Positions 1 to 64,000 of a DNA stretch of 64,000 nucleotides are shown here, piece after piece (positions within the stretch are counted from its first letter, which is position 1; each line of letters starts with the position of its first letter). The notes under the pieces are model-generated. The model worked only from the letters and a program-made list of their open reading frames with translations, was not told where the DNA came from and made no database searches. The DNA is from an uncultured virus (IMG/VR IMGVR_UViG_3300024999_000036). Taxonomy: Duplodnaviria; Heunggongvirae; Uroviricota; Caudoviricetes. The DNA is taken from the IMG/VR virus record IMGVR_UViG_3300024999_000036. One strand, written 5' to 3'. Both the position numbers and the translations under genes were made by a program.

Positions 1-41
1 TAAATATGGGTGATGACCGACCATCGTGGAGGTAATATAAT

Positions 42-821
42 ATGAACATTGGTACTGATAATTTTGTTACAAGATTAAAATGTTATGGTAAAAATGGATT
101 GAATATTTGTTCTATGCCATCTGATAAGTTTCATAAAAAAGGTAAACCTTATATTGAATGTTTTGATTATTTTAAAGAAGATAATTATGGTTTTTCTGAA
201 GAAACTAAGGAACAATTTATAATTGAAAAAAATTATGTAAATGAATACATAACAGATATGCATGAATTATATATCTTAGGGTTGGAATATTTATTGAAAA
301 ATTGTAGACCTAATTCTTTTGTAGAAAATAATTTTTATGATGGTATTGTTTCCAATCTTAAACAAGAAGCAAGATATTTGAATGATATACTTGGATACCA
401 TAGAAGGAAAGATAATACAAATGGATATATATCAACATTAAAATCTTTAAGAGAAACATTAGATTTGATTAAAAAATATGACTGGCAATTGATGTATTCT
501 GAGTATGGGGTAGAAAATCATACTAGTATTATTAATGTTTATAATGATAATTTAGATATAGCAATATCTTCAGGTAAATCAAGAGATATAATTGATCATT
601 TAATTAGAGAAAGAGATAGTGTTAAATTAGTTACTGAAATTGCAGTATGGGAACAGAATCATGAGGGAAATATTAGAAATCATAAAGTATGGAGAACTAA
701 TATTCCTTATAATAAAGGAATTAGTATTAGAGATAAAGATGGATTTACTGCATTACATATTGGTAATGATGAATTAGTTATAAAAGGTGATACTTTGAGT
801 ATTATGGATAAGAAAATATAA
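42..821 (+). CDS. Hypothetical protein; N-terminus resembles part of the phage tail-spike protein
   Basis: SD GGAGGT upstream. FVTRLKCYGKNGLNI...YIECFDYF aligns by eye with IITRLFVFGNNDISV...FIEDFSFY of 39374..42409. Confidence 0.65.
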   Translation: MNIGTDNFVTRLKCYGKNGLNICSMPSDKFHKKGKPYIECFDYFKEDNYGFSEETKEQFIIEKNYVNEYITDMHELYILGLEYLLKNCRPNSFVENNFYDGIVSNLKQEARYLNDILGYHRRKDNTNGYISTLKSLRETLDLIKKYDWQLMYSEYGVENHTSIINVYNDNLDIAISSGKSRDIIDHLIRERDSVKLVTEIAVWEQNHEGNIRNHKVWRTNIPYNKGISIRDKDGFTALHIGNDELVIKGDTLSIMDKKI

Positions 822-969
822 TTTTTGTAAGTTATAAGGACATCAATTTTATTGGTGTCTTTTTATATTTACAAAATAAAATGTAACCAAAGCAAGATTT
901 TATTAAGTTTAGATAGTGTCTTACCACTAAAAATATTGGGTCATGTCCTACCATGAGAAGGAGGCAAAT

Positions 970-2082
970 ATGCCAAGTTATCAGAATTTTAATTCAAATA
1001 AAAAATTTATTCCAAAAGAATTATTAAACAAAAACAGAGTTTTAACTATGTCAAATAATCGAAAGTGTGATTATTTAATTGTTGATGTAGGTAATAATTT
1101 AGCATCTATAATGGCGATTAATAATCAAGGTAATAGCAAAGATATTTTAGTAGTTAAAACATTTGAGAATAAAAAATTTTCTGAACTTGTAGATGAAGCA
1201 TATTGGTTATGTACTGAATTTGGAATAAGAATTATTTTAGCAGATATTCGTGGATCAGGATTAGGATTTATTGATACATTTAAAATTAATATTAAGCAAG
1301 ATTATATACAGATTAAAGCATTAGATGGAAATAAAATAAATCAATTTGTAAATATTAATGAGATAGTAAATGATTTAAATAATGGTGTTTTAAGATTTTT
1401 GCAAACACCAGAATTAGCAAAAAATACATATATTAAACCGTTTTTAGGATTGTCTAATATTATTGAATATCATAAAGAAACAGATAAATTAATTGATGAA
1501 GTTAATAATCTTGAAATTAAAATGAGATTAGGTAATATTGTTTTGGGTCGTTTAGATGATATTATTGGGAAAACAAGATTAAATTGTTTACTAATGTTTT
1601 ATTCTTATCCTATGAATTGTGTAGATAGTGAAAATAATACGGATAACAAACAATATGATATTGCTAAACGAATGGCACAATATGAAGTAATTCATGGTAC
1701 ATTTTATAAATATTTATTTAAATGTATAGAGAATGAGAAAATTAATGTGATTTTTTATCATAGTAATAAAAATAAGATTGAACAGTTTAAAAATATAGTT
1801 AAAGAAAATAATTTTGTTAATTTAAGTGAAAAATATATTGATAGAATTATTGTATCTAAGGATAGATTTGAAATTATATTTTTAAATAGTAGTCAAATTA
1901 GGTTTATTTATGCTAGTGATAATGCAAGAGGTTATAGATATCATTTTGCTGTAGTGGATAGAGAAATTGAAAAAGATATGTTTGATAATGTGATTGCTGG
2001 TAAGAGTGTTTTATTTGATATGGCAAAAAGAGATGGTAGGTTAGAGAAAGATAATTATTGTATTGATTTTATTGAGATGTAG
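970..2082 (+). CDS. Domain-permuted terminase large subunit paralog (nuclease-like domain first, partial ATPase last)
   Basis: SD AAGGAGG before ATG 970. LIVDV, ILADIRGSGLGFID, TDKLIDEVNNL and IFLNSSQIRFI..DNARGYR match motifs of the TerL at 4110..5898. Confidence 0.7.
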   Translation: MPSYQNFNSNKKFIPKELLNKNRVLTMSNNRKCDYLIVDVGNNLASIMAINNQGNSKDILVVKTFENKKFSELVDEAYWLCTEFGIRIILADIRGSGLGFIDTFKINIKQDYIQIKALDGNKINQFVNINEIVNDLNNGVLRFLQTPELAKNTYIKPFLGLSNIIEYHKETDKLIDEVNNLEIKMRLGNIVLGRLDDIIGKTRLNCLLMFYSYPMNCVDSENNTDNKQYDIAKRMAQYEVIHGTFYKYLFKCIENEKINVIFYHSNKNKIEQFKNIVKENNFVNLSEKYIDRIIVSKDRFEIIFLNSSQIRFIYASDNARGYRYHFAVVDREIEKDMFDNVIAGKSVLFDMAKRDGRLEKDNYCIDFIEM

Positions 2083-2121
2083 ATTAAAATTTGGATTATT
2101 AATATAAATTTAATAGATTTT

Positions 2122-2251
2122 AAGAAGTTAGGTATCTAGGGGAGTAGCTACCCCTCTCTACACAACCTAACTTCTTTTTTATTTTTAATTTTAAGGGGAA
2201 ATGTGTAGAGAATTATAAAATAAATTGTGTAGAAAGGGATTGGTGATATAA
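2122..2251 (+). promoter_or_regulatory. Terminator-like structured leader of endonuclease gene
   Basis: Stem AAGAAGTTAGGT/ACCTAACTTCTT plus T-tract; inner hairpin AGGGG-AGTAGCTA-CCCCT; TCTCTACACA complementary to 2202-2211 and largely to 2225-2233. Confidence 0.65.
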
Positions 2252-3091
2252 TTGTTAATTAGTAAAGAGGTTGAAGTAAAATTACATTCAACAAATATCA
2301 GATATTATGAAGAAAAAGGATACCCAATACCAAGAAAAAAAGATAAACATGGAAGATTTCTAGTTCCTAGAGGATCTACAATTATAGTAAAAATTAAAGA
2401 TTTGCAATTAAAAAGTAATGTAGATATTGATATTGAATGTGATTACTGTGGAATTAAATTTAAAAGAAGGTATGCAGATCATACTTTTATACATAATAAA
2501 GATAATAATATTGATAATGATGCTTGTGAAGATTGTGCAATTTTAAAATTTAAAGAAGTATATTTTTTAAAACATGGAGTTAAAAATCCATTTTGCCAAA
2601 ATGAAGTTAGACAGAAAATAGCAAATACATTTAGTAAAAACAATTCTGTGAGTACATCTAAACAACAAATATATTTACATAATTTATTAGGTGGTGAATT
2701 AAATTATGCTAATGATACTCCTGTTTTAGATATTGCATATCCAGATGAGAAAATTTATCTTGAATATAATGGTGGAGGCCACAACTTAAAAGTTAAATTA
2801 GGTATTGAAACAGAAGAAGAATTTAAAAATAAAGAATTAAGAAGATATCATTATTTAAAAGATAAAGGATGGAAAGCAATATTTATAGATTCTAATGAGG
2901 ATTTTTTACCAAAAGATAATATGATAATTGATATTATTAAAATAGCAAAAGATTATTTATCTAAAGATAATAAATGGATTAAATTTAAAATAGATGAAAA
3001 TAAGGTTATTTATGGTTCTAAATTAGAAGAAATATTTGATTATGGACAATTAAGAAAAATAAAAGATAAAGATATAGAAATAGTTAGTTAA
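2252..3091 (+). CDS. Free-standing homing-endonuclease-like protein (Zn finger plus DUF559/Vsr-like nuclease)
   Basis: CDYC and CEDC pairs; LDIAYPDEKIYLEYNGGGH nuclease motif. Confidence 0.75.
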   Translation: MLISKEVEVKLHSTNIRYYEEKGYPIPRKKDKHGRFLVPRGSTIIVKIKDLQLKSNVDIDIECDYCGIKFKRRYADHTFIHNKDNNIDNDACEDCAILKFKEVYFLKHGVKNPFCQNEVRQKIANTFSKNNSVSTSKQQIYLHNLLGGELNYANDTPVLDIAYPDEKIYLEYNGGGHNLKVKLGIETEEEFKNKELRRYHYLKDKGWKAIFIDSNEDFLPKDNMIIDIIKIAKDYLSKDNKWIKFKIDENKVIYGSKLEEIFDYGQLRKIKDKDIEIVS

Positions 3092-3130
3092 ATATTTATT
3101 AATTTTTATAAAAGGAGTGAATGTGGCTTT

Positions 3131-4126
3131 ATGCCAAAATCAAAAAAAAACAGTAATCAACAAATAAAGTCACAAACTAAAAAAATATGTGATAATTGTA
3201 AAAGAGAAATTGCATTAACTCAATATTATAATACAAATTCTGTATTATCAGTAGATGGGAAATTAAATATCTGTAAAGTTTGTGTAAAGTCTATGATTGA
3301 TTATAATAATATGGAAACAATATATAAAATTCTTCAATTATTAGATATTCCATTTATATATTCATATTGGAGGTCTGCAATAGAAAAAAATCCAGAAGAT
3401 CCTTGGAGTATATATATAAGAATAGCTAATTCAAAAATGAATGAATTTAAAAAGGGTACTTGGAAAGATAGTAAATTTAAACCTGAAAGTATTAATCCCG
3501 TAAAATTAAATATAGATCAAATAATTACAAGTAATAATCATTTTGATGTTACTAGCGAAATGATATTAAAATGGGGAAATAAATATGATCCAGAAGACTA
3601 TTATGAATTAGAGCAATTTTATAATGATATGCAAAGAACCAATAGTATTGAAACTACTCAAGATATGATTTATTTAAAAAAATTAGCAATTATATCTTTA
3701 AAAATGGATAAAGAATTAGAAGAGGGAAACTATGACGAAGCTAAAAAATTAGGAGATTTATTTTCTAAATATATGGCAGATTCAAAGTTTCGTGCAATGG
3801 ATAAAACTGACGCAGATAAAACTGGTGGTATCAGAAACTTTTGTACTATTTATTCTGAAGTTGAGAAAGATGGATTTATACCTCCTTGGGAATATTATAG
3901 AAAAATAAAAGGCATTAATCAAGATATAGTAGATAAAACAATTATGCATATAGAAAATTTTACTTTAAAACTTAATAAGGCAGAAAAAATGATGTCTCCT
4001 CCATTTGATACACCTAAATTAGAATTGGATGAAATAGATACAGAGAACGTACTAATAATTAATGATATTGAAGTTGATGAAGATGATATAATTGGAGATG
4101 ATGATAACAATGGCATCTCAAAATAA
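3131..4126 (+). CDS. Putative terminase small subunit / pre-terminase Zn-finger protein
   Basis: Directly upstream of TerL and overlapping its start; CDNC and CKVC pairs. Confidence 0.6.
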   Translation: MPKSKKNSNQQIKSQTKKICDNCKREIALTQYYNTNSVLSVDGKLNICKVCVKSMIDYNNMETIYKILQLLDIPFIYSYWRSAIEKNPEDPWSIYIRIANSKMNEFKKGTWKDSKFKPESINPVKLNIDQIITSNNHFDVTSEMILKWGNKYDPEDYYELEQFYNDMQRTNSIETTQDMIYLKKLAIISLKMDKELEEGNYDEAKKLGDLFSKYMADSKFRAMDKTDADKTGGIRNFCTIYSEVEKDGFIPPWEYYRKIKGINQDIVDKTIMHIENFTLKLNKAEKMMSPPFDTPKLELDEIDTENVLIINDIEVDEDDIIGDDDNNGISK

Positions 4127-5898
4127 TTTTAGTAAAAAAAGCAGAAGCATTAAAGATAGTGATACATTTTCTAATCCTCAGAATTTTGAAACTAATAATA
4201 TTAATAATTTACAAATAAAGAGTTTTGAAAATGTTAAAGATCAATGGAGAGAATTATGTAGTTATTTTAGGTGGTATCCCTGACAAATTTCTTGATTTTA
4301 TTTCACCCCCTGATTCTAAAATACAACTATATTATTATCAAAGAGTATATTTAAGAATAATGATGAGATATAGAAAGGTTTTCTTAACTGCTACTCGTGG
4401 AACTTCTAAAAGTTATCTTCAGAATTTAGCTTTTATCTTAAAATGTATTATGTTTGAAAAAACCAAACTTTTTACATGTGCGGTAGGGAAAGAACAAGCT
4501 GCAAAAATTACTGCTGATAATATTAATGATATTTTAGAGCATTATCCATTATTAAGAAAAGAAATAAAAATATTTACTGAAAATAAAGATTATACTAAAT
4601 TAATTTTCTATAATGGGTCAAAATACGATGTCGTTCAAATGCGTGATTCTACAAGAGGTGGTCGTAGGTACGGTGGAGCAATTGAAGAAATTTCAGATAA
4701 AAAATTTGATGGAAATATACTTAATGCTGTTGTAATTCCTCTTATGGCTAATGATCGTATAGCAGCATGTAGTGGTGTTGATCCAGAAGAAATACATAAA
4801 TGTGAATTATATATTACTACAGCAGGTACTCAACAACAATTTTCTTATGAAAAAATGTCAGAAGTTTATCAAGATATGCTTAATGGTAAATCTGCATTTT
4901 GTTTAGGCAATTCTTATGAACTTCCTTGTATGTATGGTCAATTAGATATAGATTTTATTGAAGAATTAAGAGAATCACCAACTTATTCAATATTAGATTT
5001 TATGCGTGAATATCAAAGTATATGGACTGGTTCAAGTTCAGATTCACTTGTTTCAGATGATAAATTGCAAAAGTGTAGAACTGTTCCATTTGCTGAATGG
5101 GAACATTGCGAAGATAATAATGTAATTTATTGTTTAGCATATGATGTTAGCAGAAATGAAGGAGATGAAAATGCTCTTTCTTGTTTGTCAGTTATAAAAT
5201 TAACTCCAAAAAGTAGTGGTAATTTTGTTAAAGAAGTTGTTAATTTATTTTCTATGGAAGGTCAACATGATACTTGGCAAGCAAAGTTTTTAAAGCAGAA
5301 AGTTAAAGAATTTAAATCAAGAATTTTAATTGTAGATGCAAATGGTATTGGAAGTGGTGTTGTAGATCAATTAGTTTTAGATTTAGATGACGGAAATCCT
5401 CCATATAAAGTAGTCAATGATGAGAAAGGAACATGGAAAAAATATGAATCAGATAATGGAATCCCAATGGTATTTGCATTAAAATCCCAAAATAAAGATA
5501 CCAAGAATAGTGATATGATAAATAATTTTATGCAGGTTTTTAATAAGTTAGATGTAGGTTTATTAAAAACTCCATATGAAGGCATAAAAGATTTAGAGAA
5601 AAAATTAAAACATAAAATTAAAAATAGTGATGAATTAGCAAATTTACAAATTCCATATATATTAACAGATAATTTATGTGAAGAAATTATGAATCTTAAA
5701 TATAAGCAGAATGGTAATGAAACAAAGATTGAAAGAATATCAAGAAGGATACAAAAAGATAAATTTTCTGCACTTTTATATGGTTTATGGTGGGTTTATT
5801 TAGAGGAGAAAAAAAATAAAATTCATAAACGTCCAAAAAACATCTCTCCCTCATCATATTTTGCCATAGCAAATAAATCATCAAGAGCAAGAAGATAA
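4110..5898 (+). CDS. terL: Terminase large subunit, two frames joined by a +1 shift at 4278-4284
   Basis: Frame A MASQNNF...YFRWYP* continues in the +1 frame as DKFLDFI. Walker A TATRGTSKS, Walker B GAIEE, ITTAG coupling motif, nuclease motifs LAYDV, IVDANGIG and QKDK. Confidence 0.88.
4269..4284 (+). promoter_or_regulatory. Putative programmed +1 ribosomal frameshift site (prfB-like)
   Basis: AGG TGG TAT CCC TGA C: internal SD-like hexamer, 3-nt spacer, shift-prone codon, UGA-C stop. Confidence 0.8.
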
Positions 5899-5986
5899 AT
5901 TACTAATATAATTATAATACAAAATATAATAAAAATCAATAACAAATATATATAGCAAACATAAATAAACAGAAAGGAGGTTTTAA

Positions 5987-7564
5987 ATGTCCAACAATCA
6001 AAACCTCTCCCCTACCCTATTCTCATTAAAAAAATCATGGGAATCAGCAAAAAACTTTTCATTATCAAGAATAGGTGGATTATTTACAAATAAACGAAGA
6101 AATTTAAAAAACGTAACAATTGATAAAATAAAATTATGGTTAGGTAATCCACAAAAATATCAAAATGAGATACTTGATTTATCAGATAATCTATATGCAC
6201 CAGAAGGTATCTATAAAGTATTAGTAAACTTAACTACTAATATGGCTACATTAGATAATTATCTTCAACCTGATTTTTCTACAATGCAAAAATTAAAAGA
6301 AGAAATTGCTAATCAAACATCAAAAGAATTATCTGAAGAAGAATCACAAGAGATAATAAATAAACTTTTAAAGAATTTTAATAATGAATTTTCAACAGTT
6401 AGAAAATATATTGATAGTATAGATATAAAGAAAACTGGACGTAGAATTATTGAAAGTTTAGTTAGATATGGTGCTTATTGTGGATTTGAAAAGAATGATG
6501 GTAATTTCCCTTATTTATGGGATTTACCTATTAAATATGTTAGATTGAGATCGATAAAAAATAATCAATACACTGTTGAATTTAACTTCAAATATTTTGA
6601 AGAATTAGCAAGAGATAATGAATTATCTGAATTTGCATGGGATATTTACCCTGATGAATTTAAAATATTATACAATAAATATAAAACCAATTCAGATAGA
6701 TTAAGGTATCCTGAATGGCAACCTTTACCTAGTGATAAAATATGTTGTATTAAACTAGGGGGAGACAATGATACTTTTTTCTTGCCTTTGTTTAGTCAAT
6801 TATTTACTGAGTTGTATTTATTGAATGATTTAATTGATGAGGAGATTGAGAGTTCTAGAGATGATTCAATTAAACTCATAAATATTGAATTTCCACACGA
6901 TAAAGAAACTGGAATTCCACTTGTAGAACCTGATGTTGTATCTCAATGGGTGAATGTTGTAGCTTCAGGTGTCTCTGATAAAGTTACTATAACTGGATCT
7001 CCATATCCTTTACGTGAAATACCATTTAGAAGTATACAAAATGAAAAGACTAACTTAGCTGAATTTGCAAAATCGATGGCATATATGCAAGCAGGAGCAA
7101 ATCCACTACTATTAGGTGGTAGTTCTACTAATAGTTCAGTAGGTATTACGCAAAATCTAATATATATTCAGTCTCTAGTATTTAGTATGTTAGATAAAAT
7201 TCAAAGTTGGTTTAATTACCGTATTTCTAATGTTAATTTAAGAAAGAAATATACTTTTAAATTAAATATATGGAAAACTACATGGTATAACCAAAAAGAG
7301 ATGATTGATAATGAATATAAATTAACAACTATAGGAGGAAGTCTTAATGTTCTTGCTAGTAAGGTGGGACATTCAACAGAAGATTATAATTCAACTTTAG
7401 AATATGAGAATTTGGTAAAATCAAAGGATTTATGGTTACCTCCTATTAATATGAATCAAAATTCAGGAATTACAGATGATGAAGGTGGAAGGCCAAATAT
7501 TGCTGATGGAGATTTAAGTAATGGTGGTATAATTGCTAGAGATGGAGAAACTAACAAAAGGTAA
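5987..7564 (+). CDS. Portal protein
   Basis: 525 aa directly after TerL; SD AAGGAGG; C-terminal GGRP motif typical of portals. Confidence 0.8.
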   Translation: MSNNQNLSPTLFSLKKSWESAKNFSLSRIGGLFTNKRRNLKNVTIDKIKLWLGNPQKYQNEILDLSDNLYAPEGIYKVLVNLTTNMATLDNYLQPDFSTMQKLKEEIANQTSKELSEEESQEIINKLLKNFNNEFSTVRKYIDSIDIKKTGRRIIESLVRYGAYCGFEKNDGNFPYLWDLPIKYVRLRSIKNNQYTVEFNFKYFEELARDNELSEFAWDIYPDEFKILYNKYKTNSDRLRYPEWQPLPSDKICCIKLGGDNDTFFLPLFSQLFTELYLLNDLIDEEIESSRDDSIKLINIEFPHDKETGIPLVEPDVVSQWVNVVASGVSDKVTITGSPYPLREIPFRSIQNEKTNLAEFAKSMAYMQAGANPLLLGGSSTNSSVGITQNLIYIQSLVFSMLDKIQSWFNYRISNVNLRKKYTFKLNIWKTTWYNQKEMIDNEYKLTTIGGSLNVLASKVGHSTEDYNSTLEYENLVKSKDLWLPPINMNQNSGITDDEGGRPNIADGDLSNGGIIARDGETNKR

Positions 7565-7656
7565 AATTTTTAATTTAATATTAATTACATATTGTAGAAA
7601 AATTAACATTATTTTATGTCTAATTTTAATATTGATTTAAAGGAGGTATCTACTAT

Positions 7657-7833
7657 TTGAAATTTATTCATTGTTTCTCAGAAGAATTAAAAAATGTATT
7701 ACTTCAAAATGGATTTAAACTATTATCTAAAAATAATAGTTTTTTTATTTTTGAGAATTCCCCTACTCTATCGTTTAATTTTAATCAAATAGATAAAAAG
7801 CAATTTATTTTTAGTAATAAAATGACTTTTTAA
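7657..7833 (+). CDS. Small hypothetical protein (58 aa, possibly DUF5659-like)
   Basis: AAGGAGGT plus TTG start; open frame MKFIHCFSEELKNVLLQNGFKLL...; not in the ORF track. Confidence 0.7.
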   Translation: MKFIHCFSEELKNVLLQNGFKLLSKNNSFFIFENSPTLSFNFNQIDKKQFIFSNKMTF

Positions 7834-7848
7834 AGGAGGTGAAAAATT

Positions 7849-9573
7849 ATTGCTAAAATAATGCATATTAATTATTCTTCATCATTTGATAAAATAACTG
7901 AAATAAATTCTTCTTTTGATACAGGTATACTTAAAATTGCATATCATGGGCTTAATAGGAATAATAGTTTTATTTCAAAGGAAAGTTTTGAAAGAAATAT
8001 TAAAAGTATGTATAATTGTCCTATTGTAACTAATTATAATAGAAATATAACTGATGAAAATGGTAATAAAGGGGATTTTGGTTCACATGATGCACATTTA
8101 GAAATAGATACAGATGAAAATGGTAATATTCAATCTGTTGATATTGTGAATGATACATATCCAATTGGTGTAGTTTATGAGAGCGCAGATTATTGGTGGG
8201 AAGAAATTGAAGATGAATCTGGAATACATGAATACCTTTGTACTGATGTTATATTATGGAAAAGACAAGATGCATATAATAAATTAAAAGAAGATAAAGT
8301 TTTTAATCATAGTATGGAAATTGAAGTTACTAATGGTAGTTTTTCAGATAAAGGTTACTATGAAATTATAGATTTCCAATTTACAGCTTTTTGTATATTA
8401 TCTAATTCAGTTGATCCATGTTTTGAAAGTAGTAGTATACAATTATTTAATAAACAAAGTTGTAGTGAACAATTTACTCAAATGATGAAGGAATTAAAAG
8501 AAGTTTCTCAAGTTTTTCAAAAGAATCAATCTTCTTTATTAGGAGTTGATAATATTAAGAAGGAGGTAAATAATATAGTGGATGAAAAATTAGAATTATT
8601 ACAAAAATATAATCTTACTGTTGATACTATTTCATTTAGTATTGATGATTTATCTTTAGAAGAAATTGAAAGTAAGATTAAGGAACAATTCTCTTTAAGT
8701 AATAGTCAGTTAATGACAGAAATTGATAAGATTCTTCAAACTATGACTGAAATGAAGAAAAATTATTGGGGAGAATTAGTTGAAAGACGTAGTTTTTATT
8801 TAATGGATTTAAAAGATGAAAATGCTGTTGTAGTTACTAATAGTTGGGACACATATTATGGTATTCCATATAGTTTAAATGGTGATATTGTAACTTTAGA
8901 TTTTGAAGCAAAAGTAGAATTCATTCCTGATTGGAGACCAAAGCAAACAGGTGATAATGCTACATTCACCAATATTAATGAAGTTATAACTTCTGAATTT
9001 GAACAAATTAAACAAGATACTGAATCTAAAATTGCTGAAGTTAATGAGAAATTTACTATTTTAGAAACTGAAAAAAATGAAATCCAAACTAAATTAGATA
9101 CAATTACTGTAGAATATGAAAAAGCAAATCCTGAATTTGAAACTCTTAAATATAAAGTAGTAGAATATGAAAATAGTATTTCTACTTTAACAGAGCAATT
9201 TAATTCTTTAAAATCAGAAAATGAAACTCTTATTAGTTCTAATGAAACACTTACTCAATCTAACACTTCCCTATTAGAATTCAAATCAAACATAGAACAA
9301 CAGCAACTAGAAGCATTTGAAGCACAGCAAAAACAACTTAAAACAGAATTAATTGAAAACTTTTCTAAAGTATTATCTGCTGAAGAAATTCAATCTATCC
9401 AAGACAAAGATTTATCCATTGAAGATATGGAAAAAGAGTTTAAACTTATGTATGCTTCAAAAGAATTATCTACAAAATTTTCTAAAATTAAAAAGAAAAC
9501 TGAAACAGAGATTCCAATTTTTAATTTTTCTATTAAGAAAAAAGAAGATTGGACTTCATTAATTAAAAAATAA
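7849..9573 (+). CDS. Prohead protease/scaffold protein
   Basis: GLNRNNSFIS, HSMEIEV and FTAFCIL..VDPCFE motifs; long C-terminal coiled coil. SD spacing favours ATT 7849; ATG 7861 is the alternative. Confidence 0.8.
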   Translation: MAKIMHINYSSSFDKITEINSSFDTGILKIAYHGLNRNNSFISKESFERNIKSMYNCPIVTNYNRNITDENGNKGDFGSHDAHLEIDTDENGNIQSVDIVNDTYPIGVVYESADYWWEEIEDESGIHEYLCTDVILWKRQDAYNKLKEDKVFNHSMEIEVTNGSFSDKGYYEIIDFQFTAFCILSNSVDPCFESSSIQLFNKQSCSEQFTQMMKELKEVSQVFQKNQSSLLGVDNIKKEVNNIVDEKLELLQKYNLTVDTISFSIDDLSLEEIESKIKEQFSLSNSQLMTEIDKILQTMTEMKKNYWGELVERRSFYLMDLKDENAVVVTNSWDTYYGIPYSLNGDIVTLDFEAKVEFIPDWRPKQTGDNATFTNINEVITSEFEQIKQDTESKIAEVNEKFTILETEKNEIQTKLDTITVEYEKANPEFETLKYKVVEYENSISTLTEQFNSLKSENETLISSNETLTQSNTSLLEFKSNIEQQQLEAFEAQQKQLKTELIENFSKVLSAEEIQSIQDKDLSIEDMEKEFKLMYASKELSTKFSKIKKKTETEIPIFNFSIKKKEDWTSLIKK

Positions 9574-9601
9574 TAAAATAAAATTAAGGAGGAATTAACT
9601 T

Positions 9602-10153
9602 ATGGCTAATGTTAATAACGTAGCAACTGGTAGATATGGTATTGTTAATTTAAGAAAAGTAGCAGGTGTTAAAACAGGTGAACATAACATCCAATATTCT
9701 TTAAATGCAACTGATTTTGCTGCTACTGCATGTCAAAATGGTTTTCTTTTAGAAGAAGAGCATTATACAAAAACTCTTGGTATTCCTAGTGGCCCAACTA
9801 TTAGGGTTGGTTTAGTTGCATGTGTAGAAAAAATGTATGATGAAAGTGATATGTCTTTAGGTAACTTTAGATTAAATCTAAATGAATTTTTGCCTAGAAT
9901 TTATCGTTTGAAGATTGGAGACATGTTTGACACTAATAACTTCAAATATGACGATGGTGATTATGCTAATTATGCTGCTATTGCTGCTGCTATTACTGCT
10001 GGTACTCCTGTATATGCATATCCTTCAACCAATGGTCAGATTGAGTTAGAACCTGTGCAAAATGCTGGTACTGCTATTGAATTACAAGCAACTAGAATTG
10101 TAACTTTACCTGCTGGTGAATTAGGTTTAGTTTTTACCTGCACAAAAGCCTAA
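9602..10153 (+). CDS. Putative capsid decoration/head protein
   Basis: Between scaffold and major capsid genes; strong SD AAGGAGGA. Confidence 0.6.
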   Translation: MANVNNVATGRYGIVNLRKVAGVKTGEHNIQYSLNATDFAATACQNGFLLEEEHYTKTLGIPSGPTIRVGLVACVEKMYDESDMSLGNFRLNLNEFLPRIYRLKIGDMFDTNNFKYDDGDYANYAAIAAAITAGTPVYAYPSTNGQIELEPVQNAGTAIELQATRIVTLPAGELGLVFTCTKA

Positions 10154-10206
10154 TAATTAAGTAATAAAATACAAATATAATTTTAAAAGGAGGAATTTAA
10201 TATATT

Positions 10207-11208
10207 ATGGAAAGAAAATACTTTGAATTAGCTAAAGCTACATATGATAGAAATGATACAATTGCAGATGGTATTACATATACTTCTGCTGAAAAGAACG
10301 AAGCATTAAGAAATGCATTTAAGGAATTAGTACCTGATGGTAAAAATAGGTACAAGAGTTTCAGAAAAAATAAGAATGAAATTTTTGAATTGGTAGAAGA
10401 AAATGTTGATGAAATTCTACCAAAAAGAGTTGATGATGCTTACGGTGGTTTCGTTGAATATCAAATGTTAGATCAAGGACAAAAACCTAAATTTAAGACT
10501 AAAAAAGGTAAGAGAGGTTTACTTAACTTTATTACTAAAGTTGGTTTGGGTGGTGTAATTGAAAGAACAAGATTAGATGTTGATTATATTAATATGACTA
10601 TGGAAGCATATGGTGGTGCAGTTTATGTCGAATTTGAGCGTTTTTTAGACGGGGTTGTGGATTGGACTGACTTAATTAATGCTATCGTAGATGGTATTAT
10701 GGAAAAAATTAATCTTCAAATTCAAACTACTTTAATTGCTTCGTTTACTGGTCTATCTGCTAATATGAAAATACAAGCTAATTCTTTTGTTCCTAGTCAA
10801 ATGGGACAATTGATTACTAATGTACAATCTTATGGTGATAATGTTGTAATTTTCTGTACTCCTACTTTTGCAGGTACTATTGAAGAAACACCTGGATTTG
10901 TAAGTGATATGGATAGAACTGAACGTAGGGAATTTGGTAGAATTGGTAAATTTAGAGGTGCAAGTGTCGTTGTATTGCCTAATGCTTTTGCTGATGATAC
11001 TAATACCACTAAGGTATTAAGTGACCAATATGCTATTATTGTTGCAACAAATGAAAGCAAAATTGTAAAAGTTGCATTTGAAGGTGAAACTATTGTGAGA
11101 GAGACTGAAAATGCTGATATGAGTATTGATTTCGAATCCTACAAAAAGTTCGGAATTACCATTGTTTACAGTAATTGGTATTCAATGTACAGGAACACTA
11201 CCCTCTAA
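10207..11208 (+). CDS. Major capsid protein
   Basis: 333 aa, expected position, strong SD, followed by a long hairpin. Confidence 0.8.
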   Translation: MERKYFELAKATYDRNDTIADGITYTSAEKNEALRNAFKELVPDGKNRYKSFRKNKNEIFELVEENVDEILPKRVDDAYGGFVEYQMLDQGQKPKFKTKKGKRGLLNFITKVGLGGVIERTRLDVDYINMTMEAYGGAVYVEFERFLDGVVDWTDLINAIVDGIMEKINLQIQTTLIASFTGLSANMKIQANSFVPSQMGQLITNVQSYGDNVVIFCTPTFAGTIEETPGFVSDMDRTERREFGRIGKFRGASVVVLPNAFADDTNTTKVLSDQYAIIVATNESKIVKVAFEGETIVRETENADMSIDFESYKKFGITIVYSNWYSMYRNTTL

Positions 11209-11250
11209 TATTATTATTTTACATATATAAATAATTTAATAAATTAATTC

Positions 11251-11285
11251 TTATAAAAGGAGTGATTATTTCACTCCTTTTATAA
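11251..11285 (+). terminator. Intrinsic terminator-like hairpin after capsid gene
   Basis: TTATAAAAGGAGTGA-TTATT-TCACTCCTTTTATAA, 15-bp stem. Confidence 0.75.
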
Positions 11286-11323
11286 TATTAAAAATAATTA
11301 AAAACAAAGGATGATTTATTTTT

Positions 11324-11827
11324 ATGGCAAAATCAAAAGATACAATTAACACAATTGATCCAGACATAAAAGTTAGGATTATTAACAACTCTAATTCTAG
11401 AATTCATTGGATTCAATTAAATGGCAGACCTATTAATCTAATGAAAATTGCTGCTCCTGCTTCATTGCCTTATGTAGAATTAGAAAATATGGCATATACT
11501 AGTGATTTAATTCAAACTGGAGATATTTATGTTCCAGATAAAAAAGTATTTGATTCATTGGGAATTTTAAATTTAAAACATGAGGATATAAAACTACATT
11601 CTGAATTAAAACGTATGTTAGTAAGTTTAGAAGCAGAAGAATTGAAAGAAGAAATTTCTAAACTTCCAGATGGGAATAAAGAATTATTAGCTGAATTAGC
11701 AATTATTGATTATGATAATTTAAGAGGTTCGGTAGTTAATACTATTGAAAATGAAACGAAGGTAAAAATTTCTCTTATGAAAGAAGATGAAAAAGCCAAT
11801 AAACAAAACCAAGAAAAGAATAAATAG
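11324..11827 (+). CDS. Phage head-associated hypothetical protein
   Basis: ORF with SD, position after the capsid gene. Confidence 0.55.
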   Translation: MAKSKDTINTIDPDIKVRIINNSNSRIHWIQLNGRPINLMKIAAPASLPYVELENMAYTSDLIQTGDIYVPDKKVFDSLGILNLKHEDIKLHSELKRMLVSLEAEELKEEISKLPDGNKELLAELAIIDYDNLRGSVVNTIENETKVKISLMKEDEKANKQNQEKNK

Positions 11828-11835
11828 GTGATTAT

Positions 11836-12273
11836 ATGAGCATTTCCTATGATCTAATTTTTCAAAAATTCATGCATGAAATTGATGATTTTGATTTAAC
11901 TTCTTTAAATGAAGAAGAAATGAAAATAGAAAATAAATTAACACTGTCTAAAGCTATAACATTATTTAAAAAATGTAAACAATCTTTAATCAGAAATGAT
12001 GAATTAGAGATATTTACAAACACTTTGACAGAAGAAGAGATGTGGATTTTGGCAGATTATATGAGAAAAATTTGGTTAGATGAAAAAATAAACAATGGTG
12101 AATTATTAAAATTAAGATTAACAGATAAAGATTTTAAAACTTTTAGTCCTGCTGATTTATTAGGTACTATGAGTAAATTGAAATTAACCTATGATAAGGA
12201 ATTAAAATTAAAAGTAAATGATTATTTGTATGATGGTTATTTATATTCTAAATTTTATAAATCTGGTGGTTGA
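11836..12273 (+). CDS. Putative head-tail adaptor
   Basis: Position and size; helical; DFKTFSPA motif. Confidence 0.55.
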   Translation: MSISYDLIFQKFMHEIDDFDLTSLNEEEMKIENKLTLSKAITLFKKCKQSLIRNDELEIFTNTLTEEEMWILADYMRKIWLDEKINNGELLKLRLTDKDFKTFSPADLLGTMSKLKLTYDKELKLKVNDYLYDGYLYSKFYKSGG

Positions 12274-12298
12274 TTAATATATAATAAGGAGGTTAATT

Positions 12299-13045
12299 AT
12301 GAGTGATATTTTTAAATTCAAAACCCCGTCTGAAGAAGTTTTTGAATCTATTACACCAGGAACAGTAGTAGCTTCAAAAGCAGTAATAACAGATGCAAAT
12401 AATAAAATTGATACCTTAGATATTACTGCACCTAAAATTGGTGGAGTTGCTTTAACAGCTACTTCTGCTGAAATTAATAATCTTGATGGTTTAACTAGAG
12501 GTTCTATTATTGTTGGTGGAGTTGCTAATGCTACTAGTAAATTAGATGCAAAAACTTCTGGTCAAATTCTTATAGGAGATGGAACTGATTTAGCATCTGT
12601 TGCTGTTAGTGGAGATGCCACACTTGCTGATGATGGTACATTGACTCTTGCTGTACCTAAAGTTTCAGTAATTAGTAAAGTTTGTGCTATTGCAGATTTT
12701 ACTGATAATTTAGATACTACTGGTTATATTGATTTTACTTCACAATTGCCAGCAGGTGCGATTGTAATTGGGTGGAAGGCTATTGTTTCTGCTGGATTTG
12801 CTGGTGATACATCTGCTGTAATAAAAATTGGTGTTGATGGTACATTGGGTAAATTTTCTGCAAGTGTAGCACAATCTGTTTTTGCTGCTGGAACTGTTGG
12901 TTCTGGTGCTCCAATGGATACATGTTTTAATGCTGTTGCTTCTACTCCTAGAATTACCGTAACTGGCAATGCTGATTTTACAAGCATTGTAACTGAAGGT
13001 AATGGAGCAATGAATGTATATTTGTATTATATTGCTACCGTCTAA
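12299..13045 (+). CDS. Putative virion structural/decoration protein
   Basis: Gly/Ala/Thr-rich; VSGDATLADDGTLTL fibre-like motif. Confidence 0.55.
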   Translation: MSDIFKFKTPSEEVFESITPGTVVASKAVITDANNKIDTLDITAPKIGGVALTATSAEINNLDGLTRGSIIVGGVANATSKLDAKTSGQILIGDGTDLASVAVSGDATLADDGTLTLAVPKVSVISKVCAIADFTDNLDTTGYIDFTSQLPAGAIVIGWKAIVSAGFAGDTSAVIKIGVDGTLGKFSASVAQSVFAAGTVGSGAPMDTCFNAVASTPRITVTGNADFTSIVTEGNGAMNVYLYYIATV

Positions 13046-13083
13046 TAAAATGATAAAATAAAAATATAAGGAGGAATAATAAT

Positions 13084-13362
13084 ATGGCTAATATAACTGG
13101 ATATGTAACTCTTTCTACTAACGCTGGTGTTGCAGAATTAAATACTGTAGTTGATTGTTATGAAATTAAACTTTTAAAAAATGATGGTGTAGGAGACATT
13201 ACTTTTAATATTGATAATGTTGTAGCAGATGGAAATACAATAGTTCTTAAAGCTGGAGAAAGTTTAGAAAATTTCCCTGTATATGTTCATAAATTATATT
13301 ACAAAACTGCTGCAAATCCTACTGCTTTTAGATTTATTGGTTTAAGAGAAAAAAATTTTTAA
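13084..13362 (+). CDS. Small beta-rich structural protein
   Basis: Strong SD; LKAGES motif. Confidence 0.55.
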   Translation: MANITGYVTLSTNAGVAELNTVVDCYEIKLLKNDGVGDITFNIDNVVADGNTIVLKAGESLENFPVYVHKLYYKTAANPTAFRFIGLREKNF

Positions 13363-13448
13363 TATATTATTAAAATAAATTAGGGAGATATTTTACTCTC
13401 CCTATTCTAATTATAATTTGTTAGAAATTTATAGGAGGTTGATATTTA

Positions 13449-14618
13449 TTGACTTGGTGGACTGATTATCAAGCAAGACGAGGAATAGATAGAAAAAGTT
13501 TATATGTAAACAATATGAAAAATACAATATCAACTGAATTTAAAAATTCTACAAGTTATAATTTAGTAAAAATTAATGATGTTGATAGAGATGTTCGTAT
13601 TGTTGAAGAAAGTTCTATTATAAAAAATCCAAATAAGAAAAGATTATTATGTTATCCAGATGAAACTATTAATATTGGTGATATTGTAGATTTTGATGGT
13701 TCTAAATGGATATGTACTGAAACAGATACTACTTCTCAAGTTTCGAATGTTGGTATAATTACTAGGTGCAGTAACAACACATTAAACTTCTACGATCAGT
13801 CCCACATCCTACATCAAATACCTTGTATAATACAATCAAATATAAATTTAGATACTGATCAAACCACATATATCGAAAGTCCATCAACTACTATTATATT
13901 AAAAATTCCTAATAACGAAATTACAAGACAAATAAAACGAGGCGAGATTTATAAAATAGGTTTACAGTCGTATGAGATTAAAGACATAAATGATATAGTT
14001 GAACCTGGAATTTTGAAAATGGAGATTGAATATAGTCAGGAAGTGCAGGAAAGTCATATATACACTATTTCAATATTAAATGGAAATTCAGTAGATATTC
14101 AAGAATCAACTATCCTACAACTTAATATCAATGTGTTCGATAACGGAACACTCATCTCCCCTACTCCACCTTTAACTTTTACAAATAGTAATGAATTGGT
14201 TGCAACTGTTGATGAAAATGGATTAATTACAGTAAAAGATGTAATTGATAGTTGTGATATTACTGTTAGTTTGGTGAGTGATAGTAGTGTTTCTGATACT
14301 ATTAATATAAATATAATTGAATTGCCACAAGATAATATAACTTATGAATTGTTAGGTAGTGTTGATATTATTAAAGGTTATTCTCAAAATTATATAACAA
14401 AAAAATATAATAATGGAATTTTAGTTGAAGGTGCAGAATTTACTTTTAGTATTATTCTAGGTAGTACGCCAACAAATGCTTATACGTTGAATGTTATTGA
14501 TACGGATCAATGTAGTATTACTGCCAATTTAACTGTTTATTATATTGTGCTAAGAGCAGTTGACAATAGTAATGGTGAATTTGTTGAAAAGAATATTAGA
14601 TTGAAAAATTTATTTTAA
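13449..14618 (+). CDS. Head-closure/neck protein with Ig-like domain
   Basis: TTG start; SNELVATVDENGLIT Big_2-like motif; position. Confidence 0.6.
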   Translation: MTWWTDYQARRGIDRKSLYVNNMKNTISTEFKNSTSYNLVKINDVDRDVRIVEESSIIKNPNKKRLLCYPDETINIGDIVDFDGSKWICTETDTTSQVSNVGIITRCSNNTLNFYDQSHILHQIPCIIQSNINLDTDQTTYIESPSTTIILKIPNNEITRQIKRGEIYKIGLQSYEIKDINDIVEPGILKMEIEYSQEVQESHIYTISILNGNSVDIQESTILQLNINVFDNGTLISPTPPLTFTNSNELVATVDENGLITVKDVIDSCDITVSLVSDSSVSDTININIIELPQDNITYELLGSVDIIKGYSQNYITKKYNNGILVEGAEFTFSIILGSTPTNAYTLNVIDTDQCSITANLTVYYIVLRAVDNSNGEFVEKNIRLKNLF

Positions 14619-14632
14619 AGGAGGTTGTATAA

Positions 14633-15100
14633 TTGAGTGGAAAAACATTTTCAGATTATAAAGGAATAATACTTGGAAAAATGATTGAAAATACTGAATT
14701 ATTAAAAGCATTAACTATTAATCAATCAGATTTTATTACTCCCTCACTTACTATTAATCCTCCTGATGCAATATATAATTATATATTTCCTTATAGTATT
14801 CATCCAGATATAATCACTGAAACAAAATCTATAATTACGATGAAATTTACAGGTTTTAGTTACGATGGAGTTAAATATCAAAATGGTAAAATATATTTTT
14901 ATACCATATGTCATCAAAGTTTGGTTAGAACTGATTTTGGTAATAGGTATGATTATATTTATGAACAATTAAGGATTCTTTTTAATAATAATAGAAAATT
15001 AGGTATTGGAAAATCAATAATTTCATTAACAGAAGATTTAACTATTAATAAAGACTATTTAGGGAATGTTTGTTGTTTAGAAATCTCTGATTTTAAGTAG
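14633..15100 (+). CDS. Putative tail terminator/completion protein
   Basis: Position and size. Confidence 0.5.
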   Translation: MSGKTFSDYKGIILGKMIENTELLKALTINQSDFITPSLTINPPDAIYNYIFPYSIHPDIITETKSIITMKFTGFSYDGVKYQNGKIYFYTICHQSLVRTDFGNRYDYIYEQLRILFNNNRKLGIGKSIISLTEDLTINKDYLGNVCCLEISDFK

Positions 15101-15111
15101 GTGCATCATAA

Positions 15112-15804
15112 ATGGATGATAATATCAAATCATACATAAAAACTAATGCGTTTCATGGTTATAAAATAATTGTATCTGAAGATATGGGATATATAAAATG
15201 TCCAAAAATAGATGATTTGCAAGATAACTTAATGCTTTATATTTATTTTTTTAATAAATACATTGGAATATATGAAGATAATAAAAACAATTTTTATTTT
15301 ACCATATTATCTAATGAAGAATATATTCAAGAGTTTGTTACTATGATGTGTTTCTTTTTTGAAACAGAAAAAATTCAATTCATAAATAATAGTTTATATA
15401 TTAATGATAATAATTTTATTAATGAAAATAACATCAGTTTATTCATGGAAGTTTTACGTGTTATTCATCATTATGATAAAAAAGATGATGATTACAAACC
15501 AGCAAATAAAATTGCTGCGGAAATGATGGAAAAAGCAAGAAAATTAAAAAAAGAAATAGAAGCAAAAATAAAAAATAAAGATGGTAGTGGTTTTTTAGAA
15601 ATTTCTTCTACTGTTTCTGCAAGGCATCCATCAATAAATCCTACTAATATTGGTCAATTAAATTATTTTCAAATAATAGATCAATTCAAAAGATTAATGA
15701 TGATTGATATGTGGACTCCTTGTTTATATGGAAATGCAACAGAAGAATATATTAAAAAAAATAATGTTAAACATTATAGTGCAAAAATAATAAATGAAAA
15801 TTAA
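15112..15804 (+). CDS. Phage hypothetical protein (tail region)
   Basis: ORF in operon. Confidence 0.5.
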   Translation: MDDNIKSYIKTNAFHGYKIIVSEDMGYIKCPKIDDLQDNLMLYIYFFNKYIGIYEDNKNNFYFTILSNEEYIQEFVTMMCFFFETEKIQFINNSLYINDNNFINENNISLFMEVLRVIHHYDKKDDDYKPANKIAAEMMEKARKLKKEIEAKIKNKDGSGFLEISSTVSARHPSINPTNIGQLNYFQIIDQFKRLMMIDMWTPCLYGNATEEYIKKNNVKHYSAKIINEN

Positions 15805-15821
15805 AAGGAGGAATAATTAAT

Positions 15822-16619
15822 ATGAGTAATACTTTCGTAATTAAAGAAGTTTTAGATTACAATGTATCTAAATATGCTACTTCTGGTTATGGTGATTTTT
15901 TATTTTCAGTAGATTATGCAAAAAGTTCAACAGTACAAACTACTGCTGAAAGACTTCCTATAAGGGGTGGGCAAGGAAATTATAAAATAATGGATTTAGA
16001 TCATACTAAGGATTGTATGTTTAATTCTGTTTTGCCACTTGTAGATATTAAAGCTTTAGCTGTGAAACTTGGTAAAGATGTAACTATTGGTGCAACAACT
16101 GCACCTAAAAAGGATATTAAAACAGTAAGTGCAACTAACACAATAACTCTTTCTAATACACCACTTGCAGGAACTTTAAAAGTATATATTCTAAGTGGTG
16201 AAAGAGATTTGGGAACTATTCAAACGGTTGGGACTCCTGGTACAACCCCTAATACATACTCAATTGCAACTGCTACTATCACACTTAATGCTACTTCTTG
16301 TCCAGAAGGTTCAAAAATTATAGCTTTTTATGATTATACATCAGGGGTAACTGCTCAAAATATTAAAATAACAGCAGCAGATTTCCCTTCATTTATTACT
16401 ATAACTGGTCGTGGCTTAGTAGATGATGATGTAACTGGTTTGAAAATTCCAGTGACTTTTAAAGTGCATAAGGCAAAAGTCAAACCTGAATTTGAATTAA
16501 CTATGGCTTCTGATGCTGCTACTGAATTGGCATTTGATTGTGATTGTTATACTATTCTTAATTCTAGTGCAGAAAGAGAATTTGTAGATATTGTTAAATT
16601 GAACGATGAAAGTATGTAA
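15822..16619 (+). CDS. Major tail tube protein
   Basis: Strong SD, Thr/Ala-rich, IRGGQGN motif, followed by a hairpin. Confidence 0.7.
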   Translation: MSNTFVIKEVLDYNVSKYATSGYGDFLFSVDYAKSSTVQTTAERLPIRGGQGNYKIMDLDHTKDCMFNSVLPLVDIKALAVKLGKDVTIGATTAPKKDIKTVSATNTITLSNTPLAGTLKVYILSGERDLGTIQTVGTPGTTPNTYSIATATITLNATSCPEGSKIIAFYDYTSGVTAQNIKITAADFPSFITITGRGLVDDDVTGLKIPVTFKVHKAKVKPEFELTMASDAATELAFDCDCYTILNSSAEREFVDIVKLNDESM

Positions 16620-16740
16620 AAACAAGATTATTGAGTAAATTTTATTAAGGTTGATTTAATAAAAGTAATATATTAGAGACTTTTATACCAGAATATAAAA
16701 GTCTCTATTTAATTTCATTCTATTCGGGAGGAGTGAAATT

Positions 16741-17835
16741 TTGATAATTAGCAAAAAAGTTGAAGTAACATGGGCAAGAAATAATTGTACATGGTATAAA
16801 TCTAAAGGTTACTTATTTACAAAATTAGGGGATAAATTTTTAGTTTCTATAAATGATTTAAGAGAGGGGAATAAAGTATTAATAGAAGTAATTTGTGATT
16901 GTGAATTATGCAATAATAAAATTATCAAAAAAATTCAATATAGTAATTATGTTCGTTCGATTAAAAATAATGGAAAATATTACTGTAAAGATTGTTCTAT
17001 AAAATATTTAACAGTAAAAAAAGCAACAAAAACAAAACTTAAAAAAGGTATATCTTTTGGTGAATATTTAATTAATAGTTTTGGAGAAAATGCAATTGAA
17101 GAATATTGGTCTAATTTAAATATAATTAATCCATTTGAGATTAATTATCATAGCAATAAATTTGTATGGATTAAGTGTCAAGATAAAAATTATCATGATG
17201 ATTATTCAACTACATGTAATAATTTTATTAATGGAAATAGATGTCCATACTGTAGCGGTAAAAAAATACATAAATTAGATAGTTTAGGATGTTATTTAGA
17301 AATAAATAATTTATTATATTTATGGTCAGATAAAAATAAAAAATCTCCCTATGATTATTTACCTAATTCTAATAAAAAAGTTTATTGGAAATGCCCTGAA
17401 GGAAAACATGATAACTATAAAAGATATATTTCTAATTCAAATAAGTATAAATTTCGTTGTCCTGATTGTCAATTTTCAGAAGGAGAAGAAATAACAAATA
17501 ATTATTTATTAAGTAATAATATAAATTTTTTACCCCAAAAAGAATTTGAAGGTCTTATTGGTCTTGGTGGTGGTAATTTATCATATGATTTTTATTTACA
17601 GCAATATAAATTGTTAATTGAAATTCAGGGTATACAACATGAAAAGCCTATAGATTTTCAAGGAAAAGGTAAAAAATATGCTGAAGAACAATTTAAAAAA
17701 CAGTTAGAACACGATAAACGTAAACGTGAATACGCTAAAAACCATAATATAAAATTACTTGAAATTTGGTATTATGATTTTGATAAGATTGAAAAAATAT
17801 TAGATGCAATTTTAATAAATAGAAACAATATATAA
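16741..17835 (+). CDS. Free-standing endonuclease (Zn-ribbon repeats plus DUF559-like nuclease)
   Basis: WIKC..CPYC and YWKC..CPDC repeats; LSYDFYL..LLIEIQGIQH motif. Confidence 0.8.
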   Translation: MIISKKVEVTWARNNCTWYKSKGYLFTKLGDKFLVSINDLREGNKVLIEVICDCELCNNKIIKKIQYSNYVRSIKNNGKYYCKDCSIKYLTVKKATKTKLKKGISFGEYLINSFGENAIEEYWSNLNIINPFEINYHSNKFVWIKCQDKNYHDDYSTTCNNFINGNRCPYCSGKKIHKLDSLGCYLEINNLLYLWSDKNKKSPYDYLPNSNKKVYWKCPEGKHDNYKRYISNSNKYKFRCPDCQFSEGEEITNNYLLSNNINFLPQKEFEGLIGLGGGNLSYDFYLQQYKLLIEIQGIQHEKPIDFQGKGKKYAEEQFKKQLEHDKRKREYAKNHNIKLLEIWYYDFDKIEKILDAILINRNNI

Positions 17836-17863
17836 ATTTTTAAAATAAGATTGGAGATGTAAT

Positions 17864-18052
17864 ATGATAAAAAAATATTTAAAATATACTCATCCAGCAG
17901 CTATGAAATATGATTTAAAAAAATTATATGAATTAGATGAATTGAAAGAGGAATTGGATTTAGACATGATTAAAGTTTTGTTTAGTCCTATTGATTGGGA
18001 CTTTGAGGATTTAGAAGAAAATAAGAAAAAACTTGAAATACAAAAAAAATAA
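17864..18052 (+). CDS. Small protein, paralog of an internal segment of the next gene
   Basis: KYTHPA...FSP.D motif shared with 18121..18933. Confidence 0.6.
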   Translation: MIKKYLKYTHPAAMKYDLKKLYELDELKEELDLDMIKVLFSPIDWDFEDLEENKKKLEIQKK

Positions 18053-18120
18053 TTTATTATACTAGGTAATAAGTTTTATTACCTAGTATAATAAACATGC
18101 AAGGAGGTCGATAATGGTAA

Positions 18121-18933
18121 ATGAATTCAATATTAATCCAAATAAAATCTCCTAATAATAAACAATTAATTGTGTTTGAAACTACAGAAACAAAACCAAG
18201 TTCAGGTAGAACCGACACAATTTATTATCAAAAAAGTGATAATCAAGTATTTTATTGGGACGGTTCAGTATATCAAACTTTAACTGGAATAACAACTACA
18301 TTATTTATAGATTCTTATGCTGATTTACCAACTTCCGGTCAATCTAGTGATACTTTATATATAACTGAAGATTTTAATAGAATTTATGAATGGACAGGAA
18401 CCGAATACTCCTACGTTAAAAACGTAACATCCATCGTCCTACAGTTAGTAGAAAATGTTGTTATTAAATATACACATCCTGCTGTACCACCTAAAGGGAT
18501 AAATATAAATACAATTTATACGGTAGTGGTTCAAAATGGAGTATGTAAAATATCTAACAACGGAATTGAACAAATTTTAGATGTAAATTTAGTAACAGCT
18601 TATTTTTCACCTTACGATGGAAGATCCTGGGAAGATATATACGGAAATTATATACCTCCTGAACCAATTTCATATCCTTCTAATACAGACAAAGTTATCA
18701 TAAATTCATTGAAAGGTATATTCGATGTAAATGGAAATAATTATGTAGATTATGCTGAAGATGCAGGTAAATTAAATGGTAAAACAGGTGCATATTATGA
18801 TAATTTAATCAATGATAAATTTAGTAAGTCGGAAGATTTAAGTATTATTCCAGACAATTCAATTGTTTTTGGTAATAAGTTTAAAATTAAATTAAATGAG
18901 AATTTAGAAAGTTTAGATATTGAAGTAATTTAA
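18121..18933 (+). CDS. Putative minor virion/fibre-associated protein
   Basis: Two LYxxxD..xYxWxGxxY-type repeats; C-terminus similar to 49536..50177. Confidence 0.5.
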   Translation: MNSILIQIKSPNNKQLIVFETTETKPSSGRTDTIYYQKSDNQVFYWDGSVYQTLTGITTTLFIDSYADLPTSGQSSDTLYITEDFNRIYEWTGTEYSYVKNVTSIVLQLVENVVIKYTHPAVPPKGININTIYTVVVQNGVCKISNNGIEQILDVNLVTAYFSPYDGRSWEDIYGNYIPPEPISYPSNTDKVIINSLKGIFDVNGNNYVDYAEDAGKLNGKTGAYYDNLINDKFSKSEDLSIIPDNSIVFGNKFKIKLNENLESLDIEVI

Positions 18934-18998
18934 AAAGGGTGGGATTTAGAGGATAACAGCCTCTTTCCCTCCCTATTTTATTTTTACCTATTTCAACA

Positions 18999-19056
18999 CA
19001 AAATTTCGCTTTTATAATAATATACGATCCCACAAACCCTTTAAATATAAGGGTTT
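18999..19056 (+). repeat. Bipartite dispersed repeat, copy 1
   Basis: CAAAATTTCGCTTTTAT-18 nt-AAACCCTTTAAATATAAGGGTTT. Confidence 0.75.
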
Positions 19057-19177
19057 TTATTTTTGTATAACATCATAATATCACAACATTTCAACAAATC
19101 TCACAATAAATCACTCGATAAACTAAGCAAATCTTCTAACAACAATTCCATAACTTTCCATAAAGGAGGTAATCAAA

Positions 19178-19498
19178 ATGTCGATTGGTACAATTTTTCA
19201 TGCAGGTTACATTTCTAGCATTCCAGCAAACAAAATAGGTGATGCAAATTATGATCCTTGGTTTATATTAACATCAAACAATCAAATTATAAATTTCATA
19301 GACGCAAATGGTAACAAATGCAATCTCAATAGTCTATTCATTGAAGCAGAAAATACACCTTTAAAAATAAATATTGATAACTTTATCCTATATATTCCAG
19401 CAAATGAATCAAGAGAATATAATTTTGAGAGTATATCAAGTATTCAAGTTATGAATTTGGCAAATACAAAGTTACGATGGTCAGGACAATTTATATAG
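19178..19498 (+). CDS. Hypothetical protein
   Basis: SD AAGGAGGT; 106-aa ORF. Confidence 0.6.
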   Translation: MSIGTIFHAGYISSIPANKIGDANYDPWFILTSNNQIINFIDANGNKCNLNSLFIEAENTPLKINIDNFILYIPANESREYNFESISSIQVMNLANTKLRWSGQFI

Positions 19499-19526
19499 AT
19501 TATGCATAGAAAGGTGGTGAATTTAA

Positions 19527-21584
19527 ATGCCTATTACTAATAATAAAGTTGATGCCTATGCTAGAGCATTAGCTTCTCAAGCTATTGATAATACCTCTAA
19601 TAGTTCAACAACATTTATATCATCAGGAACAGTAATAAAACCAACAATAACATATAACACAGGATTGGGTACAGTAACTATAGGGGATGGTACATATAGA
19701 TTATTTCACAATGCTGAATATATCGGTGTAATAACAGAACATATAATATCCGAAACAACACTTTCAATAGCAGAAAATATTACATCTTATATTTGTGCTG
19801 ATTATAATAATGACTCTCCTATATTACGTGTTATTACAGATTTAACACAATTTAATTGGTCAAATATAGTACCAATTTATACAGTTATAAGAGATGGGGA
19901 TTATTTTTCACACGTAGACTGGGATGCCCCCGGAAATGGTTTACCAAATAAAATACATGATAGATTAATAAGAACAGACCGTTTTTCTAGAGAGTCAGGT
20001 TTAAATTTAGGTGAATCTGCAACACCAGCAGTACGTACTATAATTGTTTCTTCTGGTACTGTATGGCAAGGTGTTTATAGAAATTCAATGGATGCAGTTG
20101 ATTCTTCTGTTGATATTTGCAAAATGCTATATACAGATGAAACAGGTACATGGGTTGATTCTGCTATTACTCAATATAATAATACTCAATATAATACAGG
20201 AATGGGATTAGCAACTTTAACAGATGGAAATTATTCTGTAAATTGGATTTTTCGTATGATTGGTAACCAAAGAGAAATTGTTGTATTTCTTGGCAATGAT
20301 GATTATGATCTTAATGCAGCAAAAGCATCTCAATTACCTAATAATATTCCTTCTATATTTTCTAAAAATGGTATGCTAATAGGTAGAATAATTGTATTAA
20401 AAGGTACTGATATTGCTACACAAATAGATAGTGCTTTTGATACAAAATTTGCTCCTTCTATTGTAACATCACATGATGGATTAACAGAACTTCAAGGTGG
20501 TGGATTAGGGTATTATTATCATTCTAATCAACCAATAAATACAACTAATAATGTAGAATTTAATTCAATTAAAAGTTCCACGTTATTAAAAGATTCTACT
20601 GATAATACTAAAAATGCAAAATTTGATGTTTCAGGTATAACTACTGGTAATACAAGAGTTTATAATTTACCAGATAAAAACGGGAATATAGCAGTTGGAT
20701 TAGATAGCGTTACAAATGATGCTCAAGTGAAACGTTCTGAAATGGGTATTGCAAACGGTGTGGCAACATTAGATGCTAGTGGTATATTGTCAACTTCTCA
20801 AATACCTCCAGCAATATTAGGTGGTCTGAGTTATCAGGGGGTTTGGAATGCAAGCACAAATACTCCTATTATTCCTACTGCATCCTCTGGTAATAAAGGG
20901 TATTATTATAAAGTATCTGTAGCAGGGACAACAAATATAGATGGTATTACTTCCTGGAGTGTTGGTGACTGGATTGTATCAAATGGGACTACATGGGATA
21001 AAGTTGATAATGACGAGAGTGTTTCTTCTGTTGCAGGTAGAACTGGTGCAGTAACCTTAACTAAAACCGATGTTGGACTAAGCAATGTAACTAATGATGC
21101 TCAAGTTAAAAAGATTACTACAAGTGTAAATGGGAATGTTGTAACTTGGAGTGGAACTACTGGAGATACTGTAGCTGATTCTGGTTTATCTATTGATGGT
21201 TTGGTTGATAAAATATACCCCGTAGGTCATATTCTTATCACAACAAATCCAGCCAATCCTGCAACATATCTAGGTGTTGGAACTTGGGTATCTTATGGTG
21301 TTGGTAGGACTATTGTTGGTATAGACCCTTCACAGACAGAATTTAACACAGTAGGTAAAACTGGCGGTGCTAAAACTCATACACTGACCGATGCGGAAAT
21401 GCCGAGCCACAGCCATACAATATATCCAGGAGATGGCGAAAGGATAATTTATGCTGACGGTGGGGCTAGAGGAGCACTTTATAAGACTGCTGACAGCGAA
21501 CAAACATCTGTAGCTGGTAATGACCAACCTCACAATAACTTACAGCCATATATTGTAACTTATATATGGAACCGTACAGCGTAG
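19527..21584 (+). CDS. Tail fibre-like protein with C-terminal collar/baseplate-gp10-like tip
   Basis: VTNDAQVK twice; NGVATLDASG; VSSVAGRTGAV; IYPVG...EMPSHSH...HNNLQPY tip motif. Confidence 0.75.
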   Translation: MPITNNKVDAYARALASQAIDNTSNSSTTFISSGTVIKPTITYNTGLGTVTIGDGTYRLFHNAEYIGVITEHIISETTLSIAENITSYICADYNNDSPILRVITDLTQFNWSNIVPIYTVIRDGDYFSHVDWDAPGNGLPNKIHDRLIRTDRFSRESGLNLGESATPAVRTIIVSSGTVWQGVYRNSMDAVDSSVDICKMLYTDETGTWVDSAITQYNNTQYNTGMGLATLTDGNYSVNWIFRMIGNQREIVVFLGNDDYDLNAAKASQLPNNIPSIFSKNGMLIGRIIVLKGTDIATQIDSAFDTKFAPSIVTSHDGLTELQGGGLGYYYHSNQPINTTNNVEFNSIKSSTLLKDSTDNTKNAKFDVSGITTGNTRVYNLPDKNGNIAVGLDSVTNDAQVKRSEMGIANGVATLDASGILSTSQIPPAILGGLSYQGVWNASTNTPIIPTASSGNKGYYYKVSVAGTTNIDGITSWSVGDWIVSNGTTWDKVDNDESVSSVAGRTGAVTLTKTDVGLSNVTNDAQVKKITTSVNGNVVTWSGTTGDTVADSGLSIDGLVDKIYPVGHILITTNPANPATYLGVGTWVSYGVGRTIVGIDPSQTEFNTVGKTGGAKTHTLTDAEMPSHSHTIYPGDGERIIYADGGARGALYKTADSEQTSVAGNDQPHNNLQPYIVTYIWNRTA

Positions 21585-21692
21585 AACTGATAATAATTTA
21601 TAAAATATAGATGTTTTAGATATGGTAATTAAGAGTAGGAAATGGTTTATACCTTTCACCTACTCTTTATTATTTGCAATATAATATTAAAA

Positions 21693-21750
21693 TAAAAACG
21701 TAATTTCATCACGATTTTAGTATTCGGAAAGTGTTGATTTTATTGGATTT
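21693..21750 (+). repeat. Bipartite dispersed repeat, copy 2
   Basis: TAAAAACGTAATTTCAT-18 nt-AAAGTGTTGATTTTATTGGATTT. Confidence 0.7.
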
Positions 21751-21832
21751 ATGTTTTTTAGATTAGAGATAACTACCTTATATTTTAGGGTAGTTATTTT
21801 TGTTTTAAAATTAATTAATTTAAAGAGGTGTA

Positions 21833-22300
21833 TTGATGGCAAAATCAAAATTCAACGTAAACACAAGTAAGTCTGCAAAAGAAAAAAGAACTTTAAATGG
21901 TTATACGTTTTCTAGTGATCTTGAATATAAATTCTATGTTTATCTTCTCTCTCAACAAGAAAAAGGAATAGTTAAAAATATTAAACTTCAACCAAAATTT
22001 TTATTGCAAGATAAATATGAGAAATATGGAAAGAAAATTTTAGCGATTAATTACATAGCAGATTTTGAAGTAGAATATGAAAATGGGGATGTAATAATTT
22101 TCGACACAAAAGGGATGACTACTAGTGATTTTGTAATTAAGAGAAAGATGTTTGATTATAAATATCCTGATAAAATTTTAAAAGTAATAAATTATAGCAA
22201 AATTGATGGTAATGAAGAAAATGAAGGATGGTGTGATATTGAAGTTATTGCAAAAGGACGTAAAAAGAGAAAGAAAGAAAAAGAATTAAAAAATAAATAA
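21833..22300 (+). CDS. DUF1064-family PD-(D/E)xK nuclease
   Basis: LQPKFLLQ...INYIADF...IFDTKG...KRKMF motif. Confidence 0.8.
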   Translation: MMAKSKFNVNTSKSAKEKRTLNGYTFSSDLEYKFYVYLLSQQEKGIVKNIKLQPKFLLQDKYEKYGKKILAINYIADFEVEYENGDVIIFDTKGMTTSDFVIKRKMFDYKYPDKILKVINYSKIDGNEENEGWCDIEVIAKGRKKRKKEKELKNK

Positions 22301-22342
22301 AATACCAATATAAACAAATAAAATAAACGGAGGTATCCTATC

Positions 22343-22936
22343 ATGGCAAAAATAAACAAATTAAATTCATCGGTAATTTTAGAAGCATACTCAAAGGAAT
22401 TCTCACAGAAAAAAGTAGTCATCACAATTGGAAACAAAAATTATGAAGTGTTGGTAGATCAAAAATTTAGAAATACAGTGATACAAGAAATGTTTCTAGA
22501 AAGTTTAAATAATCATGATAACTATAAAGATTTGAGTGAATCTATTAAAACAAGTTATTTCATGTTCTTATTGATTAAATATTTCACAGATTTAGAGATC
22601 GCTAAAACAGATGACTTCGAGTATCAAATTCGTCTGTTGAATGCACTTTTAGATTTGGGAATTTATGAAATGTTGATAAATTCTTTTCCAGAGAGTGAAA
22701 TTGAAAAAGTAAATGAATATGTTATTAAATTCTCAAAAAATATAGGTGAGTTTATGAAGGATGATAAAAATATTGAGAATTTGAAGAATATTATTGATGG
22801 GTTTAGGATTGGCGAGGATGTTGAAGTTAAAGATGTTGTAGGTGAAGATGAAAATATTTGGAAAGTAGATGGAGATGCTGTTGATGAAGTAGTTGAAGAA
22901 ATAGTTAATAAAATAGAAATCACTGATCCAGAGTAA
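22343..22936 (+). CDS. Phage hypothetical protein (possible tail assembly chaperone)
   Basis: Position; acidic C-terminus. Confidence 0.45.
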   Translation: MAKINKLNSSVILEAYSKEFSQKKVVITIGNKNYEVLVDQKFRNTVIQEMFLESLNNHDNYKDLSESIKTSYFMFLLIKYFTDLEIAKTDDFEYQIRLLNALLDLGIYEMLINSFPESEIEKVNEYVIKFSKNIGEFMKDDKNIENLKNIIDGFRIGEDVEVKDVVGEDENIWKVDGDAVDEVVEEIVNKIEITDPE

Positions 22937-23074
22937 ATACATATTATAAGAGTGAGAAAATTATATATAAAAATCTCACTCTTATTGATAAAATACTAAA
23001 ATAAATATGTTGACAAACATATTTATTTAGCAAATATTAAATTATATTTTTATTATAAAGGTAGGTGAAATAAA

Positions 23075-23554
23075 ATCGCCAGTTTGCAATCCCAATTACA
23101 AGCCATCGAAAGCAAAATAAGAAAACAAATCAATGATTCTCTTTCGAAAGAGGTAGCATCTCATATTAAAAATAAAATTAGTAGTCATGTTACATCAGAT
23201 GTTTATCTTGCCTATCCTAATCCAATTGAATATAAACGTAGGAATCTTGAAAATGGTTCACTTGGAGATATTAAACAAATGAGTTCTACTTTAATTAATG
23301 ATGGAATATTAGAAGTAAAAGATAATGCAGATTTTAATCATGATTTTGCTTCCAATCATGGAGGTTATGGAGATATAGATTTAAGTAAATCATTAGCATA
23401 TAATATTGAGTATGGTTATGGAAGTAAAAGTCAACCTTGGAACGAACCAAGAGATTTTATTGCAGAAACAAAGAAAGATATAAAAAATAGTAATAGTCAT
23501 ATTGAAGTTTTGAGAAATGCTTTGAAGAAGAGATTAGGAGATGTGGTTAAATAA
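23075..23554 (+). CDS. HK97 gp10-like neck/tail-completion protein
   Basis: IEYGYG...PRDFI motif. SD spacing favours ATC 23075; TTG 23084 is the alternative. Confidence 0.55.
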   Translation: MASLQSQLQAIESKIRKQINDSLSKEVASHIKNKISSHVTSDVYLAYPNPIEYKRRNLENGSLGDIKQMSSTLINDGILEVKDNADFNHDFASNHGGYGDIDLSKSLAYNIEYGYGSKSQPWNEPRDFIAETKKDIKNSNSHIEVLRNALKKRLGDVVK

Positions 23555-23675
23555 TAATAAATAATATCTTCCCCTACTCGCTCGACAAATATGACGAATG
23601 AGGAATAATAATAATACTATTCAAAAAACAATTCTCAAATTCCCTAAAATAAATCAAAAATATTTAAAAATAGTG

Positions 23676-23704
23676 TTGACAGAATACTAATATAATTATA
23701 TAAT
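23676..23704 (+). promoter_or_regulatory. SigA promoter of the HU gene
   Basis: TTGACA-17-TATAAT exact consensus. Confidence 0.8.
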
Positions 23705-23769
23705 ACATTTAACCTCGGAAAACAACATTCGAGGAATTAAAAAATATAAAATAAAAGGAGAAATGAATC

Positions 23770-24096
23770 ATGAACAAACCAGAATTAATTACTTTTGTAG
23801 CACAAGATGCAGAAATGACTAAGAAAGATGCAGAGAAAGCAATTTTATCAACTTTAAAAGGTATTCAAACGGCTTTAGGGAAAGGTGAAAAAGTACAATT
23901 AGTGGGATTTGGTAATTGGGATATTGTAGGTAAAAAAGCTAGAAAAGGTCATAATCCAAAAAATCATTTAGAAAAAATTGATATTCCAGCAAAGAATAAA
24001 ATTAAATTTAAAGAGGGTAAAGAATTATTAGACGCTATTGCAGATTTAGAAGTTAAACCTGTTAAAGAAAAGAAAAAGAAAGGTGAAAATGAGTAG
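23770..24096 (+). CDS. hup: HU-family histone-like DNA-binding protein
   Basis: MNKPELI...GEKVQLVGFG...ARKGHNP...IPAK signature. Confidence 0.92.
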   Translation: MNKPELITFVAQDAEMTKKDAEKAILSTLKGIQTALGKGEKVQLVGFGNWDIVGKKARKGHNPKNHLEKIDIPAKNKIKFKEGKELLDAIADLEVKPVKEKKKKGENE

Positions 24097-24363
24097 GATA
24101 GATATAAGTAGGGATTAATACATACTTAGTTTTGACTAAGAGATTCTATTTCATATTATTAATAATTTAATAAAATAACAAGTTAATAAAATAATTATTG
24201 AGAGTAGTAGATTAATTTCTATTACTCTTTTTTATTTTATTACAGATAGATGTTTATCATAAATTTTTTATCATAATGCTATAGTAAACATTTCTGTGTA
24301 ATAAAGTTTGCAAATTTGTTAGATAGATAAAATAAATAAAAAAAATTAAGGATGTGGTTTTGA

Positions 24364-25380
24364 ATGGCTAATTCTAAAATTACTAAAGTTAAATACTTTA
24401 CTAAAGAACGAAAAGATAAGATAAATCCAAATAATATTGTAAAATATCAAAAATATCTTAAGTCTAATATTATTAAAAATAAAGATGTTGAAGACAGCAC
24501 TTTTAAGGTTTATAAAGATAATTTTATGCAATTCTTAGTTTTCCTTTCTGAAGAATGGGAGAATATAGATTTATATTCTGAAGAATTATTTATTGATGCA
24601 GTAGATATAATGGAAAGTTTTATTAGTTTTTGTCAAGATACTTTAAAAAATAATAAAAAAACTATCAATAATAAAATTGCTGCTGTGTCTTCATTTTATT
24701 TGTGGTCTATGAAACGTGGTTTAATTGATAGGCATCCTTTTGATAAGAAATTAGATAGAATGAAAGGTGCTAACGAAGAAAAGATAATCAATTCTTATTT
24801 TTTAACTGATGAACAAGTAGAACAGATTCGTGAAGGTTTAAAAGATCAAAAGAAATTTGATATAATTGATAAACTTCTTTTTGAGGTAATGTTGGATAGT
24901 GCTAATAGAATTGGTGCTGTTGAGAAACTTAAAATTAGTGATTTAGATATGGATAATTGTGTATTTACCAATATAAGGGAAAAACGAGGATATATAGTAG
25001 AAGTCGCTATATCAGAAGAAACATTATTATTGATTCAAGAATGGTTTGAAAAAAGAAAAGAAATAGATAATCTTGAAGTAGATGCTTTATTTATAAGTTA
25101 CTATGGTAAAGTATACCGTAAAATGAGTAAGGGATCTCTTCAACGAAGAATTACATCAATAGGTACTATTATTGGATTAGAAGATTTCCATTCACATTGT
25201 GTACGTAAGAGTGCATTAAATAGTATTTATGAGAAAACTGGAGATCTTTCTTTAGCTGCTGAGATGGGAAATCATAAATCGACTGAGACTACACGTTCTA
25301 GTTATATCAAACCTATAAGTAAAGCACAAGTACGTGATAAAATTAAAGAATTAATGAATAAAAATAGTAATAAGACATAA
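24364..25380 (+). CDS. Tyrosine recombinase (position as SPbeta YomM)
   Basis: Catalytic set R (ANRIG), K, HxxR (HCVR), H (GNHKS), Y (SSYIK). Confidence 0.88.
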   Translation: MANSKITKVKYFTKERKDKINPNNIVKYQKYLKSNIIKNKDVEDSTFKVYKDNFMQFLVFLSEEWENIDLYSEELFIDAVDIMESFISFCQDTLKNNKKTINNKIAAVSSFYLWSMKRGLIDRHPFDKKLDRMKGANEEKIINSYFLTDEQVEQIREGLKDQKKFDIIDKLLFEVMLDSANRIGAVEKLKISDLDMDNCVFTNIREKRGYIVEVAISEETLLLIQEWFEKRKEIDNLEVDALFISYYGKVYRKMSKGSLQRRITSIGTIIGLEDFHSHCVRKSALNSIYEKTGDLSLAAEMGNHKSTETTRSSYIKPISKAQVRDKIKELMNKNSNKT

Positions 25381-25394
25381 TAATTAAATCACCA

Positions 25395-25452
25395 CCAAAC
25401 ACACATTTTATGTTGTTTTTCAATTTTACAAAGTCAATAAAATCAATGGTTT
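25395..25452 (+). repeat. Bipartite dispersed repeat, copy 3 (just after the recombinase stop codon)
   Basis: CCAAACACACATTTTAT-18 nt-AAAGTCAATAAAATCAATGGTTT. Confidence 0.75.
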
Positions 25453-25532
25453 GTGAAATTATAAAAATCATAAAATAAAATAAAATAAATAAAATATTTT
25501 CATAAATAATCTCCATAATCCTTATTTTCATG

Positions 25533-25561
25533 TTGACATTATTATTTTTGTATTATATAAT
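25533..25561 (+). promoter_or_regulatory. SigA promoter upstream of the antirepressor
   Basis: TTGACA-17-TATAAT. Confidence 0.75.
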
Positions 25562-25762
25562 TTAATTAACATAAAACAAACATACATAATATATATTATA
25601 CGAATACATAAAAAGGTGGTGTTGATGTGAAAATTAGGGACAGTCCTTTATATAGTTTTATTGGTTAATGTAAAATAAAATTTAGAATAGGTATTAGAAT
25701 AGTAAAATAAATATATAACTATATAAAAATAAATTAAAATAAAAGGAGATTATGATAAGTAT

Positions 25763-26581
25763 ATGGAAAATAATTTAATGATTTTTGATAATGAAGAATT
25801 TGGAGAAGTAAGAACTATTAAAATTGATGATATACCTTATGCTGTTGCAAATGATGTATTAAAAGCATTAGGATATTCAGAAGGTAGTTGGAGAACTACT
25901 TTATCAAGGAAATGTAAAGGCGTTACAAAATGTAACGGGTTAAAAGTTAATGGAATAGAAGTAAATCTTATTCCAGAAGGTGATATTTATAGACTTATAA
26001 TTGGAAGTAAATTGCCTTCAGCAGAAAAATTTGAAAGATGGATTTTTGATGATGTTATACCTTCTATTCGTAAGCATGGTGCATACATAGTAGATGATGT
26101 ATTAGATAAAATGATTTCTACACCAGAATTTGGCATAAAATTACTTACAGAATTAAAATTAGAAAAAGAAAAAAGATTAGAAGCAGAAAATAAATTAGTA
26201 ATACAAGCACCTAAAGTAGAAAAATATGATAGATTTCTTAAAACTAATTCTACGCATACATTTACTGATACAGCAAAAATAATTTCTACTTGGTGTGAAG
26301 ATGATGGAATAAATTTGAAAATAACTGTAATAAAACTAACTCAATTATTGAGAGAAAAAGGAATTTTGTCAAAGAATAAATCTAAAGATAAATATTTAAA
26401 TCATCCTAATAAAGATTATGAAAATTATTTTCAAACAACTAGTGTGACTATTAATGAAGGAGAAAATAATGAGTTTAAACGGACATCAACTCGTGTTAAA
26501 TCAAATGGAGTTGATATGATTTATGAGTTGGTTAAAGAATATGTGAAAAGTGGTGAAGGTTTGTTTAATAAGGCTAACTGA
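25763..26581 (+). CDS. BRO-N / ANT(KilAC)-type antirepressor
   Basis: FDNEEFGEVRT, IPEGDIYRLI, AEKFERWIFDDVIPSIRKHGAY, QAPKVEKYD. Confidence 0.88.
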   Translation: MENNLMIFDNEEFGEVRTIKIDDIPYAVANDVLKALGYSEGSWRTTLSRKCKGVTKCNGLKVNGIEVNLIPEGDIYRLIIGSKLPSAEKFERWIFDDVIPSIRKHGAYIVDDVLDKMISTPEFGIKLLTELKLEKEKRLEAENKLVIQAPKVEKYDRFLKTNSTHTFTDTAKIISTWCEDDGINLKITVIKLTQLLREKGILSKNKSKDKYLNHPNKDYENYFQTTSVTINEGENNEFKRTSTRVKSNGVDMIYELVKEYVKSGEGLFNKAN

Positions 26582-26860
26582 TGGCCGGATTAGTTGATTT
26601 GATTAGTGATTAATTAATAAAGAATACAATATTAGTATTTATTTAGAGAGGATTTTTTATGTCCTCTCTTTTTTATGTGTGTTTTTTATTAATTAATTAT
26701 AAAAATTATTAGAATACTAAAATAAATATAGTTGACATTGCTATAGATATATGTTATTATATAATTACAAAATTACTTCTATCTCTACTTCTATCTTCTC
26801 ATTTTTGATAATTACATATATGTAGTGTATAATAATATGTGGATAGGAGTGTGATTAAAC

Positions 26861-27205
26861 ATGTCAACAAAAGATGATAAATTAATAATAAGAGTATCAC
26901 CAGGATTGAAAAAGCGTATTGAATATACAGCGAAGAAAAAAGGTAAAAATGTTTCAGATTTTGTTAGAGATATTATTACTTTGTTTTTAGATAAGGAACA
27001 ACCCGAATATTTAGATTCAATTAATATATTGAGACAATTACTTCGTGATAGAGAAATACTTCAAGATAAGATATATAAAAACAAAATTAATGATTCTAAT
27101 TTAGAAGAAACTGAACAATTAATATTAGAATTAGTACGTATTCAACAAAAGATTTATGAGATGGAAAAGTATATTAATGATTATTTGAATAGTAAAGATA
27201 TATAA
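26861..27205 (+). CDS. Ribbon-helix-helix DNA-binding protein with coiled coil
   Basis: KDDKLIIRVSPGLKKRI...VSDFVRDII; promoter TTGACA-17-TATTAT at 26732-26760. Confidence 0.75.
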   Translation: MSTKDDKLIIRVSPGLKKRIEYTAKKKGKNVSDFVRDIITLFLDKEQPEYLDSINILRQLLRDREILQDKIYKNKINDSNLEETEQLILELVRIQQKIYEMEKYINDYLNSKDI

Positions 27206-27412
27206 GATAGGATAATTATGGATAGAAATATTAAAAATAGAAATATTCTATGCAAATATTAGTTATTAGATGATATGTGACCATAATATAGTTATTTAAC
27301 CGAATATAATGGGTTAACAGATTTGTATACCCAAGTAAATTCCTTTATACTAATGATTAAGTAAAGGATACATTTTCCTTTGCAATATTAAGTATAAAGG
27401 AATGTTTATTTT

Positions 27413-27727
27413 ATGAGAATTAACTTGTTTAAAATGGAGAGATTGTTTGATACTTTTAAAGGTAATCCAGTAACTATTAATGTAATTGGCAATATTTCAA
27501 TACCATTTTATATTGAGAATTTTCAATGGGAACATAGTGTTAATGAGATTACTTTTGGTGAAAGTGGAGAAAATGATAGTTGGTTTAGGATTGATAAAGA
27601 TGATTTGGTTGGAATACATAATGAGTATGAGTTGTTTGGTAGTGAGGATAAGATTGTGTTTGAGATTAGATTTGATGGGTTTAGGACGGATTATGAGGTT
27701 ATGTTTAGTTGTATGTTAGTTGGTTGA
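27413..27727 (+). CDS. Small acidic beta-rich protein, apparent paralog of 45527..46000
   Basis: SD AAAGGA; own promoter TTGTAT-17-TATACT at 27323-27351. Confidence 0.65.
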   Translation: MRINLFKMERLFDTFKGNPVTINVIGNISIPFYIENFQWEHSVNEITFGESGENDSWFRIDKDDLVGIHNEYELFGSEDKIVFEIRFDGFRTDYEVMFSCMLVG

Positions 27728-27780
27728 TTGGGATGATTTGGGTTGAGTTTGATTATTGTTGATTGATAATATAAATATAT

Positions 27781-27910
27781 AGGGATAGGTAGGAGTAATT
27801 AACCTACTAATAAGAGAGGTATTCCTGAACCTCTCTTCCTGTTTGTTTTTTTAATCAGGATAGGAGTTATTGTTAGATTAATATTATAAATATAAACTTC
27901 AGGAGGTTTT
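27781..27910 (+). ncRNA. Conserved structured leader RNA, copy A
   Basis: GGATAG-hairpin-TAATAAGAGAGGT-ATTCCTGA-ACCTCTCTTC; closely related copy at 59264-59400. Confidence 0.6.
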
Positions 27911-30835
27911 GTGATTATGAGTGAGATAACTAGAGAAGTTCAAGAAGTAATTGATTATGTTTTAAAGCACGAACCAGAAATTAATTTTAAAATTTGTAGT
28001 AATTGTGGTAGAAATTTACCAGCACATGATTGGTTCTATAGTGAACAAAAAGGTGGCAAATACGGATATAATTCTAAGTGTAAAAAGTGTATTAGTATTT
28101 TAAGAAAAAATGGTACATATAAATTTGAAAGTAATATTAGAGAAGAATATTTTAAAAATATTGAAAAAGACTTTAAAATAAAGTTTAGATATATGTCTAT
28201 AGAACAATTACAAAAAGAATTTAAATTAAACTTTAATGAAGTAAAAATATTAATTAAAAGATTTAAACTAAGAATGAAAGATATTATTAATTCTTTAACT
28301 GATGATGAAATAATATTTATGTATAAATCATTATTAAATAATGAAATAAAGGTATTTACTAATGGAATATATAACAATGATAAATATATTCTTGTTTTAA
28401 TAAAATATATGATAAACAATATATTAAAATGGAATAGGAATAATATTTGTGAAAACTTTTCTATAAAAACATTTAAGGAAAATGGATTAGGTGGTTTATT
28501 AGGTTTAAAAAAGTTTAAGTTATTTGACTATTTAAATAGATCGTTTCCAGAGTTAAATATTATGCCTTGGGAATTAAGATCATCTACTACATCTTGGACA
28601 GAAGAAAACATTAATATAGCATTAAAATGGTTTAAAAATAAATTATTAGAAGATAAAGATATAGACAATATAAATTATGCTGGAACTTTTGGTTTTAAAA
28701 ATTTATTAGATGAATACAATTTAATGGGTTTACAATCTGTTAAATTTAAAGATAGTTATGCTAGTATATTCAAAGCAATGTACAGAGAGAATTTTTCTAA
28801 AGAAGAAATGCTTAAATATAATTATACGTTTAAAATAAATACTCAATGTGTTCCTATGATTTTAAAAGATAAAATATATAAATTAACAGAAGAATATAAT
28901 AAATTAAATGATAGAGGCAAGACATTAGTTAATGAAGTAATTAAATTTTGTGAAATTGAAAAACGGTTTCCTGGAGAAAAAGATTTAAGTAATATTAATG
29001 GCTATATATGTAGAACACAATTTTATAAATACTTTAAAGAAAATAATTTAAAACAATTATATAAATACATTATTCCTGTATATGATTTTTCAGAAGAAAT
29101 TGATGTTGATGTTTTTAAAAATATTATTGATGGTCAATATTATAATGCTATTTATATAAAACCTAATAAAATAAAATGTATAAAATGTGGAGAAGTCAAA
29201 GAATTTATAGAAGATAATTTTTATAAAAATGAAGCACAAAAATTTGGTTTAAAATATATATGTAAAGATTGTGAATTAAAAATAGCACATGAACAAAACC
29301 TCAATGAATTTTGTAAGAAAAATAATATTTCATTAAATGAGAAATATAATATTTTTTTATGGTATGATACATATTTACAAAATAATTTAAGATATATGCC
29401 TGAATTTTGTTATGAAGAATATAATATTATTAAAATTATTAAATATGTAATAACTAATAAATTAACTTTAATCGCTAAAGAACAAATATGTGACCTTAAT
29501 TTATTAGGACAAAAACAATTTGAAGAATATAGAATTGATATGTCTATTTATAAACTTGGAGGAAAATTATCTACATTGCAAAAATGTTTTCCAAAATTAA
29601 ATATTGTAGAAAAAGATATACATAAAGATATTTATACCGAGGATGAAATGAATAACATTATTAAAACATGGATAAACAATAATAATTTATCTATATTGAA
29701 TTTATTATCAAAAGGAATTACTTATACTTATGATAATAAAATGAGTGCAATGATGGCTATTAGATTTCATAATCAAGGAAAATCACGAATAGATATGATT
29801 ATTTGGTATTGTAAGAGAAATAATATACTTCATCCAATTTATAATAGGCCAATAATTAAATGGGATTTTGAAGAAATGCCAACTAGATTTTGGTCTGTAA
29901 AAGAAAATAGAATTGAAAGAATAAAGTATTATTGCGAATATGAATGTAAAGAAAATATTTTATCATATATTTATAATACAGATAAATTAAAAGAATGGAC
30001 ATATAATTATTTTAAATCAGAAAATGTTTCTAAATTAATATTTAATTATGCTCAATTTGGTTCGCTTTATGACTTATTAGTAGAAACTTATCCAGAAATA
30101 AAAGAAAATTTTCTTTTATTTGAATGGGAATGGCATCAATATAATAAAAATAACGAAAAATCTTTAATAAAAATGCTAAGAGAATTTATTATTTATAGAT
30201 TAAGTGATATAATTGAAAAACCAATTTTAGATATACCAAAATACATAAATTATGCGTTTTTTAAGGTTTATTATCCTAAATTTATTCAACAAATAAATAA
30301 AAAGAGATTTTCTAGTTTTTATGAATGGTGTTGTAATTCTTTCCCTGAGTATCGTAATTATTGGATTCCAGAAGATTTTGGAATGACAACTGCTAGAGAT
30401 GGTATTATTTTAAATAGTTTATCAGAAAAAACAGTTTATGAACATATTAAATATTATTTAAAATTTAAATATTTAAAAGCAATTGGGACTACTAGAAGTG
30501 GAAAATATATCTTTATACTTCCAGAAGATCATGAAGACAATAAGTACTGTCCTGATTTTGTAATTGAATATTTAGATATAAATAATAAAAAAGTTAAGTT
30601 AAATAAAAACATTTATATTGAATATTACGGCATGTATAATGAATATCATATTAATAAAATATTTATTAATTATAAAGAAAAAACTAAGAGAAAAAATCAA
30701 TTTTATAAGAATAATAGTGATATTTATTTTATAGATTTTTATCCAGATGATTTAAAAAATCAATGTGAGGGAATTAAAACTAAGTTAGAAAATATGATTA
30801 GTTTTATTATTAATTATGAAAAAATAGTTGCATAA
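27911..30835 (+). CDS. Large repeat-containing endonuclease (Zn fingers, DUF4046-like repeats, C-terminal PD-(D/E)xK)
   Basis: CSNC/CKKC and CIKC/CKDC pairs; FPEL..MPWE-type repeats; YCPDFVI...IYIEYYG. Confidence 0.7.
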   Translation: MIMSEITREVQEVIDYVLKHEPEINFKICSNCGRNLPAHDWFYSEQKGGKYGYNSKCKKCISILRKNGTYKFESNIREEYFKNIEKDFKIKFRYMSIEQLQKEFKLNFNEVKILIKRFKLRMKDIINSLTDDEIIFMYKSLLNNEIKVFTNGIYNNDKYILVLIKYMINNILKWNRNNICENFSIKTFKENGLGGLLGLKKFKLFDYLNRSFPELNIMPWELRSSTTSWTEENINIALKWFKNKLLEDKDIDNINYAGTFGFKNLLDEYNLMGLQSVKFKDSYASIFKAMYRENFSKEEMLKYNYTFKINTQCVPMILKDKIYKLTEEYNKLNDRGKTLVNEVIKFCEIEKRFPGEKDLSNINGYICRTQFYKYFKENNLKQLYKYIIPVYDFSEEIDVDVFKNIIDGQYYNAIYIKPNKIKCIKCGEVKEFIEDNFYKNEAQKFGLKYICKDCELKIAHEQNLNEFCKKNNISLNEKYNIFLWYDTYLQNNLRYMPEFCYEEYNIIKIIKYVITNKLTLIAKEQICDLNLLGQKQFEEYRIDMSIYKLGGKLSTLQKCFPKLNIVEKDIHKDIYTEDEMNNIIKTWINNNNLSILNLLSKGITYTYDNKMSAMMAIRFHNQGKSRIDMIIWYCKRNNILHPIYNRPIIKWDFEEMPTRFWSVKENRIERIKYYCEYECKENILSYIYNTDKLKEWTYNYFKSENVSKLIFNYAQFGSLYDLLVETYPEIKENFLLFEWEWHQYNKNNEKSLIKMLREFIIYRLSDIIEKPILDIPKYINYAFFKVYYPKFIQQINKKRFSSFYEWCCNSFPEYRNYWIPEDFGMTTARDGIILNSLSEKTVYEHIKYYLKFKYLKAIGTTRSGKYIFILPEDHEDNKYCPDFVIEYLDINNKKVKLNKNIYIEYYGMYNEYHINKIFINYKEKTKRKNQFYKNNSDIYFIDFYPDDLKNQCEGIKTKLENMISFIINYEKIVA

Positions 30836-30890
30836 ACCTCCTAGAATTATATATAATGGAATAAATTTTAATAAGGGAGGTATAGTATTC

Positions 30891-31547
30891 ATGTTTAATA
30901 AAACAAATTATATATATTTATTACTTTTACTAATTTTATTATTTTTATGTGGTTGTAGTCCTAATAATACACTTCAATCAAATGCAAATAATATAGACAA
31001 TACAATAAATGATCAACCTGAAAACAGCAAAATTTTAGATGAAAAATTACAAAGTTTAATTGAACTTGCTAAAACTTATAAAGGGAAACAAGGAAATTTA
31101 TTAAATGAGAATAAAATTGATCTTGGTGGTACTAATGGATATATAGTAATATTTACTCCTTATTTTGAAGTAACATTAGATGCGTTGAAAAATATTCAAA
31201 ATTATCAAGATTATAATTTAGAAAATGCTAAAAACAAATATTGTGAAACTAAGGATATATTTGCTATTTGTTGTTTTCTTTATGGTAATGAACCTGATTT
31301 TATGAAAAATTCTACAATAGTTATTAAAATTGGTGATAAAATAATCTATCCTACAGATAGTAGTAGTCAACAATTTTCTAATACATCTGAATATTTCCCT
31401 GATCCTGCTTATATTGGTGGATGTATTTCTTATTTTAATATTTCTGATTTAAGGGATGTAAAGAATTTCCAATTCACTATTGTTATTAATGGAAATGAAA
31501 CTAATTTTGATGTTGATTTGAATAAAATTAAATTTAATGAGTTTTAA
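30891..31547 (+). CDS. Lipoprotein moron (possible superinfection exclusion)
   Basis: SD GGAGGT; hydrophobic stretch and lipobox LCGC; own promoter 30828-30857; terminator at 31545-31573. Confidence 0.7.
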   Translation: MFNKTNYIYLLLLLILLFLCGCSPNNTLQSNANNIDNTINDQPENSKILDEKLQSLIELAKTYKGKQGNLLNENKIDLGGTNGYIVIFTPYFEVTLDALKNIQNYQDYNLENAKNKYCETKDIFAICCFLYGNEPDFMKNSTIVIKIGDKIIYPTDSSSQQFSNTSEYFPDPAYIGGCISYFNISDLRDVKNFQFTIVINGNETNFDVDLNKIKFNEF

Positions 31548-31604
31548 GAGTTGGTTAAGTACCAACTCTTTTTTATTTTTAATATAAAGGAGTTGGTAAA
31601 ATAA

Positions 31605-34600
31605 ATGTCAAATCAAAACGATCTTGCTATATATTTAAAAATCTTGATCGAAAATAATTCCAAATCAAACATAGTCACAGAAACAGATAAACTTATTCAG
31701 ACACTTCAGCAAAAACTAAATAAAATAACAATTGCTCCTACTATCAAACTCCCCACTACTGCTAATATATCAGATATTGTTAATAAAATAAATAAATTAT
31801 TATCTGCAAGAATTGAAGCAAGTGTTAATTTAAAAAATATTAATTTAGGTAAATCTGGTAATATACAAGCACCAGTATCAACACAAAATACTCAAATTGT
31901 TAAAGAATTAGATGGTACTGTAAAAAAATATACAGAAACAGTAAAGAAAAATGGTGAAGTAATACAAAAAACTACTGAAATTATAGATAAAAATAAAATT
32001 ACTAAACAGCAATCTGCATCATCTCAAGTAGTAAATAATATTAATAAAGAAACTGATGCAGTTGAGAAGTTAAATAGTGAATATGGTAAATTAATTAGAA
32101 CTGTTAAATTAAAAAAAGCCAATGGAGATCCATTAAGACAAGATCAAACTTATCTAAATTCTCAAACTGGAGTTAAAACTACTGTCACTTCTAGACCAAA
32201 TCAAGAAAATATTTATAGAACAGATAGTGATTTTGGTGCTAAGAAAAATGCTGATGCTTTAAAAGAACAGATGAAATTAGCAAGGGAATCTGCAAAAATT
32301 GCTAAACAGTCAAATGATTATCATCAATCGTATTATAAAGTACAACAGAAAGCATTTGATGATAATAATAAGGAATATTTGCGTGGAGTAAAATTAAGAG
32401 AAAAAGCAGATTTAGAATCAGAAAAAAATAGACAAAAATATATTCAAAATAGAGTTAAACAAATGCAACAAGAGCAAAAACAACAACAAATAACTACTCA
32501 AAATAATGTTAAATTAATGCGTCAAGAAGCAGAAGCAAGATTAAAATATTATACTAATAGTCAAAAAATAAAAGGTACTGATTTTAATGCTGAAAATGCT
32601 GAATATCTCAGAGGTGTTAAACTTAGAGAAAAAGCTGAACAAGATGCCCAAAAAATAAAGCAAAAACAAATTCAAGATAGTGTTAAATTACTACAACAAG
32701 AGCAAAAAGAAAGAGAAAAAAGTGAACAAAATTATATAAAATCTCTAAGACAAACAGCAGAAGAAAAACTAAGATTACATCAAACAAGTGTTAAATTAAT
32801 AGATCAAGAAAATGCCGAATATTTAAGAGGAATTAAACTTAGAGAAGCAGAACAACAAAAATTTATTGTAAATCAAGAAAGAATAAATAAACAACTCAAT
32901 ACTAAAACACAAAATGCATTAGGGTTGGGTGTAAAATTTAATAATCTATCTCCAGAACAATTAGCACCTTTAGAGAAAGCATTAAATAGATATAAAACAT
33001 TAATAAATAGTATGCAACAAAAAAATATATCTGGTCAAGTAGTTTCAGATAAAGATTTGGAAAGATTATCTAGATTAGAAAATGCAATTAAAAGGGTTTA
33101 CGATCAAACTAGAATCGCTAGTAAAGATTCTAGAGGTTTTAATTTTGAACAATATCCCAAAATGCAAAATGCCGTACATGGTGCTACTAACGCTCAAAAT
33201 TATTATAATCAATCTATTATGCATGGTAAAAAATTATTAGAGGCCAATATTCAAGAAACTGAAAAATACATAAAAGTAACACAAAGACTAAGAGATGGTT
33301 CTAAAATAACAAATGTAACTGCTTATGTTAATAAATTAACTGGTGAAACACATAAATTTAGTGAATCCATGAAAGATTTAATGACTAGAACATGGGATGT
33401 AGGTTCTGCATTTAAGACTGCCTTGCAAAAAATACAGCTTTGGGCAGGAGCTACTGGTTTAGTATATGGATTTATTAATGGATTAAAGCAAATGGGTAAA
33501 GAAATAATAGAAATCGATACAAAATTAACCGAATTAAGTAAAGTATTAGATAATAATACTGATTGGTCTAAATTAATGGAAGATACTGCTGAGAGTGCTA
33601 ATAAAATGGCAAGATCGCTTACAGAAGCGTTAGATGCTGAAATAGAGTTTGCAAAACAAGGTTTTGAAGCAATTCAAGCAGTAGAATTAGCAAGAACAGC
33701 GATGTTAGGTGCTAACGTAACTGGCTTAAAAACAAGTGAAATGGCTAATTATCTTACTGGAGCATTAGCACAGTTTAATATTGAAGCAGAAAAAAGTTCG
33801 ACAATAATCGACAAATTAAACGAAGTTGATAATAACTTTGCTGTGACGAGTATAGGTCTAGCGCAATCGATAAACAAAGCTGGTGAGGCAGCACAACAGT
33901 ATGGGGTTGATATAAATAGCTTGATCGGTTATACTACAGCCATACAAACAGCCACACGGGAATCTGGAAATCAAATAGGAAATATGTTAAAAACTGTATT
34001 TTCTAGGATAAATATGGATAAAACACAAGAACAACTTGTATCTTTAGGAATTGCTGTTAAAGATGTTACAGGTAATCTTCTTCCATTAAATTCCATTTAC
34101 CAATCTGTTGCGACCAAATGGGATGCTATGTCTAGAGCAGAGAGAACCGCTACTGCAGAAGCACTATCAGGCCGTCATCACATAACGAGATTAATGGCAT
34201 TATTTGACAACTGGAACATCGTGACAGATGCAACCGCTACAGCACAAACATCTTTAGGTTCAGCAATTGAAGAAAATTATAAACATTTAAATTCATTGGA
34301 AAGTAAAATAAATCTTAATAAAGCAGCATTTCAGGAATTTTCTTATGCTTTAGGTGAATCAGGTGTAAAAGGTGCTATGATTGCTGTATTAGGTGTTATT
34401 GCTCAATATATAAATGGTTTTACAGAACTTACACAAAATTATAATGGAGTAGTAACAGCAACATCTATTTTAGGAACAGCATTAATTCTTTTAATCCCTA
34501 AAATAAAATTAGAATATACTAATTGGATTTTAAGAAATAATCTTGTAGCTACTGCTATACCATTAAATCATAGACTAGCAATATCTTATACTATGCTTGG

Positions 34601-37600
34601 CAATATGATTAAAGGGGCAACTGTAAGTTTAATTGCTTTTTCTAAAGCAATGTTAAAAAATCCTTTAACATGGATAATTGTTGCAATTACTGCTATCCCT
34701 ATGTTCTTGGGACATTTAAAGCAAGTAAGAGAAGAACAAGAGCAATTAAATAGAACATATGAAGAAACTAAGAAAAAATTAGATGAAATTCTTGAAAAAA
34801 CAAATAAAATTGGTCAAACATCATTACAAGATATTAATGATATTGATGCGACTGTTAAAAAATTAGATGAATTAAAAAATAAACTTCAAGAAATAAATCA
34901 AGAACATAGGTCTGGTGCTTTTGGGTTTCAATCAGCATCAGTAAAAGATTTATCAAAAGAATTAAAAGATTTGGCAGCACAAATGGGAATAAATATTACG
35001 CAATATCATACAGTAGATGAAGTTTTAGAAGCAATAAAAGAAAAACAAGACGAATTATCAGGAAGTATAGGTAATGCAAAAGATAATTCAACAGAATATC
35101 AAAAAACATTGATAGATCAAGCTAGTAATCAAACAAAAGTTGCCGATAATAATGTTAAATTAATTGATACATATCAAGAATTAAGTAATAAGAGTAATTT
35201 AACAGCAGAAGAACAAAAGAAATTAAATGATATAACTGCAATATTAACTCAAAGTTATCCACATTTAATAGATGCTAAAGGCGATACTATAACCATATCT
35301 AATAAAGTTATTGAAGCAATAAGGAAAGAAGCACAGCAACAAAAGAAAACAGCAGATGAGAATGAAAAAGCAACAAAAAGACAAATTATAAGCAATAGAG
35401 GAAAACTTCAAGATCAAATTAAGACAAGTTTAGGTATAATAAAATCCCTTAGTGGAGAGATAACAGCATTACAAGCATTAAATAATGCTAAAATTGACAC
35501 AGATTATTTATCTGAAGCACAAGTACAAAATACTTTAGATAGAATGCAAGGGAAAAATACACCATATTCTAGTGGTGTTGATATATTATTAGGGGAAATA
35601 AAAAGTCCTAATTCTACTAAATTAAATGCATTGCGTAATAAATACAAAGAAGAAAAAAATATATTAAAAGAAGCATATGATAGTATAGCGAGTATTGATG
35701 ATGCTTTAAGTAGTTCAATATCAGATTTAACTCAATCAACTAAAGATAGTGCAGATTCATCAAACTCCACATCAGAAGCAAAATCAGCAGAATCTCTAGC
35801 ATGGGAAAAAGTAACAAATAATATCAAGTCATACGACAATGCTCTTAAATCCTTAGAGGACACCACTTCTAATATGATTAAAGGTTCTAAAGCACGTAGA
35901 GATTCCCTACATGCTGAAAACTTAAAAATAAAGGAGCAGATCGAATATTTAAAGCAACAAAGAAGTGGATTAAATAGTACATCTGCTTCTTCTAATTCTA
36001 ATGTATATACTCCTACATCAACAGGTAAAGCAAAAGGTATATTAGATATTGCATTAGATTCATTAGGCACTCCTTATAAATGGGGAGGTAACGATCTTAA
36101 AATTGGTGTAGATTGTTCAGGATTAGTACAACAAGCATATAGAGAAGAAGGAGTAAGTGTTCCTAGAGTAACATATGATCAATATAAACAAGCACCAATT
36201 AAAGGATTAAAACAAAATGAGTTACAACCTGGAGATTTAGTATTCTTCAATAATTTAGCACATGTTGGAATATATATGGGCAATGATAAATTTATTGAAG
36301 CACCTCGTACTGGTTTAAATGTAAGAACATCAACACTATCTTCAAGAAGTGATTATTATGCTGGAGCAAGATATTTATCTGGTGAAGGTACATCACTAGT
36401 AACATCCTCCTCTAATTCAAATCTAACATATGAAAAACTAGCAGAAGATCGTATTAAACATCAAGAAGAAATCAATGCTAAGATATTAGAATTAGAAAAG
36501 AAATTTGCTGAAAACTCTAAAGAATGGTACACAGATTTATGGTCAGAGTCGGATAACATCATTAATGAATTTGAGCAGAAAAGTAATTTCTCTAAAATGT
36601 TTTCTGAAAGTATGTCTAAGTCATCTCCTAAATATAGAGAACAATTAGACATACAAAAAAATAGCACAATAGGTATTCAGAAACAATTAGCAGAACAAGC
36701 TAAACAAATGGATCAAGCTATTGAAAACATGAAAAAAGGTATTATAGAAGGTACGTTTAAAGATGAGCAATTCTTAAATGAAACAATAGAAAAAAGAAAA
36801 GCATTATCTGCTGAATGGTGGAATAAGCAAAAAGAAATTATTGATAAGCAAGCAGAAATAACATCTAGTGAAGTTGAAGAATTAACATATAAAATTGATA
36901 AATATAACAACATAATATCTATTTCTCAAGCACAACAAGAAATGAATGAAAAAGGTAGTATAGAATATAATAACGCTTTAAAAGATGAAGTTATTCAATA
37001 TACTAATATAGCATCTGCTCTTAAAGCAAAACAAGTAATATATCAGAAAGAATTAGCTGATACTCTTGTTGGAACATTGAGATATGAGGAATTACAAAGA
37101 GCAATTTCAGATACAACTAAAGAAATAATAGACAATGAAAAAGCACTATATAATAAAAAAATATCTATAGCAGACGATATTATATCAATATACAAAGACA
37201 CATATGAAAAACAGAAAGATTATGCTTTAGATGCTATAGATGAACAAATTAAAGCAGAAGAAGATCGTCATGAGCAAGCAATAAAAAATATTGAAGACGA
37301 AACGAAACAATATGAGGATTCTATCAATGAAAAATTAGCCCTATTAGATAAGCAAGCAAATCAAGAAGATTATACTAAAGATTTAACTAAACTACAAAAA
37401 GAAGAAGCAGAAATTAAAAAGAAAATAGACGTATTAGCATTAGATGATAGACACGAAGCAAATGCTAAAAGAATTGATTTACAAAAAGAATTAACAAGTA
37501 AGCAGGAAGAAATTGAAGAATTACAGACAAATCGTTCAAGAGAGTTAAGGAAAGAAAATCTTGAGGATCAATTGGATGCATATAAGAAAGACAATGATGC

Positions 37601-38543
37601 AAAAAAAGATTCAGAAGATGATAAGTATGACACTATAAAAGATAATTTGGATGATCAAAAAGAGATTACTGAAAAGTATTATGAAAACTTGATAAATGAC
37701 GAGAGAAAGTTTGCTCAAATTAGAGAGGATATTATTAAAGGCAATTTCAGTAATATTCAAAATGAATTATCTAATTTTGAAAGTATTGCAAGTTCTAAAT
37801 TTAAAAGTTTAGGTACTAATATACAAACTAATTTTATTAATCAAATTAAAAATGCTTTATCTGCATTGCAAAGTTTTAATGATGCTAGTGGTGCTGATAT
37901 TGGTGGTAGTAGTGGTTCATCGAGTAATAATTCTGGTTCGAATAATTCTAGCAATCATAGTCAGTATTATCCTTGGAAATCACAGATTAATAATATAATT
38001 TACGATAAGAAAATGTGGCAACAAGGATATGAAACTGGTAATCAACAGATGATGAGAGATGCTGAAAATGAAGCAAAAATATATTATGATCAAATTCCAG
38101 ATAATATTAAAAGTTTATTACAAGGTATGGACTATACTTCTGCTAAAAGTTGGTATGATAGTAATGTTTACCATGAGGGAGATGTAGTTGGTGGAAGTGT
38201 AAAAGGATCAAGAATAGCAAATATTATAGATAAATTATTTAATAAAGGTCAGAATGAACAAATATCTAAATTACTTAATGGTGAAGTAGTATTAAGTAAA
38301 CGAGGAATTGATAATTTCGTTCCAATGTTACAAAATATGGTATCTAGTTTTACTTTACCTTCATTTAATCTTCAACCGCAAGGTGCTGGTGGATTAAAAA
38401 TTGATAGTTTATTAACTATTAATGGTAATGTAGACAGAGCAGTTATGCCACAATTAGAGGATTTGGTTAATAAAACAGCAAATAAAGTGGCAGAAATACA
38501 AAAGAAAAATTTAAATATGAGTGGAATATTTAGGAGAGTGTAA
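31605..38543 (+). CDS. Tape measure protein with NlpC/P60 peptidase domain
   Basis: 2312 aa; TP901-like core (DKLNEVDNNFAV, TRESGNQIGN); LGTPYKWGG..DCSGLV..HVGIY. Confidence 0.92.
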   Translation: MSNQNDLAIYLKILIENNSKSNIVTETDKLIQTLQQKLNKITIAPTIKLPTTANISDIVNKINKLLSARIEASVNLKNINLGKSGNIQAPVSTQNTQIVKELDGTVKKYTETVKKNGEVIQKTTEIIDKNKITKQQSASSQVVNNINKETDAVEKLNSEYGKLIRTVKLKKANGDPLRQDQTYLNSQTGVKTTVTSRPNQENIYRTDSDFGAKKNADALKEQMKLARESAKIAKQSNDYHQSYYKVQQKAFDDNNKEYLRGVKLREKADLESEKNRQKYIQNRVKQMQQEQKQQQITTQNNVKLMRQEAEARLKYYTNSQKIKGTDFNAENAEYLRGVKLREKAEQDAQKIKQKQIQDSVKLLQQEQKEREKSEQNYIKSLRQTAEEKLRLHQTSVKLIDQENAEYLRGIKLREAEQQKFIVNQERINKQLNTKTQNALGLGVKFNNLSPEQLAPLEKALNRYKTLINSMQQKNISGQVVSDKDLERLSRLENAIKRVYDQTRIASKDSRGFNFEQYPKMQNAVHGATNAQNYYNQSIMHGKKLLEANIQETEKYIKVTQRLRDGSKITNVTAYVNKLTGETHKFSESMKDLMTRTWDVGSAFKTALQKIQLWAGATGLVYGFINGLKQMGKEIIEIDTKLTELSKVLDNNTDWSKLMEDTAESANKMARSLTEALDAEIEFAKQGFEAIQAVELARTAMLGANVTGLKTSEMANYLTGALAQFNIEAEKSSTIIDKLNEVDNNFAVTSIGLAQSINKAGEAAQQYGVDINSLIGYTTAIQTATRESGNQIGNMLKTVFSRINMDKTQEQLVSLGIAVKDVTGNLLPLNSIYQSVATKWDAMSRAERTATAEALSGRHHITRLMALFDNWNIVTDATATAQTSLGSAIEENYKHLNSLESKINLNKAAFQEFSYALGESGVKGAMIAVLGVIAQYINGFTELTQNYNGVVTATSILGTALILLIPKIKLEYTNWILRNNLVATAIPLNHRLAISYTMLGNMIKGATVSLIAFSKAMLKNPLTWIIVAITAIPMFLGHLKQVREEQEQLNRTYEETKKKLDEILEKTNKIGQTSLQDINDIDATVKKLDELKNKLQEINQEHRSGAFGFQSASVKDLSKELKDLAAQMGINITQYHTVDEVLEAIKEKQDELSGSIGNAKDNSTEYQKTLIDQASNQTKVADNNVKLIDTYQELSNKSNLTAEEQKKLNDITAILTQSYPHLIDAKGDTITISNKVIEAIRKEAQQQKKTADENEKATKRQIISNRGKLQDQIKTSLGIIKSLSGEITALQALNNAKIDTDYLSEAQVQNTLDRMQGKNTPYSSGVDILLGEIKSPNSTKLNALRNKYKEEKNILKEAYDSIASIDDALSSSISDLTQSTKDSADSSNSTSEAKSAESLAWEKVTNNIKSYDNALKSLEDTTSNMIKGSKARRDSLHAENLKIKEQIEYLKQQRSGLNSTSASSNSNVYTPTSTGKAKGILDIALDSLGTPYKWGGNDLKIGVDCSGLVQQAYREEGVSVPRVTYDQYKQAPIKGLKQNELQPGDLVFFNNLAHVGIYMGNDKFIEAPRTGLNVRTSTLSSRSDYYAGARYLSGEGTSLVTSSSNSNLTYEKLAEDRIKHQEEINAKILELEKKFAENSKEWYTDLWSESDNIINEFEQKSNFSKMFSESMSKSSPKYREQLDIQKNSTIGIQKQLAEQAKQMDQAIENMKKGIIEGTFKDEQFLNETIEKRKALSAEWWNKQKEIIDKQAEITSSEVEELTYKIDKYNNIISISQAQQEMNEKGSIEYNNALKDEVIQYTNIASALKAKQVIYQKELADTLVGTLRYEELQRAISDTTKEIIDNEKALYNKKISIADDIISIYKDTYEKQKDYALDAIDEQIKAEEDRHEQAIKNIEDETKQYEDSINEKLALLDKQANQEDYTKDLTKLQKEEAEIKKKIDVLALDDRHEANAKRIDLQKELTSKQEEIEELQTNRSRELRKENLEDQLDAYKKDNDAKKDSEDDKYDTIKDNLDDQKEITEKYYENLINDERKFAQIREDIIKGNFSNIQNELSNFESIASSKFKSLGTNIQTNFINQIKNALSALQSFNDASGADIGGSSGSSSNNSGSNNSSNHSQYYPWKSQINNIIYDKKMWQQGYETGNQQMMRDAENEAKIYYDQIPDNIKSLLQGMDYTSAKSWYDSNVYHEGDVVGGSVKGSRIANIIDKLFNKGQNEQISKLLNGEVVLSKRGIDNFVPMLQNMVSSFTLPSFNLQPQGAGGLKIDSLLTINGNVDRAVMPQLEDLVNKTANKVAEIQKKNLNMSGIFRRV

Positions 38544-38588
38544 ATTGCTACACTCTCCTAATTCTCTTAATAAAGGTGGTGAAACTTA

Positions 38589-39359
38589 TTGTTCACAAAC
38601 ACAACTTTTAAATTTAATGATAAAGTATCTTCGGAATTTGGATTATATTTAGCATCATTAGATACTTCTACAAAAAATGCTCCTTTTGCTGTAGAACGTA
38701 CTATAAACGAAGAAAAAGTTCGTAATAATCCTATTCCTTTCTTTTTTGGTATAGATGAAAATCCTCTTTATTTTAAATTAACTATGTATAGAGAAGAAGA
38801 ATGGGATTATGATACTAAAGTAGAAATAGTTCGTTGGTTGTTCCAAGATGAATATAAACAATTTATTAGCGAAGATCATTCTCAAATAATTTATAACTGC
38901 ATTATAGTAGATGACCCTGAAAAAATACTAGTTGGGAATGTTCAAAGATTAATTGAACTCACTTTCCGCTGTGATAGTCCTTGGGCATGGAGTCCGGTTC
39001 TTAGCACTAATTATGATTTATCTAACAATACAACTACTCAAACTATAACTATGGTAAATAAAAGCAATATCGTAAAATATTATTATCCTGAAATATGGAT
39101 TGAATCATTAGAAGGTGGTATTATTTCACTTCAAAATTATTCTGATGGTGGTAGAGAATTTACATTTTCAAACTTACAAGTTAATGAGACTATTTATGTG
39201 CATAATCAATTAAAACAAATAGAAACTGATGTTCCTAGTATCTATAGGTTGAAAGACTTTAACAGAAATTGGTTAAGGTTAAATTATGGTATAAATAATA
39301 TTGTGGTAACAGGTAAATGTTTAATTAAAACACAGATGCAATATCCAATTGCTATTTAA
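38589..39359 (+). CDS. Distal tail protein (Dit)
   Basis: Directly after the tape measure; FRCDSPWAWS; WLRLNYGINNI. Confidence 0.8.
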   Translation: MFTNTTFKFNDKVSSEFGLYLASLDTSTKNAPFAVERTINEEKVRNNPIPFFFGIDENPLYFKLTMYREEEWDYDTKVEIVRWLFQDEYKQFISEDHSQIIYNCIIVDDPEKILVGNVQRLIELTFRCDSPWAWSPVLSTNYDLSNNTTTQTITMVNKSNIVKYYYPEIWIESLEGGIISLQNYSDGGREFTFSNLQVNETIYVHNQLKQIETDVPSIYRLKDFNRNWLRLNYGINNIVVTGKCLIKTQMQYPIAI

Positions 39360-39373
39360 AAGGTGGTGGAATA

Positions 39374-42300
39374 ATGTTTGATATTAATGAAAATTTAAAG
39401 TACGAATATCAATTAACACTTTGTAAATCAAACAAAGAACCAATACAAATGTTAGAAAGTATTTATGGTTTAAAATATGAAGGAAAATTTCCAACAACAG
39501 ATGAAATATCTTTTAATATTCCATTTTATATAATGAATAATGGGAAAAAAGAAAAAAATAAATTATGGGATTTAGTTAAAGGCGATTATTTAATTCATTG
39601 TAAAAAAATATATGATGAAAATATAATTGATGAAAAATATTTCTTTATTGTTAAACCTAAAGAAAGTGATAATGATAAAGAAGTAAAAGAAATTTTAGCA
39701 TATTCACTTGAATACGAGTTAAATAATAAAATAATTAGAGGATATAATTTATTATCAAGAAAATTATATAGTTTAACTAATGAAATAGATACTGAAGGAT
39801 TCCAAATAGGTGTACTAAACTATATATCTACATTAACGTCTTGGACTATTGGTGATATTGATGCAGAATTACTTAATAAATTTCGACTATTCGATGTAAC
39901 TGAAGAAACTATATTAGGTTTTCTTGTAAATACAGTTCAAAAATCTTTTGGATGTGTTTTTATATTTGATACTGTAAATAAAAAAATACATGCAAAGAAA
40001 ATTGAAAATATAGGTAAAAATTCTGGACTTTACCTATCAGAAGAAAATTATATTAAAACATTTGAAAGACAAATAGATCATGATGAGATTATAACTCGTC
40101 TTTTTGTTTTCGGTAATAATGATATTTCGGTTAACTCTATAAATCCATCAGGAAGTAGCTTCATTGAGGATTTTAGTTTTTATAAAAATACAAATTATAT
40201 GTCTCAAAGTTTAATTGATAGTTTAAATGCATATGAATCTTTATTAGAAACAAAGACAGGAGAATTTAATGGTTATTTATCTGAAATAGATAATTTTGAA
40301 AGTCAGTTAACTATTAAAACCAATGAATTATCCCAACTCACTATAGATTTGTCTGTGATCCAAGATAATATAGATATTGCGATAAAAAATGGAAATAGTT
40401 TAACTGATTTAAATACTCAAAAAGCAAATAAAGAAATTGAAATTGATAATAAAGAATTAGAAATAACAGCAATTCAAAATCAGATAAATGCTGTTTATAA
40501 TAATATTTCAACATTGAGGGAATCAATAAAAAAAACTAATAATTTTACATCAGAGCAATTAATTGATTTAGATTTTTTTGTACGTGAAAAAACTTGGACA
40601 GATACTAATTATGAAACAGCAGAAGATTTATGGAATGAGATTCCTAATATTTTTTCCAAAATCAACCAACCGCCAATTACTTTTGATATAGATTCAATTG
40701 ATTTCACACAATCAGTAACTTGTCAACGTGATTGGAAGCGTTTTATACTAGGGGATATTTTAAATATTGAGCATAGTAAATTCAATTTTTATATACAAGT
40801 TAGATTGATTGGTTACTCTCATGATGTTGATAATTATAGTCTAAAATTAAATTTTTCTAACAAAGATAGCATTGATGATCCAAATCAATATATGAATGAT
40901 TTATTGAAAAATGCGATAACTGCTGGAACAACTGTCGATTATTCAAAATCTAAATGGAATAAATCAGAGGATAATTCTAATCAAATTGCTAATATAATAA
41001 ATAATGCCTTAGATAGTGCAAAAAATAATGTTTTAGCTGGAAAAAATCAAGATGTAATAATTTCTGAACGTGGAATTTCTTTAACTGATATAACTAATCC
41101 AAATGAACAAATGAGGATTATTAATAATGTTTTGTGTATGACAGATGACAATTGGAATACTGCTAAACTAGCAATCACACCTGGAAAAATTCATTCCGAA
41201 TATTTGTTTGGCAAAATTTTAGCTGGTGTAAATGTACAAATTGATGCTTCAGATGAATTAGGTAATAAAACATTCACAGTAGACTCTTCAGGCGTAAAAA
41301 TTTCCGGCCTAGCACTAGAAATTACAAACGGAGGCATACCAGAATCACAAATAAACCCAACATCTGTATCAAATTGGAATTCAGCACAAGCAACAGCAAA
41401 TAATAGCATACAACAAGGGGTATCATATAGTAATGGATTTAAATTTGATCCAAGTGTTAATGGAACAGGATTAACAGTAACTTTAGGTGGTATAGGAACA
41501 TATTCAAATAAAGTAAGAAGTGTTCTTAATGCTATTGAAGGTATTAAAATTCAAAATCGTCCAACAATTTTGTTAGGCGAAGAAGGATTAGGCAATGTTT
41601 GGAGTAATGCTGTAGATCAATTAAAAATTGATACAGATGGTAATTTACTTTTATCAGGAAAAATACAAATTGGAGATACTTTTTCAGTAACTCCAACAGG
41701 TGTTTTAAGTGCTACAGGAGCGACTATTTCTGGAAATGTTGATATTACAGGGACATTAAAAATTGCAGGCATAGATATATTAGATGAAATTGATGGTAAA
41801 ATAAGTTCTTCTGGATTAAATAATCTAGTAAATATTAATATAAATAAAGGTGTAACTGCAAGAAGTTATTTTGATGAAAATGGTAATTTAATTATGGATC
41901 ATTTAGCAAGTATTACTTGGAGTAAAGTAGATAAAACAGGTGCAGTTGCTGCTGATGTAAATGCAAGACCTAACACATGGACTCCTACTGCTAGTGAAGT
42001 TGGAGCAGTAGCAAATAATCAAACATCAGTATTTAATACATTAACAAATAATGGTACTCTACCAGGATTATTCATGGATAGTGGGCAGTTATATATTAAT
42101 GCAAGTTATATAAGTGCAGGTATTTTACAAGGATTAACAATCAGAACAGCAAATACAGGAAATACAAGAGTTGAATTAAGTTCAGGTTGGGCAGATATTA
42201 ATATGTATCATAGTTCAGCTAATATATTTAGAATAGAAGATAATGTAATAAATACTGTTCTTTATAATCCTTCGGGATATGGTATGATAATTGGCAATCA

Positions 42301-42409
42301 AGGTTATGGAACAGTTAGTTGTGCAGGAGAATGGGATTTTAGTGAGGCATCAATAGATTTTACAAATGCGCCAATTACTGGATTAAACGTGGTTGCAAAA
42401 CTTGGTTAA
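39374..42409 (+). CDS. Tail spike / Tal-like hub protein
   Basis: After Dit; IITRLFVFG prophage-tail domain, coiled coil, beta-rich C-terminus. Confidence 0.8.
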   Translation: MFDINENLKYEYQLTLCKSNKEPIQMLESIYGLKYEGKFPTTDEISFNIPFYIMNNGKKEKNKLWDLVKGDYLIHCKKIYDENIIDEKYFFIVKPKESDNDKEVKEILAYSLEYELNNKIIRGYNLLSRKLYSLTNEIDTEGFQIGVLNYISTLTSWTIGDIDAELLNKFRLFDVTEETILGFLVNTVQKSFGCVFIFDTVNKKIHAKKIENIGKNSGLYLSEENYIKTFERQIDHDEIITRLFVFGNNDISVNSINPSGSSFIEDFSFYKNTNYMSQSLIDSLNAYESLLETKTGEFNGYLSEIDNFESQLTIKTNELSQLTIDLSVIQDNIDIAIKNGNSLTDLNTQKANKEIEIDNKELEITAIQNQINAVYNNISTLRESIKKTNNFTSEQLIDLDFFVREKTWTDTNYETAEDLWNEIPNIFSKINQPPITFDIDSIDFTQSVTCQRDWKRFILGDILNIEHSKFNFYIQVRLIGYSHDVDNYSLKLNFSNKDSIDDPNQYMNDLLKNAITAGTTVDYSKSKWNKSEDNSNQIANIINNALDSAKNNVLAGKNQDVIISERGISLTDITNPNEQMRIINNVLCMTDDNWNTAKLAITPGKIHSEYLFGKILAGVNVQIDASDELGNKTFTVDSSGVKISGLALEITNGGIPESQINPTSVSNWNSAQATANNSIQQGVSYSNGFKFDPSVNGTGLTVTLGGIGTYSNKVRSVLNAIEGIKIQNRPTILLGEEGLGNVWSNAVDQLKIDTDGNLLLSGKIQIGDTFSVTPTGVLSATGATISGNVDITGTLKIAGIDILDEIDGKISSSGLNNLVNININKGVTARSYFDENGNLIMDHLASITWSKVDKTGAVAADVNARPNTWTPTASEVGAVANNQTSVFNTLTNNGTLPGLFMDSGQLYINASYISAGILQGLTIRTANTGNTRVELSSGWADINMYHSSANIFRIEDNVINTVLYNPSGYGMIIGNQGYGTVSCAGEWDFSEASIDFTNAPITGLNVVAKLG

Positions 42410-42427
42410 AAGGAGAGAATATTTAAT

Positions 42428-42781
42428 ATGATAATAAATACTTCTATATATTTAAATAATAATATTATAAATTTATCTAAAGTTATAATTTTGTTAAATA
42501 ATATTATTTACATAAACATTATAGATATGTGTAATATTTTAAATATAAATAAAGCTATAGATGTTAAATTTAATATTGATAATAAATATATTTCTATAAT
42601 TAAGAATAATAAAGAATTAATAATATACAATAATTCAATATTATTTAATAATATTAATTACAATAATATAGGTTATATGTTTTATGGTGGTATGCTATAT
42701 GTTCCTATAAAAAATATTATTGAATTATACGATGGTAATTATATGGAAGATAATAATAGTATCTATGTAAATAATATATAG
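42428..42781 (+). CDS. Small Asn/Ile-rich protein, stalk (copper amine oxidase N-terminal-like) domain
   Basis: SD AAGGAGA; GGMLYVPIKNI motif. Confidence 0.5.
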   Translation: MIINTSIYLNNNIINLSKVIILLNNIIYINIIDMCNILNINKAIDVKFNIDNKYISIIKNNKELIIYNNSILFNNINYNNIGYMFYGGMLYVPIKNIIELYDGNYMEDNNSIYVNNI

Positions 42782-42797
42782 ATACTATTATTAAAAA

Positions 42798-43352
42798 TTA
42801 TTTACAATTAATAAATGTAGATTCTTTTATATATATAATTCCATTTTTAAGAATAATATTTGATTTGTCATTTAGATTTAAACTTTTATTTGTTTTTGTA
42901 AATACAATTGTATTTTGACCAGAATTAAATTTTATATCATTCATAGACATATCGTATTTAATAATTAAATCTCTTATTTTATAATAAGTATTTCCGTTAT
43001 ATTCTACGGTATTTTTTAAAAGGTTAATATCCGTTGTTTGTTCATCAACAATTAGCGTAGGCGTAGTAGCAGGAGGCGTAACCACAACAGGATCACTCAC
43101 TGTACCACCTCCACCAAAAACAAAACTATTTGTCTCACTATTCCATTCTAACACTAATCCAGATTGTGTAACAAATTTTGCGTTGATATACAATTGACCA
43201 TTTTGAAATTCAGGATTAGTTTTTATTTGATCAAACATTAATTGTAACTTATTTATTGTTGTATCTGCAAAAGCAAATGAAGCGTTGAATAGAATAGTTG
43301 TTGGGATTACAGCAAGCATAATTAGTTTTTTTAATTGCTTTATTTTTTTCAT
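42798..43352 (-). CDS. Secreted moron protein with stalk-like domain
   Basis: Signal peptide ending AFA; YNGNTYYKIRDL; SD AAGGAGAG and a TTGCAA-17-TAAAAT promoter on the minus strand. Confidence 0.7.
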   Translation of the reverse strand: MKKIKQLKKLIMLAVIPTTILFNASFAFADTTINKLQLMFDQIKTNPEFQNGQLYINAKFVTQSGLVLEWNSETNSFVFGGGGTVSDPVVVTPPATTPTLIVDEQTTDINLLKNTVEYNGNTYYKIRDLIIKYDMSMNDIKFNSGQNTIVFTKTNKSLNLNDKSNIILKNGIIYIKESTFINCK

Positions 43353-43544
43353 GAATATTCACTCTCCTTTTTAGTTTTGGTTATATTTTACCATAGGCAA
43401 TAAAGTATTGCAAGTATTAAATTAGTAAAATAATAATATTATTTTTATTAATTATTTATAAAATACTAAAATAAATATGTTGACTTTCACTCTCCTTTAT
43501 AGTATTATATTATTGAAAATAAAAATATATTAAAGGAGAGTGTT

Positions 43545-44466
43545 ATGAAAAACATGGAAGAAGAAAAGATTTTAAAAGCAACACACTTTGGTAAAATAAC
43601 TATTGGAGAGAAAGTGCTGACTTGTGCAGTTTTAGAAGATGGCACTAGAATTTTATCAAATAAAGCTATGTTTAGTGCATTTGATAAAGTACGGAAAGGT
43701 AAAAGTAAAGAAGAAAATAGAGTGACCAACATGCCTAGTTTTATAGATGCAAATAACCTCAAACCCTATATAAATAAGGCTTTTAATGAGGGGGACCGAG
43801 TTTTCAATAAAATATACTGCAAAGAATAAAAGTATATTGAATGGATATAGAGCAGAAATTTTACCTATTATTTGTGATGTATACTTACAAGCTAGACAAG
43901 ATGGTGTATTAACTCCTAATCAAAAACCTACTGCTTTAGCAACAGAAATTCTTATTCGTTCTTTATCTAAAATTGGTATAATTTCACTTATTGATGAAGC
44001 CACTGGATATCAGGAAGAGCGTGAGCGTGATGAATTACAAAAATTATTATCTTTATATGTAAGAGAAGAATTCTTACCTTGGACTAGAAGATTTCCATTA
44101 GAATTTTATAAGGAAATGTTTAGACTTAAAGGATGGGAATATAAAGGCAATGCTAAATCACCGCTAGTTGGTCAATATACTAACAAATATGTTTATGATG
44201 TATTGCCAGAGGCAGTATTAGATGAATTAAGGAATAAAAATCCTTTAGTTAAAAATAAATCTAATGAGAGTAAGTTTTATAGAAAATATAAATTCCATCA
44301 ATTTTTAACCGAAAATATTGGTATTTCTCATTTAGATAAACACTTAGCTTCGGTTATTACTATTATGAAATTAAGTGATAATTGGGAACATTTTGAATCT
44401 TTATTTGATAGACGATATGCTGAAACTAAAGATGATGATGAGAATAAAAATATAATAGATGTTTAA
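43545..44466 (+). pseudogene. P63C-domain protein split by a +1 frame change near a G5 run
   Basis: CAVLEDGTRIL..NLKPYI in the first frame; GYRAEILP..LIDEATGYQ..PWTRRFP in the second; GGGGG at 43790-43794. Confidence 0.75.
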
Positions 44467-44470
44467 GATA

Positions 44471-44506
44471 GTATTATTAGGTAGTTTTAAAACTACCTAA
44501 TAATAC
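44471..44506. repeat. Perfect 36-bp palindrome
   Basis: GTATTATTAGGTAGTTTT|AAAACTACCTAATAATAC. Confidence 0.9.
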
Positions 44507-44547
44507 ATAAAATATTATTAAAAATTTTAAATGAGGTAGCATAAAAT

Positions 44548-44757
44548 ATGAATAATAAACTAATTGAAAATATAAAAGATTTAATAAATGAAAATAAAGA
44601 TAATTCAGTAGGAATGGATATAGATGTTTTAAATGAAACTTTTAATCTTAATATTATTGATGAAGAAAAAGAAGAAGTTGTAACTATTTATGAAATAAAC
44701 TTAAATGAATTGTTTAATAAAATATTTGATAATGATATAAAATTAGAATGGTTTTAA
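44548..44757 (+). CDS. Small acidic hypothetical protein
   Basis: SD GAGGT; 69-aa ORF. Confidence 0.5.
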   Translation: MNNKLIENIKDLINENKDNSVGMDIDVLNETFNLNIIDEEKEEVVTIYEINLNELFNKIFDNDIKLEWF

Positions 44758-45010
44758 AGTTAATAGGATATATTTGGAAGATGATTATATAGTTAAAGAT
44801 ACTATAATCTCCACTAATAAATATGTAGATGATTATGCGGATGGCAAAGTATATGTTTATATTCAAAATATTTAATTAGAATAATAATATAAATATTTAG
44901 ATGCTCATTTCTTGACATTCTTCCTCATATATTGTACTATAATATTACTAAACATTCACCTACCGATACATATTCACTTATAGTATAATATATGTTGGGA
45001 GCGTGATTTT

Positions 45011-45367
45011 ATGGATGAATATAATGAAAATGAATTTTTACTTAATAAATCTTTATTAAACAAAACTAAAAACAAAACAAAGAACAAGGATGATAAGATA
45101 GTTGTTAGAATAGGTGCAGAATTAAAAGAACAGTTTACTAAGTTTGTTGAAAACAAAGGGGCTACTGTTTCAGATTATATTAGGCAAATGATTGTACAAG
45201 AGATGCATGAAAATTCAACTCAAGAGAATGTAGGTTCTGTAAAAGAATTTTTGTCAGAATATTATAATCCAGAAGCAAATATTTCTAAAGACATTCAAAC
45301 TCTTAAAGAAAAAATGATTTTGTTAGAATATAGATTAAATGAAAGGTTAAATGAAAATAAAGAGTAA
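45011..45367 (+). CDS. Ribbon-helix-helix protein, paralog of 26861..27205
   Basis: KDDKIVVRIGAELKEQF...VSDYIRQMI. Confidence 0.75.
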   Translation: MDEYNENEFLLNKSLLNKTKNKTKNKDDKIVVRIGAELKEQFTKFVENKGATVSDYIRQMIVQEMHENSTQENVGSVKEFLSEYYNPEANISKDIQTLKEKMILLEYRLNERLNENKE

Positions 45368-45526
45368 TTCTATGCAAATAAGTGTTATTCTAAGATAGTA
45401 GTAAATAAATCCATTATATGCTTTGTTATCACATTGGGTGAACATTGTAATAACAAATTAAAACCTCTATAATATGTTTATAGGGTTAATATTCCTTATA
45501 AATATTAAATTATGGAGGTTTTTATT

Positions 45527-46000
45527 ATGTTAAACTTTATTCAAGATCCTATTTCAAACCTTAATCTTAATTATCTCAATCAATTCGTTAACCACAAAGT
45601 AGAAATCACCACTAGAGGATCAAGAATTACTTTTACCTATCAGGATTTTAATTATGATATTTACGATAATGATTTAGTATTGATGGATGAAATAGACACC
45701 GATTGTAGAATATACATACCTTTGGAAGAAGTAATAGAAATAACTAATCTTACTGATGATTTATACACGACAGTTATAGACATTAAATATGGTGAATCTG
45801 GAAATAAGATTTTATCAATTTGTTGTGCAGAACGTAGACCAGTTCCTATTAAGTGCGATAAGTGTGGATACGTTTTTAGTGAGGATGAACAGATTTGGTA
45901 TATTAATCAACAGGGACAATATGGAAGTGTGTATGATGGGGATTGGATTTGTAAGAAATTGTGTGATAGATGTGTTGAGGTTTTAATGGATGATAATTAA
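45527..46000 (+). CDS. Acidic beta-rich protein with C-terminal Zn finger
   Basis: SD GGAGG; CDKC...CDRC; own promoter TTGTAA-17-TATAAT at 45445-45473. Confidence 0.65.
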   Translation: MLNFIQDPISNLNLNYLNQFVNHKVEITTRGSRITFTYQDFNYDIYDNDLVLMDEIDTDCRIYIPLEEVIEITNLTDDLYTTVIDIKYGESGNKILSICCAERRPVPIKCDKCGYVFSEDEQIWYINQQGQYGSVYDGDWICKKLCDRCVEVLMDDN

Positions 46001-46120
46001 ATTTATAGGGTGTGAAATATCACCCTATATTTTTATGTTAATTATAATATTTATATAATAAACTGAAAGCAATAAGTTTGATTAAAAATAAAACAAAGAA
46101 AGGAGGTGAATATTTTTATC

Positions 46121-46240
46121 ATGCTCAATATCCTATGCAACGTAACCTTAAACAAACAAAATAAAAAAGAAATCCAACAAATGATTACTGCTGGATTTAC
46201 AGTAGGACAAATTGTTGATAAATTAGGTGTTAGTATAATA
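46121..46240 (+). CDS. 39-aa hypothetical protein
   Basis: Strong SD AAGGAGGTGA; open frame MLNILCNVTL...LGVSI. Confidence 0.5.
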
Positions 46241-46259
46241 CTCTAACATATTATTTTAT

Positions 46260-46472
46260 TTACCTTGTTTTAAAATTTTTCTTAATTTCTTTTATTGCTT
46301 CTTCTTTTGCTTTATCAATTAAATAAGAAGTTTCAACATTATTAGTTGTTCCACATTTTTGACAAGTTAAATTAAGACTTTTATGGTTTAATAAATCTTG
46401 TTGTGTATAATTATGATTGATAATTTCATTGCAATTTTTACATTGAAATTTCATATTAACTTTAATATCCAT
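46260..46472 (-). CDS. Small Zn-ribbon protein, probably SigH-dependent
   Basis: CKNC and CQKC; SD GGGAGGTGA; AGGA-17-GAAT at 46527-46503 on the minus strand. Confidence 0.7.
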   Translation of the reverse strand: MDIKVNMKFQCKNCNEIINHNYTQQDLLNHKSLNLTCQKCGTTNNVETSYLIDKAKEEAIKEIKKNFKTR

Positions 46473-46660
46473 AGTTAGTTATCACCTCCCTTCTCTATAT
46501 TTATTCGACAGTTGGGAGGTGTTTCCTTTGACAAAGAATGTTGGTATATGTCTATTAATGTCGGATATATTATTAACTAATTAAAATTTAAATATTTTTA
46601 ACAATTAAGACCTCTTTAATAGGGGGTCTTTATATTTTATCTGGAAGGATGTGATTTTAT

Positions 46661-49228
46661 ATAAATAAAAATAATAATATAGACCAAAATAATAATCTAA
46701 TAAAAACAAAAAGATACTTCATAGAATTTCATGAAAAATCTAATCCAGAATTAGTCAAATCTTTTAACGGTAAAATAAGACATGATTTTGATAAAATATC
46801 AGAATTAATGTCTGCTGAATTAACAGATGAACAAGTAGAAAAATTAACTAAGCATGAAAAAATAAAAAATATTAGACCAGTAAGTAAATGTGGCGGTGCT
46901 TATGTAAATTCTGATTGGGGTTATAATGAAACAAAAGTAGCAGATAGATATTATGGTCGTTATTCAGGTAATGGTGTTAAAGTTGCAATTGTTGATACTG
47001 GACTTAGATATCATGAAGATTTACCAACAGCGTATGAATTTGTAGATTACGTAAATAGTCAATCTTCACAATATGATGATGGTTGGCATGGTACATTTAT
47101 TGCTGGCATAATAGCAGGGCAAGATAATGATGTTGGTTTTATTGGTATTGCCCCTGACGTTCAATTATATATTGCAAAAGTATTAGATAGTGATGCAATG
47201 GGATATTTAGATGATGTAATTAATGGTGTAGATTGGGCTATAAGTAAAAATGTTGATATTATAAACTTTTCTATATCAATGCCTGATTCTTTTACATCAG
47301 AAGAGAATCAATTAATAATAGATGCTTGCAGACGTGCGTACAATGCAGGAATAATAGTTGTATCTTGTTCTGGTAACGGAACACTATCTGACACATGGGA
47401 TTGGGTAGCTAAATCTACGGTTAGTTGTCCTGCGTATGACTATTCTTGTGTAGCTGTTGGTTCAGTTGATTATAATCCTAGAGTACGCTCTTATTTTTCT
47501 AATTATGGTACTGGTCTTGATTTAGTAGCACCAGGAAATGATGTAAATAGCACTTATTATTCTGGATATGGTACTGGTTATGGTACATCATTCGCAACTG
47601 CAAGCGTAGTTGGTCATTTAGCATGTTTAAAAGAAAAATATCCATCATACTCACGTTCATCATTAGTTAGTAAGTTATTATCATTATGTCAATATATTGG
47701 TAGTTCTAATGAATATGGTTCTGGTATGGTAATGGCAGAATTAGATGTTTTAGGTACGTTTCCATCAAATACTTATCCAACGTATGATTATAGGATAGAC
47801 AGAGGTTTTCATACTATATCTTGGCCTAGTGTAACAAATGCAGAAAATTATGTATTATATTATCCAAAAACTACAGAATCTGATTTATATAAATTATTTA
47901 GAAATGTAGAATGTGGTACAAATACATATTATAATAATTTATTGTTAGAATATGGTTATACGTACAAATTGCAAGTTGGTGCGTTTGGAATGGATGGGCA
48001 AAGTGTTGAAACATTGATAGCATTAGCTACGATCGCTCCTAAACCTCCTACTTTATCTATGGTTAGCAAAACAGATAATTCAATTACTGTACAAGTAGAT
48101 TTAGTTGATGGTTTGGCAGAGGGTGATATTGTATATATCTCTCCTTCTGGAACACAATCTTCAATAGAAACTTCACCTGAAGGTCAAGTAACATTTACTG
48201 GATTGACTTCAGGTACACAATATTCTTTGTATGCTAGATCGTGGGTATTAGGTGGAGATGGAGTAACACAAGTATTTTGTTTAACTAATGGTGCAACCAT
48301 TAATATAACAACAAATGCATTAGCACCAGAAACACCTTCTTCTGCCCCAATAATTACTTCAAGAGGTGAAGGAAGTTTAAGTTTATCTTGGGGTGTATCA
48401 ACTTATGCAACATCTTACACTTTAAGATACAAACGTCATGATAGTGAAGTTTATTATACTGTACCGAATATTTCTGGAACGACATATACACTATCAGGAT
48501 TAGAATATGGTGTGACATATGATTTATCTGTCAAGGGAGATAATAGTACAGGTAGTTCAGAATATACTATAGAGTATTCAGGAACAACAACTGCAAAATC
48601 ACCAGGTGATTTAACTAATCCTGCTACTACAAATGATACAATAGACGTAAGAGTTGCTGATGGAATGACTGGTAATTGGGATTATATAAGAGTTTATGCT
48701 TATCAAAATGGAATAGTCCCTGCATATAAAGATATTACTTATGCTAGTTATCAAAGTGGAACTAGAATAGTTACATGGACAAATTTATCTGCTGGATTAC
48801 AATATAAATTTAATGCAAGAACATATTATACATATAATAGTGTAGCATTAGATAGTGTTTATTGGTCTAATGATTTATATGTAACAACTACTAGTAGACC
48901 AGATAATTTTAGTTGGACTACACCAAAAGTTCAAGGTGATCCTGCAACAAATTTAACTGCTACAGAATGGAATGCTTTATGTATAAGAATAAATGAATTC
49001 AGACAATATAAAGGACTATCTACTATTTCCTTTACTATATTAAGTAGTGGAGGATTTTTTTATGCAAGTAATCTTAATGAAGCACGTAATGCAATATACC
49101 CAATGAATTCTGTGGGATTATTTTCAACAAGATTAGGTATTAGTGATGTGGTAGATCCAAATGATGCAGATGATTTACTGGCAAGTGATTTAAATGCTTT
49201 GGTTAGTTGTTTGAATGCTATAGAATAG
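46661..49228 (+). CDS. Subtilisin (S8) protease with I9-like propeptide fused to FN3 domains
   Basis: IVDTG, HGTFIAG and GTSFA triad motifs; FN3 patterns (LSW...YTL...LEYGVTY). Frame is open 49 codons upstream of ATG 46808, back to ATA 46661 behind an SD. Confidence 0.85.
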   Translation: MNKNNNIDQNNNLIKTKRYFIEFHEKSNPELVKSFNGKIRHDFDKISELMSAELTDEQVEKLTKHEKIKNIRPVSKCGGAYVNSDWGYNETKVADRYYGRYSGNGVKVAIVDTGLRYHEDLPTAYEFVDYVNSQSSQYDDGWHGTFIAGIIAGQDNDVGFIGIAPDVQLYIAKVLDSDAMGYLDDVINGVDWAISKNVDIINFSISMPDSFTSEENQLIIDACRRAYNAGIIVVSCSGNGTLSDTWDWVAKSTVSCPAYDYSCVAVGSVDYNPRVRSYFSNYGTGLDLVAPGNDVNSTYYSGYGTGYGTSFATASVVGHLACLKEKYPSYSRSSLVSKLLSLCQYIGSSNEYGSGMVMAELDVLGTFPSNTYPTYDYRIDRGFHTISWPSVTNAENYVLYYPKTTESDLYKLFRNVECGTNTYYNNLLLEYGYTYKLQVGAFGMDGQSVETLIALATIAPKPPTLSMVSKTDNSITVQVDLVDGLAEGDIVYISPSGTQSSIETSPEGQVTFTGLTSGTQYSLYARSWVLGGDGVTQVFCLTNGATINITTNALAPETPSSAPIITSRGEGSLSLSWGVSTYATSYTLRYKRHDSEVYYTVPNISGTTYTLSGLEYGVTYDLSVKGDNSTGSSEYTIEYSGTTTAKSPGDLTNPATTNDTIDVRVADGMTGNWDYIRVYAYQNGIVPAYKDITYASYQSGTRIVTWTNLSAGLQYKFNARTYYTYNSVALDSVYWSNDLYVTTTSRPDNFSWTTPKVQGDPATNLTATEWNALCIRINEFRQYKGLSTISFTILSSGGFFYASNLNEARNAIYPMNSVGLFSTRLGISDVVDPNDADDLLASDLNALVSCLNAIE

Positions 49229-49298
49229 ATTGGTAAAATAATTATTTAAATATCAAAACAATAATAATATAAATTAAAAATAAAAGGAGATATAAAAT

Positions 49299-49475
49299 AT
49301 GCTATACGAAATTAGTGATCAAGTTAAAAATAATATATTAGTATTTTTAGACAAAGTAAGTTATGTGGGATTCCGAGAGGTTGTCGCCATTAATGAAGTG
49401 TTAAATGCGTTAAATAATCCAATTAAAGAATCAATAGTTAAAGAGAAAGGAGTAGATGATAAAGAGAAAATATAA
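49299..49475 (+). CDS. 58-aa hypothetical protein
   Basis: SD AAGGAGA; MLYEISDQVKNNILVFLD...; not in the ORF track. Confidence 0.65.
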   Translation: MLYEISDQVKNNILVFLDKVSYVGFREVVAINEVLNALNNPIKESIVKEKGVDDKEKI

Positions 49476-49535
49476 TAATTATATAAGATATTAATAATAT
49501 AATATAAAAATCATAAACAAAGGATGTGATTTAAA

Positions 49536-50177
49536 TTGTCAATATTTTCTCCATACAACGAATTTTTTCAAATACTCTGGTTCACTGATGATAATGGAAA
49601 TAAAATATCAATTCAAAGATTAAATGAACAACATAAAATTGTAAATAATCGAATTATGTTAAAAAATGTTCCAGATTCTTTTTATAAAGTATCAATAACA
49701 TCTAAATATGAGATAGATATAAATCAAGCAATAACCGGAACATCATACTATAAAGTTGACTACGAGACAGGATATGTTTTTTTTGATTCTTCACTTGAAA
49801 GTCAAACAATAACAGTAGCACAATATTTCGGTCGTGGGATCGTTTATATAATGGCGAAACGCACACAATTACAAAACGAAAATAACTTATACACTTCCGA
49901 TAACGTTGAGGATTTTGCTAATGAAATAACACAAAGAGTAGATAATTTAGTTTTAAATTCTGGTTCTGGTGATGCAGAAATTGTTGATAGTAGAACTTCT
50001 GCTCCAACAGGTATTACATATTCAACTTTAAAAAATAGATTAGACAATGAATATGATGATTTTGTTAATAAACAAGGTGATAATAATATAATTGGGTCCA
50101 TAATTTTTAATAATAGATTTAAAATAAAATACAACTCAACAACTGATTCCTTAGATATAGAAATAATACCAAATTAA
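49536..50177 (+). CDS. Tail/baseplate-associated protein
   Basis: YKVDYETGYVFF; AEIVDSR...TLKNRLD fibre-anchor motif. Confidence 0.65.
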   Translation: MSIFSPYNEFFQILWFTDDNGNKISIQRLNEQHKIVNNRIMLKNVPDSFYKVSITSKYEIDINQAITGTSYYKVDYETGYVFFDSSLESQTITVAQYFGRGIVYIMAKRTQLQNENNLYTSDNVEDFANEITQRVDNLVLNSGSGDAEIVDSRTSAPTGITYSTLKNRLDNEYDDFVNKQGDNNIIGSIIFNNRFKIKYNSTTDSLDIEIIPN

Positions 50178-50195
50178 AAAGTAGGTGATAATAAT

Positions 50196-50528
50196 ATGGC
50201 AGTTATTGCACGTTTATTTAGAAATGGAAATTTACATATTGCAGGACAATTATATACAACAGAGACTTCATTTGATGATAATGAAATAATAGATGATACT
50301 ACTTTATTAGATGATACATATGTTTTTGATACTACAAATGAATTTGATACATTTTTTAGTTATCTATTTAGTTTGACAATATCCTATTCAAATGTAAATA
50401 CTTTTAGAATTGATTCACATGGAAATTTAATAACACCACAATTAAATCAATCTGCAAGTAATATTAATATAAATAATAATAAACATTTGTCAATTACTGG
50501 TGTCTTAACTGAGAACACCAGTTTTTAA
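50196..50528 (+). CDS. Hypothetical tail-region protein
   Basis: ORF in operon with SD. Confidence 0.5.
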   Translation: MAVIARLFRNGNLHIAGQLYTTETSFDDNEIIDDTTLLDDTYVFDTTNEFDTFFSYLFSLTISYSNVNTFRIDSHGNLITPQLNQSASNININNNKHLSITGVLTENTSF

Positions 50529-50565
50529 TTTATACAAATAATAAAAAATTAAAGGAGGTTATATC

Positions 50566-51540
50566 ATGGGACAATTTCCTTTTGGGGATCTATTAAGTAC
50601 ATTTAAAGATCTAACATCAAAAGGTTTAAGAGTTATTAGTGAATCTAAAATTACAGGTGGTTATTCCCCTGCAAATTTAACAATGCAAAATGCTGCTGTA
50701 GCAGATGGCAATGGAACAAATTTAGATGTAAATGATTATGCAACTGCTGTATTAGAAATTAGAGGTACTTTTGTTGGAACTATTAATTTTGAAGGTTCAA
50801 TTGATGATACAAATTGGTATCCTATAGTAGCAACTAAGAATGATGGTACAAATGGTAGTACGACTACTACAGTAGGGTTGTATGAAGTAAAAGTTGCTAC
50901 TATAAAATCTGTACGTGCAAGAGTTAGTGGTTACGCTAGTGGTAGTATTACTGTAATTGGTAAAGTAAGTCCATTAGTTAATTCTGAGAAGAGTGTCCAA
51001 CTAACTGGTAGTAATGTTGAGGGAACACCGGATGTAGCAGTGCCACTAAAGGCAAATTTTGTAGCTGGTAAATATGTTGTTACTGATCCGGCCTATACTG
51101 ACGGTGATTTGTCTCCTTTGCGTACAAACGCAAAAGGAGAATTGATTGTAGCACCCAAAATCAGCGAGTTAGTAACGACACTATTTAGTTCAGTGGCAAT
51201 TGTAGATACAGCAGAAAACTTAAGTGCTCTTATTTCAGTGGCGACACTAGCTAAATATAGAGAGTTATACTTATTGGTTGTTAATTCTCTGGATAACGCT
51301 GGTCATAATGTTGCTCTGGTTCTAACACCATTAAATACTAATACAAATTTTGTTACCCCTGCCAATACTTATATAGAGCATACAGTATTAAATTATACAT
51401 CTAGGAGTTTATTGTTAACAAAAACGGAATTGCCTCCATTAGGTGCGCCTGGTGCGTATCCGTTCAAGCTTAAAGCAAAGGCAACTGTTGCTCCAACGGC
51501 AGGTTCTATAACTATTACATTGTGGGGGGTGCCTAATTAA
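50566..51540 (+). CDS. Putative receptor-binding/minor tail protein with variable C-terminus
   Basis: GTFVGTINFEGS.D..W..I domain; composition shift after VQLTGS. Confidence 0.55.
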   Translation: MGQFPFGDLLSTFKDLTSKGLRVISESKITGGYSPANLTMQNAAVADGNGTNLDVNDYATAVLEIRGTFVGTINFEGSIDDTNWYPIVATKNDGTNGSTTTTVGLYEVKVATIKSVRARVSGYASGSITVIGKVSPLVNSEKSVQLTGSNVEGTPDVAVPLKANFVAGKYVVTDPAYTDGDLSPLRTNAKGELIVAPKISELVTTLFSSVAIVDTAENLSALISVATLAKYRELYLLVVNSLDNAGHNVALVLTPLNTNTNFVTPANTYIEHTVLNYTSRSLLLTKTELPPLGAPGAYPFKLKAKATVAPTAGSITITLWGVPN

Positions 51541-51707
51541 TGCCAAATGAAACCGTACAAGCTGTTGAATGGGCGTTATCACAAGAAGGTGTGGATATTG
51601 AGCAGCCTTGGACTTTTGTTGATAAAGTACGTCAATATTTTAATGACAATAGTATCCAATACTCTACTTTTAGCTTTGATGATTTAACTCCGTTCTTAAT
51701 CAACTAA
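51540..51707 (+). CDS. 55-aa acidic protein, translationally coupled to the previous gene
   Basis: TAATG stop/start overlap; MPNETVQAVEWAL...FLIN. Confidence 0.6.
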   Translation: MPNETVQAVEWALSQEGVDIEQPWTFVDKVRQYFNDNSIQYSTFSFDDLTPFLIN

Positions 51708-51967
51708 AGGTGCGGAAAACCCGAACAACAATGACTCTAACGCAACATACTAGTTTACCAGGCCAACGTGGTGGCTTTAGTTCGGTAAGTACAACTTAAT
51801 AACAACTGAATATTGATTTCGCTATAAATAGTATAACTTAATATTGTCTAAATTAAATAATTTAAAAAACTTAATATAATACAAAAAATAAATAGAGTAG
51901 TTAATTTTTATTAATTAACTACTCTATTTAATAAAATATTATATTAATTATTCTACACAACATCAAA

Positions 51968-52025
51968 CCAAACAAACCTTTTATTACGATCTTAGATTTC
52001 ACAAAGTGTTGATTTTAAAGGGTTT
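51968..52025 (+). repeat. Bipartite dispersed repeat, copy 4
   Basis: CCAAACAAACCTTTTAT-18 nt-AAAGTGTTGATTTTAAAGGGTTT. Confidence 0.75.
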
Positions 52026-52334
52026 GTGAGTTTTACATTTTTTGATAATTGTAGTATTTTGCATATAAGATTAATAGTATAAAGTAAAAATATTAAAATA
52101 AAAAGAGAAGTATTTATGTTCTACTTCTCTTTTTATTAAATCAATAATATGTATTTTCAGGAGGTAGGTGAATGTATCTTCTATATAAATAATTTAATTA
52201 GAACCCCCATAAATACATCACTGGTGCTCGTAGGCTCTCGCGAATGATTTATAGGGATTCTAAAGTTAATATCTTATTGAATTGTGTTAGATCGTTAAAT
52301 TTTAATGTTTAATGTATTAAATTATTATGTATTT

Positions 52335-52407
52335 GAAAGATATGGTGTACCACTCTCATACACCATACCTCATAACAGCAATAATAGTAAGAGTATTATT
52401 GTGTGTA
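52335..52407 (-). ncRNA. Candidate small RNA divergent from the holin-like gene
   Basis: Minus-strand TTGACA-17-TATACT at 52442-52414; terminal 9-bp hairpin 52341-52367. Confidence 0.45.
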
Positions 52408-52449
52408 ACTATTAGTATATAACATAATGAGAGGAGTGTCAATTGTTTT

Positions 52450-52944
52450 ATGAATGATTATGAAAATAATTTTAAGAATTTTTGTGATGGAGATGATAAA
52501 TTTTCGGAAGGAGATGTTGAGAATATGCCACCTATTGATTTGGATACTGTAGATGTGATTTTAGATCAACATGAAAAACAATTGGAAAAAATTGATTATA
52601 GAGTTACAAAATTAGAGGATATTACAACTAAGATATTAATACAATCAGCAGAGATGTCAGTTAAATTAAGTAACATCGAGTCTAATCAGGTAGATACTAA
52701 GAAGAGTATCTTAGAAAATTCTATAACATTACAAAATTTTCAAAAAGAATTAATTGATAGTCAAAAAGATTTGGTTAGTAGATTAATAGAAAAAGATACT
52801 AAAGTAAAAATTAGCGAAACAGAAAATAAAGGCAAAGTAAAAACACAAACCATAATAACAGTGGGGGCAATTTTTACAGCATTAATTTCTGGTGCAGTTA
52901 CTATTTATACGTTTATGCATCAATCAAGTAAATTAGTGAACTAG
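52450..52944 (+). CDS. Holin-like / XhlA-BhlA-like membrane protein
   Basis: Coiled coil with a single C-terminal TM segment, upstream of the amidase; alternative start ATG 52525 with SD AAGGAG. Confidence 0.55.
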   Translation: MNDYENNFKNFCDGDDKFSEGDVENMPPIDLDTVDVILDQHEKQLEKIDYRVTKLEDITTKILIQSAEMSVKLSNIESNQVDTKKSILENSITLQNFQKELIDSQKDLVSRLIEKDTKVKISETENKGKVKTQTIITVGAIFTALISGAVTIYTFMHQSSKLVN

Positions 52945-52973
52945 ATTATTAATATAATTGTGAGGTATATTAT

Positions 52974-53162
52974 ATGAATCAAGATATTCAATTATTCCCT
53001 TGTTATAGTTTAAATTTACGTAATTATTTAACGTCCAAAGGATTGAAATATAAACTTGTAGGGTTAAATCCAAATAGTCATAAAATGTTTTGGTTATTTA
53101 TTGATAATGAACAATTAAATAAATATCTAATTGAGTGGAAAAGGACTAAACCAAAAATTTAG
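52974..53162 (+). CDS. DUF5659-like small protein
   Basis: CYSLNLRNYL..G......NP....FWLF pattern. Confidence 0.6.
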   Translation: MNQDIQLFPCYSLNLRNYLTSKGLKYKLVGLNPNSHKMFWLFIDNEQLNKYLIEWKRTKPKI

Positions 53163-53208
53163 TTCTTTTTTATTTTGTAAAATTTTTAAAGTGAAGGGAG
53201 AGTATTAT

Positions 53209-54306
53209 ATGTTAATTAGTGATTGGGTTAAAATTAAGTGGAGTTATAGTAATAGAAAATATTATGAACCTATAGGATATATATTTACCAAAGCAGGAGA
53301 TGAATTTTTAGTAAAAGTAGAAGATTTAGCAAAAGGTTCTAAAACAAGTATTTTAACTCTTTGTGATTATTGTTTAGAAAAAGGCATTCAAACTTTAATC
53401 GATCAAGATTTTTATACTTATAATAATAAACAAAATCAATTAATTAATAAAGATTGTTGTAAAAAATGTAGAAGTATAAAAATAAAAGAATCTAATAAAA
53501 TTAAATATGGGGTAGAATGTACTATGCAAATAAAAGAATTTGCTGAGAAATGTGTTCAAAGTCAACGATTAGATTTTAATATAATTATTGAATTATTTAA
53601 AAATAAAAATTATGAATTACTAACTACAGAAAACGAATATAAAAATGCTTCTACTAAAAATTTAAAATATATTTGTAATAAACATAAATCAAAAGGTATT
53701 CAAGAAACTTCGTATCATAGTGCAGAATTAAATAAAGATAATTGTGAATATTGTGCAGGAGAAAAACAATCTAAAAGACAAAAGTTACCTTTGACGTATG
53801 TTGAAAGTATATATTTATCCAATGATTTAATATTATTAGAATATGATTATAAAAAATCTTCAATCCCAATGAAATGTTATTGCATTAATCATCCTGATAA
53901 AATTCAAAGTATTAGATTAGCTAATTTATTAAATGGTCAAGGTTGTAAATATTGTGGTATTGAAAAAAGAAGTAGAGAAAATCATCCTAACTGGAATCAA
54001 AATAAAACAGATGAAGATAGATTGATTTCTAGATATTCACAAAAAGAATATAGAGAATGGAGAAAGAAAATATATGAGGAAGATAATTATACTTGTCAAG
54101 TTTGTGGTCAAGTAGGTGGAAAACTTAATGCACATCATAAATATAATTATGGCAATTATCCGCAATATAGGTTTGATATTAATAATGGAGTAACTTTATG
54201 TGAAAGTTGCCATATAAATTTTCATATTATATATGGTAGAAAAGATAATACACCAAGACAATTTGAAGGTTTTAGAAAGAACCTTCATTTTTTATTGCAA
54301 TATTAA
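53209..54306 (+). CDS. HNH homing endonuclease
   Basis: SD AAGGGAG plus ATG 53209; YTCQVCG...LNAHH...NNGVTLCESCH..FH. Confidence 0.85.
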   Translation: MLISDWVKIKWSYSNRKYYEPIGYIFTKAGDEFLVKVEDLAKGSKTSILTLCDYCLEKGIQTLIDQDFYTYNNKQNQLINKDCCKKCRSIKIKESNKIKYGVECTMQIKEFAEKCVQSQRLDFNIIIELFKNKNYELLTTENEYKNASTKNLKYICNKHKSKGIQETSYHSAELNKDNCEYCAGEKQSKRQKLPLTYVESIYLSNDLILLEYDYKKSSIPMKCYCINHPDKIQSIRLANLLNGQGCKYCGIEKRSRENHPNWNQNKTDEDRLISRYSQKEYREWRKKIYEEDNYTCQVCGQVGGKLNAHHKYNYGNYPQYRFDINNGVTLCESCHINFHIIYGRKDNTPRQFEGFRKNLHFLLQY

Positions 54307-54338
54307 ATTATCAATATAACAAAGGAGAGATTAACAAT

Positions 54339-55262
54339 ATGTTAACCATAAATTTACTTCCTGGTCATGGAATAAGTAATATTAAAAATGTCCTCTTTGA
54401 TCCTGGAGCAAAAAATAAAAATGGTACACAAGAAGCAACAGGGACTAAAATATTAGGTGACAAATTAAAATCTAAATTAGAATTTAATGGATTTAAAGTT
54501 AATCTATTAAATGATAGAGATGTAAATGCACAAATTAATTTCGTAAATAATAATAAATGTGATTTAGCGATTGCATTACATTTTAACGCATTTAATGAAA
54601 AAGTATCTGGTGTAGAAGTATTATATTCAGATGTAGCACCAGGATATAATAAAAATACTACTTTAAAATTTGCTGATATATTGTTAAATCAACTAATTAA
54701 AGATACTGGAATGGTTAATAGAGGATTGAAAAAAACAAATAGTGGAGTGGGCATAATCAAACGTACAAAATTTCCTACTGTACTTAGTGAGAACGGATTT
54801 ATTGATCATCCTACAGAATATTTATGGGCAAAAGATGATAATAAATTAAATATTCTTGCAGAATCTCATTGTAAAGCTGTTTGTGAATATTTTGGCATTG
54901 AATATAAAGATAATAAAAATCAAAAGGAGATTGATAGTGATATGACAATATTACAAACAAAAAATTCTATACAATTTAATTACAATGGAGAAAATAAAGA
55001 AATAGAAAATTACATAATCAACGACACTTCCTATGTAAACACAAGACAAATCATAGATTTATTCTCAAAAATTCTTAACTATGACGAAAATATTCGTACT
55101 ATTTTTATTAAAGACAATATAGTTAAGATTGATGTAAATGGTAATATAATTAATGGTCAACTCATTGACGATAAAAGTTTTTGCCCAGTAAGAGAATTGT
55201 GTAAAAGTTTAGATAAAACAGTTGAATGGGATGTGATTGATAGGAAGGTTATAATCAAATAA
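54339..55262 (+). CDS. Endolysin, N-acetylmuramoyl-L-alanine amidase (Amidase_3) with C-terminal stalk-like domains
   Basis: PGHG, E, ALHFNA and LSENGFID Zn-ligand motifs. Confidence 0.88.
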   Translation: MLTINLLPGHGISNIKNVLFDPGAKNKNGTQEATGTKILGDKLKSKLEFNGFKVNLLNDRDVNAQINFVNNNKCDLAIALHFNAFNEKVSGVEVLYSDVAPGYNKNTTLKFADILLNQLIKDTGMVNRGLKKTNSGVGIIKRTKFPTVLSENGFIDHPTEYLWAKDDNKLNILAESHCKAVCEYFGIEYKDNKNQKEIDSDMTILQTKNSIQFNYNGENKEIENYIINDTSYVNTRQIIDLFSKILNYDENIRTIFIKDNIVKIDVNGNIINGQLIDDKSFCPVRELCKSLDKTVEWDVIDRKVIIK

Positions 55263-55305
55263 ACAATAATATTAAATAAATTATACAATAAAGGAGTGTT
55301 CTATT

Positions 55306-55734
55306 ATGGAACAATTAAATCAATTTATCTCGTTAGAAAATTTAAGGACTTCATTAACTAGTTTAACTATTTTAATATGTTTTTTAACTCAATATTTCAA
55401 AGATGCTATTGATAATTTATGCAGTAAACTATTAAAGAAAACATTTCCTACTAAGTGTTTTGTTTTTATCTTATCTGAAATTCTACTATTTACAATTGAA
55501 TATTTATCTAAAACTAATTTTAACGGAGAAATGATATTCATTACATCAATTAAAGCGTTATTTATTAGTGCTTTTGCAGTAATTTCTGTTGAAAAAATGA
55601 TGAAGAAAAAATCTGAATTAAATAGAGATTTGAATAGTAATGAAGTTGTTGAAATAGTTAGTGAAGATTTATTGAGTAATAATATGGTTAATGGTTTAGT
55701 GAGTGATGGAAATATTAGTAATAAAGTAAAGTAA
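55306..55734 (+). CDS. Holin
   Basis: Two to three hydrophobic segments; LTQYFKD motif; follows the amidase. Confidence 0.65.
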   Translation: MEQLNQFISLENLRTSLTSLTILICFLTQYFKDAIDNLCSKLLKKTFPTKCFVFILSEILLFTIEYLSKTNFNGEMIFITSIKALFISAFAVISVEKMMKKKSELNRDLNSNEVVEIVSEDLLSNNMVNGLVSDGNISNKVK

Positions 55735-55859
55735 CCTCCTCTACCTTTTAATTTACCTCTCCCCCGCCACTCACCTACCGCTTCTATCATTGATTATTTG
55801 GCAATAAAATGGTAATAGGGGATAAGGTGAAAAATACTTGACATTTATAAATTTAAATT

Positions 55860-55948
55860 AAAAAACAAATAACACTAGATATGATTATGAGTACCCAATA
55901 ATCTAGTGTTATTTGCCGAAAGTTAATGCGAAAACTTAATATTTTAAT
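55860..55948 (-). ncRNA. Candidate hairpin small RNA 1
   Basis: TTGACT-17-TATAAT (55983-55955); 15-bp stem, 20-nt loop, U-tract. Confidence 0.65.
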
Positions 55949-56008
55949 ATGAGTATTATAATACATTTAATGTAAAAAGTCAAATTTAAAGAATATGATA
56001 AATATGAA

Positions 56009-56082
56009 TAAAAACAAACAACACTAGTAAGAATGGAGGCGATCCAAAAACCTAGTGTTGTTTGTTTTGTTTGATACCCCTC
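56009..56082 (-). ncRNA. Candidate hairpin small RNA 2
   Basis: TTGACA-17-TATAAT (56117-56089); 17-bp stem, 24-nt loop, U-rich 3' end. Confidence 0.65.
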
Positions 56083-56132
56083 ATGTGTATTATATTATAT
56101 ATAATTTAATATGTCAAAAGGTAATATCTACA

Positions 56133-56201
56133 CAAAATTGTTGTTTTATCACGATTTTTTAAGAAATTAATAGTCAACAAAGTATTATAAAATAAGGGTT
56201 T
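56133..56201 (+). repeat. Bipartite dispersed repeat, copy 5
   Basis: CAAAATTGTTGTTTTAT-29 nt-AAAGTATTATAAAATAAGGGTTT. Confidence 0.7.
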
Positions 56202-56408
56202 ATAAATTGGGTATATTTGGAATATTTAAGATGTTGCGATATTTTTGAGTTATTTGGAGAGATGAATCGGATTAGGATAGAAAGTGTACGTTGATTATTT
56301 AAGTGTGGGATTTGAGGGTAATTATGGTTTAAATTGATTTTTTATTGAAAGACACTTCTTAATCGAAGTGTCTTTTTTGTTTTTATTATTCAAATAATTA
56401 AAAGGAGA

Positions 56409-56627
56409 TTGATATTCATGGAAAACAAAATTCCTGTAGTTACTATTCACAGTCAGGCAATGGCTGGATTTTTGATGCTTCACAGATTTATTCTAATTGA
56501 TCAACGTGAAGATTTAAAGAATAAAAATAAGAATGTATTTATATTTAAAGATTCTAAAGAAATAAGAAATGCAATGAAAAAATATTCAGAACAAAAAGAA
56601 ATAATAAATAAAATCATATTCGGTTAA
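56409..56627 (+). CDS. DUF5659-like small protein
   Basis: IHSQAMAGFLM...DLKN...NVFIF.DS pattern. Confidence 0.65.
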   Translation: MIFMENKIPVVTIHSQAMAGFLMLHRFILIDQREDLKNKNKNVFIFKDSKEIRNAMKKYSEQKEIINKIIFG

Positions 56628-56665
56628 TTCTAATATTCTTATTCAAAGGAGGTTATTCAAATAGT

Positions 56666-58135
56666 ATGGGCAAATATATTTCAGATATTATCACATCAGA
56701 TGATATAGATAAATGGAATTCTAATAAATTAGTATTTATAGAAGCATCAACGGGAAAAGGAAAATCTCACTTTATTAAACATACTCTATCAAAACATAAT
56801 GAAAATAAGAAAATTTTAATGTTAGTTAATCGGTCAATTATAAAAAGACAATCAGAAGTAGAAATAGGTATTAATGATAATATTGTTATAAAAACGTATC
56901 AATTATTATCAGAATTAATAGTAACTAAAAGTCCTAAAATTGCAGATTTTATAGATTTTGATTATATAATTTGTGATGAATCACACCATTTTTGTGAAGA
57001 AAGTGAATTTATATTTAATACTGATGTATCATTTAATTGGGTAATGAATCAAAATGCAATTAAAATATTTATGACAGCAACAGCAAAATACATAAAAGAA
57101 TATATCGTAAATGAATTAAAATTAGAAATTGAATATTATTATATAGAAAATAAATATGATTTTATTGATAAATTATATTTTTATGAAAATGATAAAACTA
57201 TAGGTAAATTATTAATTGATTTACCAGAAGATGAAAAAGCAATATACTTTACTAGTGCAAAGAAAGCATATGAAATGAGTGAAATACTTAAATCATATGT
57301 TTTTTATTGTTCTAATAATAATTATAATTATCGTCAATATGTTGATCCTGAGAAAATAACTTATATTGAAGAAAATGAGAAATTTGAAGAACAGGTACTT
57401 TGTTGTACGAAAGTTGCTGATTGTGGTTTTAATTTAAAGGATGATAAAATTAAACACATAATTGTGGATATTGCTGATTTATCAAGTATCATACAATGCA
57501 TTGGACGTAAAAGAATAGAATTTAGTGATAAAATTATATTATATATAAAAGATAAAAAAGGTAATGCTATTGTTCGTAAATTAGAGAATCTTCAAGAGAA
57601 AATAAAATATGCTAATATTATACTTGAAAAAGGTGATTTAGCATTAATAGAAGAATATTCACATAAAAATACATACGGAAATCTAATTTATGATATAGTG
57701 AATAGAGAAAAATTAAGAATTGAGAAAAAAGTAAATCCATTAATGCATTATACATATAATCAAAATATAATGTTGTATAAAGAAATATTAGAAGATAAAG
57801 AAGATGGATTTAAGAATAAATTGCTTGAAAGGATGGGTATAGAAGATATGGAATACACCGATCTTGAAAAAGTAATGGATGGTTTAATATTAGAAGATAT
57901 ATTAGATAAATATATTAGTGTAAAAATGTTTAAAGATGAACAAAAGAAGTTTAAAGATATATTATTTGATAAACTATTAAATAGCCCTAAAGCAAATCAT
58001 GGGTCTGTAGGTTTAAAAACAATTAATGCATTATTTGAAGAAAATAAGTTAAAGTATAAACTTATATCTAATAAAGAAACTAGTAGAAAATCTGAAAATT
58101 ACAAAAAAATGTATTGGATGATTATAAAATTATAA
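56666..58135 (+). CDS. Superfamily 2 (DExH) helicase-like protein
   Basis: ASTGKGKS, ICDESHH, MTAT, IQCIGRKR. Confidence 0.85.
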   Translation: MGKYISDIITSDDIDKWNSNKLVFIEASTGKGKSHFIKHTLSKHNENKKILMLVNRSIIKRQSEVEIGINDNIVIKTYQLLSELIVTKSPKIADFIDFDYIICDESHHFCEESEFIFNTDVSFNWVMNQNAIKIFMTATAKYIKEYIVNELKLEIEYYYIENKYDFIDKLYFYENDKTIGKLLIDLPEDEKAIYFTSAKKAYEMSEILKSYVFYCSNNNYNYRQYVDPEKITYIEENEKFEEQVLCCTKVADCGFNLKDDKIKHIIVDIADLSSIIQCIGRKRIEFSDKIILYIKDKKGNAIVRKLENLQEKIKYANIILEKGDLALIEEYSHKNTYGNLIYDIVNREKLRIEKKVNPLMHYTYNQNIMLYKEILEDKEDGFKNKLLERMGIEDMEYTDLEKVMDGLILEDILDKYISVKMFKDEQKKFKDILFDKLLNSPKANHGSVGLKTINALFEENKLKYKLISNKETSRKSENYKKMYWMIIKL

Positions 58136-58238
58136 TATAAATATGCACCCATTTTTACTTAAAGATATATTATATAATTTAGTAAATTTAGGTGCATATA
58201 AATTTTTACATATTATTAAATCAATATTGGATGGATTA

Positions 58239-58266
58239 TAATTATTGCGTTTAAACGCAATAATTA
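58239..58266. repeat. Perfect 28-bp palindrome
   Basis: TAATTATTGCGTTT|AAACGCAATAATTA. Confidence 0.9.
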
Positions 58267-58423
58267 AAGACAGACAAAAAGGTTTTGTGTCTTTGTTTTT
58301 TATATTTATATATAGATATTTTTTTTATTAAATGACATTAGAATATTAAAATAAATATATTGATTTAATTGTTTTTTAATGTATAATAAATAGTAAATTA
58401 ATAATAAAAAGGAGTAATTACAT

Positions 58424-58906
58424 ATGATACCTAAAAGAAATGTTTTAAATAAATTAATTTTACTATTGTTAATTAAATTATCTGGTAAAATAAACGGAGC
58501 AACTCGTCTTCAAAAATTAGTATTTTCTGCTCAATCAGAAGGAAGAAAAAATAAATATCTAACATTTAATTATAAATTTATTCGTTGGCATTATGGGCCG
58601 TATTGTAAGGAATTAACAAAAGATATTGATTTTTTATCTAAATCAGAATTTATTATTATTAATGAAGACAGTAGTTTTGAATTAAAAGAAAAGGGATTTA
58701 AAATTATCCAAGGTGTTGAATTAAATATGATAAAGGAAATAAAAAATTACTTAAAAGAAATATTAGATAAATATAATCATCTAAATATTATAATTCTTCT
58801 AAGACATATTTATGATGATTACAATATTGAAAAAGAGTATGAAATGGGAGATGTGATACTTCCTGTATTAAATTTTTATGATTATGAATATGAATATTTT
58901 GAATAA
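58424..58906 (+). CDS. Panacea/SocA (DUF4065)-like antitoxin-domain protein
   Basis: GATRLQKLVF...FIRWHYGPY motif. Confidence 0.7.
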   Translation: MIPKRNVLNKLILLLLIKLSGKINGATRLQKLVFSAQSEGRKNKYLTFNYKFIRWHYGPYCKELTKDIDFLSKSEFIIINEDSSFELKEKGFKIIQGVELNMIKEIKNYLKEILDKYNHLNIIILLRHIYDDYNIEKEYEMGDVILPVLNFYDYEYEYFE

Positions 58907-58943
58907 TAATTAAATATATGATTAAAATAGAAAGGTAAAATAA

Positions 58944-59165
58944 ATGAATAAATCATTAAACAACATAGAATCAAATAACACACAACAAGATTGTCCTTAT
59001 TGCTCCGCATCATCCATCCTACTCTCATCTAACTTCAATGATAAACAATATTTATTATATTTTCAGAATGATAATATAACTTTATTTGAAATGGATAATA
59101 TAGGGATGGAAGTATTGGGTGAGGTTAAGATTAGGTATTGTGTGGGGTGTGGTAGGGAGTTGTAA
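58944..59165 (+). CDS. Small Zn-ribbon protein
   Basis: CPYC...IRYCVGCGREL. Confidence 0.65.
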   Translation: MNKSLNNIESNNTQQDCPYCSASSILLSSNFNDKQYLLYFQNDNITLFEMDNIGMEVLGEVKIRYCVGCGREL

Positions 59166-59263
59166 TTAGATGTAAATAGAATGGTTTAACTTAGTATGGA
59201 TGATAATTTAATATTTAAGTTTATTTTAAGAGTAGATTAATTTCTGCTCTTTTTGTTTTTTGT

Positions 59264-59415
59264 GGATAGGTGAATTATGACGATAATTTGCTGATAAGAG
59301 AGGTAATTCCGAACCTCTCTTCTTTTTTATTTTAATGGTGTTTTTTATCGGAATAGGATTGTTGGATTTATAGATTGCTAAAATAAAAATCTACGGAAGG
59401 ATTTGGTGATGTAAA
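59264..59415 (+). ncRNA. Conserved structured leader RNA, copy B
   Basis: GGATAG-hairpin-TGATAAGAGAGGT-AATTCCGA-ACCTCTCTTC. Confidence 0.6.
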
Positions 59416-60981
59416 ATGAGTAAACCACTAGATAAGGGAAAAATGATTCAAGCATTAAAAATATTTTATGAAAATAACGGTAGAACACCATTGTATATTG
59501 ACTTTAGTAAAGGAACACCCAATGCTGCAACTTATAGCAAATATTTTGGTTCTTGGGACAATGCTTTAAAAGAAGCAGGATTATTAGAAATCAAAAGTCC
59601 AAAAAGACAACCAAAAGTTTATAGTGATGAAGAATTATTAGATAAATTAAAAGATTATTGTATTAAATATGGTAAAACTAAACCAAGACTTGACACAAAC
59701 AACGATGAATGTCATTCTAATGCAACATATATTTCTAGATTTGGTAGTATGGAAAATGCTTTAAAATTAATTGGGATGGAACATTTGTGGGGAGATAAAA
59801 ATAAATTTATTAAACAATGGACTAGAGAAGAAATAATAAATGAATTAATAAAATTTTGTAAAGAAAATAATAGGTTTCCTAAAACTGATGATTTTGAAAA
59901 TACTTCTCCTAGTACAAACGCAATTAGGAGACAATTTAATAGTAATTGGAGTAATATTTTAGAAGAATTAAAAGAATATGTTCCTGAACTAGAAAATGAA
60001 ATAAATGATTATTTATATAAATATACAAAAGAAGAAATGATTAATAGATTAAAATTGTTATATAAAGAAAATAATCAAATACCAACATATGAAATTATAA
60101 CCAACACAGATTATATGCCAAGTTATAAATCATATCATATAAAATTTGGTTCACTTAAATTAGCATTAATAGAAGCAGAATTATATGATTTAATAGAAAA
60201 TAAAGATAAAAAGAAATATAATAAATATCATACAGAAGATGAATTATTAAAATTATTAAAAGATTATATTATAAAACACAATAAAATACCAAATTATAAT
60301 GATTTAAATGAAAGTATTGATATGCCCAGTATTAATACTTACGAAAATAGATTTGGTTCTTATCTTATTGCATTAGAATTAATAGGTTATAAAGATCAAC
60401 ATATATCTAATAATCAAACTTTAAAAAGATATACAGATGAAGAAATGATTAATAATATGAAAATATTATATAATGAACTTGGTAGAATACCAAATTTTGA
60501 AGATATTGATTTATGTGAATATAGTGCAAATTCATCAACTTATTATAATAGATATGGCAATTTAACTAATGTTTTTGATTTGTGTGGTATACCTTATAAT
60601 AAATCTGATAAAAGAAGATATAATAATTTTGGAAAATATATTAAAAAATATATAACAGATAAAGGAGCAATATGTTTATCTAAAAGTGAATATATAATAA
60701 CTTGTTGGTTAGAATTACATAATATTATATTTGATAAAGAAGTTTATTATAAAAAAGTCTTAAACAATGATAATAGTAGAAGAAAATTTGATTGGATTAT
60801 TTATCATAATAATAAAATATACTATGTAGAATTTTTTGGTTTAATTAGAAATAAGTTATATAAACAAGGAGCATTACAAAAAATAGAAGATTGTAAAAAG
60901 AATAATATTGATTTAATAGCAATTTATCCAAAAGATTTAAAAAATAAATCATTAGAAGAAATATTTAGTTTTTTAAATTAA
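59416..60981 (+). CDS. Homing-endonuclease-associated-repeat protein with C-terminal PD-(D/E)xK nuclease
   Basis: Six repeats of the type YTDEE.L..L......G..P......PS..TY..RFGS...AL; KFDWII...YVEFFG. Confidence 0.8.
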   Translation: MSKPLDKGKMIQALKIFYENNGRTPLYIDFSKGTPNAATYSKYFGSWDNALKEAGLLEIKSPKRQPKVYSDEELLDKLKDYCIKYGKTKPRLDTNNDECHSNATYISRFGSMENALKLIGMEHLWGDKNKFIKQWTREEIINELIKFCKENNRFPKTDDFENTSPSTNAIRRQFNSNWSNILEELKEYVPELENEINDYLYKYTKEEMINRLKLLYKENNQIPTYEIITNTDYMPSYKSYHIKFGSLKLALIEAELYDLIENKDKKKYNKYHTEDELLKLLKDYIIKHNKIPNYNDLNESIDMPSINTYENRFGSYLIALELIGYKDQHISNNQTLKRYTDEEMINNMKILYNELGRIPNFEDIDLCEYSANSSTYYNRYGNLTNVFDLCGIPYNKSDKRRYNNFGKYIKKYITDKGAICLSKSEYIITCWLELHNIIFDKEVYYKKVLNNDNSRRKFDWIIYHNNKIYYVEFFGLIRNKLYKQGALQKIEDCKKNNIDLIAIYPKDLKNKSLEEIFSFLN

Positions 60982-60985
60982 AAAA

Positions 60986-61025
60986 TTATACCCTACTCAA
61001 TTTAATTTTTGAGTAGGGTATAATT
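60986..61025. terminator. Bidirectional terminator between convergent genes
   Basis: ATTATACCCTACTCAA / TTGAGTAGGGTATAAT inverted repeat. Confidence 0.75.
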
Positions 61026-61032
61026 ATAAACT

Positions 61033-62160
61033 TTATAATACCTGTGACATCTCTTCATTTCCTAATACATGCGAAGACATTACTTTTTGAACATATGATT
61101 GAGTGCTAGAATTATTGATTATTCTCTTTCCTTTAGTTGTTTCTCTAAATATTTCATTCCAAATTGGATTATTTTTATCTAAGAAATTATTTTCATTCAA
61201 TTTGTATAATTTTTCTACTAAATTGCTTTCATTCATTAATTCTTTTGCTAATCTCATATAACCATACCATGCGAGACTTTCAATCGTCATTCTCCTAGTT
61301 TTTAATTCATTTCTTAAATGTATTTCTATTTGACCCATTTCACTTTTTTGTAAATTAATTAAAATATTAAAGAATTTAACTAAATAATCCCCTATTTCTT
61401 TAACTTCTTCTTTTGTCTTGATAGAAAAATTATTTCTTAATGCTTGAATTAATGTAGAAAAACTAACCAAATAAGGATTGGTAGAGGTAATTGAATTGTT
61501 AACATTATCAACTCTGCATTTTAATTCACTGTTTTCAATTAAATAGGTTAAAGTATTATTTGATAAATCTTCTATATTTAAAAACTCTTGTCTACTTTTA
61601 CTTACACGACCAATATTCATATTTAACTCTGCAAATAAAGTTTTACATTTTTCTTCGTCATAATTAGTAATTACTGTGACAAAATAAAATTCTTCAGGAT
61701 TAGGCCAATTAATACCTATTTTTTGTCTTTTTGGATATTCTTTCATATACCTTACGCAACTTAAAATTCTATGATTGCCATCAATTATAATATTAGGTTT
61801 CCCACCAGATAATGTTTTATTTCCAGGATTATATACCAAAGGGAATTCATCATTGTAGGAAGACATATAGTTTAATGATAATAGTCCTCCTCCTAATTTT
61901 TGATTGACTAAACATTCCATAATTTGATTTACTTTTTTGGTAGAAAATATCATCTTAAGATTGTTATTTTTATCCATTTTATAACCACGCTGAATATTAC
62001 CATCGTAATAAATACTTCCACTACTATGAAGTTCTGAGATTTGCTTAATATTCAATGGAACTAAATATTTTTTCTGCCCTTGGTTGTCTACTATTTCTGT
62101 CACATTCTCAAATTCCCAATTAATCATTTCTTTCTTTTCTAATACACTAGCAACACCCAT
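61033..62160 (-). CDS. DGQHR/DndB-like (ParB superfamily) protein
   Basis: NIQRG, IIDGNHR, LFAELN motifs. Confidence 0.75.
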   Translation of the reverse strand: MGVASVLEKKEMINWEFENVTEIVDNQGQKKYLVPLNIKQISELHSSGSIYYDGNIQRGYKMDKNNNLKMIFSTKKVNQIMECLVNQKLGGGLLSLNYMSSYNDEFPLVYNPGNKTLSGGKPNIIIDGNHRILSCVRYMKEYPKRQKIGINWPNPEEFYFVTVITNYDEEKCKTLFAELNMNIGRVSKSRQEFLNIEDLSNNTLTYLIENSELKCRVDNVNNSITSTNPYLVSFSTLIQALRNNFSIKTKEEVKEIGDYLVKFFNILINLQKSEMGQIEIHLRNELKTRRMTIESLAWYGYMRLAKELMNESNLVEKLYKLNENNFLDKNNPIWNEIFRETTKGKRIINNSSTQSYVQKVMSSHVLGNEEMSQVL

Positions 62161-62439
62161 TTATTTCACTCTCCTATTATCATTTTTAATACTTTTAATC
62201 ATCTTATTCTAATTATATCATTTTGTTGAATTTTTATACATACTAAATCAATAAAATTTTAAAAAATTTAACAAATATCCTACCTTATTCTTTATTGCTA
62301 AATATTCCATTCCACATTTCAATATATTTATGCCCTATTACCTAAAAATATAACCCATTTTATATATTGCTTATGATTTATTATAAAAATATAATTATAA
62401 AAATATAAATTACAATGAAAAGTTTATATTCATATATGT

Positions 62440-64000
62440 TTATATCTTTTTTGCAATTTCCCAATGAAAATAATCATATCGTACCAAGTTTCTAATATCA
62501 AAAGAATGTGTACTTGGTACACTATGAATATCAACAATAATTCCGTAAAATCCTAGATCATATTCATCTTCCTTATCCTCTTTTTTCTTAACGATGATAC
62601 GATCTATTAATATTTCTATAATTTTCCTTTTATATTCATAACTTATTTTATCATTAATAATATCATCTTTATATTTGTTCATTATTTCAAATACTTTAGA
62701 TGAAATTTCATTACTATATTTTTCTTGTTCTATTCTTTCATTGATTTTTTTAATTTCGTCTTGAAGATTTTTAATTTCAATGTTTATTTTAGATAAATCT
62801 TTTTCCATTTCATTTTCTGAAATTAAATCCAACATAAACATTTTTTTAATTTTTTCACGATTTTTATTCTTATCCTCTAAAAGTTTACTATGCAATTCAA
62901 ATTGTTTTAATAAAATATCATCATTTTTTTTCTCTCCTAATTTTTCCTTAAGTAAATTAGGATTAGTACACATATCTTTAATTTCATTCCAAACAGCATT
63001 ATCTAATTTATCAGCATGTATTGTTTTACTAAGACATTTATACGCCCCCATAGTTTTAGGATTTTTACCATTACATCTATAAACAAAATATTTCTTATTT
63101 TTATATCCATTATAAGTAGTACAAATTAATGATTTACCGCATATACCACATTTTAATTTAGATCTTAATAAATAATCATATTTTGTATTTGATTTTTTAT
63201 ATGTTTTATTTTCTTCTGCTTGTTTACGTGCTAATCCATATAATTCTTCTGAAATTATTGATGGTACTTCTGCATAAATCCAATCTGATTCATCTCTCCA
63301 AGTATATGTTTTCTTTTTATTTCCACTAGCAGTTCTTTCTCCTATGATTTTTTTACTTTGTCTTCTATTATAAATATATTTACCTATATATATTTCAGAT
63401 CGAAGTATTCTACTAATTGAACTTTTACACCAATTATCAGATTCTTTTCTTTTAGGTTGTACCCCCATATCAGATAATTTTGTTCCCATTTCGGTTAAAC
63501 TTAATTTTTCATATACGTACCACTTATAAATTAATTTAACAATTTCTGCTTCTTGCTCATTTATGATTAATTTACCTTCAATTAATTCATAGCCAAAAGG
63601 AGCAGACCTCATAGGCATAATTTTACCATCACGAGAAACTGCTTTTTCTCTTCCACTAGTAGTTCGCATTTTAATTCTTGCTAATTCATATTGCCCAAGT
63701 GAACTCATCATATTGAAGAATAATTGTCCTTCTGGTGTAGATTTAAATTCCATATCTACAAAAACAAGTTTAACATCATTGTTTTCAAATTCTCTACACA
63801 CAATTAATTTATTTGTTAAATCTCTTGAAAATCTATCAGGATGCATACAAATAACACCATTAATTAAACCATGTTTTATATCTTCTCTTAGTTTGTTTAA
63901 TTCAGTTCTGTCTAAATCCTCTCCTGTTTCTCCTTCTTCGCTATATATTTTCCATTCATTTATACCCATATTTTTTAATTCTTTTATACATTTTTCTGTT
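62440..64000 (-). CDS. Large serine recombinase (integrase), 5'-truncated by the window edge
   Basis: DRFSR, APFGY, recombinase domain, CGICG..YRC Zn ribbon, coiled coil; frame is open to base 64000. Confidence 0.92.
   Translation of the reverse strand, partial: TEKCIKELKNMGINEWKIYSEEGETGEDLDRTELNKLREDIKHGLINGVICMHPDRFSRDLTNKLIVCREFENNDVKLVFVDMEFKSTPEGQLFFNMMSSLGQYELARIKMRTTSGREKAVSRDGKIMPMRSAPFGYELIEGKLIINEQEAEIVKLIYKWYVYEKLSLTEMGTKLSDMGVQPKRKESDNWCKSSISRILRSEIYIGKYIYNRRQSKKIIGERTASGNKKKTYTWRDESDWIYAEVPSIISEELYGLARKQAEENKTYKKSNTKYDYLLRSKLKCGICGKSLICTTYNGYKNKKYFVYRCNGKNPKTMGAYKCLSKTIHADKLDNAVWNEIKDMCTNPNLLKEKLGEKKNDDILLKQFELHSKLLEDKNKNREKIKKMFMLDLISENEMEKDLSKINIEIKNLQDEIKKINERIEQEKYSNEISSKVFEIMNKYKDDIINDKISYEYKRKIIEILIDRIIVKKKEDKEDEYDLGFYGIIVDIHSVPSTHSFDIRNLVRYDYFHWEIAKKI

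Follow-up and report, generated by a model that had tools for sequence, protein, structure and literature searches.

A probable domain-permuted, non-catalytic paralog of the large terminase heads the packaging operon of an SPbeta-like phage

Why should a phage that encodes a complete large terminase (TerL) carry, 2 kb upstream of it, a gene whose product resembles the same enzyme with its domains exchanged and its key catalytic residues missing? The question is raised by the window analyzed here, a 64,000-nucleotide stretch of an uncultured virus of the Caudoviricetes (IMG/VR record IMGVR_UViG_3300024999_000036), in which a preliminary description made from the letters alone had pointed to such a protein and proposed it as a possible decoy. 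The gene is real, conserved, and lineage-specific, and in this SPbeta-like phage it stands at the head of the operon for packaging. Below we consider what its product derives from, what it has lost, and what it might do.

The gene and its place in the packaging operon

The permuted-protein gene lies in an open frame spanning positions 943-2082, with translation likely starting at the ATG at position 970 behind a strong ribosome-binding site (Table 1). An identical 370-amino-acid protein is present in the public protein collection (P0003). We compared 23 related loci, which include several mutual duplicates. In 21 of these the gene lies on the same strand as, and upstream of, a gene for a YonG-like protein, and in 21 it lies upstream of TerL, the two loci without a downstream TerL being contig ends. 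Its position, first in a YonG-YonF-YonE-like packaging operon, is thus fixed. The slot directly after it is variable: a related homing-endonuclease-like ORF occupies it in 11 of the 23 loci and is absent from the other 12.

The YonG-like protein of the window matches that of Brevibacillus phage Sundance (BLASTP E 2e-51), and we infer that it acts as the small terminase (TerS). The TerL of the window is 45% identical to Sundance YonF. Its gene has a one-base insertion at a site through which relatives of 584-595 amino acids read without interruption, and a CCC_UGA within positions 4260-4290 is a candidate site for +1 frameshifting. A large serine recombinase is also encoded in the window.

Upstream, the gene had been described as adjoining a mosaic of tail genes, a context that did not hold up. 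The match of the ORF at 42-821 to a minor-tail PHROG is confined to some 40 residues at its N terminus, and in an identical contig (L001) the genes further upstream are exonuclease-like and ClpP-like, not tail genes. A terminator-like hairpin at 836-862, the sole such site within positions 1-4400 (shuffled sequence gave a mean of 0.5), separates this ORF from the permuted-protein gene. We also considered YonJ of phi3T, SUNDANCE_17, and YonH as positional analogs that might be homologous, and rejected all three (hhalign probabilities of 0.11%, 0.17%, and 0.48%, respectively).

Table 1. Features of the permuted-protein gene and its surroundings in the window.
Feature	Position	Strand	Match or basis
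Terminator-like hairpin and T-run, between upstream ORF and permuted-protein gene	836..862	+	consensus match only
Shine-Dalgarno-like AAGGAGG, 5 nt ahead of ATG 970	958..964	+	direct sequence reading
Permuted TerL-like protein gene, 370 aa, stop included	970..2082	+	open ORF
N-terminal domain, residues ~10-218, TerL-type RNase H-like nuclease fold without third catalytic Asp	997..1623	+	
Residues 16-36, most conserved stretch of the permuted protein; candidate binding surface	1015..1077	+	
C-terminal domain, residues ~226-370, TerL ATPase core starting past the P-loop position	1645..2079	+	
Homing-endonuclease-like ORF, variable slot between permuted-protein gene and terminase genes	2252..3091	+	phrog_12131, E 7.7e-25
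YonG-like protein, presumed small-terminase partner of TerL	3131..4126	+	phrog_3314, E 3.4e-63
Bona fide YonF-type TerL, two frames (4110-4283 and 4231-5898)	4110..5898	+	phrog_2 (TerL), E 2.3e-20
Portal protein, YonE-like position	5987..7564	+	phrog_2739, E 4.7e-62

Two terminase domains in swapped order

The N-terminal half was compared by hhalign as a family alignment (A1) against 23 YonF-type TerLs (A3). Residues 10-207 pair with TerL 307-553 (probability 98.3%, E 1.7e-14), and every pair of motifs on which the preliminary description had based its reading of a TerL nuclease domain falls in homologous columns: YLIVDV opposite LAYDV, ILADIRGSGLGFID opposite LIVDANGIGSGV.D, ETDKLIDEVNNL opposite LTDNLCEEIMNL, and GKTR opposite QKDK. 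In an AF2 model of the whole protein (pLDDT 82.2), each of the 14 best VIA matches in the PDB for residues 9-218 is a terminase nuclease, with Z of 13.1-16.9 and an rmsd of 2.7-3.6 across 166-187 residues, and Foldseek likewise matches the domain to terminase (E 3.8e-6). Holliday-junction resolvases of the RuvC/Ydc2 type and further RNase H-like nucleases share the RNase H-like core and fall far below these (VIA Z of 9.1 for Ydc2, 8.4 for the poxvirus resolvase, and 7.9 for RuvC), while the sequence profiles tie the domain to TerL specifically. Plain BLASTP against the window's own TerL gives only E 0.09, so the likeness of this half becomes significant only with profiles and structure.

The C-terminal domain alone pairs with TerL 106-207, from just after Walker A to beyond Walker B (hhalign probability 97.7%, E 1.9e-12), which bears out the earlier reading of this part as the segment preceding Walker B. 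The domain begins at the helix that in TerL comes after the P-loop. It matches the window's TerL by BLASTP (E 2e-4) and also matches phrog_15503 (E 6.9e-6). A structure model of the domain (pLDDT 92.2) has viral packaging ATPases as 9 of its 10 best VIA matches (Z 7.3-9.1), the tenth being NAT10; by Foldseek its first 13 matches are all TerL ATPase domains, just 2 of them at E <= 1e-3. Foldseek searches against the PDB and BFVD returned terminases, and the ESM Atlas neighbors are terminase clusters. A family-profile sequence search of PDB chains gave nothing below E 0.48. The same kind of search across 1.84 billion proteins matched TerL-sized proteins in both halves, in swapped order; three of these were checked, and all are YonF-type TerLs.

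Chance similarity is rejected by the E values of the two hhalign comparisons, and in all likelihood the protein is derived from TerL with its domains permuted, the nuclease domain (residues 10-218) standing ahead of the ATPase core (226-370) as the preliminary description had it. With YonF-type TerLs (Sundance YonF and the window's own) it shares both domains, their folds, and several motifs (LRFLQTPE/LLKTP, ETD.LI.E..N/TD.L.EE..N, F.NGS, and RG). It differs in its reversed domain order, in being about 200 residues shorter, and in lacking the N-terminal region, strand beta-1 and the P-loop, the catalytic Glu, the third nuclease Asp, and the C-terminal tail. Such a protein likely arose either from a tandem TerL duplication that then shed its outer halves, or by fusion of split halves.

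Incomplete catalytic centers and retained surfaces

To describe the active sites we counted residues in 30 aligned full-length family members and in the 23 YonF-type TerLs. In the latter, R96, K100, E193, D345, D409, and D550 are invariant (23/23), and position 101 is S or T in every sequence. In the permuted family the first nuclease Asp (D39) is present in 27 of 30 members, with N or T in the remaining 3, and the second acid (D92) is Asp in 29 and Glu in 1. The third, corresponding to TerL D550, is acidic in none of the 30 (S in 16, L in 6, T in 3, A in 2, and otherwise G, N, or I), so the loss first noticed as QKDK reading GKTR extends to the whole family. The position of catalytic E193 is also acidic in 0/30 and is filled by S, T, N, K, or R. 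No Walker A motif is conserved, as the preliminary description had indicated for the window's protein; 4 of the 30 members contain chance pattern matches, no two of them at the same site and none homologous in position. The region of the P-loop is instead one long helix, at residues 224-254 of the whole model and 2-32 of the C-domain model.

Several non-catalytic features of TerL are retained: the LRFLQTPE and H.ETD.LI.E..N motifs, and in the C domain NGS, the Walker B Asp (D330, 30/30), and the RG "arginine-finger" motif (R320 in 29/30, G321 in 30/30). Both catalytic centers are incomplete in all 30 aligned members, and the protein is probably non-catalytic. A remodeled, weak, or metal-dependent nuclease site may nevertheless be read from the residues, since D39 and D92 are largely retained and H168, E170, and E177 are invariant in the family.

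The most conserved stretch of the protein reads K.LLNKNRVLTMSNNRKC.YL, and its columns are invariant in A1. Amino-acid conservation reaches 0.98 at residues 21-35, where synonymous codons vary (R31 is encoded by 5 codons and L36 by 4), which places the constraint at the protein level and not the DNA level; a DNA signal such as a pac site behind this motif was rejected on these grounds. The AF2 pLDDT is only 68 for residues 21-30.

Distribution, selection, and a family of small relatives

The public protein collection contains 56 homologs of the permuted protein, 41-100% identical. The preliminary description had allowed that homologs might be only decaying pseudogenes, which we reject: the frame stays open over its full length even in homologs no more than 41% identical, and pairwise dN/dS is 0.15-0.55 in 12 of 12 pairs and in both domains, which are under purifying selection. 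The L016/L017 lineage has a 5'-truncated copy without an in-frame start. We found no relative by tblastn in 50,697 GenBank phage records, among them SPbeta-type, Sundance, and Lactococcus 949-type phages, whose TerL is likewise of the YonF type. A two-peptide-word pattern scan that covered 185,579 species by a single genome each gave 319 pattern matches, none of them confirmed. Paenibacillus genomes carry TerLs 70-72% identical to that of the window, with no copy of the permuted protein detected there. Neither Pfam nor NCBIfam holds a family for the protein, and the 2023 PADLOC library, which covers defense rather than anti-defense proteins, gave none at E <= 0.01 for it and 8 relatives. In the open-access literature searched, no permuted or doubly inactivated TerL paralog is described.

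The two domains are also found apart and in other company. We encountered N-only and C-only forms, a C domain behind another N-terminal domain, and an N domain ahead of another C-terminal one; L022 and L023 are natural variants of the locus without the N domain, and in 5 of 7 N-only relatives the first nuclease Asp is replaced by N or Y. The C domain further occurs by itself in a large unnamed family of phage proteins of 85-175 amino acids (alignment A2; for example P0203, P0215, and P0227, with CST043 of Clostridium phage c-st as a probable member). A1 and A2 align over 112 columns, at residues ~240-353 (hhalign probability 99.65%, E 4.8e-25), and the A2 HMM matches the C domain of the window and of 22 of the 23 related loci (E 1e-29 to 6e-18; L001 has no row). 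Both share a first-helix Cys, the motifs F.NGS.I and RG.+.H..I.D, and a Pro that is conserved. The small proteins stand alone and have a mean column identity of 23%, whereas the permuted protein carries this domain behind a nuclease domain. In large phage records, of which very few give context, they are scattered, can be multi-copy, and do not lie beside TerL; of two locus queries made with single small proteins, one gave no locus and the other gave one. No Pfam, NCBIfam, or PADLOC family covers them, and 12 of 13 tested match weakly to phrog_15503, a TerL ATPase fragment family. These small TerL-core proteins, uncovered here in big phages of Firmicute type, make up a large family without a name, and one probable member lies in a cultured phage. 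The absence of the permuted protein from other YonF-type phages, the shuffling of its domains, and the scatter of its small relatives fit a TerL-like gene of accessory character.

Uncoupling from the cognate terminase

Divergence of the permuted protein tracks that of the TerL encoded beside it only weakly. Across 14 loci (91 pairs, or 66 for the YonG-like protein versus TerL; the pairs are non-independent and their p-values unreliable), the median pairwise identity is 61% for the permuted protein versus 26% for TerL, and the Spearman coefficient between them is 0.30, versus 0.72 between TerL and the YonG-like protein. TerS-TerL cassettes are often swapped in this lineage, and copies of the permuted protein that are 90-95% identical adjoin cassettes only 24-26% identical: the permuted proteins of L005 and L006 are 95% identical versus 24% for their TerLs, and those of L011 and L014 93% versus 26%. 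Between the window and L021 the permuted protein is 57% identical and TerL 79%. Because near-identical copies stand beside divergent cassettes, and phages with TerLs about 70% identical have no copy, the partner of the permuted protein is probably something other than the cognate terminase. The lack of co-variation may also be compatible with binding to conserved TerL surfaces, for example the ATP site. Complex prediction for TerL (A3) with the permuted protein (A1), run without controls, scored 0.00 in two runs, a result that counts neither for nor against binding.

Possible functions

Among the proteins of tailed phages, TerL is the most conserved. It is a main target of bacterial pattern-recognition immunity by Avs1-3 and Upx, according to sources including the bioRxiv paper 10.64898/2026.04.30.721860. 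That paper describes vs.8 of T4 and Ksap1/2 as standalone TerL-ATPase-like phage proteins that activate the TerL sensor Avs2 (10.64898/2026.04.30.721860). Like the permuted protein, vs.8, Ksap1, and Ksap2 are phage-encoded look-alikes of the TerL ATPase limited to particular lineages; unlike it, vs.8 as described there retains Walker A and B and derives from a T4-type TerL (10.64898/2026.04.30.721860), whereas the protein of the window lacks the P-loop and has its ATPase core fused behind a dead nuclease domain. We rejected vs.8 as a relative (hhalign probability 0.13% to the permuted family, alignment A4, and 0.25% to YonF-type TerL).

The explanation that we tentatively favor is that the product, two pieces of a YonF-type TerL in swapped order with the nuclease domain first and the ATPase core second, would be produced alongside the terminase and, resembling TerL, would act by binding and not as an enzyme. 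In the mode that we rank first, it would occupy a TerL-binding partner, either a host defense protein that senses TerL or the packaging machinery of a rival phage; in the second, it would join the phage's own motor as a pseudo-subunit without catalytic activity, offering its RG arginine to the ATP site of a neighboring TerL. That such a mimic targets something distinct from its own TerL is possible and somewhat doubtful. An accessory, conflict-type role would fit the uncoupling from TerL type, the absence from other YonF-type phages, the shuffling of domains, and the scatter of the small relatives, and vs.8 and Ksap1/2, which engage Avs2, are a precedent for it. It is rather unlikely, as a broader proposal, that the permuted protein and the small P-loop-less family together are phage terminase mimics used in conflict; these would bind TerL-fold sensors of the Avs or Upx kind and keep the sensors from assembling, or would poison the motors with which co-infecting phages package their DNA, and the swapping of TerS-TerL cassettes would then belong to the same arms race. 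A look-alike could also be a liability and not a decoy, by analogy with vs.8 and Ksap1/2, which trigger Avs2 rather than block it. The operon headed by the gene is late-looking, which counts against an anti-defense role, as anti-defense genes are more often early.

A dedicated role as regulatory pseudo-subunit of the packaging motor would have the P-loop-less core dock beside the TerL ATPase and supply or withhold the RG arginine, while the dead nuclease domain occupied the TerL nuclease or portal site; it could in this way time initiation or the headful cut. A precedent in concept is the delta-prime-type subunit of clamp loaders, a pseudo-ATPase that cannot bind ATP and retains an arginine acting on its neighbor's site; it belongs to the AAA+ fold class and has no homology to the permuted protein. 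The first place in the operon, on the same strand and ahead of the YonG-like gene and TerL, the retained RG motif and Walker B Asp, the retained TerL surface motifs, and purifying selection on both domains all speak for such a role, and by position and motifs it fits at least as naturally as a decoy. We nonetheless hold it to be doubtful, given the weak coupling to TerL type, the near-identical copies beside dissimilar TerLs, the lack of a relative in GenBank phages sharing the YonF-type TerL, the failure of YonJ, YonH, and SUNDANCE_17 to qualify as homologs, and the variants that lack the N domain. An active, remodeled nuclease might be an accessory enzyme for particular DNA structures or for the pac site, with the ATPase-like domain as its oligomerization or DNA-binding module; it would be comparable in role to the HNH proteins that adjoin terminase genes. 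Its RNase H-like fold is intact, two of its three catalytic acids are largely retained, its His and two Glu are invariant, and the gene adjoins the terminase genes. The third acid, however, is missing in every member and invariant in TerLs, the first Asp is replaced in some full-length members and in most N-only relatives, and the N domain is missing entirely from some phages. The helix that holds the invariant H/E residues is conserved in TerL too (TD.L.EE..NL), so these residues were inherited and do not constitute a new site; we consider an active nuclease improbable. Least credible by far is the view of the gene as a remnant, without function, of a TerL that was replaced or duplicated as terminase cassettes turned over, now drifting or carried along by the homing endonuclease next to it. 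Frequent cassette swaps, the endonuclease-like ORF next to the gene in about half of the loci, and the truncated L016/L017 copy would suit it, whereas the full-length frames, low dN/dS, strong ribosome-binding site, patches invariant in protein despite varying synonymous codons, and presence of the gene in 12 loci without a following endonuclease do not.

The permuted protein is a candidate for regulating or mimicking the packaging motor. In it nature has separated functions, with the folds and surfaces of TerL retained and both of its chemistries probably lost. Should the permuted and the small proteins bind none of the partners or sensors of TerL, they would still show clearly how domains are permuted and pseudo-enzymes evolve within a core viral machine; should they do so, they would form a class of packaging regulators or immune antagonists that is new.

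Two terminase halves in reversed order

The 370-aa product of the permuted gene resembles the two halves of a large terminase (TerL) far beyond chance. BLASTP against the window's own YonF-type TerL aligned its residues 257-361 with TerL 70-175 (E 2e-4), and residues 92-217 with TerL 362-518 at E 0.09. A Pfam search with the protein gave no match, and in PHROGs residues 259-353 matched phrog_15503 (E 6.9e-6), the family that the ATPase half of the window's TerL also matches (E 3.8e-42). When 30 family members were compared with 23 YonF-type TerLs by hhalign, residues 10-207 aligned with TerL 307-553 (probability 98.3%, E 1.7e-14) and the C-terminal part, taken alone, with TerL 106-207 (97.7%, E 1.9e-12). 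The domain order is therefore reversed relative to TerL, as the preliminary description had proposed from paired motifs, all of which fall in homologous columns of this alignment, and the structure matches agree. A search of 1.84 billion representative proteins with the family profile gave 221 matches at E <= 1e-3. Among the 150 listed, at least 14 were TerL-sized (527-613 aa) and matched in swapped order, profile ~260-338 falling on residues ~105-215 and profile ~107-220 on residues ~410-570; all three that were checked were YonF-type TerLs by PHROGs.

The predicted structure assigns a fold to each part, a TerL nuclease domain (~10-218) followed by a TerL ATPase core (~226-370), in agreement with hhalign. 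An AF2 model of the whole protein had a mean pLDDT of 82.2 and a pTM of 0.55, the low pTM fitting two domains of uncertain mutual position. In a VIA structure comparison against 48,161 PDB representatives, the top 14 matches were all terminase nuclease domains, superposed on model residues 5-220 (rmsd 2.7-3.6 over 166-187 residues), including D6E (Z 16.9), T4 gp17 (16.4), E217 (15.5), Sf6 (15.2) and HCMV (13.1, the lowest of the 14); the next class, Holliday-junction resolvases, began at Z 9.1. Foldseek matched the whole model to the G20c nuclease (E 3.8e-6), and BFVD matches and ESM Atlas neighbours were likewise terminases. The C domain modelled alone (41 sequences) reached a pLDDT of 92.2 and a pTM of 0.85, and nine of its best ten VIA matches were viral packaging ATPases: PhiV-1 TerL (Z 9.1), Sf6 (8.9), P74-26 (8.7), T4 (8.6), D6E (8.3), HK97 (7.8), phi29 (7.7), full-length T4 (7.3) and HSV (7.3), the other being NAT10 (8.4). 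These Z values would be middling alone and gain weight from their agreement with the sequence profiles. For this domain Foldseek listed TerL ATPase domains in all of its first 13 rows, two of them at E <= 1e-3. The aligned ranges in solved TerLs start at the Walker A region or slightly ahead of it (P74-26 37-178, T4 161-286), and the place of Walker A in the permuted protein is predicted to be a single long helix (residues 224-254).

Loss of catalytic residues and retention of others

Walker A R96 and K100, the catalytic E193 and the nuclease residues D345, D409, K549 and D550 are invariant in all 23 TerLs. The aligned permuted family has no acidic residue in any of its 30 members at D550 (S in 16, L in 6, T in 3, A in 2, and G, N and I) or at E193 (S, T, N, K or R), and no conserved P-loop was found among them, the four chance pattern matches all lying at different, non-homologous sites. 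The loss of the last acidic nuclease position and the lack of Walker A, first noticed in the window's protein, thus extend to the family, and both active sites are incomplete throughout the aligned members. Other residues are kept: the first nuclease aspartate, D39, in 27/30 (N in two, T in one), D92 in 29 with Glu in the other, the Walker B aspartate D330 in all 30, and R320 and G321 of the RG motif in 29 and 30, respectively. H168, E170 and E177 are also kept, in a helix that is conserved in TerL too. We take the RG motif to be the region of the TerL trans-acting arginine finger; PDB 4znj, among the C-domain Foldseek matches, is the P74-26 R139A mutant. Conservation along the protein peaks at residues 16-36 (K.LLNKNRVLTMSNNRKC.YL), where synonymous codons are free to vary and the constraint is therefore on the protein. 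AF2 confidence is lower at residues 21-30 (pLDDT 68), and the pattern at 16-36 fits a candidate peptide that binds something.

Separate modules and a family of small relatives

The two domains are separate modules. Seven proteins of 201-219 aa (P0055-P0058, P0181, P0190, P0191) end right after the N domain, and in five of them the first aspartate is N or Y; three consist of the C domain only (P0194-P0196), three carry it behind unrelated N-terminal regions (P0184-P0186), and in one (P0183) the N domain is followed by a C-terminal region of unrelated sequence.

About 90 of the 150 listed profile matches are proteins of 85-175 aa with the C domain only. An alignment of 32 small proteins (mean column identity 23%) matched the family C domain by hhalign (probability 99.65%, E 4.8e-25), and its HMM also matched the post-Walker-A part of TerLs in related loci (E 2.6e-20 to 1.5e-3). 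Searches of Pfam, NCBIfam and PADLOC gave no family for these proteins, and 12 of 13 tested matched phrog_15503 weakly. The small family (P0203-P0322) is large, very diverse and unnamed, and consists of P-loop-less TerL ATPase cores with the motifs F.NGS.I and RG.+.H..I.D. In the few records on which its genomic context rests, members sometimes occur several to a phage and away from TerL: two small copies and TerL lie far apart in a 127-kb provirus record, and a further small copy, of 113 aa, is present in the 178-kb record that carries the permuted gene. Of five further phage records, four from cultured or deposited phages showed TerL alone and Clostridium phage c-st had CST043 (AP008983.1 35844-36434, hypothetical protein), which is probably a member of the small family (hhalign probability 89%, E 2e-6).

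Genomic setting and selection

The permuted gene lies in an open frame at 943-2082, and an identical 370-aa form is present in a public protein collection (P0003). Gene order downstream matches the YonG-YonF-YonE order of SPbeta-type phages, in which, according to PMC8880864, YonF is homologous to large terminases and YonE is a putative portal, and the serine recombinase fits a temperate SPbeta-like phage. The tail mosaic that had been described next to the gene was not supported: the region upstream is not a tail module, because beyond the ~40 tail-like residues of the upstream ORF the identical contig (L001, 1-3483) carries exonuclease-like, ClpP-like protease and unknown genes.

Features of the window and small C-domain copies in larger phage records
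Feature	Position	Strand	Evidence or remark
Upstream ORF	42-821		Minor-tail-like over only ~40 N-terminal residues; phrog_6211, E 3.6e-9
Terminator-like hairpin with T-run	836-862		3' of upstream ORF; sole such site in 1-4400; consensus match only
Permuted gene	970-2082	+	ATG at 970; AAGGAGG (958-964) five bases before
Homing-endonuclease-like ORF	2252-3091	+	phrog_12131, E 7.7e-25
YonG-like protein	3131-4126	+	phrog_3314, E 3.4e-63; BLASTP E 2e-51 vs Sundance YonG-like protein
Large terminase TerL	4110-5898	+	phrog_2, E 2.3e-20; Brevibacillus phage Sundance YonF, 45% identity
Portal	5987-7564	+	phrog_2739, E 4.7e-62
Large serine recombinase/integrase	62440-63966	-	phrog_95, E 2.6e-85
Small copies	G001:C1:46424-46792 and 19019-19309; G002:C1:2950-3249

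The 56 homologues at E <= 1e-3 (identity 41-100%) are mostly 348-384 aa long and have no Pfam domain and no name beyond "hypothetical protein". Nei-Gojobori dN/dS in 12 pairs was 0.15-0.55 overall and below 0.6 per domain, save for one pair with identical C domains. These lengths and ratios are not those of decaying pseudogenes, and the permuted gene appears to be a working gene rather than a relic.

Among 23 related viral-contig loci, which come from few metagenomes and are in part duplicates of one another (L001 = window, L003 = L004, L008 = L018, L012 = L013, L016 = L017, L022 = L023), the permuted gene is followed by a YonG-like gene on the same strand in 21, by TerL in 21 (the two misses being contig ends) and by the portal in 17. 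In 11/23, the variable interval that separates the permuted gene from the terminase genes holds a homing-endonuclease-like ORF. Further HNH/homing-endonuclease genes lie upstream in relatives, among methyltransferase and helicase genes (L018 580-1383, 5462-6298), and such genes may help explain cassette swapping. L022/L023 carry the C domain alone, as a 148-aa ORF. L016 (1-330) and L017 (1-370) have a 5'-truncated copy in which the first ~62 codons are missing and there is no in-frame start. Its beginning is overlapped by a short ORF in another frame that has an RBS of its own, and the copy comes directly after what, judged from the translation, looks like the C-terminal end of an hsdS-like gene. 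It may mark where a defective prophage ends.

The window's TerL is itself in two frames (4110-4290), its first ~57 codons (4110-4283) ending at TGA. TerL relatives of 584-595 aa are uninterrupted at this point, and against the intact gene of L021 (TAT CCT GAT) the window carries a single additional C, giving AGGTGG TAT CCC TGA C (site 4269-4284). The SD-like AGGTGG lies three bases 5' of the CCC TGA, an arrangement that resembles the prfB frameshift cassette. CCC_UGA is a +1 shift-prone "shifty stop" used by Listeria phages (PMC3082878). The same 555-aa truncated form is recorded from several contigs. The frame break may reflect +1 frameshifting, whether programmed or tolerated; it may also be a genuine defect or an assembly error that recurs.

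Uncoupling from the cognate terminase

Across 14 loci (91 pairs, not independent), identity ranged from 52.6% to 100% for the permuted protein (median 61%) and from 20% to 100% for TerL (median 26%). TerL and the YonG-like protein varied together (Spearman 0.72, 66 non-independent pairs), as expected of a TerS-TerL cassette, and correlations of the permuted protein with TerL (0.30), portal (0.36) and YonG-like protein (0.22) were weak; as the pairs are not independent, p-values are given no weight. Loci with nearly identical permuted proteins can have very different TerLs (L005/L006, 95% and 24%; L009/L010, 90% and 26%; L011/L014, 93% and 26%), and the window and L021 show the opposite (57% and 79%), so that the permuted protein and its cognate terminase are not a matched pair. 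Among phages that are otherwise related, the YonG-like gene and TerL (window 3131-5898; L002-L023) are exchanged together as a single cassette. The conserved permuted gene has at least five TerL types of 20-30% mutual identity beside it, and portal identities follow a third pattern, apart from that of TerL and the YonG-like protein.

At the sensitivity used, the permuted family had no match in 50,697 GenBank phage records or in one genome from each of 185,579 species; YonJ, YonH and SUNDANCE_17, at comparable positions in SPbeta-type phages, were not homologues. Because of this distribution, the permuted protein appears to be an accessory of one uncultured lineage rather than a general part of YonF-type packaging. 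TerLs 70-72% identical to the window's are present in Paenibacillus genomes.

Possible function and origin

The permuted protein carries TerL folds in swapped order, is without the residues by which TerL hydrolyses ATP and cuts DNA, and is under selection; its gene is co-located with the terminase genes yet evolutionarily uncoupled from them. It could have arisen from a tandem TerL duplication that then lost its outer halves, or from split halves that became fused. In the open-access literature searched we saw no account of a TerL paralogue that is permuted or inactivated at both sites; its nearest described counterparts are TerL itself and the standalone paralogues vs.8 and Ksap1/2. The vs.8 protein is unrelated to the permuted family by profile and, according to 10.64898/2026.04.30.721860, keeps Walker A and B, whereas the permuted family is without Walker A.

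We infer that the protein acts by binding. It might serve as a pseudo-subunit of the phage's own motor, the RG arginine acting on a neighbouring TerL, a role that the operon position and the retained motifs fit; however, the permuted protein is uncoupled from TerL and the family is absent from most YonF-type phages. An active nuclease with a remodelled site, which would keep D39 in most members and dispense with the acidic residue at D550, is less likely, and so, with dN/dS as low as it is, is a functionless relic. The reading we rank first, somewhat ahead of the pseudo-subunit, is that the protein would be a mimic aimed not at the phage's own cassette but at something that normally binds TerL, such as a host TerL sensor or the motor of a rival phage. 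Precedent comes from the standalone TerL-ATPase-like proteins T4 vs.8 and Ksap1/2, which fit into the pocket where Avs2 binds TerL; the ATPase core of TerL is also what Upx recognises. However, vs.8 and Ksap1/2 activate the sensor and do not block it (10.64898/2026.04.30.721860). Action as a mimic would fit the uncoupling from the cognate terminase, the patchy and lineage-restricted spread, the shuffling of the two domains and the scattered, multi-copy small relatives.

Follow-up and report, generated by a model that had tools for sequence, protein, structure and literature searches.

Leaders of homing-endonuclease-type genes in an uncultured phage: candidate cis-acting translational brakes with a built-in competitor

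In T-even phages, RNA structures are known to hold down the translation of homing endonucleases by concealing the ribosome site, and PMC2988022 describes such structures for I-TevI, I-TevII, I-TevIII, segB and Aeh1 mobE. In that account, the structures lie in cis before the nuclease gene, engage its Shine-Dalgarno sequence and are often joined with terminators, resulting in a layered restraint of a risky nuclease. We analysed a 64,000-nucleotide stretch of DNA (the window) from an uncultured virus (IMG/VR IMGVR_UViG_3300024999_000036), which contains four endonuclease-like genes, A to D, behind structured leaders. The second hairpin of leader B (16711–16740) is exactly of the simple kind described in PMC2988022. 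Leaders A, C and D share these general features of the T-even structures, and in each of them a word, X, has two downstream complements, referred to as site 1 and site 2.

Leaders and genes in the window

The elements of the four leaders are listed in Table 1. As the sequence-only reading had proposed, structured leaders precede genes of the homing-endonuclease type, and all of the complementarities that it quoted for leaders A, C and D were recovered. No Pfam family was found above the cut-off for gene A and none for gene C, whose best indications are phrog_2340 ('endonuclease', E 4.7e-8) and phrog_1035 ('endonuclease VII', E 1.1e-7). By homology with D-type leaders, gene C starts at ATG 27917, and GTG 27911 is also open.

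Table 1. Features of leaders A to D and of the genes that follow them
Feature	Position	Strand	Remarks
Leader A, outer stem P0, 5' strand	2122–2133	+	12-bp stem, exact complement of 2165–2176; in MFE and centroid
Leader A, inner hairpin Pa	2139–2154	+	6-nt palindrome TAGCTA in loop (2145–2150)
Leader A, word X	2155–2164	+	TCTCTACACA; pyrimidine-rich, anti-Shine-Dalgarno-like; immediately 5' of P0 3' strand
Leader A, P0 3' strand	2165–2176	+	followed by U-run 2177–2194; terminator-like
Leader A, site 1	2202–2211	+	exact 10-nt complement of X; duplex −15.6 kcal/mol (computed for identical L141)
Leader A, site 2	2225–2233	+	9-nt complement of 2157–2165; duplex −12.5 kcal/mol
Gene A, homing-endonuclease-like	2252–3091	+	279 aa; phrog_12131 'homing endonuclease', E 7.7e-25
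Leader B, first hairpin	16674–16707	+	14 bp, T-rich tail, loop CCAGAA
Leader B, second hairpin	16711–16740	+	local; holds Shine-Dalgarno GGGAGGAG (16726–16733); adjoins start TTG 16741
Gene B, HNH/treble-clef endonuclease-like	16741–17835	+	364 aa; PF14311 DUF4379, E 1.3e-14; phrog_559 'HNH endonuclease', E 2e-40
A/T-rich 19-nt box just upstream of leader C	27761–27779	+	second copy 27876–27894, 17/19 identical
Leader C, hairpin Pa	27789–27807	+	GTAGG/CCTAC; palindrome TAATTA (27796–27801) in loop; in centroid
Leader C, hairpin Pb	27812–27837	+	9-bp stem 27812–27820/27829–27837; loop 27821–27828 contains X (TCCTGA, 27823–27828)
Leader C, site 1	27855–27860	+	complement of TCCTGA; duplex −8.8 kcal/mol
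Leader C, site 2	27898–27904	+	complement of TCCTGAA (27823–27829); duplex −9.4 kcal/mol
Gene C	27911–30835	+	974 aa; weak endonuclease-family matches only
Terminator-like hairpin of the gene upstream of D	59228–59251	+	distinct from leader D
Leader D, hairpin Pa	59272–59289	+	in centroid
Leader D, hairpin Pb	59296–59321	+	stem 59296–59304/59313–59321, then U-run; loop 59305–59312 contains X (ATTCCGA, 59306–59312)
Leader D, site 1	59348–59354	+	7-nt complement of ATTCCGA; duplex −9.2 kcal/mol
Leader D, optional small hairpin between sites	59371–59393	+	TAGATT/AATCTA
Leader D, site 2	59394–59398	+	CGGAA; only 5 nt pair with X; duplex −6.3 kcal/mol
Gene D	59416–60981	+	521 aa; six homing-endonuclease-associated repeats; PF18780 HNH_repeat, E 6.8e-53, 6 stretches

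In leader A, site 2 is directly followed by AAGGGA (2234–2239), GGTGAT (2242–2247) and the start codon TTG 2252. L141, which is identical to this leader, has a U-tailed stem. Leaders C and D have an identical Pb stem and different X words, as had been claimed; this stem pattern occurs twice in the window and in none of 100 shuffles. Site 2 of leader C overlaps AGGAGG (27901–27906), and that of leader D lies in GGAAGGA (59395–59401), with GGTGAT (59405–59410) and the start ATG 59416 downstream. The 5-nt match of leader D X to site 2 would be unremarkable if taken alone. The small hairpin of leader D has its outermost pair changed on both sides in homologue L115 and is missing in L125 and L126. 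The 19-nt box of leader C, whose second copy sits between sites 1 and 2, may be a promoter element.

Leader B had been put forward as a weaker two-target case, but its whole length (16674–16743) contains no loop-to-target complement of at least 6 nt, and its two loops, read by eye, match at only five of six positions. Its second hairpin is identical in the MFE and centroid structures (folding z = −5.5). Leader B is a plain hairpin at the ribosome site, as known from T4, and the two-target interpretation was dropped.

A two-site 6-mer rule selected three of the 57 gene starts in the window: those of A and C and one at 27413, whose leader differs in type from both (tandem hairpins). A 5-mer rule added D and 12299, the latter probably by chance. 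Folded as single sequences, leaders A, C and D have unremarkable energies (z = −0.6, −0.6 and −1.4, respectively). The case for these leaders stands on covariation and not on stability.

Covariation of X with its targets in homologous leaders

Homologous leaders were collected from viral and metagenome contigs and grouped into 63 clusters; about 20 different words occur among the loci obtained via the N-terminal domain of the nuclease. In L113, for example, the loop is TTCCTTTC and matches GAAAGGAA at the Shine-Dalgarno sequence; L114 has ATCCC, with GGGAT present twice, and L115 and five metagenome loci have TTCCGA(T), with TCGGAA present twice. With the X words of 38 clusters chosen after reading the sequences and not blind, two targets were found in 31 of the 63 clusters and a single target, always adjoining the Shine-Dalgarno sequence, in seven, while the design is absent in 25. 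The proposed two-target design is thus frequent and not universal. In the seven one-site clusters, a small hairpin presents the target in its loop and has the Shine-Dalgarno sequence as its 3' arm. Because only the Shine-Dalgarno-adjacent target is retained there, masking of the ribosome site would be the common denominator.

X covaries with both the ribosome-binding region and the upstream target. With non-cognate controls that are relatives of one another, a two-site 6-mer match was found in 18 of 63 cognate clusters versus 94 of 3906 non-cognate pairs, and a 7-mer match in the last 32 nt in 21 of 63 versus 184 of 3906. In an anchor-based test, in which the query was the 8 nt immediately 5' of the 3' arm, a downstream complement of at least 7 nt was found in 15 of 34 cognate and 22 of 1122 non-cognate comparisons; with X reversed it was found in none of the 34, and none of 20000 permutations reached the observed mean. 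Site 2 alone, examined with eight distinct X words, gave a cognate mean of 6.6 versus 3.8 nt, with the sum reached by 2 of 40320 permutations. For the simple-hairpin (C/D-type) set (n = 10), the corresponding permutation count was 4 of 200000 in the upstream region; within the last 32 nt, it was 29 of 200000.

In the covariance-model alignment A7, all 10 pairs of the X:site 1 helix have changes on both sides and 94% of the cells are paired, and the complete stored structure, which comprises the Pa helix and X:site 1, had a covariation score of 0.563 versus 0.172 when shuffled (0/500) and 0.05–0.10 when slid; these values are biased, since A7 had been built to fit the X:site 1 pairing. The stems of the Pa-like hairpins in homologues of leader A also covary (helix 1 of A7). 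The column count for X:site 2 is modest (paired 67.4% versus 60.4% shuffled, 2/500; score 0.170 versus 0.140, 49/500), with the site 2 columns out of register in at least six of the first 18 rows. The best-duplex windows of site 2 begin 30 to 13 nt upstream of the start codon. The complementary word is always next to the 3' arm of its stem; this geometry is of the H type and agrees with the pseudoknot that had been suggested. No matching Rfam family was found for the leaders, and we found no description of such a design in the literature searched.

A proposed brake and its alternatives

Leaders A, C and D are probably members of a large family of 5' leader RNAs that act in cis, are uncatalogued and would accompany free-standing genes of the homing-endonuclease type in uncultured phages of low G+C content. 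The hairpins of the sequence-only reading are present as described and appear to be one portion of a bigger fold with three arms: in its full form, the scaffold would be a three-way junction of an outer stem P0, the hairpin Pa, with an often self-complementary loop, and an arm Pb, which is replaced in the A type by a bare strand. Pb or the bare strand would display the pyrimidine-rich X directly 5' of the 3' strand of the stem. We infer that X pairs in the RNA with the purine-rich site 2 overlapping or abutting the Shine-Dalgarno sequence, and that the pseudoknot or loop-loop contact formed over this distance impedes the binding of 30S subunits, so that little nuclease is made. About half of the clusters have a second, usually stronger target between X and site 2; it would compete for the single X, and the balance between the two pairing strengths may determine how frequently the ribosome site is covered. 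The scaffold stem and U-run of A and D probably also terminate part of the transcripts.

The duplex at site 1 is the stronger in 26 of the 31 two-target clusters (mean −12.2 versus −10.3 kcal/mol at site 2). Because site 1 is also transcribed first, X would mostly rest on it and the ribosome site would be mostly open; such an arrangement is easier to reconcile with a competitor or rheostat than with a bistable form of the switch between alternative targets that had been proposed. Taken as a whole, a cis-acting translational brake with the upstream target as built-in competitor is the best explanation, and we hold it to be slightly better than an even bet. The design most likely throttles the production of risky nuclease-type enzymes.

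The strongest competitor, although itself unlikely, is that the scaffold and the X:site 1 pseudoknot form a static module, which might for instance stabilise the 5' end, offer the ribosome a standby platform or insulate against read-through from genes of the host phage, with a marginal site 2 pairing whose likeness to site 1 arose by local duplication. The greater strength of the site 1 duplex, the position of both leader A sites in a 23-nt tandem direct repeat (2187–2209/2211–2233) and the stem and U-run of A and D are consistent with this. However, site 2 follows X through eight different words, and the one-site clusters keep the Shine-Dalgarno-adjacent target and not the upstream one. Moreover, the U-run is poor in leader C and L114 and represents the 3' strand of the outer helix in relatives of D, so a terminator is not the common denominator.

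This distribution of the U-run, which is also missing in one-site leaders, likewise weighs against a somewhat less probable model, in which transcripts ending at the terminator-like stem and U-run of A and D would be small RNAs that display X and bind site 2 of read-through mRNAs having their own X on site 1, the two RNAs being tethered by the self-complementary Pa loop. This model would account for one cis X having two targets, for the consensus promoter directly 5' of leader L114 and for the distribution of a G/C-containing 6-nt palindrome, which lies upstream of X in 21 of 38 leaders (shuffles predict 12.0) and downstream of it in five of 38, but a crude longest-palindrome test was not significant (a median of 0.62 of the shuffles reach the observed length).

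It is more doubtful still that the loop, by pairing just 5' of the Shine-Dalgarno sequence, exposes the ribosome site or arranges it in advance and so increases translation, in the manner of plasmid repZ. Site 2 of the A type indeed stops a few nucleotides short of the Shine-Dalgarno sequence without covering it; in C, D and many relatives, however, it overlaps the Shine-Dalgarno purines, the Shine-Dalgarno sequence of one-site leaders is itself in a stem, and no leader peptide frame was seen in a check by eye.

Watson-Crick covariation alone cannot separate RNA pairing from conserved DNA repeats, and the inverted copy of the word, together with its two direct copies, might be operator half-sites for a DNA-binding protein, e.g. 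the nuclease itself; PMC2988022 describes I-TevI as acting at its own promoter in this way. A comparison of G.U with A.C at helix ends (26 versus 26) does not discriminate. We nevertheless consider operator sites very improbable: some pairings depend on G.U (L144 site 2, L152 site 1 and L181 site 1), about 20 different words precede closely related N-terminal domains while the same word precedes unrelated proteins (D and L115), and the inverted copy always lies on the coding strand in a loop or junction strand by the 3' arm, with one direct copy at the Shine-Dalgarno sequence. Coincidence in A/T-rich DNA, or mere paralogy between C and D, is negligible as an explanation in view of the permutation and control results, even though 85% of non-cognate comparisons reach 6 nt in a naive test and some unrelated terminators sharing the stem have 6-nt loop complements downstream.

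Comparison with described systems

The Escherichia coli rpsO (S15) and T4 gene 32 mRNAs contain pseudoknot translational operators that are stabilised by a specific autoregulatory protein. There, as proposed for the leaders described here, the loop of a hairpin pairs with a single-stranded segment farther downstream, located at the ribosome site or close to it, but the target is not known to be duplicated. The repZ pseudoknot of IncI-alpha and IncB plasmids activates translation, depends on a leader peptide being translated and can be blocked by antisense RNA. As proposed for the leaders, an upstream hairpin loop pairs in it with a short stretch immediately 5' of the Shine-Dalgarno sequence, whereas no activation, leader-peptide requirement or antisense block was seen in the leader sequences.

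In riboswitch expression platforms, sequestor and anti-sequestor place one segment in mutually exclusive pairings. The leaders would resemble them in the exclusive pairing of one segment with a decoy or the ribosome site, but lack a conserved ligand pocket, match no Rfam aptamer and have the order sequestor, decoy, ribosome site. Type I toxin mRNAs such as that of the hok/sok system have three-element refolding leaders, in which competing intramolecular pairings and anti-Shine-Dalgarno words gate the Shine-Dalgarno sequence of a harmful gene; they have several anti-Shine-Dalgarno segments per Shine-Dalgarno sequence and refold upon 3' processing. Helicobacter pylori aapA1 (PMC5416894) is a further example. 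The leaders here have, in contrast, one anti-Shine-Dalgarno word and two Shine-Dalgarno-like targets.

Small RNAs that pair with their targets through terminator loops are the subject of PMC11979758, and Listeria LhrC is treated in PMC4132741. In small RNAs of this kind, a pyrimidine-rich loop word pairs with purine-rich ribosome-site regions; they act in trans on other genes, whereas the targets of X lie in cis in the same leader. The T-even structures, as far as PMC2988022 describes them, are single, local, stable hairpins formed by the ribosome site and adjacent sequence, with a late promoter inside that gives escape; the repeated 19-nt box of leader C offers at most a hint of such an internal promoter. 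Leaders A, C and D differ from that description in that the proposed partner of the ribosome site is a loop or strand 40–110 nt upstream, carried by a conserved scaffold of several arms, that the pairing word varies freely and covaries with its targets, and that a second, decoy target is common.

Leaders and genes in the window

The window has a G+C content of 26% and encodes phage tail and head genes, among them a tape-measure gene and a virion protein gene. A megablast search with region 27000-29500 found no close relatives among deposited phages, and the sequencing runs listed as containing window DNA are groundwater or sediment metagenome DNA only, with no RNA run among them. Leaders A, B, and D, the 5′ leaders of genes A, B, and D, lie directly upstream of genes with endonuclease family names; for gene C, a weak PHROG match only points the same way. 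An additional domain search of genes A and C yielded nothing above the cut-off. A search for loci related to protein D yielded 0 relatives, and its tblastn matches, in Geobacillus virus E3 and a Bacillus phage, showed only 28-29% identity.

Positions of genes, leader elements, and neighbouring features in the window
Feature	Position (nt)	Description
Stem P0 of leader A	2122-2133 / 2165-2176	
Pa-loop palindromes	2145-2150; 27796-27801	
Direct repeat in leader A	2187-2209 / 2211-2233	Tandem, 23 nt, 74% identity
Gene A	2252-3091	PHROG 'homing endonuclease', phrog_12131 (family name, putative)
Virion protein gene	15822-16619	
Local hairpin of leader B	16711-16740	Contains the Shine-Dalgarno sequence; z -5.5
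Gene B	16741-17835	Treble-clef / 'HNH endonuclease'; phrog_559 and PF14311 (family names, putative)
Promoter cluster	23676-23704; 25533-25561; 26732-26760; 26805-26833	Sigma-70-type; 12, 12, 11, and 11 of 12 matches
Terminator-like hairpins	24200-24229; 59228-59251	AGAGT.G...ATTTCT...CTCTT plus T-run
GGATAGG, + strand	26841; 27783; 27858; 59264	
Tandem-hairpin leader	27340-27402	Leader of gene 27413-27727
Its first hairpin pair	27340-27347 : 27362-27368	TTCCTTTA : TAAAGGA
Its second hairpin pair	27375-27382 : 27395-27402	TTCCTTTG : TAAAGGAA; contains the gene's own ribosome site
A/T-rich box	27761-27779; 27876-27894	19 nt; 17/19 identical
Gene C	27911/27917-30835	974 aa; weak endonuclease PHROG matches only
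Tape-measure gene	31605-38543	
Terminator candidate, leader D	59296-59321	Listed by the terminator scan
Gene D	59416-60981	PF18780, six homing-endonuclease-associated repeats (family name, putative)

The sequence-only reading had described loops in leaders A, C, and D that are complementary to downstream targets, and all of these complementarities were found in place. We refer to the pyrimidine-rich, anti-Shine-Dalgarno-like loop word as X, to its upstream complement as site 1, and to the complement at or next to the Shine-Dalgarno sequence as site 2. Leaders C and D share an exact 9-bp stem (two matches in the window vs. none in 100 shuffles), and the positions at which their 8-nt loops differ are mirrored in both downstream targets. 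The stem of leader A, which is unlike that of C and D, comprises 12 bp and encloses a small hairpin as well as a strand of 10 nt; this strand is a perfect complement of 2202-2211, and 9 nt of it are complementary to 2225-2233. Local duplication is suggested as the origin of the second target of leader A, whose sites 1 and 2 both lie inside the tandem direct repeat.

The 'weaker case' proposed at 16674 (leader B) did not hold up, as it is without a loop-to-target match of 6 nt or more and consists of a strong hairpin followed by a second one with the Shine-Dalgarno sequence. The folding energies of leaders A, C, and D are unremarkable (z -0.6, -0.6, and -1.4, respectively), and energy alone singles out none of these leaders. 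According to the centroid structures, their ribosome-site region is not inside a stable local hairpin; its covarying partner lies 40-110 nt upstream.

Applied to the 57 gene starts of the window, a two-site rule (a 6-mer with at least two G/C located 42-170 nt upstream, with two copies of its complement within the last 78 nt) selects A and C together with the gene at 27413, and the use of 5-mers adds D and one likely chance match. The leader of the gene at 27413 is of another design, with two tandem hairpins that each pair an anti-Shine-Dalgarno word with a Shine-Dalgarno-like word.

Relatives and anatomy of the leader

An initial search with the stem only gave at least 112 stretches, which were mostly unrelated terminators; among the matches listed, only loci L012 and L060 are family members. 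The pattern of stem plus conserved flanks was found at 3 viral loci, at 16 metagenome loci (9 family members and 7 unrelated, G+C-richer loci), and at 6 genome loci. The single family member among the last, L136, is located in a prophage of Sporosarcina globispora DSM 4, and its sequence is identical to the viral locus L114. Because this host is culturable, bench tests are feasible. The relatives keep the stem and differ in the loop, and their targets match accordingly: TTCCTTTC pairs with GAAAGGAA at the ribosome site in L113, ATCCC with two copies of GGGAT in L114, and TTCCGA(T) with two copies of TCGGAA in L115 and others. An A-to-G change in site 1 of L126 retains a G.U pair.

An N-terminal profile (110 residues) built from gene A and three relatives detected 204 related stretches in viral contigs, 80 of which were kept. 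Adding the loci found before and the four leaders of the window gives a set of 92 leaders in 63 clusters. In their upstream 190 nt, the design recurs with stems of many kinds and ∼20 different words, and L141, which is 99% identical to gene A, has the same leader. Covariance model R1, built from six A-type leaders (those like leader A, with X on a strand) with X:site 1 as a nested helix, was run on 143,853 bases and gave 27 matches (E up to 1). Its only match in the window was 2141-2254 (leader A), and on four related records or genomes it found nothing beyond the known L113 locus.

For the set as a whole, a three-armed scaffold best describes the leader on the sequences; it consists of an outer stem (P0), a hairpin 5′ of X (Pa), and an arm with X as its loop (Pb). 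D-type relatives, in which X occupies the loop of a simple hairpin, have all three arms; leader A has P0, Pa, and X as a strand, Pb being reduced to a bare strand in A-type leaders. In D-type relatives, P0 is formed by a 5′ A-run paired with the U-run, and in one-site leaders by AATGG / CCATT (read by eye). The window's own leaders C and D have a weak P0 or none at all, and in neither is it convincing. In every case a 3′ arm follows X immediately, with a gap of 0-1 nt in A, C, D, and relatives. The predicted geometry of these leaders is that of an H-type pseudoknot, in which a loop complementary to a downstream strand abuts the 3′ arm.

Two targets are present in 31 of the 63 clusters and one target in 7, and the design is missing in 25, as assigned by hand from the sequences and not blind. 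In the 7 one-site clusters, the target always adjoins the Shine-Dalgarno sequence and lies in the loop of a small hairpin with the Shine-Dalgarno sequence as its 3′ arm. No consistent small upstream reading frame was seen by eye after site 1.

The Pa region contains a 6-nt palindrome with G/C in 21 of 38 leaders (12.0 expected; 5/38 in the control region), and a cruder longest-palindrome test of the Pa loop was not significant. The palindromes include TAGCTA, TCATGA, TTGCAA, TGATCA, and TTCGAA; they occur at two places in the window and in L142, L151, L153, L156, L167, L170, L174, L200, L209, L217, and others, and in A-type leaders they lie beside a bulged A. They could serve as an RNA dimerisation or protein site.

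GGATAGG, found four times on the + strand of the window and once on the - strand, lies at the 5′ boundary of leaders C and D; further copies directly follow site 1 of C and precede gene 26861. GATAG or GATAA is present at the equivalent 5′ edge in relatives, where the consensus promoter of L114 would start the transcript.

Covariation of X and the proposed translation brake

The leader feature is real and conserved. In a naive comparison, in which the last 40 nt were matched with the upstream part, the longest complement had a cognate mean of 7.40 vs. 6.64 nt (0 of 20,000 permutations). The two-site 6-mer rule was satisfied by 18 of 63 cognate vs. 94 of 3,906 non-cognate combinations, and a 7-mer (at least three G/C) in the last 32 nt was found in 21/63 vs. 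184/3,906. In a site-independent anchor test, which uses the 8 nt preceding the 3′ arm of the U-tailed stem present in 34 of the 63 clusters, a downstream complement of at least 7 nt occurred in 15 of 34 cognate vs. 22 of 1,122 non-cognate combinations (0 of 20,000 permutations) and in 0 of 34 when X was reversed. Eight distinct X words matched the last 34 nt of their own leader over 6.6 nt on average and those of others over 3.8 nt (2 of 40,320 permutations). For ten C/D-type leaders, with the wrong hairpin used in two, the corresponding counts were 4 of 200,000 permutations for the upstream region and 29 of 200,000 for the last 32 nt.

In the covariance-model alignment, 10 of 10 X:site 1 pairs are changed on both sides and 94% of cells are paired, and the complete stored structure, which includes the Pa helix along with X:site 1, scores 0.563, whereas shuffling gives 0.172 (0 of 500) and sliding 0.05-0.10; the X:site 1 figures lean towards that structure because the alignment was fitted to it. 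The X:site 2 columns give a modest signal (67.4% vs. 60.4%, 2 of 500; score 0.170 vs. 0.140, 49 of 500), with many rows out of register. The flank counts of G.U and A.C were 26 vs. 26. MAFFT alignments A1, A4, and A5, in which the sites are out of register, were left out of the pair counts; seed A6 consists of 6 rows after removal of L142, L143, L147, and L152, and then of L151, L159, L167, L192, and L203.

The sequence-only reading had taken compensatory changes in loop and targets as pointing to a switch. Covariation is borne out by the permutation tests; of the elements of a switch, the competing pairings are present and the sensor for a signal is a candidate only.

The mean duplex energy is -12.2 kcal/mol for the upstream site and -10.3 kcal/mol for the Shine-Dalgarno-adjacent site, with the upstream site being stronger in 26 of 31 clusters. 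In the window, the energies of sites 1 and 2 are -15.6 and -12.5 in A, -8.8 and -9.4 in C, and -9.2 and -6.3 in D. The two pairings of one X are mutually exclusive. With a single X for both targets, and with site 1 closer to it and the first to be transcribed, the ribosome site would be mostly open unless site 1 is removed. Both sites track X through many changes, and one-site leaders retain the target at the ribosome site, which argues that X:site 2 would be the functional contact and site 1 a competitor setting the occupancy of site 2. By a narrow margin of belief, we favour the leader being a cis-acting translation brake with a built-in competitor.

A signal-driven switch between the two targets is possible, with the conserved Pa hairpin as its candidate sensor. 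We think it improbable that the leader goes beyond a fixed brake and acts as a true regulatory device, whether as a tethered-transcript circuit or through a Pa-bound protein that picks the target of X. In the former, prematurely ended leader RNAs would remain on read-through mRNAs via the self-complementary Pa loop, and their second X would close the ribosome site at a time when site 1 occupies the X of the mRNA itself; if true, mobile nuclease cassettes would carry a dose-compensating, self-titrating RNA circuit. In the latter, a protein on the conserved bulged Pa hairpin would choose between the two targets.

Alongside the proposed translation brake, termination is to be considered. The terminator scan lists leaders D, B, and, weakly, C (tail CCTGTTTGTT). 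Leader A combines its 12-bp stem with a T-run; with a loop of more than 8 nt it fell outside the scan, and a separate U-tailed-stem script picked it up as terminator-like. C and L114 have only a poor U-run, one-site leaders have none, and in D-type relatives the U-run is paired. Since it is not common to all members, termination is likely an additional layer in some of them and not the defining role of the family.

As for promoters, that of L114 is of consensus type and positioned to start the transcript at the 5′ motif of the leader. In leader C, an A/T-rich box just 5′ of the leader is repeated between the sites, and by analogy with T4 it may be a promoter element, with a second start yielding transcripts without X. 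A TATAAATA-type box was rejected as a promoter mark, being too frequent in this A/T-rich DNA. A cluster of sigma-70-type promoters lies upstream of leader C in what is probably an early-gene region.

Near-identical terminator-like hairpins of the AGAGT.G type are found twice in the window and in loci L115, L122, L124, L126, and L127, and in relatives they lie just upstream of D-type leaders; this hairpin looks like a reused terminator module. In the unrelated viral contigs L002, L025, L056, L070, and L087 (35-36% G+C), the stem recurs in a terminator whose loop is GCTTGAC; GTCAAGG or GTTGAGG lies beside the start codon of the next gene, and the changes between these two versions preserve G.U pairs. 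Loop-to-ribosome-site pairing may thus extend beyond nuclease leaders.

Novelty and comparison with known systems

A search of the window against Rfam 15 at gathering thresholds gave 0 matches. At E up to 1, the window and 12 fetched loci gave far sub-threshold matches only (StyR-143, 28 bits vs. 176; mir-202; CRISPR-DR7). Of the checks proposed with the sequence-only reading, the Rfam comparison thus shows the leader to match no family in release 15, and the covariance model, once built, shows X:site 1 to covary. The junction word CTGATAAG resembles the CUGAUGA box of the hammerhead; a hammerhead ribozyme there was rejected, as Rfam gave no ribozyme match. In the openly accessible full-text literature, no description of this leader was found.

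Homing endonucleases are needed in tiny, well-timed amounts, and to our knowledge the control of free-standing homing endonucleases outside the T4 group is largely unknown. The portable leader described here stands in front of unrelated nuclease genes with a pairing word that is freely reprogrammable (∼20 variants seen). For Rfam, the family would add a new and widespread class of cis-regulatory RNA; it would also mark mobile nuclease cassettes in phage metagenomes and provide natural orthogonal translation brakes useful in engineering. Its decoy target poses a testable question as to how competing intramolecular pairings set the translation level.

PMC2988022 describes ribosome-site hairpins, late promoters within these, internal terminators, and autorepression for the homing endonuclease genes of T-even phages. 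A local hairpin of this type, with the Shine-Dalgarno sequence or start paired, is found in leader B only and not in A, C, or D. What the leaders would share with the T-even system is the logic of restraining homing endonuclease genes by leader RNA. In contrast to the T-even elements of that paper, the leaders described here pair over a long range from a conserved scaffold with a word that varies freely and covaries with its targets, have a duplicated target, and precede unrelated nuclease families.

Follow-up and report, generated by a model that had tools for sequence, protein, structure and literature searches.

A probable +1 frameshift site, formed by one added base, in the large terminase gene of an uncultivated groundwater phage

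In the bacterial prfB gene, a short frame-0 open reading frame (ORF) ends at a UGA that is followed by a C, the tRNA on the P-site codon can re-pair one base further on (+1), and a 5' Shine-Dalgarno (SD)-like hexamer lies 3 nt upstream; the +1 frame encodes most of the protein, which is made at full length only if ribosomes shift (features as described in PMC5009743). The prfB shift codon is CUU_U, the site serves an autoregulatory loop, and it is found in about 87% of bacteria. Shifting of +1 at CCC_UGA is described in the same source for the tsh genes of Listeria phages PSA, A118 and A500 and for E. coli pheL, with 15% shifting at pheL and 60% with a stimulator (PMC5009743). In the Listeria genes, a structural protein is made with or without a C-terminal extension, depending on whether the ribosome shifts, and both products are useful.

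Recoding can also compensate for an insertion. In the T4 gene 60/MobA system, a 50-nt bypass compensates for an insert in a conserved essential gene that has a free-standing homing endonuclease gene nearby, and the insert is described as protecting its carrier from nicking (bioRxiv 10.1101/2022.08.31.505936, PMC5009743). A 'saviour indel' in the G-run of the herpesvirus thymidine kinase gene is presented as a DNA indel partly corrected by frameshifting, the unshifted product being useless (PMC5009743). In the large terminase genes of Streptomyces phages phiHau3 and StrepC.1, frame changes have led to a proposal of recoding, and candidate recoding is given for three of 100 ter genes (PMC10732093). 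Those two genes have a rare UUA and short non-coding gaps, for which bypassing was proposed, and they have no +1 site of the stop-codon/SD type. In our literature search, no +1 stop-codon frameshift in a terminase gene came to light; the closest case that it returned is this Streptomyces phage bypassing proposal.

The site described here lies in the large terminase gene (terL) of an uncultivated groundwater phage with 26% GC (Caudoviricetes, IMG/VR record IMGVR_UViG_3300024999_000036); the whole stretch that was analyzed, hereafter the window, is 64,000 nt long. The sequence TTT AGG TGG TAT CCC TGA C spans positions 4266-4284 inside terL, and a 57-codon frame-0 ORF (ORF0, MASQ...CSYFRWYP), running from the ATG at 4110 to the TGA at 4281-4283, closes there. 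The remainder of terL is in the +1 frame, which is open from about 4216, reads ...GGIP DKFLDFI... across the site and runs on as far as the stop codon at 5896-5898; stop codons fill the third frame. Reading Pro from the CCC and restarting at the GAC at 4282 gives a continuous ...YFRWYP-DKFLDFI.... A first-pass annotation of this DNA had pointed out both the prfB-like layout and the joined product, and the sequence and the translation are as it stated. The features are:

2252..3091, plus strand: free-standing candidate homing endonuclease gene (phrog_12131, E 7.7e-25)
3131..4126, plus strand: YonG-like gene, probable small terminase partner (phrog_3314), overlapping the start of ORF0 by 17 nt
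4110..4283, plus strand: ORF0, with the first 57 terL codons and the closing TGA, in frame 0; relatives have a homologous part fused in frame
4225..4227, plus strand: TTG, the earliest candidate for an internal start in the +1 frame, present in clades A and B
4236..4305, plus strand: 70-nt core of the shifted haplotype, identical between clades A and B, with the KDQ codons just upstream of the Trp46 codon
4269..4274, plus strand: SD-like AGGTGG over codons Arg54-Trp55, 3 nt before the shift codon and the same in every shifted locus; perhaps stimulatory
4272..4273, plus strand: position homologous to the group I intron insertion of relative L119, between the T and GG of the Trp55 codon
4275..4277, plus strand: TAT (Tyr56), spacer and E-site codon, also TAT in 23 of 30 in-frame sites
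4278..4280, plus strand: CCC shift codon (Pro57), with a proposed slip from CCC to CCU (4279-4281); CCCT is the CCT/CCA of in-frame relatives plus one base
4281..4284, plus strand: frame-0 stop TGA followed by C, which is the third base of the Asp58 codon GAC in the +1 frame
4282..5898, plus strand: terL body in the +1 frame, an ATPase (Walker A ...TATRGTSKS...) followed by a nuclease, with the stop at 5896-5898

The shift motif coincides exactly with the sole frame break in terL. On both strands of the window, AGGNGGNNNCCCTGA with at most one mismatch occurs once, at the terL site and with no mismatches; the expectation is 0.07, and a match was found in seven of 100 shuffles. The bare CCCTGA shows no enrichment in the window (11 observed, 8.3 expected). 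Three codons of the site are rare in this phage, namely AGG (60 of 543), CCC (14 of the 427 Pro codons in the window, 3.3%) and GAC (90 of 1145), and only three of 51 long ORFs in the window terminate with TGA. No downstream RNA structure was found, as region 4260-4380 folds worse than its shuffles (z +1.37), and neither tRNA genes nor Rfam families were found in the window. Other ways of passing the break were considered and rejected. Readthrough under code 4 or 25 would meet TGA, TGA, TGA and TAA within 12 codons of frame 0, and under code 11 the ORFs are long and the coding density is 85%. Transcriptional slippage was dismissed for a general reason, since the C run has just three bases.

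The gene itself is a large terminase. In a profile search it matches phrog_2 (E 2.3e-20), while a Pfam search gave no family above threshold. An AlphaFold model was made for the in-frame relative P0003 with 83 diverse homologs (pLDDT 89.4); an earlier run with 45 close homologs reached a pLDDT of 58.8 and was discarded. The model aligns to the P74-26 TerL ATPase with Z 22.1 and an rmsd of 2.6 over 223 aa and also to T4 gp17, HK97 TerL and the G20c nuclease (Z 17.6). Thus, the predicted fold is an ASCE ATPase with a Walker A motif followed by an RNase H-like nuclease, and the first-pass assignment of the gene is borne out by both profile and fold.

The relatives show what the protein looks like when no shift is needed. 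Most of them, including some that are 93-95% identical, are in frame, and the junction WYP|DKF is encoded, exactly as predicted, by in-frame relatives of up to 94% identity; for example, P0003 (94% identical) reads ...WRELCSYFRWYPDKFLD.... In tblastn searches, residues 39-57 of ORF0 matched sequence that immediately precedes TerL, and shares its reading frame, in Lactococcus 949-like and Brevibacillus Sundance phages, so the 57-aa ORF is, as had been proposed, the true N-terminus of TerL. Among 45 close homologs, W46, S51, R54, P57, D58, F60 and D62 are invariant. In a set of 83 homologs with a mean identity of 26%, conservation of P57 and D58 is 90% or higher, and the frame break falls inside the consensus RxYPDxFxD. 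Judged from these alignments, the proposed junction restores the family homology with zero residues gained or lost.

We consider +1 slippage at CCC_UGA, following a one-base insertion, to be the most likely route to full-length TerL, and from the sequence we would put the probability of this reading at roughly 0.6. The gene carries a heritable one-base insertion (CCT to CCCT) between the codons for Pro57 and Asp58. Ribosomes would initiate at ATG 4110 and arrive with CCC in the P site and UGA-C in the A site. Because UGA-C would be recognized slowly, a share of the peptidyl-tRNA(Pro) would re-pair from CCC to CCU (+1), and the slip may be aided if AGGUGG, which lies 3 nt upstream, base-pairs with the tail of the 16S rRNA. 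Decoding would then resume at GAC (Asp58) and yield full-length TerL with the family sequence ...YFRWYPDKF..., while terminating ribosomes would release a 57-aa peptide. The sequence, the homology and the inheritance, single origin and spread of the allele are shown by the data, whereas the slip, its efficiency, the SD effect and any RF2 dependence are what we infer from the context of the site.

That context resembles prfB in each of the elements named above. The UGA stands directly 3' of the shift codon and is followed by C in all four shifted viral contigs, and the P-site codon can re-pair at +1 (CCC_U to CCU), where the canonical codon is CUU_U. An SD-like AGGTGG is at the right distance, but it encodes an ancestral Arg-Trp pair. 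On our own reading of the pairing, this hexamer carries a U at a position taken by G or A in prfB-type SDs and could pair with the anti-SD in two registers, so that it may or may not promote the slip. The site resembles the Listeria tsh and pheL sites in its CCC_UGA, its phage or low-GC setting, its proposed stop-stimulated +1 slip and its rare CCC (about 5% in Listeria; PMC5009743), which agrees with the earlier remark that +1 shifts at CCC followed by a stop are known, here from Listeria phage tail genes and E. coli pheL. However, unlike in tsh, an essential enzyme would depend on the shift for its main body, and what is made without shifting is a 57-aa fragment.

The likeness to prfB raises the question of whether the cassette was selected to couple TerL synthesis to host RF2 activity, as the first-pass annotation had suggested. 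All of the sequence features listed for prfB sites in PMC5009743 are present, AGG, CCC and GAC are each rare, and the 70 nt around the site are identical between the clades. However, the 70-nt identity would be equally explained by a young haplotype of single origin, and most relatives manage without a shift. Moreover, the same codons are present in in-frame relatives. Across 30 distinct in-frame sites, AGG is present in nine, GAC in seven and TAT in 23, and the in-frame L018 reads AGG TGG TAT CCT GAC, which is exactly the shifted site minus one C. Hence, a single C added to a sequence of the L018 type creates the whole site, and its hexamer, its TAT spacer and the C that follows the TGA are simply the ancestral codons for R-W-Y-P-D. 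Since the elements are ancestral codons, nothing indicates that a prfB-like regulator evolved at terL, and we consider selection for RF2 coupling very improbable. The site differs from prfB in that all of its elements pre-exist as sense codons, in its CCC_U with AGGUGG, in the lack of an autoregulatory loop for a phage terminase and in being confined to one young haplotype of a family that is otherwise in frame. Under the slippage reading, it would not have been assembled stepwise; AGG TGG TAT CCT GAC would have been there already and one C would have made the prfB-like site, so that an indel would be viable only at that spot. The site therefore looks like a compensated indel in a pre-adapted context and not like a demonstrated RF2-sensing regulator.

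Homopolymer indels are a common artefact, but the chance of a sequencing or assembly error in the CCC run is negligible. The run is just three bases long, and the identical site is present in four viral contigs from two clades (A and B), which differ at 17% of their bases (83% nt identity; TerL identity 87%). Logan contigs of runs X1 and X3 match the site exactly, and in run X6 the contigs with the extra base account for about 186 of 285 depth units and are the majority form. The +1-leader gene calls P0001, P0002, P0004, P0005 and P0006 are found on 5, 2, 1, 10 and 7 contigs, respectively, from JGI, ENA and Logan. The same allele thus appears in independent assemblies from different studies and pipelines (IMG/VR, ENA, Logan), which argues that it is not an assembly error. 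The first-pass annotation had proposed to look for the cassette in related terL genes; it is present, and identical, in the four contigs of the two clades, but most relatives are in frame.

Pattern scans of viral, metagenome and genome collections returned terL matches in the four shifted contigs only, one of which also exists as a JGI metagenome record; a further 21 loci, in unrelated DNA, matched by chance. A looser pattern gave 38 loci, consisting of the four shifted contigs, two in-frame terL genes and 32 unrelated loci. Stand-alone ORF0 proteins that end in ...WYP add three further backgrounds (P0121-P0123). The KDQ marker is present in four of four shifted variants and in none of 103 in-frame proteins. 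The shifted allele is thus present in at least four sequence backgrounds, and because the KDQ marker is common to all shifted variants, this indicates one origin followed by recombination. The local trees are unresolved: upstream of the site the shifted group forms one branch (support 52/28), downstream two changes are needed, and L006, which is in frame, joins clade B with weak support. A single origin can thus be neither demonstrated nor ruled out from the trees alone.

Spread by recombination requires viable carriers, and this bears on the possibility that terL is simply inactivated and that the carriers are decaying prophages, are complemented during co-infection or owe their frequency to homing-endonuclease drive. 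Complementation is conceivable, as in-frame strains of runs X5 and X6, which have one base fewer at 4280, co-occur with the shifted form in the same samples; the spread also resembles gene conversion and an endonuclease gene is linked. However, a dead allele would have to be the majority form in X6, would have to account for about 25 contig observations from three sources in at least four backgrounds, and would have to have accumulated no further disabling changes in the 1.6 kb of terL downstream, where the clades differ by 121 synonymous and 67 non-synonymous codons with no stops. The neighboring genes are also intact. We therefore regard inactivation as improbable.

The substitutions between the clades follow the frames that slippage would join. 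At the DNA level these comparisons involve the two clades only. Upstream of the site there are six synonymous and two non-synonymous differences in frame 0 versus one and eight in the +1 frame; downstream there are 28 and six in the +1 frame versus three and 34 in frame 0. The phase of substitution thus switches at the site. We rejected this switch as proof of selection after the shift, since it may reflect flanks recombined in from in-frame relatives.

The most serious alternative to slippage would be a split gene, in which unshifted TerL starts at the internal TTG at 4225, carries an unrelated 19-aa leader in place of the N-terminal 57 aa, and ORF0 acts in trans or is dispensable. The TTG is kept in both clades, and PHROGs includes terL in split form (N half, phrog_15503; C half, phrog_24618). 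In the structural model, the alignments to the minimal solved TerLs of P74-26 and HK97 begin at about residue 52-54, i.e., at the junction, and residues 1-30 are of low confidence and predicted to be disordered; TerL without ORF0 might therefore still work, and the shift, which had been called required, may not be strictly so. Another point against slippage is that clade B has lost the canonical ATG 4110, although in-frame ATGs are still present further upstream. Nevertheless, a start at the TTG would sit within a translated ORF and has no conserved SD ahead of it; in clade B, ATG 4231 is ATA and AAAGAG is AAAAAA, so the internal start signals are not conserved. The overlap has two substitutions, conservative when read in frame 0 (V to I) but non-conservative in the +1 leader (M to I and L to S). 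Furthermore, a split would lose or detach the confident helix of residues 33-55 along with the invariant W46, S51 and R54, and it would leave the position of the break, exactly on a known shift motif, as a coincidence. For these reasons we think that a split gene is unlikely.

If the slip at CCC_UGA occurs, this would be a natural case of an essential phage packaging enzyme that relies on a stop-codon-stimulated +1 frameshift, and of a recoding site that was born in a single step, by one base in codons resembling prfB, and then spread between genomes, which bears on the origin of recoding signals. It would also offer a compact natural cassette in which to study, in low-GC systems, how CCC_UGA shifts when an SD lies upstream. 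The case is like phiHau3 and StrepC.1 in the gene concerned and like the thymidine kinase G-run in being an indel that recoding may correct; it differs from the latter in that its context predicts a far higher efficiency than homopolymer slippage and in that the allele has spread between genomes.

Why the extra base spread may be connected with homing. The terL gene of relative L119 contains a group I intron (RF00028, 63.1 bits versus a gathering threshold of 50, E 2.9e-15) that carries a LAGLIDADG endonuclease ORF (PF14528, 34.2 bits versus 22.5), inserted 6 nt upstream of the site. Its exon junction would give ...YFRYYPDKF..., the splice point having been placed by restoring that frame. A search of the viral contigs for the interrupted type of pattern (...YFR-L..) found nothing. 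In addition, the ORF at 2252-3091, about 1.2 kb upstream of the site, matches phrog_12131 ('homing endonuclease') only, with no significant Pfam, NCBIfam or PDB sequence match, and full-length homologs occupy the same place in all four shifted viral contigs. The distribution of this candidate is patchy, and its clade A and B copies are 38% identical beside a neighboring gene that is 90% identical. The first-pass annotation had noted neither the intron nor the endonuclease gene. By analogy, the extra base could be an immunity ('saviour') indel that disrupts the recognition site of a homing endonuclease; the resistant haplotype would spread by repair-driven gene conversion into sensitive relatives and survive only by virtue of a chance prfB-like site. 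We offer this explanation tentatively and with considerable doubt. On this view, the single added nucleotide would correspond, on a minimal scale, to the T4 mobA/gene 60 bypass cassette, with a +1 slip in place of the 50-nt bypass. In contrast to T4 mobA, the endonuclease is only a candidate, and a terS-like gene separates its gene from the site. With an intron-homing site and a linked endonuclease gene at hand, the idea that recoding is a cheap defence of conserved genes against homing nucleases becomes testable.

A minor observation concerns the annotation of such genes: gene callers truncate the shifted terL, giving 555-aa calls that are without the true N-terminus.

The DNA of the window belongs to a phage of the SPbeta/YonF-like group. 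It is 64 kb long with 26.1% GC, and long ORFs, nearly all of them on the + strand, cover 85% of it. Sequences of the window type came from groundwater, soil and sediment metagenomes. No tRNA gene or Rfam family was matched in the 64 kb.

Genes around the large terminase of the window
2252-3091, candidate homing endonuclease (phrog_12131)
3131-4126, YonG-like (terS-like) gene (phrog_3314)
4110-5898, large terminase gene terL: ORF0 from ATG 4110, then the +1 frame
5987-7564, portal gene (phrog_2739)

ORF0, the N-terminus of terL, has 57 codons and ends with TAT TTT AGG TGG TAT CCC TGA C (4263-4284), after which terL goes on in the +1 frame to 5898; a re-reading of the window confirmed the sequence and coordinates reported for this site by the first-pass annotation. 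The sole frame break in terL falls exactly on the 15-nt motif AGGNGGNNNCCCTGA, present once in the window against 0.07 copies expected. The +1 ORF matches phrog_2, as well as phrog_15503 and phrog_24618 (the two halves of TerL), and a tblastn search with it hit 102 phage records at 40-45% identity, whose annotations read terminase, DNA-packaging protein or YonF; the phrog_2 and tblastn matches bear out the earlier identification as a large terminase. A single CDS spans the ORF0-like and TerL parts in Lactococcus 949-like and Brevibacillus Sundance phages, where ORF0 residues 39-57 match the codons immediately 5' of the TerL match, in frame. The best 120 proteins from a search of 5.8 billion clusters are mostly 582-598 aa long and start MAS..NFSKK...WRELCSYFRWYPDKFLDF. 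That a shift would give a continuous TerL, as first proposed, agrees with the protein cluster P0003 (94% identical), which encodes in frame the very junction that a +1 shift would give. W46, S51, R54, P57, D58, F60 and D62 are invariant in 45 close homologs, and conservation of P57 and D58 reaches at least 90% among 83 homologs, down to about 25% identity, with the consensus RxYPDxFxD spanning the break.

The extra C is also found in related terL genes. The stretch from TTT to TGA C is identical in four IMG/VR contigs of two clades, A (the window type) and B, which share 87% TerL identity and 83% nucleotide identity over 4.7 kb; most other relatives are in frame. Thirteen further loci of the first IMG/VR scan are in frame. 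The second covered 41 loci, seven of which were left out for want of the site region; of the 34 with usable upstream sequence, 29 are in frame, 4 are shifted and 1 is interrupted by an intron. The 555-aa proteins of five clusters begin in the +1-frame leader (...INGENYVVILGGIPDKF), and behind them stand 5+2+1+10+7 contigs from JGI, ENA and Logan. Logan contigs from four runs of three studies were aligned to window 3900-4700. Those of runs X1, which may be the source sample of the window, and X3 span the site with zero differences. In run X6, contigs without one base at 4280 make up 99.5 of 285.4 depth units and are in-frame strains with many other differences, while the remainder carry the insertion; the only X5 contig there reads in frame. 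Because the same allele recurs in independent contigs, clades and Logan runs, the insertion is inherited and abundant and co-exists with in-frame relatives. An assembly error was rejected on the strength of the JGI, ENA and Logan contigs, the two clades and most of the X6 depth.

The first-pass annotation had described the site as a prfB-type cassette, after the autoregulatory +1 frameshift of the bacterial RF2 gene. All sequence elements of that layout are there. At 30 distinct in-frame sites, the Arg codon is AGG (9), AGA (10) or CGT (9), the Pro codon CCA (17) or CCT (11) and the Asp codon GAT (23) or GAC (7). The in-frame locus L018 reads AGG TGG TAT CCT GAC, which is the window site less one C, and CCT GAY occurs at 11 of the 30 sites, where a single added C gives CCC TGA. 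Since in-frame relatives use the same codons, L018 exactly, the SD-like hexamer, TAT spacer, stop and 3' C are ancestral sense codons, and one insertion made the entire layout; the argument for selective assembly therefore falls. A different argument takes its place: the persisting indel sits at the one spot that gives a known +1 signal, whereas a random disabling indel could lie anywhere in 1.8 kb.

We consider a +1 shift the best explanation of a full-length TerL, with a probability of roughly 60%. The ribosome would hold CCC in the P site and UGA-C in the A site, and the peptidyl-tRNA(Pro) would slip +1 from CCC to CCU. A modest level of shifting could be enough, because the terminase presumably acts catalytically. 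According to PMC5009743, Listeria phages PSA, A118 and A500 shift +1 at CCC_UGA in their tsh genes, against a low-GC background with CCC at about 5% of Pro codons; at E. coli pheL, CCC_UGA gives 15% shifting, or 60% with a nascent-peptide stimulator, and prfB has UGA followed by C plus a 5' SD stimulator. In the window, CCC accounts for 14 of 427 Pro codons, and TGA closes 3 of the 51 long ORFs (TAA 39, TAG 9). Folding predicted no downstream RNA structure at the site, which agrees with a stop/SD-type site. The SD-like AGGUGG lies 3 nt from the shift codon, which we take to be the optimal prfB spacing, and E. coli prfB presumably has a UAU codon at the position of the terL spacer TAT. Pairing of AGGUGG with the host 16S rRNA, in an uncertain register, may stimulate the slip. 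The terL site would work like those of prfB and the Listeria phages but does not belong to the prfB system: it is without the RF2 loop, shifts at another codon and lacks conservation within its family. In the literature searched, we found no +1 stop-codon frameshift in terL, and the only earlier proposals of terminase recoding there concern Streptomyces phages, where in 3 of 100 ter genes a UUA codon and gaps would be crossed by bypassing (PMC10732093). We read the site as a one-base insertion that is compensated because its surroundings were pre-adapted, rather than as an RF2-sensing regulator; a conflict with homing endonucleases may have played a part.

The structure of P0003, modelled on 83 homologs, came out with high confidence (mean pLDDT 89.4). 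Residues 1-30 score low, and two helices, 33-55 and 57-64, with a kink at P57, reach a pLDDT of about 90 or above. Model residues 54-312 match the P74-26 TerL ATPase (Z 22.1, rmsd 2.6, 223 aa), the alignment to HK97 TerL starts at residue 52, residues 42-308 align to 102-359 of the T4 gp17 chain, and TerL nucleases match with Z about 17. As P74-26 and HK97 TerL align from residues 54 and 52, the canonical ATPase is predicted to start about the junction, and ORF0 would supply an N-terminal extension specific to this family, together with the first turn of the conserved core. A TerL begun at the internal TTG 4225 in the +1 frame, without ORF0, could therefore conceivably function, but its SD and ATG are not conserved (ATG 4231 and AAAGAG are absent in clade B), and the leader changes between clades are non-conservative. 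Such a start would also lose the invariant W46, S51 and R54 and leave the overlap with the shift motif an unexplained coincidence.

Several features bear on the history of the shifted haplotype. ORF0-like proteins that stand alone and end in ...YFRWYP come in three more forms: P0121 from clade B, P0122, whose N-terminus resembles that of locus L006, and P0123 (a P0003-like N-terminus fused to a clade-B-like end). KDQ before WRELCSYFRWYP is common to all four shifted forms and absent from all 103 proteins reading through the site in frame, which points to a single origin followed by recombination into at least four backgrounds. The recombination tracts end about 45-60 nt upstream of the site, and clades A and B are without any difference over 4236-4305; local trees, which lack resolution, give hints of mosaicism. 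Between the clades, substitutions switch phase at the site. Upstream (4116-4277), there are 6 synonymous and 2 non-synonymous changes in frame 0 versus 1 and 8 in the +1 frame; downstream (4282-4700), the counts are 3 and 34 versus 28 and 6. This shows that both parts stem from functional coding sequence and is not proof of post-shift selection, because the flanks were perhaps imported from in-frame relatives. The abundance of the allele and its spread into several backgrounds argue that its carriers are viable. The ORF0 start ATG 4110 is ATA in clade B (window 4098-4112 versus L012), where ORF0 could start only from upstream in-frame ATGs (M-E-M...), and an 18-nt indel (4082-4099) lies just 5' of the start, in the tail of the terS-like gene.

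Mobile elements also occur near the site. In locus L119, terL is broken after TTT CGG T by an insert of about 1.27 kb (L119:941-2210) with a 333-aa LAGLIDADG ORF (PF14528, 34.2 bits versus a threshold of 22.5) plus the core of a group I intron (RF00028, 63.1 bits versus 50, E 2.9e-15); joining to AT TAC CCA GAT... restores ...YFRYYPDKF.... Three other small ORF0-like proteins, P0125-P0127, end YFR+L..stop and diverge immediately past ...CSYFR, as if interrupted like L119, and probably mark its insertion site in three more lineages. TerL gene calls P0016, P0058, P0065 and P0086 (507-515 aa) begin M(M/L)RYRKVF about 30 residues past the junction, and P0058 (longest contig 35,238) and P0125 (contig 35,149) may represent the downstream part and the ORF0 of one intron-interrupted gene. 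LAGLIDADG recognition sites are 14-40 bp. The L119 intron point corresponds to window 4272|4273, only 6 nt 5' of CCC, so the extra base would fall within the expected contact span.

The free-standing endonuclease candidate sits between orf943 and the terS-like gene and has a full-length homolog 5' of the latter in all four shifted contigs. Its clade A (window 2252-3091) and clade B (L112:796-1773) forms are 38% identical versus 90% for the adjoining gene, which suggests endonuclease gene replacement. Among 30 non-shifted loci, some with short upstream coverage, partial matches occur in L096, L106 and L110 only; with two independent shifted lineages represented by DNA, we claim no statistics for the co-occurrence. 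It is conceivable, but we think it rather unlikely, that the C is a 1-nt endonuclease-immunity indel rescued by +1 shifting. It would then be a minimal analogue of T4 gene 60, whose bypass insert is described as guarding against nicking by the neighbouring MobA and moving with it (bioRxiv 10.1101/2022.08.31.505936, PMC5009743).

Many TerL homologs of 700-1,180 aa (P0135, P0143, P0149, P0163, P0199 and others) match in two stretches, the second restarting near query residue 100 in the Walker A region, a pattern that would be expected of inteins or other insertions at the P-loop. The terL of this family seems to be a hotspot for mobile insertions. The 379-aa ORF at 943-2082, which among the loci fetched is limited to clade A, is weakly similar to the ATPase region of TerL (28% over 110 aa, E 2e-4; phrog_15503, E 6.9e-6). 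It may be a remote paralog of the ATPase or a piece derived from terL.

Follow-up and report, generated by a model that had tools for sequence, protein, structure and literature searches.

The locus behind the lysis cassette

The window, by which we mean the whole stretch of 64,000 nucleotides analysed here, is phage or prophage DNA of 25% GC whose plus strand carries nearly all genes. Besides a tape measure gene it encodes tail proteins, one of them with a YOMG-type N-terminus, and its terminase is 41–45% identical to the YonF-type terminases of SPbeta-like large siphoviruses; we regard the source phage as large and temperate. The endolysin of the lysis cassette points to Bacillota. The last gene of the cassette encodes a 142-aa protein that looks holin-like by position and shape; it matched no Pfam or NCBIfam family, and a search of 5.8 billion proteins returned only three relatives. 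The 675-nt gap between this ORF (55306–55734, plus strand) and a DUF5659 gene is occupied by two units arranged head to tail on the minus strand (55860–56117), opposite and just behind the lysis genes. Each unit consists of a sigma-A-type promoter, a short leader, a hairpin of 15–17 bp with a loop of 20–24 nt, and a U-run. All of these elements had been described in the original prediction, and each was found in its place. The features are as follows:

31605–38543, tape measure gene
54339–55262, plus strand, endolysin with Amidase_3 and Cu_amine_oxidN1 domains
55306–55734, plus strand, end of the lysis cassette: holin-like protein of 142 aa, three hydrophobic segments plus a charged tail
55735–55857, plus strand, interval from the holin-like stop codon to the sRNA B gene
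55858–55949, minus strand, predicted sRNA B, ∼90 nt, with predicted ends
55865–55860, minus strand, T6 run of unit B
55915–55901 with 55880–55866, minus strand, perfect 15-bp stem of unit B
55900–55881, minus strand, 20-nt loop of unit B (24 nt with the 13-bp core stem)
55937–55920, minus strand, small 5′ hairpin in the conserved 45-nt leader of unit B
55955–55983, minus strand, promoter of unit B (TTGACT, 17 nt, TATAAT; 11/12 matches)
56006–56084, minus strand, predicted sRNA A, ∼75 nt, with predicted ends
56068–56052 with 56027–56011, minus strand, perfect 17-bp stem of unit A
56051–56028, minus strand, 24-nt loop of unit A, GTTTTTGGATCGCCTCCATTCTTA
56089–56117, minus strand, promoter of unit A (TTGACA, 17 nt, TATAAT; 12/12 matches)
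56347–56386, plus strand, first gene-strand intrinsic terminator past the lysis cassette (12-bp stem, 6-nt loop, T-run)
56409–56627, plus strand, DUF5659 gene
56666–58135, helicase gene

Unit A has a leader of ∼15–30 nt, a loop that contains an inner UGGA/UCCA mini-helix and the motif CCUCC, and a U-run after the stem, and the stem of unit B reaches 17 bp when G-U pairs are counted. Both predicted RNAs fold into the hairpin, with minimum free energies of −26.8 kcal/mol for sRNA A (z = −5.7) and −22.1 kcal/mol for sRNA B (z = −5.8), each compared with 200 shuffles. The window has two occurrences of the stem core pattern; 100 shuffles gave an expectation of 0.00. The two promoters are the top two promoter-like sites within 54000–58000. 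As sites with at least 11/12 promoter matches are not rare in a window of 25% GC (13 observed versus 9.4 in shuffles), the promoter call for both units rests on conservation. Two more 12/12 TTGACA-17-TATAAT sites lie elsewhere on the plus strand of the window, at 23676 and 25533, upstream of the ORFs 23770–24096 and 25763–26581.

The units appear to be non-coding. sRNA B contains no AUG, and ORFs of at least 20 aa in 55735–56408 are either not conserved or lie outside the sRNA transcripts. An AUG at or beside the possible start of sRNA A opens a 10-codon frame (56082–56052, minus strand; MRGIKQNKQH) that ends in the stem. One relative, L216, has a 9-codon frame at this place and the remaining A units have no AUG; the leaderless frame in sRNA A is probably not coding. 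ARAGORN gave no match on either unit, an Rfam 15 scan of 54500–57500 at E-values up to 10 gave four matches (E 4.7–9), all outside the units, and blastn of the unit region against 50,697 phage records gave no match.

The surroundings carry other features of their own. Between the sRNA promoters and the terminator that starts at 56347 on the plus strand lies a conserved non-coding block (56130–56340, both strands), nearly free of G on the minus strand, with counterparts at 2650–2920 of L117 and upstream of the units of L205, L216 and L228; it may be a further RNA or regulatory region. To the right of the units, a protein with a weak Panacea (SocA-like antitoxin) domain (58424–58906, plus strand), a DndB-like protein (61033–62160, minus strand) and, at the right end of the window, a large serine recombinase (62440–63969, minus strand) are typical of the accessory and integration end of a temperate phage. 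An HNH gene (53131–54306, plus strand) splits the lysis cassette, with a 164-aa gene on one side and the endolysin on the other; six homing-endonuclease-associated repeats are found in a protein encoded at 59416–60981 (plus strand), and a 974-aa protein with endonuclease-VII-like stretches is encoded at 27911–30835 (plus strand). These three endonuclease-like genes suggest homing-endonuclease traffic in the phage.

Homologous units in related phages

A search for the stem in other phages, which the original prediction had proposed together with a catalogue of loops, yielded 38 distinct B-type units after removal of duplicates, with 29 distinct loops, and 13 A-type units. All of them stem from uncultivated SPbeta-like phages in a small number of related metagenomes; three viral contigs (L080, L117 and L122) hold true relatives, and many more were obtained from the metagenome scan. 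The promoter TTGACT-17-TATAAT is exact in 37 of the 38 B units, the exception being L232, whose loop is decayed too, and a T-rich tail is present in 37/38. The 13 A-type units sit upstream of a B unit and have TTGACA/TTGACT-17-TATAAT-like promoters at the equivalent position. In four relatives (L199, L220, L222 and L233) a third hairpin type lies upstream of A, giving arrays of up to three units; its stem is related (CAAATAGTAACTAGG...CCTAGTGCTATTTG) and its loop is AT-rich. The leaders of A and B have an AAG...CUU hairpin in common, and the top of the stem, CTAG(G), is shared as well; therefore the two look like paralogues.

In G001, a relative of 151,782 bases, the sRNA module is 93% identical to that of the window and most other DNA cannot be aligned. 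Separate repeated long hairpins, with the arms CTATATATTGT or ACTATATGTAG (L243–L250), occupy many intergenic places of the same genome, for example at 36854, 66638, 73241, 83174 and 89967; they are unrelated to the sRNA units. Other candidates were discarded. A first broad stem pattern run on viral contigs returned 115 loci that were nearly all chance matches, with L080 as the sole true relative; L096, a long stem next to a tRNA-like stretch, was judged unrelated. A scan of the genome collection returned 51 loci, nearly all of them generic AAAAAACACTAG...CTAGTGTTTTTT terminators, and the C. difficile matches among them (L135 and L153), located between dinB-like and transporter genes, are not homologues.

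Compensatory changes in the stems

None of the 12 core stem pairs is broken in any of 36 aligned B units. The T/C with A/G change between the two stems of the window, read as compensatory in the original prediction, recurs across this alignment: the pair is U-A in 31 units, C-G in five and broken in none. L254 and L255 have another B stem (ACGTTAG/CTAACGT), which is complementary again. Among the 13 A units, 97.7% of stem cells pair, compared with 40–50% when the partner is slid, and three pairs have changed on both sides; the covariation score was reached by 0/500 shuffles, a count to which the tool's warning about related sequences applies. Counting G-U pairs on the sRNA strand makes the stem 1–2 bp longer in 28 of the 38 units and shorter in one, which speaks for RNA of that strand and against the opposite strand or DNA. 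Together, conservation and covariation give good support for the view that the units are genuine small-RNA genes of a new family, apparently paralogous and non-coding, each with its own predicted promoter and terminator.

Conserved core, variation and inversion of the loops

To compare rates of change, we used mean pairwise distances over 31 loci (435 pairs):

stem, 0.041
leader, 0.144
loop, 0.265 (∼73% pairwise identity)
third codon positions of the neighbouring holin-like gene, 0.40

Thus, a constant scaffold with a more variable loop, as originally proposed, is borne out. The loop varies more than any other part of the RNA and is still constrained, as it changes more slowly than the third codon positions next door. 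The B loops of the 36 units align to the consensus AAUUGGGUAUCCAUCUUAU, in which UUGG, UA and C positions are invariant or at least 90% conserved, and the predicted UUGG motif is found in most A loops also. Across diverged homologous loops the core reads UUGG(G/A)UA..CCAU. A G-U-rich UGG-N4-CCA mini-helix is possible in B loops and GGAU-N4-AUCC in A loops, which are mostly GUUUUGGAUAUAAAUCCUUUC, and the 3′ halves of the loops are CU-rich. The anti-Shine-Dalgarno motif CCUCC, also part of the original prediction, is indeed present in the A loop of the window; among relatives it occurs in the identical loop of G001 and in L216, and the other A loops are without it. Complementarity between A and B loops can be seen by eye in some relatives and is absent in the window. 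Mimicry of the 16S rRNA 3′ tail by loop A and of the initiator-tRNA anticodon loop by loop B was set aside as a feature of the family, because the likeness is confined to this phage and its closest relatives.

The loops had further been described as swappable or programmable, and this did not hold. All are homologous versions of a single sequence and share a conserved core, their rate of change is below that of the adjacent third codon positions, and the two units with changed stems carry canonical loops: those of L254 and L255 are identical to the loops of L224 and of L216/L241. Between loci, greater distance in the holin-like gene does not bring greater loop distance, which argues for mosaic exchange at this boundary.

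Four units differ in another way, in that the loop, 19–21 nt long, is present as an exact or near-exact reverse complement, with unchanged flanks and the remaining gene intact. The B loop of L220 is the exact reverse complement of that of L233, and the B loop of L239 of that of L216/L241; the A loops of L198 and L233 are likewise inverted. L220 and L233, found on contigs of a single metagenome data set, have identical leaders; one of them has a normal A with an inverted B loop and the other the opposite. Assembler k-mers are usually longer than 13–17 bp, and since the stems are of this length we take the inversions as real events. For the phage of the window itself, contigs of four DNA runs from one study carry 55700–56429, with no difference in three runs; they gave no joint or other sign of loop flipping, at a resolution at which contigs miss rare variants. 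Recurrent exact inversion of the loop inside an intact gene is unusual for an sRNA, and it offers a natural test between cis and trans action because a trans-acting seed should not survive inversion.

Convergence with the lysis genes and missing terminators

Neighbours were counted at 38 loci, a set that includes a few duplicate contigs:

amidase endolysin, 33/38
three-segment hydrophobic protein of 117–142 aa, immediately convergent, 31/38
87-aa zinc-ribbon-like gene between the hydrophobic protein and the B unit, 13/38
helicase, 7/38

The units are hence linked to lysis genes, and the helicase module to which the original prediction had tied them is a neighbour at a minority of loci. The B unit is on the strand opposite to every neighbouring gene and always convergent with the lysis cassette; as all loci are homologous and syntenic and were drawn from a small set of related metagenomes, this constant orientation counts once and not 36 times. 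No gene-strand intrinsic terminator was found between the convergent stop codon and the B hairpin at any of 36 distinct loci. Eleven loci, including the window, have a gene-strand terminator that is located beyond the sRNA genes; in the window it lies beyond both (56347–56386, plus strand), and therefore read-through from the lysis cassette would carry the antisense of both sRNAs. At several loci the whole gap between two same-strand genes is taken up by the sRNA gene, the next start being 61–102 nt from the stem.

The first 60 nt after the holin-like stop codon contain on average 22.6 C versus 4.5 G (27 loci). In the window, this conserved C-rich, G-poor tract (55735–55795, plus strand) may serve to load Rho or to sequester a Shine-Dalgarno sequence. 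At the loci with the 87-aa gene, the start of the tract, CCTCCTCTA, is complementary to TAGAGGAGG ∼75 nt downstream. The supposedly intergenic gap of 675 nt is densely functional, which has consequences for annotation. In L080/L215, a 397-aa ORF (1809–3002, minus strand) lies between the holin-like gene and the conserved block beside sRNA B. It matches NCBIfam guided_TnpB (E 3.8e-20; 72.5 bits, cut-off 100) and no Pfam family, and it looks like an IS insertion; as it is found in 1/38 loci, it is not part of the sRNA module.

Target searches in phage DNA

Pairing partners of the loops were sought in phage DNA. The 11-nt match between one of the loops and the start of the 974-aa gene (27912–27922), pointed out in the original prediction with the caution that it might be chance, is present, as is another 11-mer at 58877. 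As a target it does not stand out: the duplex has −18.3 kcal/mol, whereas the best matches of 20 shuffled loops range from −16.2 to −21.3 kcal/mol. The best duplexes of either loop in the 64-kb window and in G001 stayed within the range of 20 shuffled loops, and an exact k-mer search for trans targets gave nothing above background. A degenerate complement of the loop core occurred only in the sRNA gene itself in G002 and G003; in G001 it had two extra matches, both in ORFs, compared with one for a control pattern. Matching loops to phage translation-initiation regions, as had been proposed, was equally negative: for the genes of the endolysin, the holin-like protein, cluster-2 and cluster-3, shuffled loops paired with the start regions as well as B loops did.

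A cis-antisense model and its alternatives

We tentatively favour, with less than even confidence, a model where the units act as cis-antisense countertranscripts of read-through from the lysis operon, similar to SR6 of SPbeta. Host sigma-A RNA polymerase would transcribe the units in the lysogen or in early infection, heading for the 3′ end of the lysis cassette and halting at each unit's own hairpin and U-run. RNA of the gene strand, leaving the holin-like gene without an intrinsic terminator until 56347–56386, would carry the mirror image of both hairpins. The sRNAs would pair with this read-through RNA, the first contact being loop to loop (kissing) at the exposed UUGG/GC-rich core, and the duplex would make the lysis or late transcript less stable or reduce its downstream expression. 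As sRNA and target would derive from one DNA, changes in the loop, or inversion of the whole loop, would keep the match; such a matched pair would account for loops that vary and flip on a fixed background of promoter, leader and stem. The constant convergent position, the lack of intervening terminators, the tolerance of loop change and inversion, and the SR6 precedent are our reasons for preferring this model. Against it, read-through of the lysis transcript is assumed, and the C-rich, Rho-loading-like tract could end that transcript before the sRNA genes. The small hydrophobic toxin ORF of type I systems is absent, the neighbour being a 142-aa protein. Moreover, a purely cis role does not need a conserved loop core, and identical loops on different stems point to a sequence-specific partner.

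These last points lead to the main rival, which we consider possible but on the whole unlikely: trans-acting 'moron' sRNAs made from the prophage, whose CU-rich loop would block the ribosome-binding region of a host mRNA or an unseen phage mRNA, the complement of the loop being Shine-Dalgarno-like (for example AGGAUGGA, GGAGG or AAAGGA). The conserved core UUGG(G/A)UA..CCAU, the persistence of canonical loops in L254 and L255 despite altered stems, the slower change of the loop relative to third codon positions (0.265 versus 0.40), and the CU-rich 3′ halves, with CCUCC in the A loop of the window, speak for this rival. The zone behind the lysis cassette is the usual place of prophage accessory genes, so the site, together with a promoter and terminator for each unit, would suit such a role. 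However, no target in the 64-kb window or in the 151,782 bases of G001 was better than for shuffled loops; the complement of the core was confined to the sRNA genes in G002 and G003 and close to control in G001 (2 versus 1), and no pairing was seen with the start regions of four neighbouring gene families. In addition, a seed is usually the best-conserved part of an sRNA and here it is the loop that varies most, and the four units with inverted loops would present the complement of the seed, yet their promoters are intact.

Four further readings rank below these two. A decoy or protein-binding hairpin, in which a phage or host protein binds stem and loop core or the RNA mimics another, would account for the conserved core with its small apical helix (UGG-N4-CCA in B, GGAU-N4-AUCC in A) and for the failure to find an RNA target in the phage DNA searched; the A loop of the window, moreover, is one that we take to resemble the anti-Shine-Dalgarno tail of 16S rRNA. 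We nevertheless think it improbable, as only lysis genes co-occur with the units, the rRNA-like loop is restricted to the window, G001 and partly L216 while other A loops differ, and an asymmetric protein site would not survive loop inversion. Little credence is likewise given to a boundary element, whose strong convergent promoters and terminators would mainly insulate the late lysis operon from the variable accessory region, or act there by transcriptional interference, with the RNAs as by-products. The units do lie exactly where conserved lysis genes meet variable neighbours, sequence distances of the sRNA module do not follow those of the holin-like gene, and no feature is better conserved than the promoters; but leader and loop core are conserved far beyond the needs of a by-product, compensatory changes keep the stems paired, and the loops are much larger than a terminator needs. 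A DNA hairpin or cruciform serving as a recombination, nicking or replication site, with the repeats as protein sites and loop flipping as part of the mechanism, seems very improbable to us. Perfect inverted repeats, four independent loop inversions and a quasi-palindromic core speak for it, but the promoter 45–90 nt upstream and the T-run directly downstream in 37/38 units would have no role at a DNA site. The G-U pairs point to RNA of one strand, the units lack a linked recombinase or HUH-type gene, and the contigs of four DNA runs of the window's phage contain no joints. What we hardly credit at all is a programmable guide or antisense array working with the neighbouring helicase. In its favour are the constant stem with a more variable loop and a helicase next door whose similarity to a Cas3-like C-terminal domain is weak and below threshold (E 0.0025). 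The loops, however, are homologous variants and not unrelated spacers, the repeats are inverted and not direct, and every unit has its own promoter and terminator; the helicase is adjacent at 7/38 loci, a TnpB-like gene lies near a unit at 1/38 loci, apparently as an insertion, and no targets in the phage DNA searched matched above shuffled controls. From the phrase 'programmable antisense or guide RNA array', an antisense mode thus stays plausible, and the programmable array is not supported.

An extension of the preferred cis-antisense model, which we offer as a long shot, is that the loops are specificity alleles of an RNA-based control of lysis or immunity, sRNAs of a prophage pairing with the read-through RNA of an incoming related phage. 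If this were true, cross-phage pairing would drive loop diversification among co-occurring phages, hairpin-mediated loop inversion would be a rapid switch of the U-turn side of a kissing pair, and the seed of an sRNA would change through DNA flipping.

Comparison with known systems

Among the closest known RNAs are the kissing-loop countertranscripts of plasmids, such as ColE1 RNA I, R1 CopA, pT181 RNA I and par RNA II of pAD1. Like these, the units combine constant stems with variable loops that would set specificity, the target would carry a mirror hairpin (putative for the units), and a YUNR-type UUGG stands at the 5′ side of the loop; this U-turn motif, by which kissing-loop countertranscripts are recognized, is at least 90% conserved in the 36 aligned B units. 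Unlike the plasmid RNAs, which have loops of 5–8 nt, the units have loops of 19–24 nt with an inner mini-helix, and they lie in the context of a phage lysis cassette. Trans-acting sRNAs of prophages include DicF, IpeX and the anti-sRNAs of EHEC prophages. The predicted units resemble them as small, independently transcribed RNAs in a prophage accessory zone, but have no sequence relation to them and no target found, and belong to a Gram-positive-type phage.

The resemblance to CRISPR mini-arrays, solitary repeats or omega-RNAs is a repeated constant element beside a variable segment of 20–24 nt. It ends there, as the repeats of the units are inverted and form the arms of a single hairpin, all loops are homologous, and promoter and terminator belong to each unit; neither direct repeats with unrelated spacers, nor a linked effector gene, nor matching targets in the phage DNA searched were found. 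A plain intrinsic terminator would share the U-run but has a loop of 3–8 nt instead of 19–24 nt, and the only same-strand feature upstream of the units is the conserved promoter 45–90 nt away.

Also close are the type I antitoxin RNAs of SPbeta and of the skin element, and the phage of the window itself belongs to the SPbeta-like group. According to PMC5848175, SR6 is a sigma-A-driven antisense RNA of 100 nt between yonT and yoyJ of SPbeta, the locus gives a polycistronic RNA without typical terminators, and action is through RNase III. SR6, SR4 (bsrG) and RatA (skin element) share with the units a sigma-A-driven RNA of ∼100 nt opposite prophage genes (predicted here), a place at the 3′ end of a gene or between two genes whose transcript has no typical terminators, and an own, possibly leaky, terminator. 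The units differ in that they do not overlap a coding region, form two or three tandem paralogues, and have no Rfam match and no detectable homology to these RNAs. They also differ from type I antitoxins in having no small hydrophobic toxin ORF (under about 60 aa), the convergent gene encoding 117–142 aa. The general kind, antisense or regulatory sRNAs of prophages, is thus already known, and what appears to be new is the family and its arrangement: tandem paralogous hairpin sRNAs with large loops at the boundary of a lysis cassette, with recurrent loop inversion. If expressed, the units define a new family of phage small RNAs without Rfam match, in one to three tandem paralogues and tied to the lysis-cassette end of SPbeta-like phages, and they would extend the RNA-level control known from the type I systems of SPbeta to the lysis module of its uncultivated relatives.
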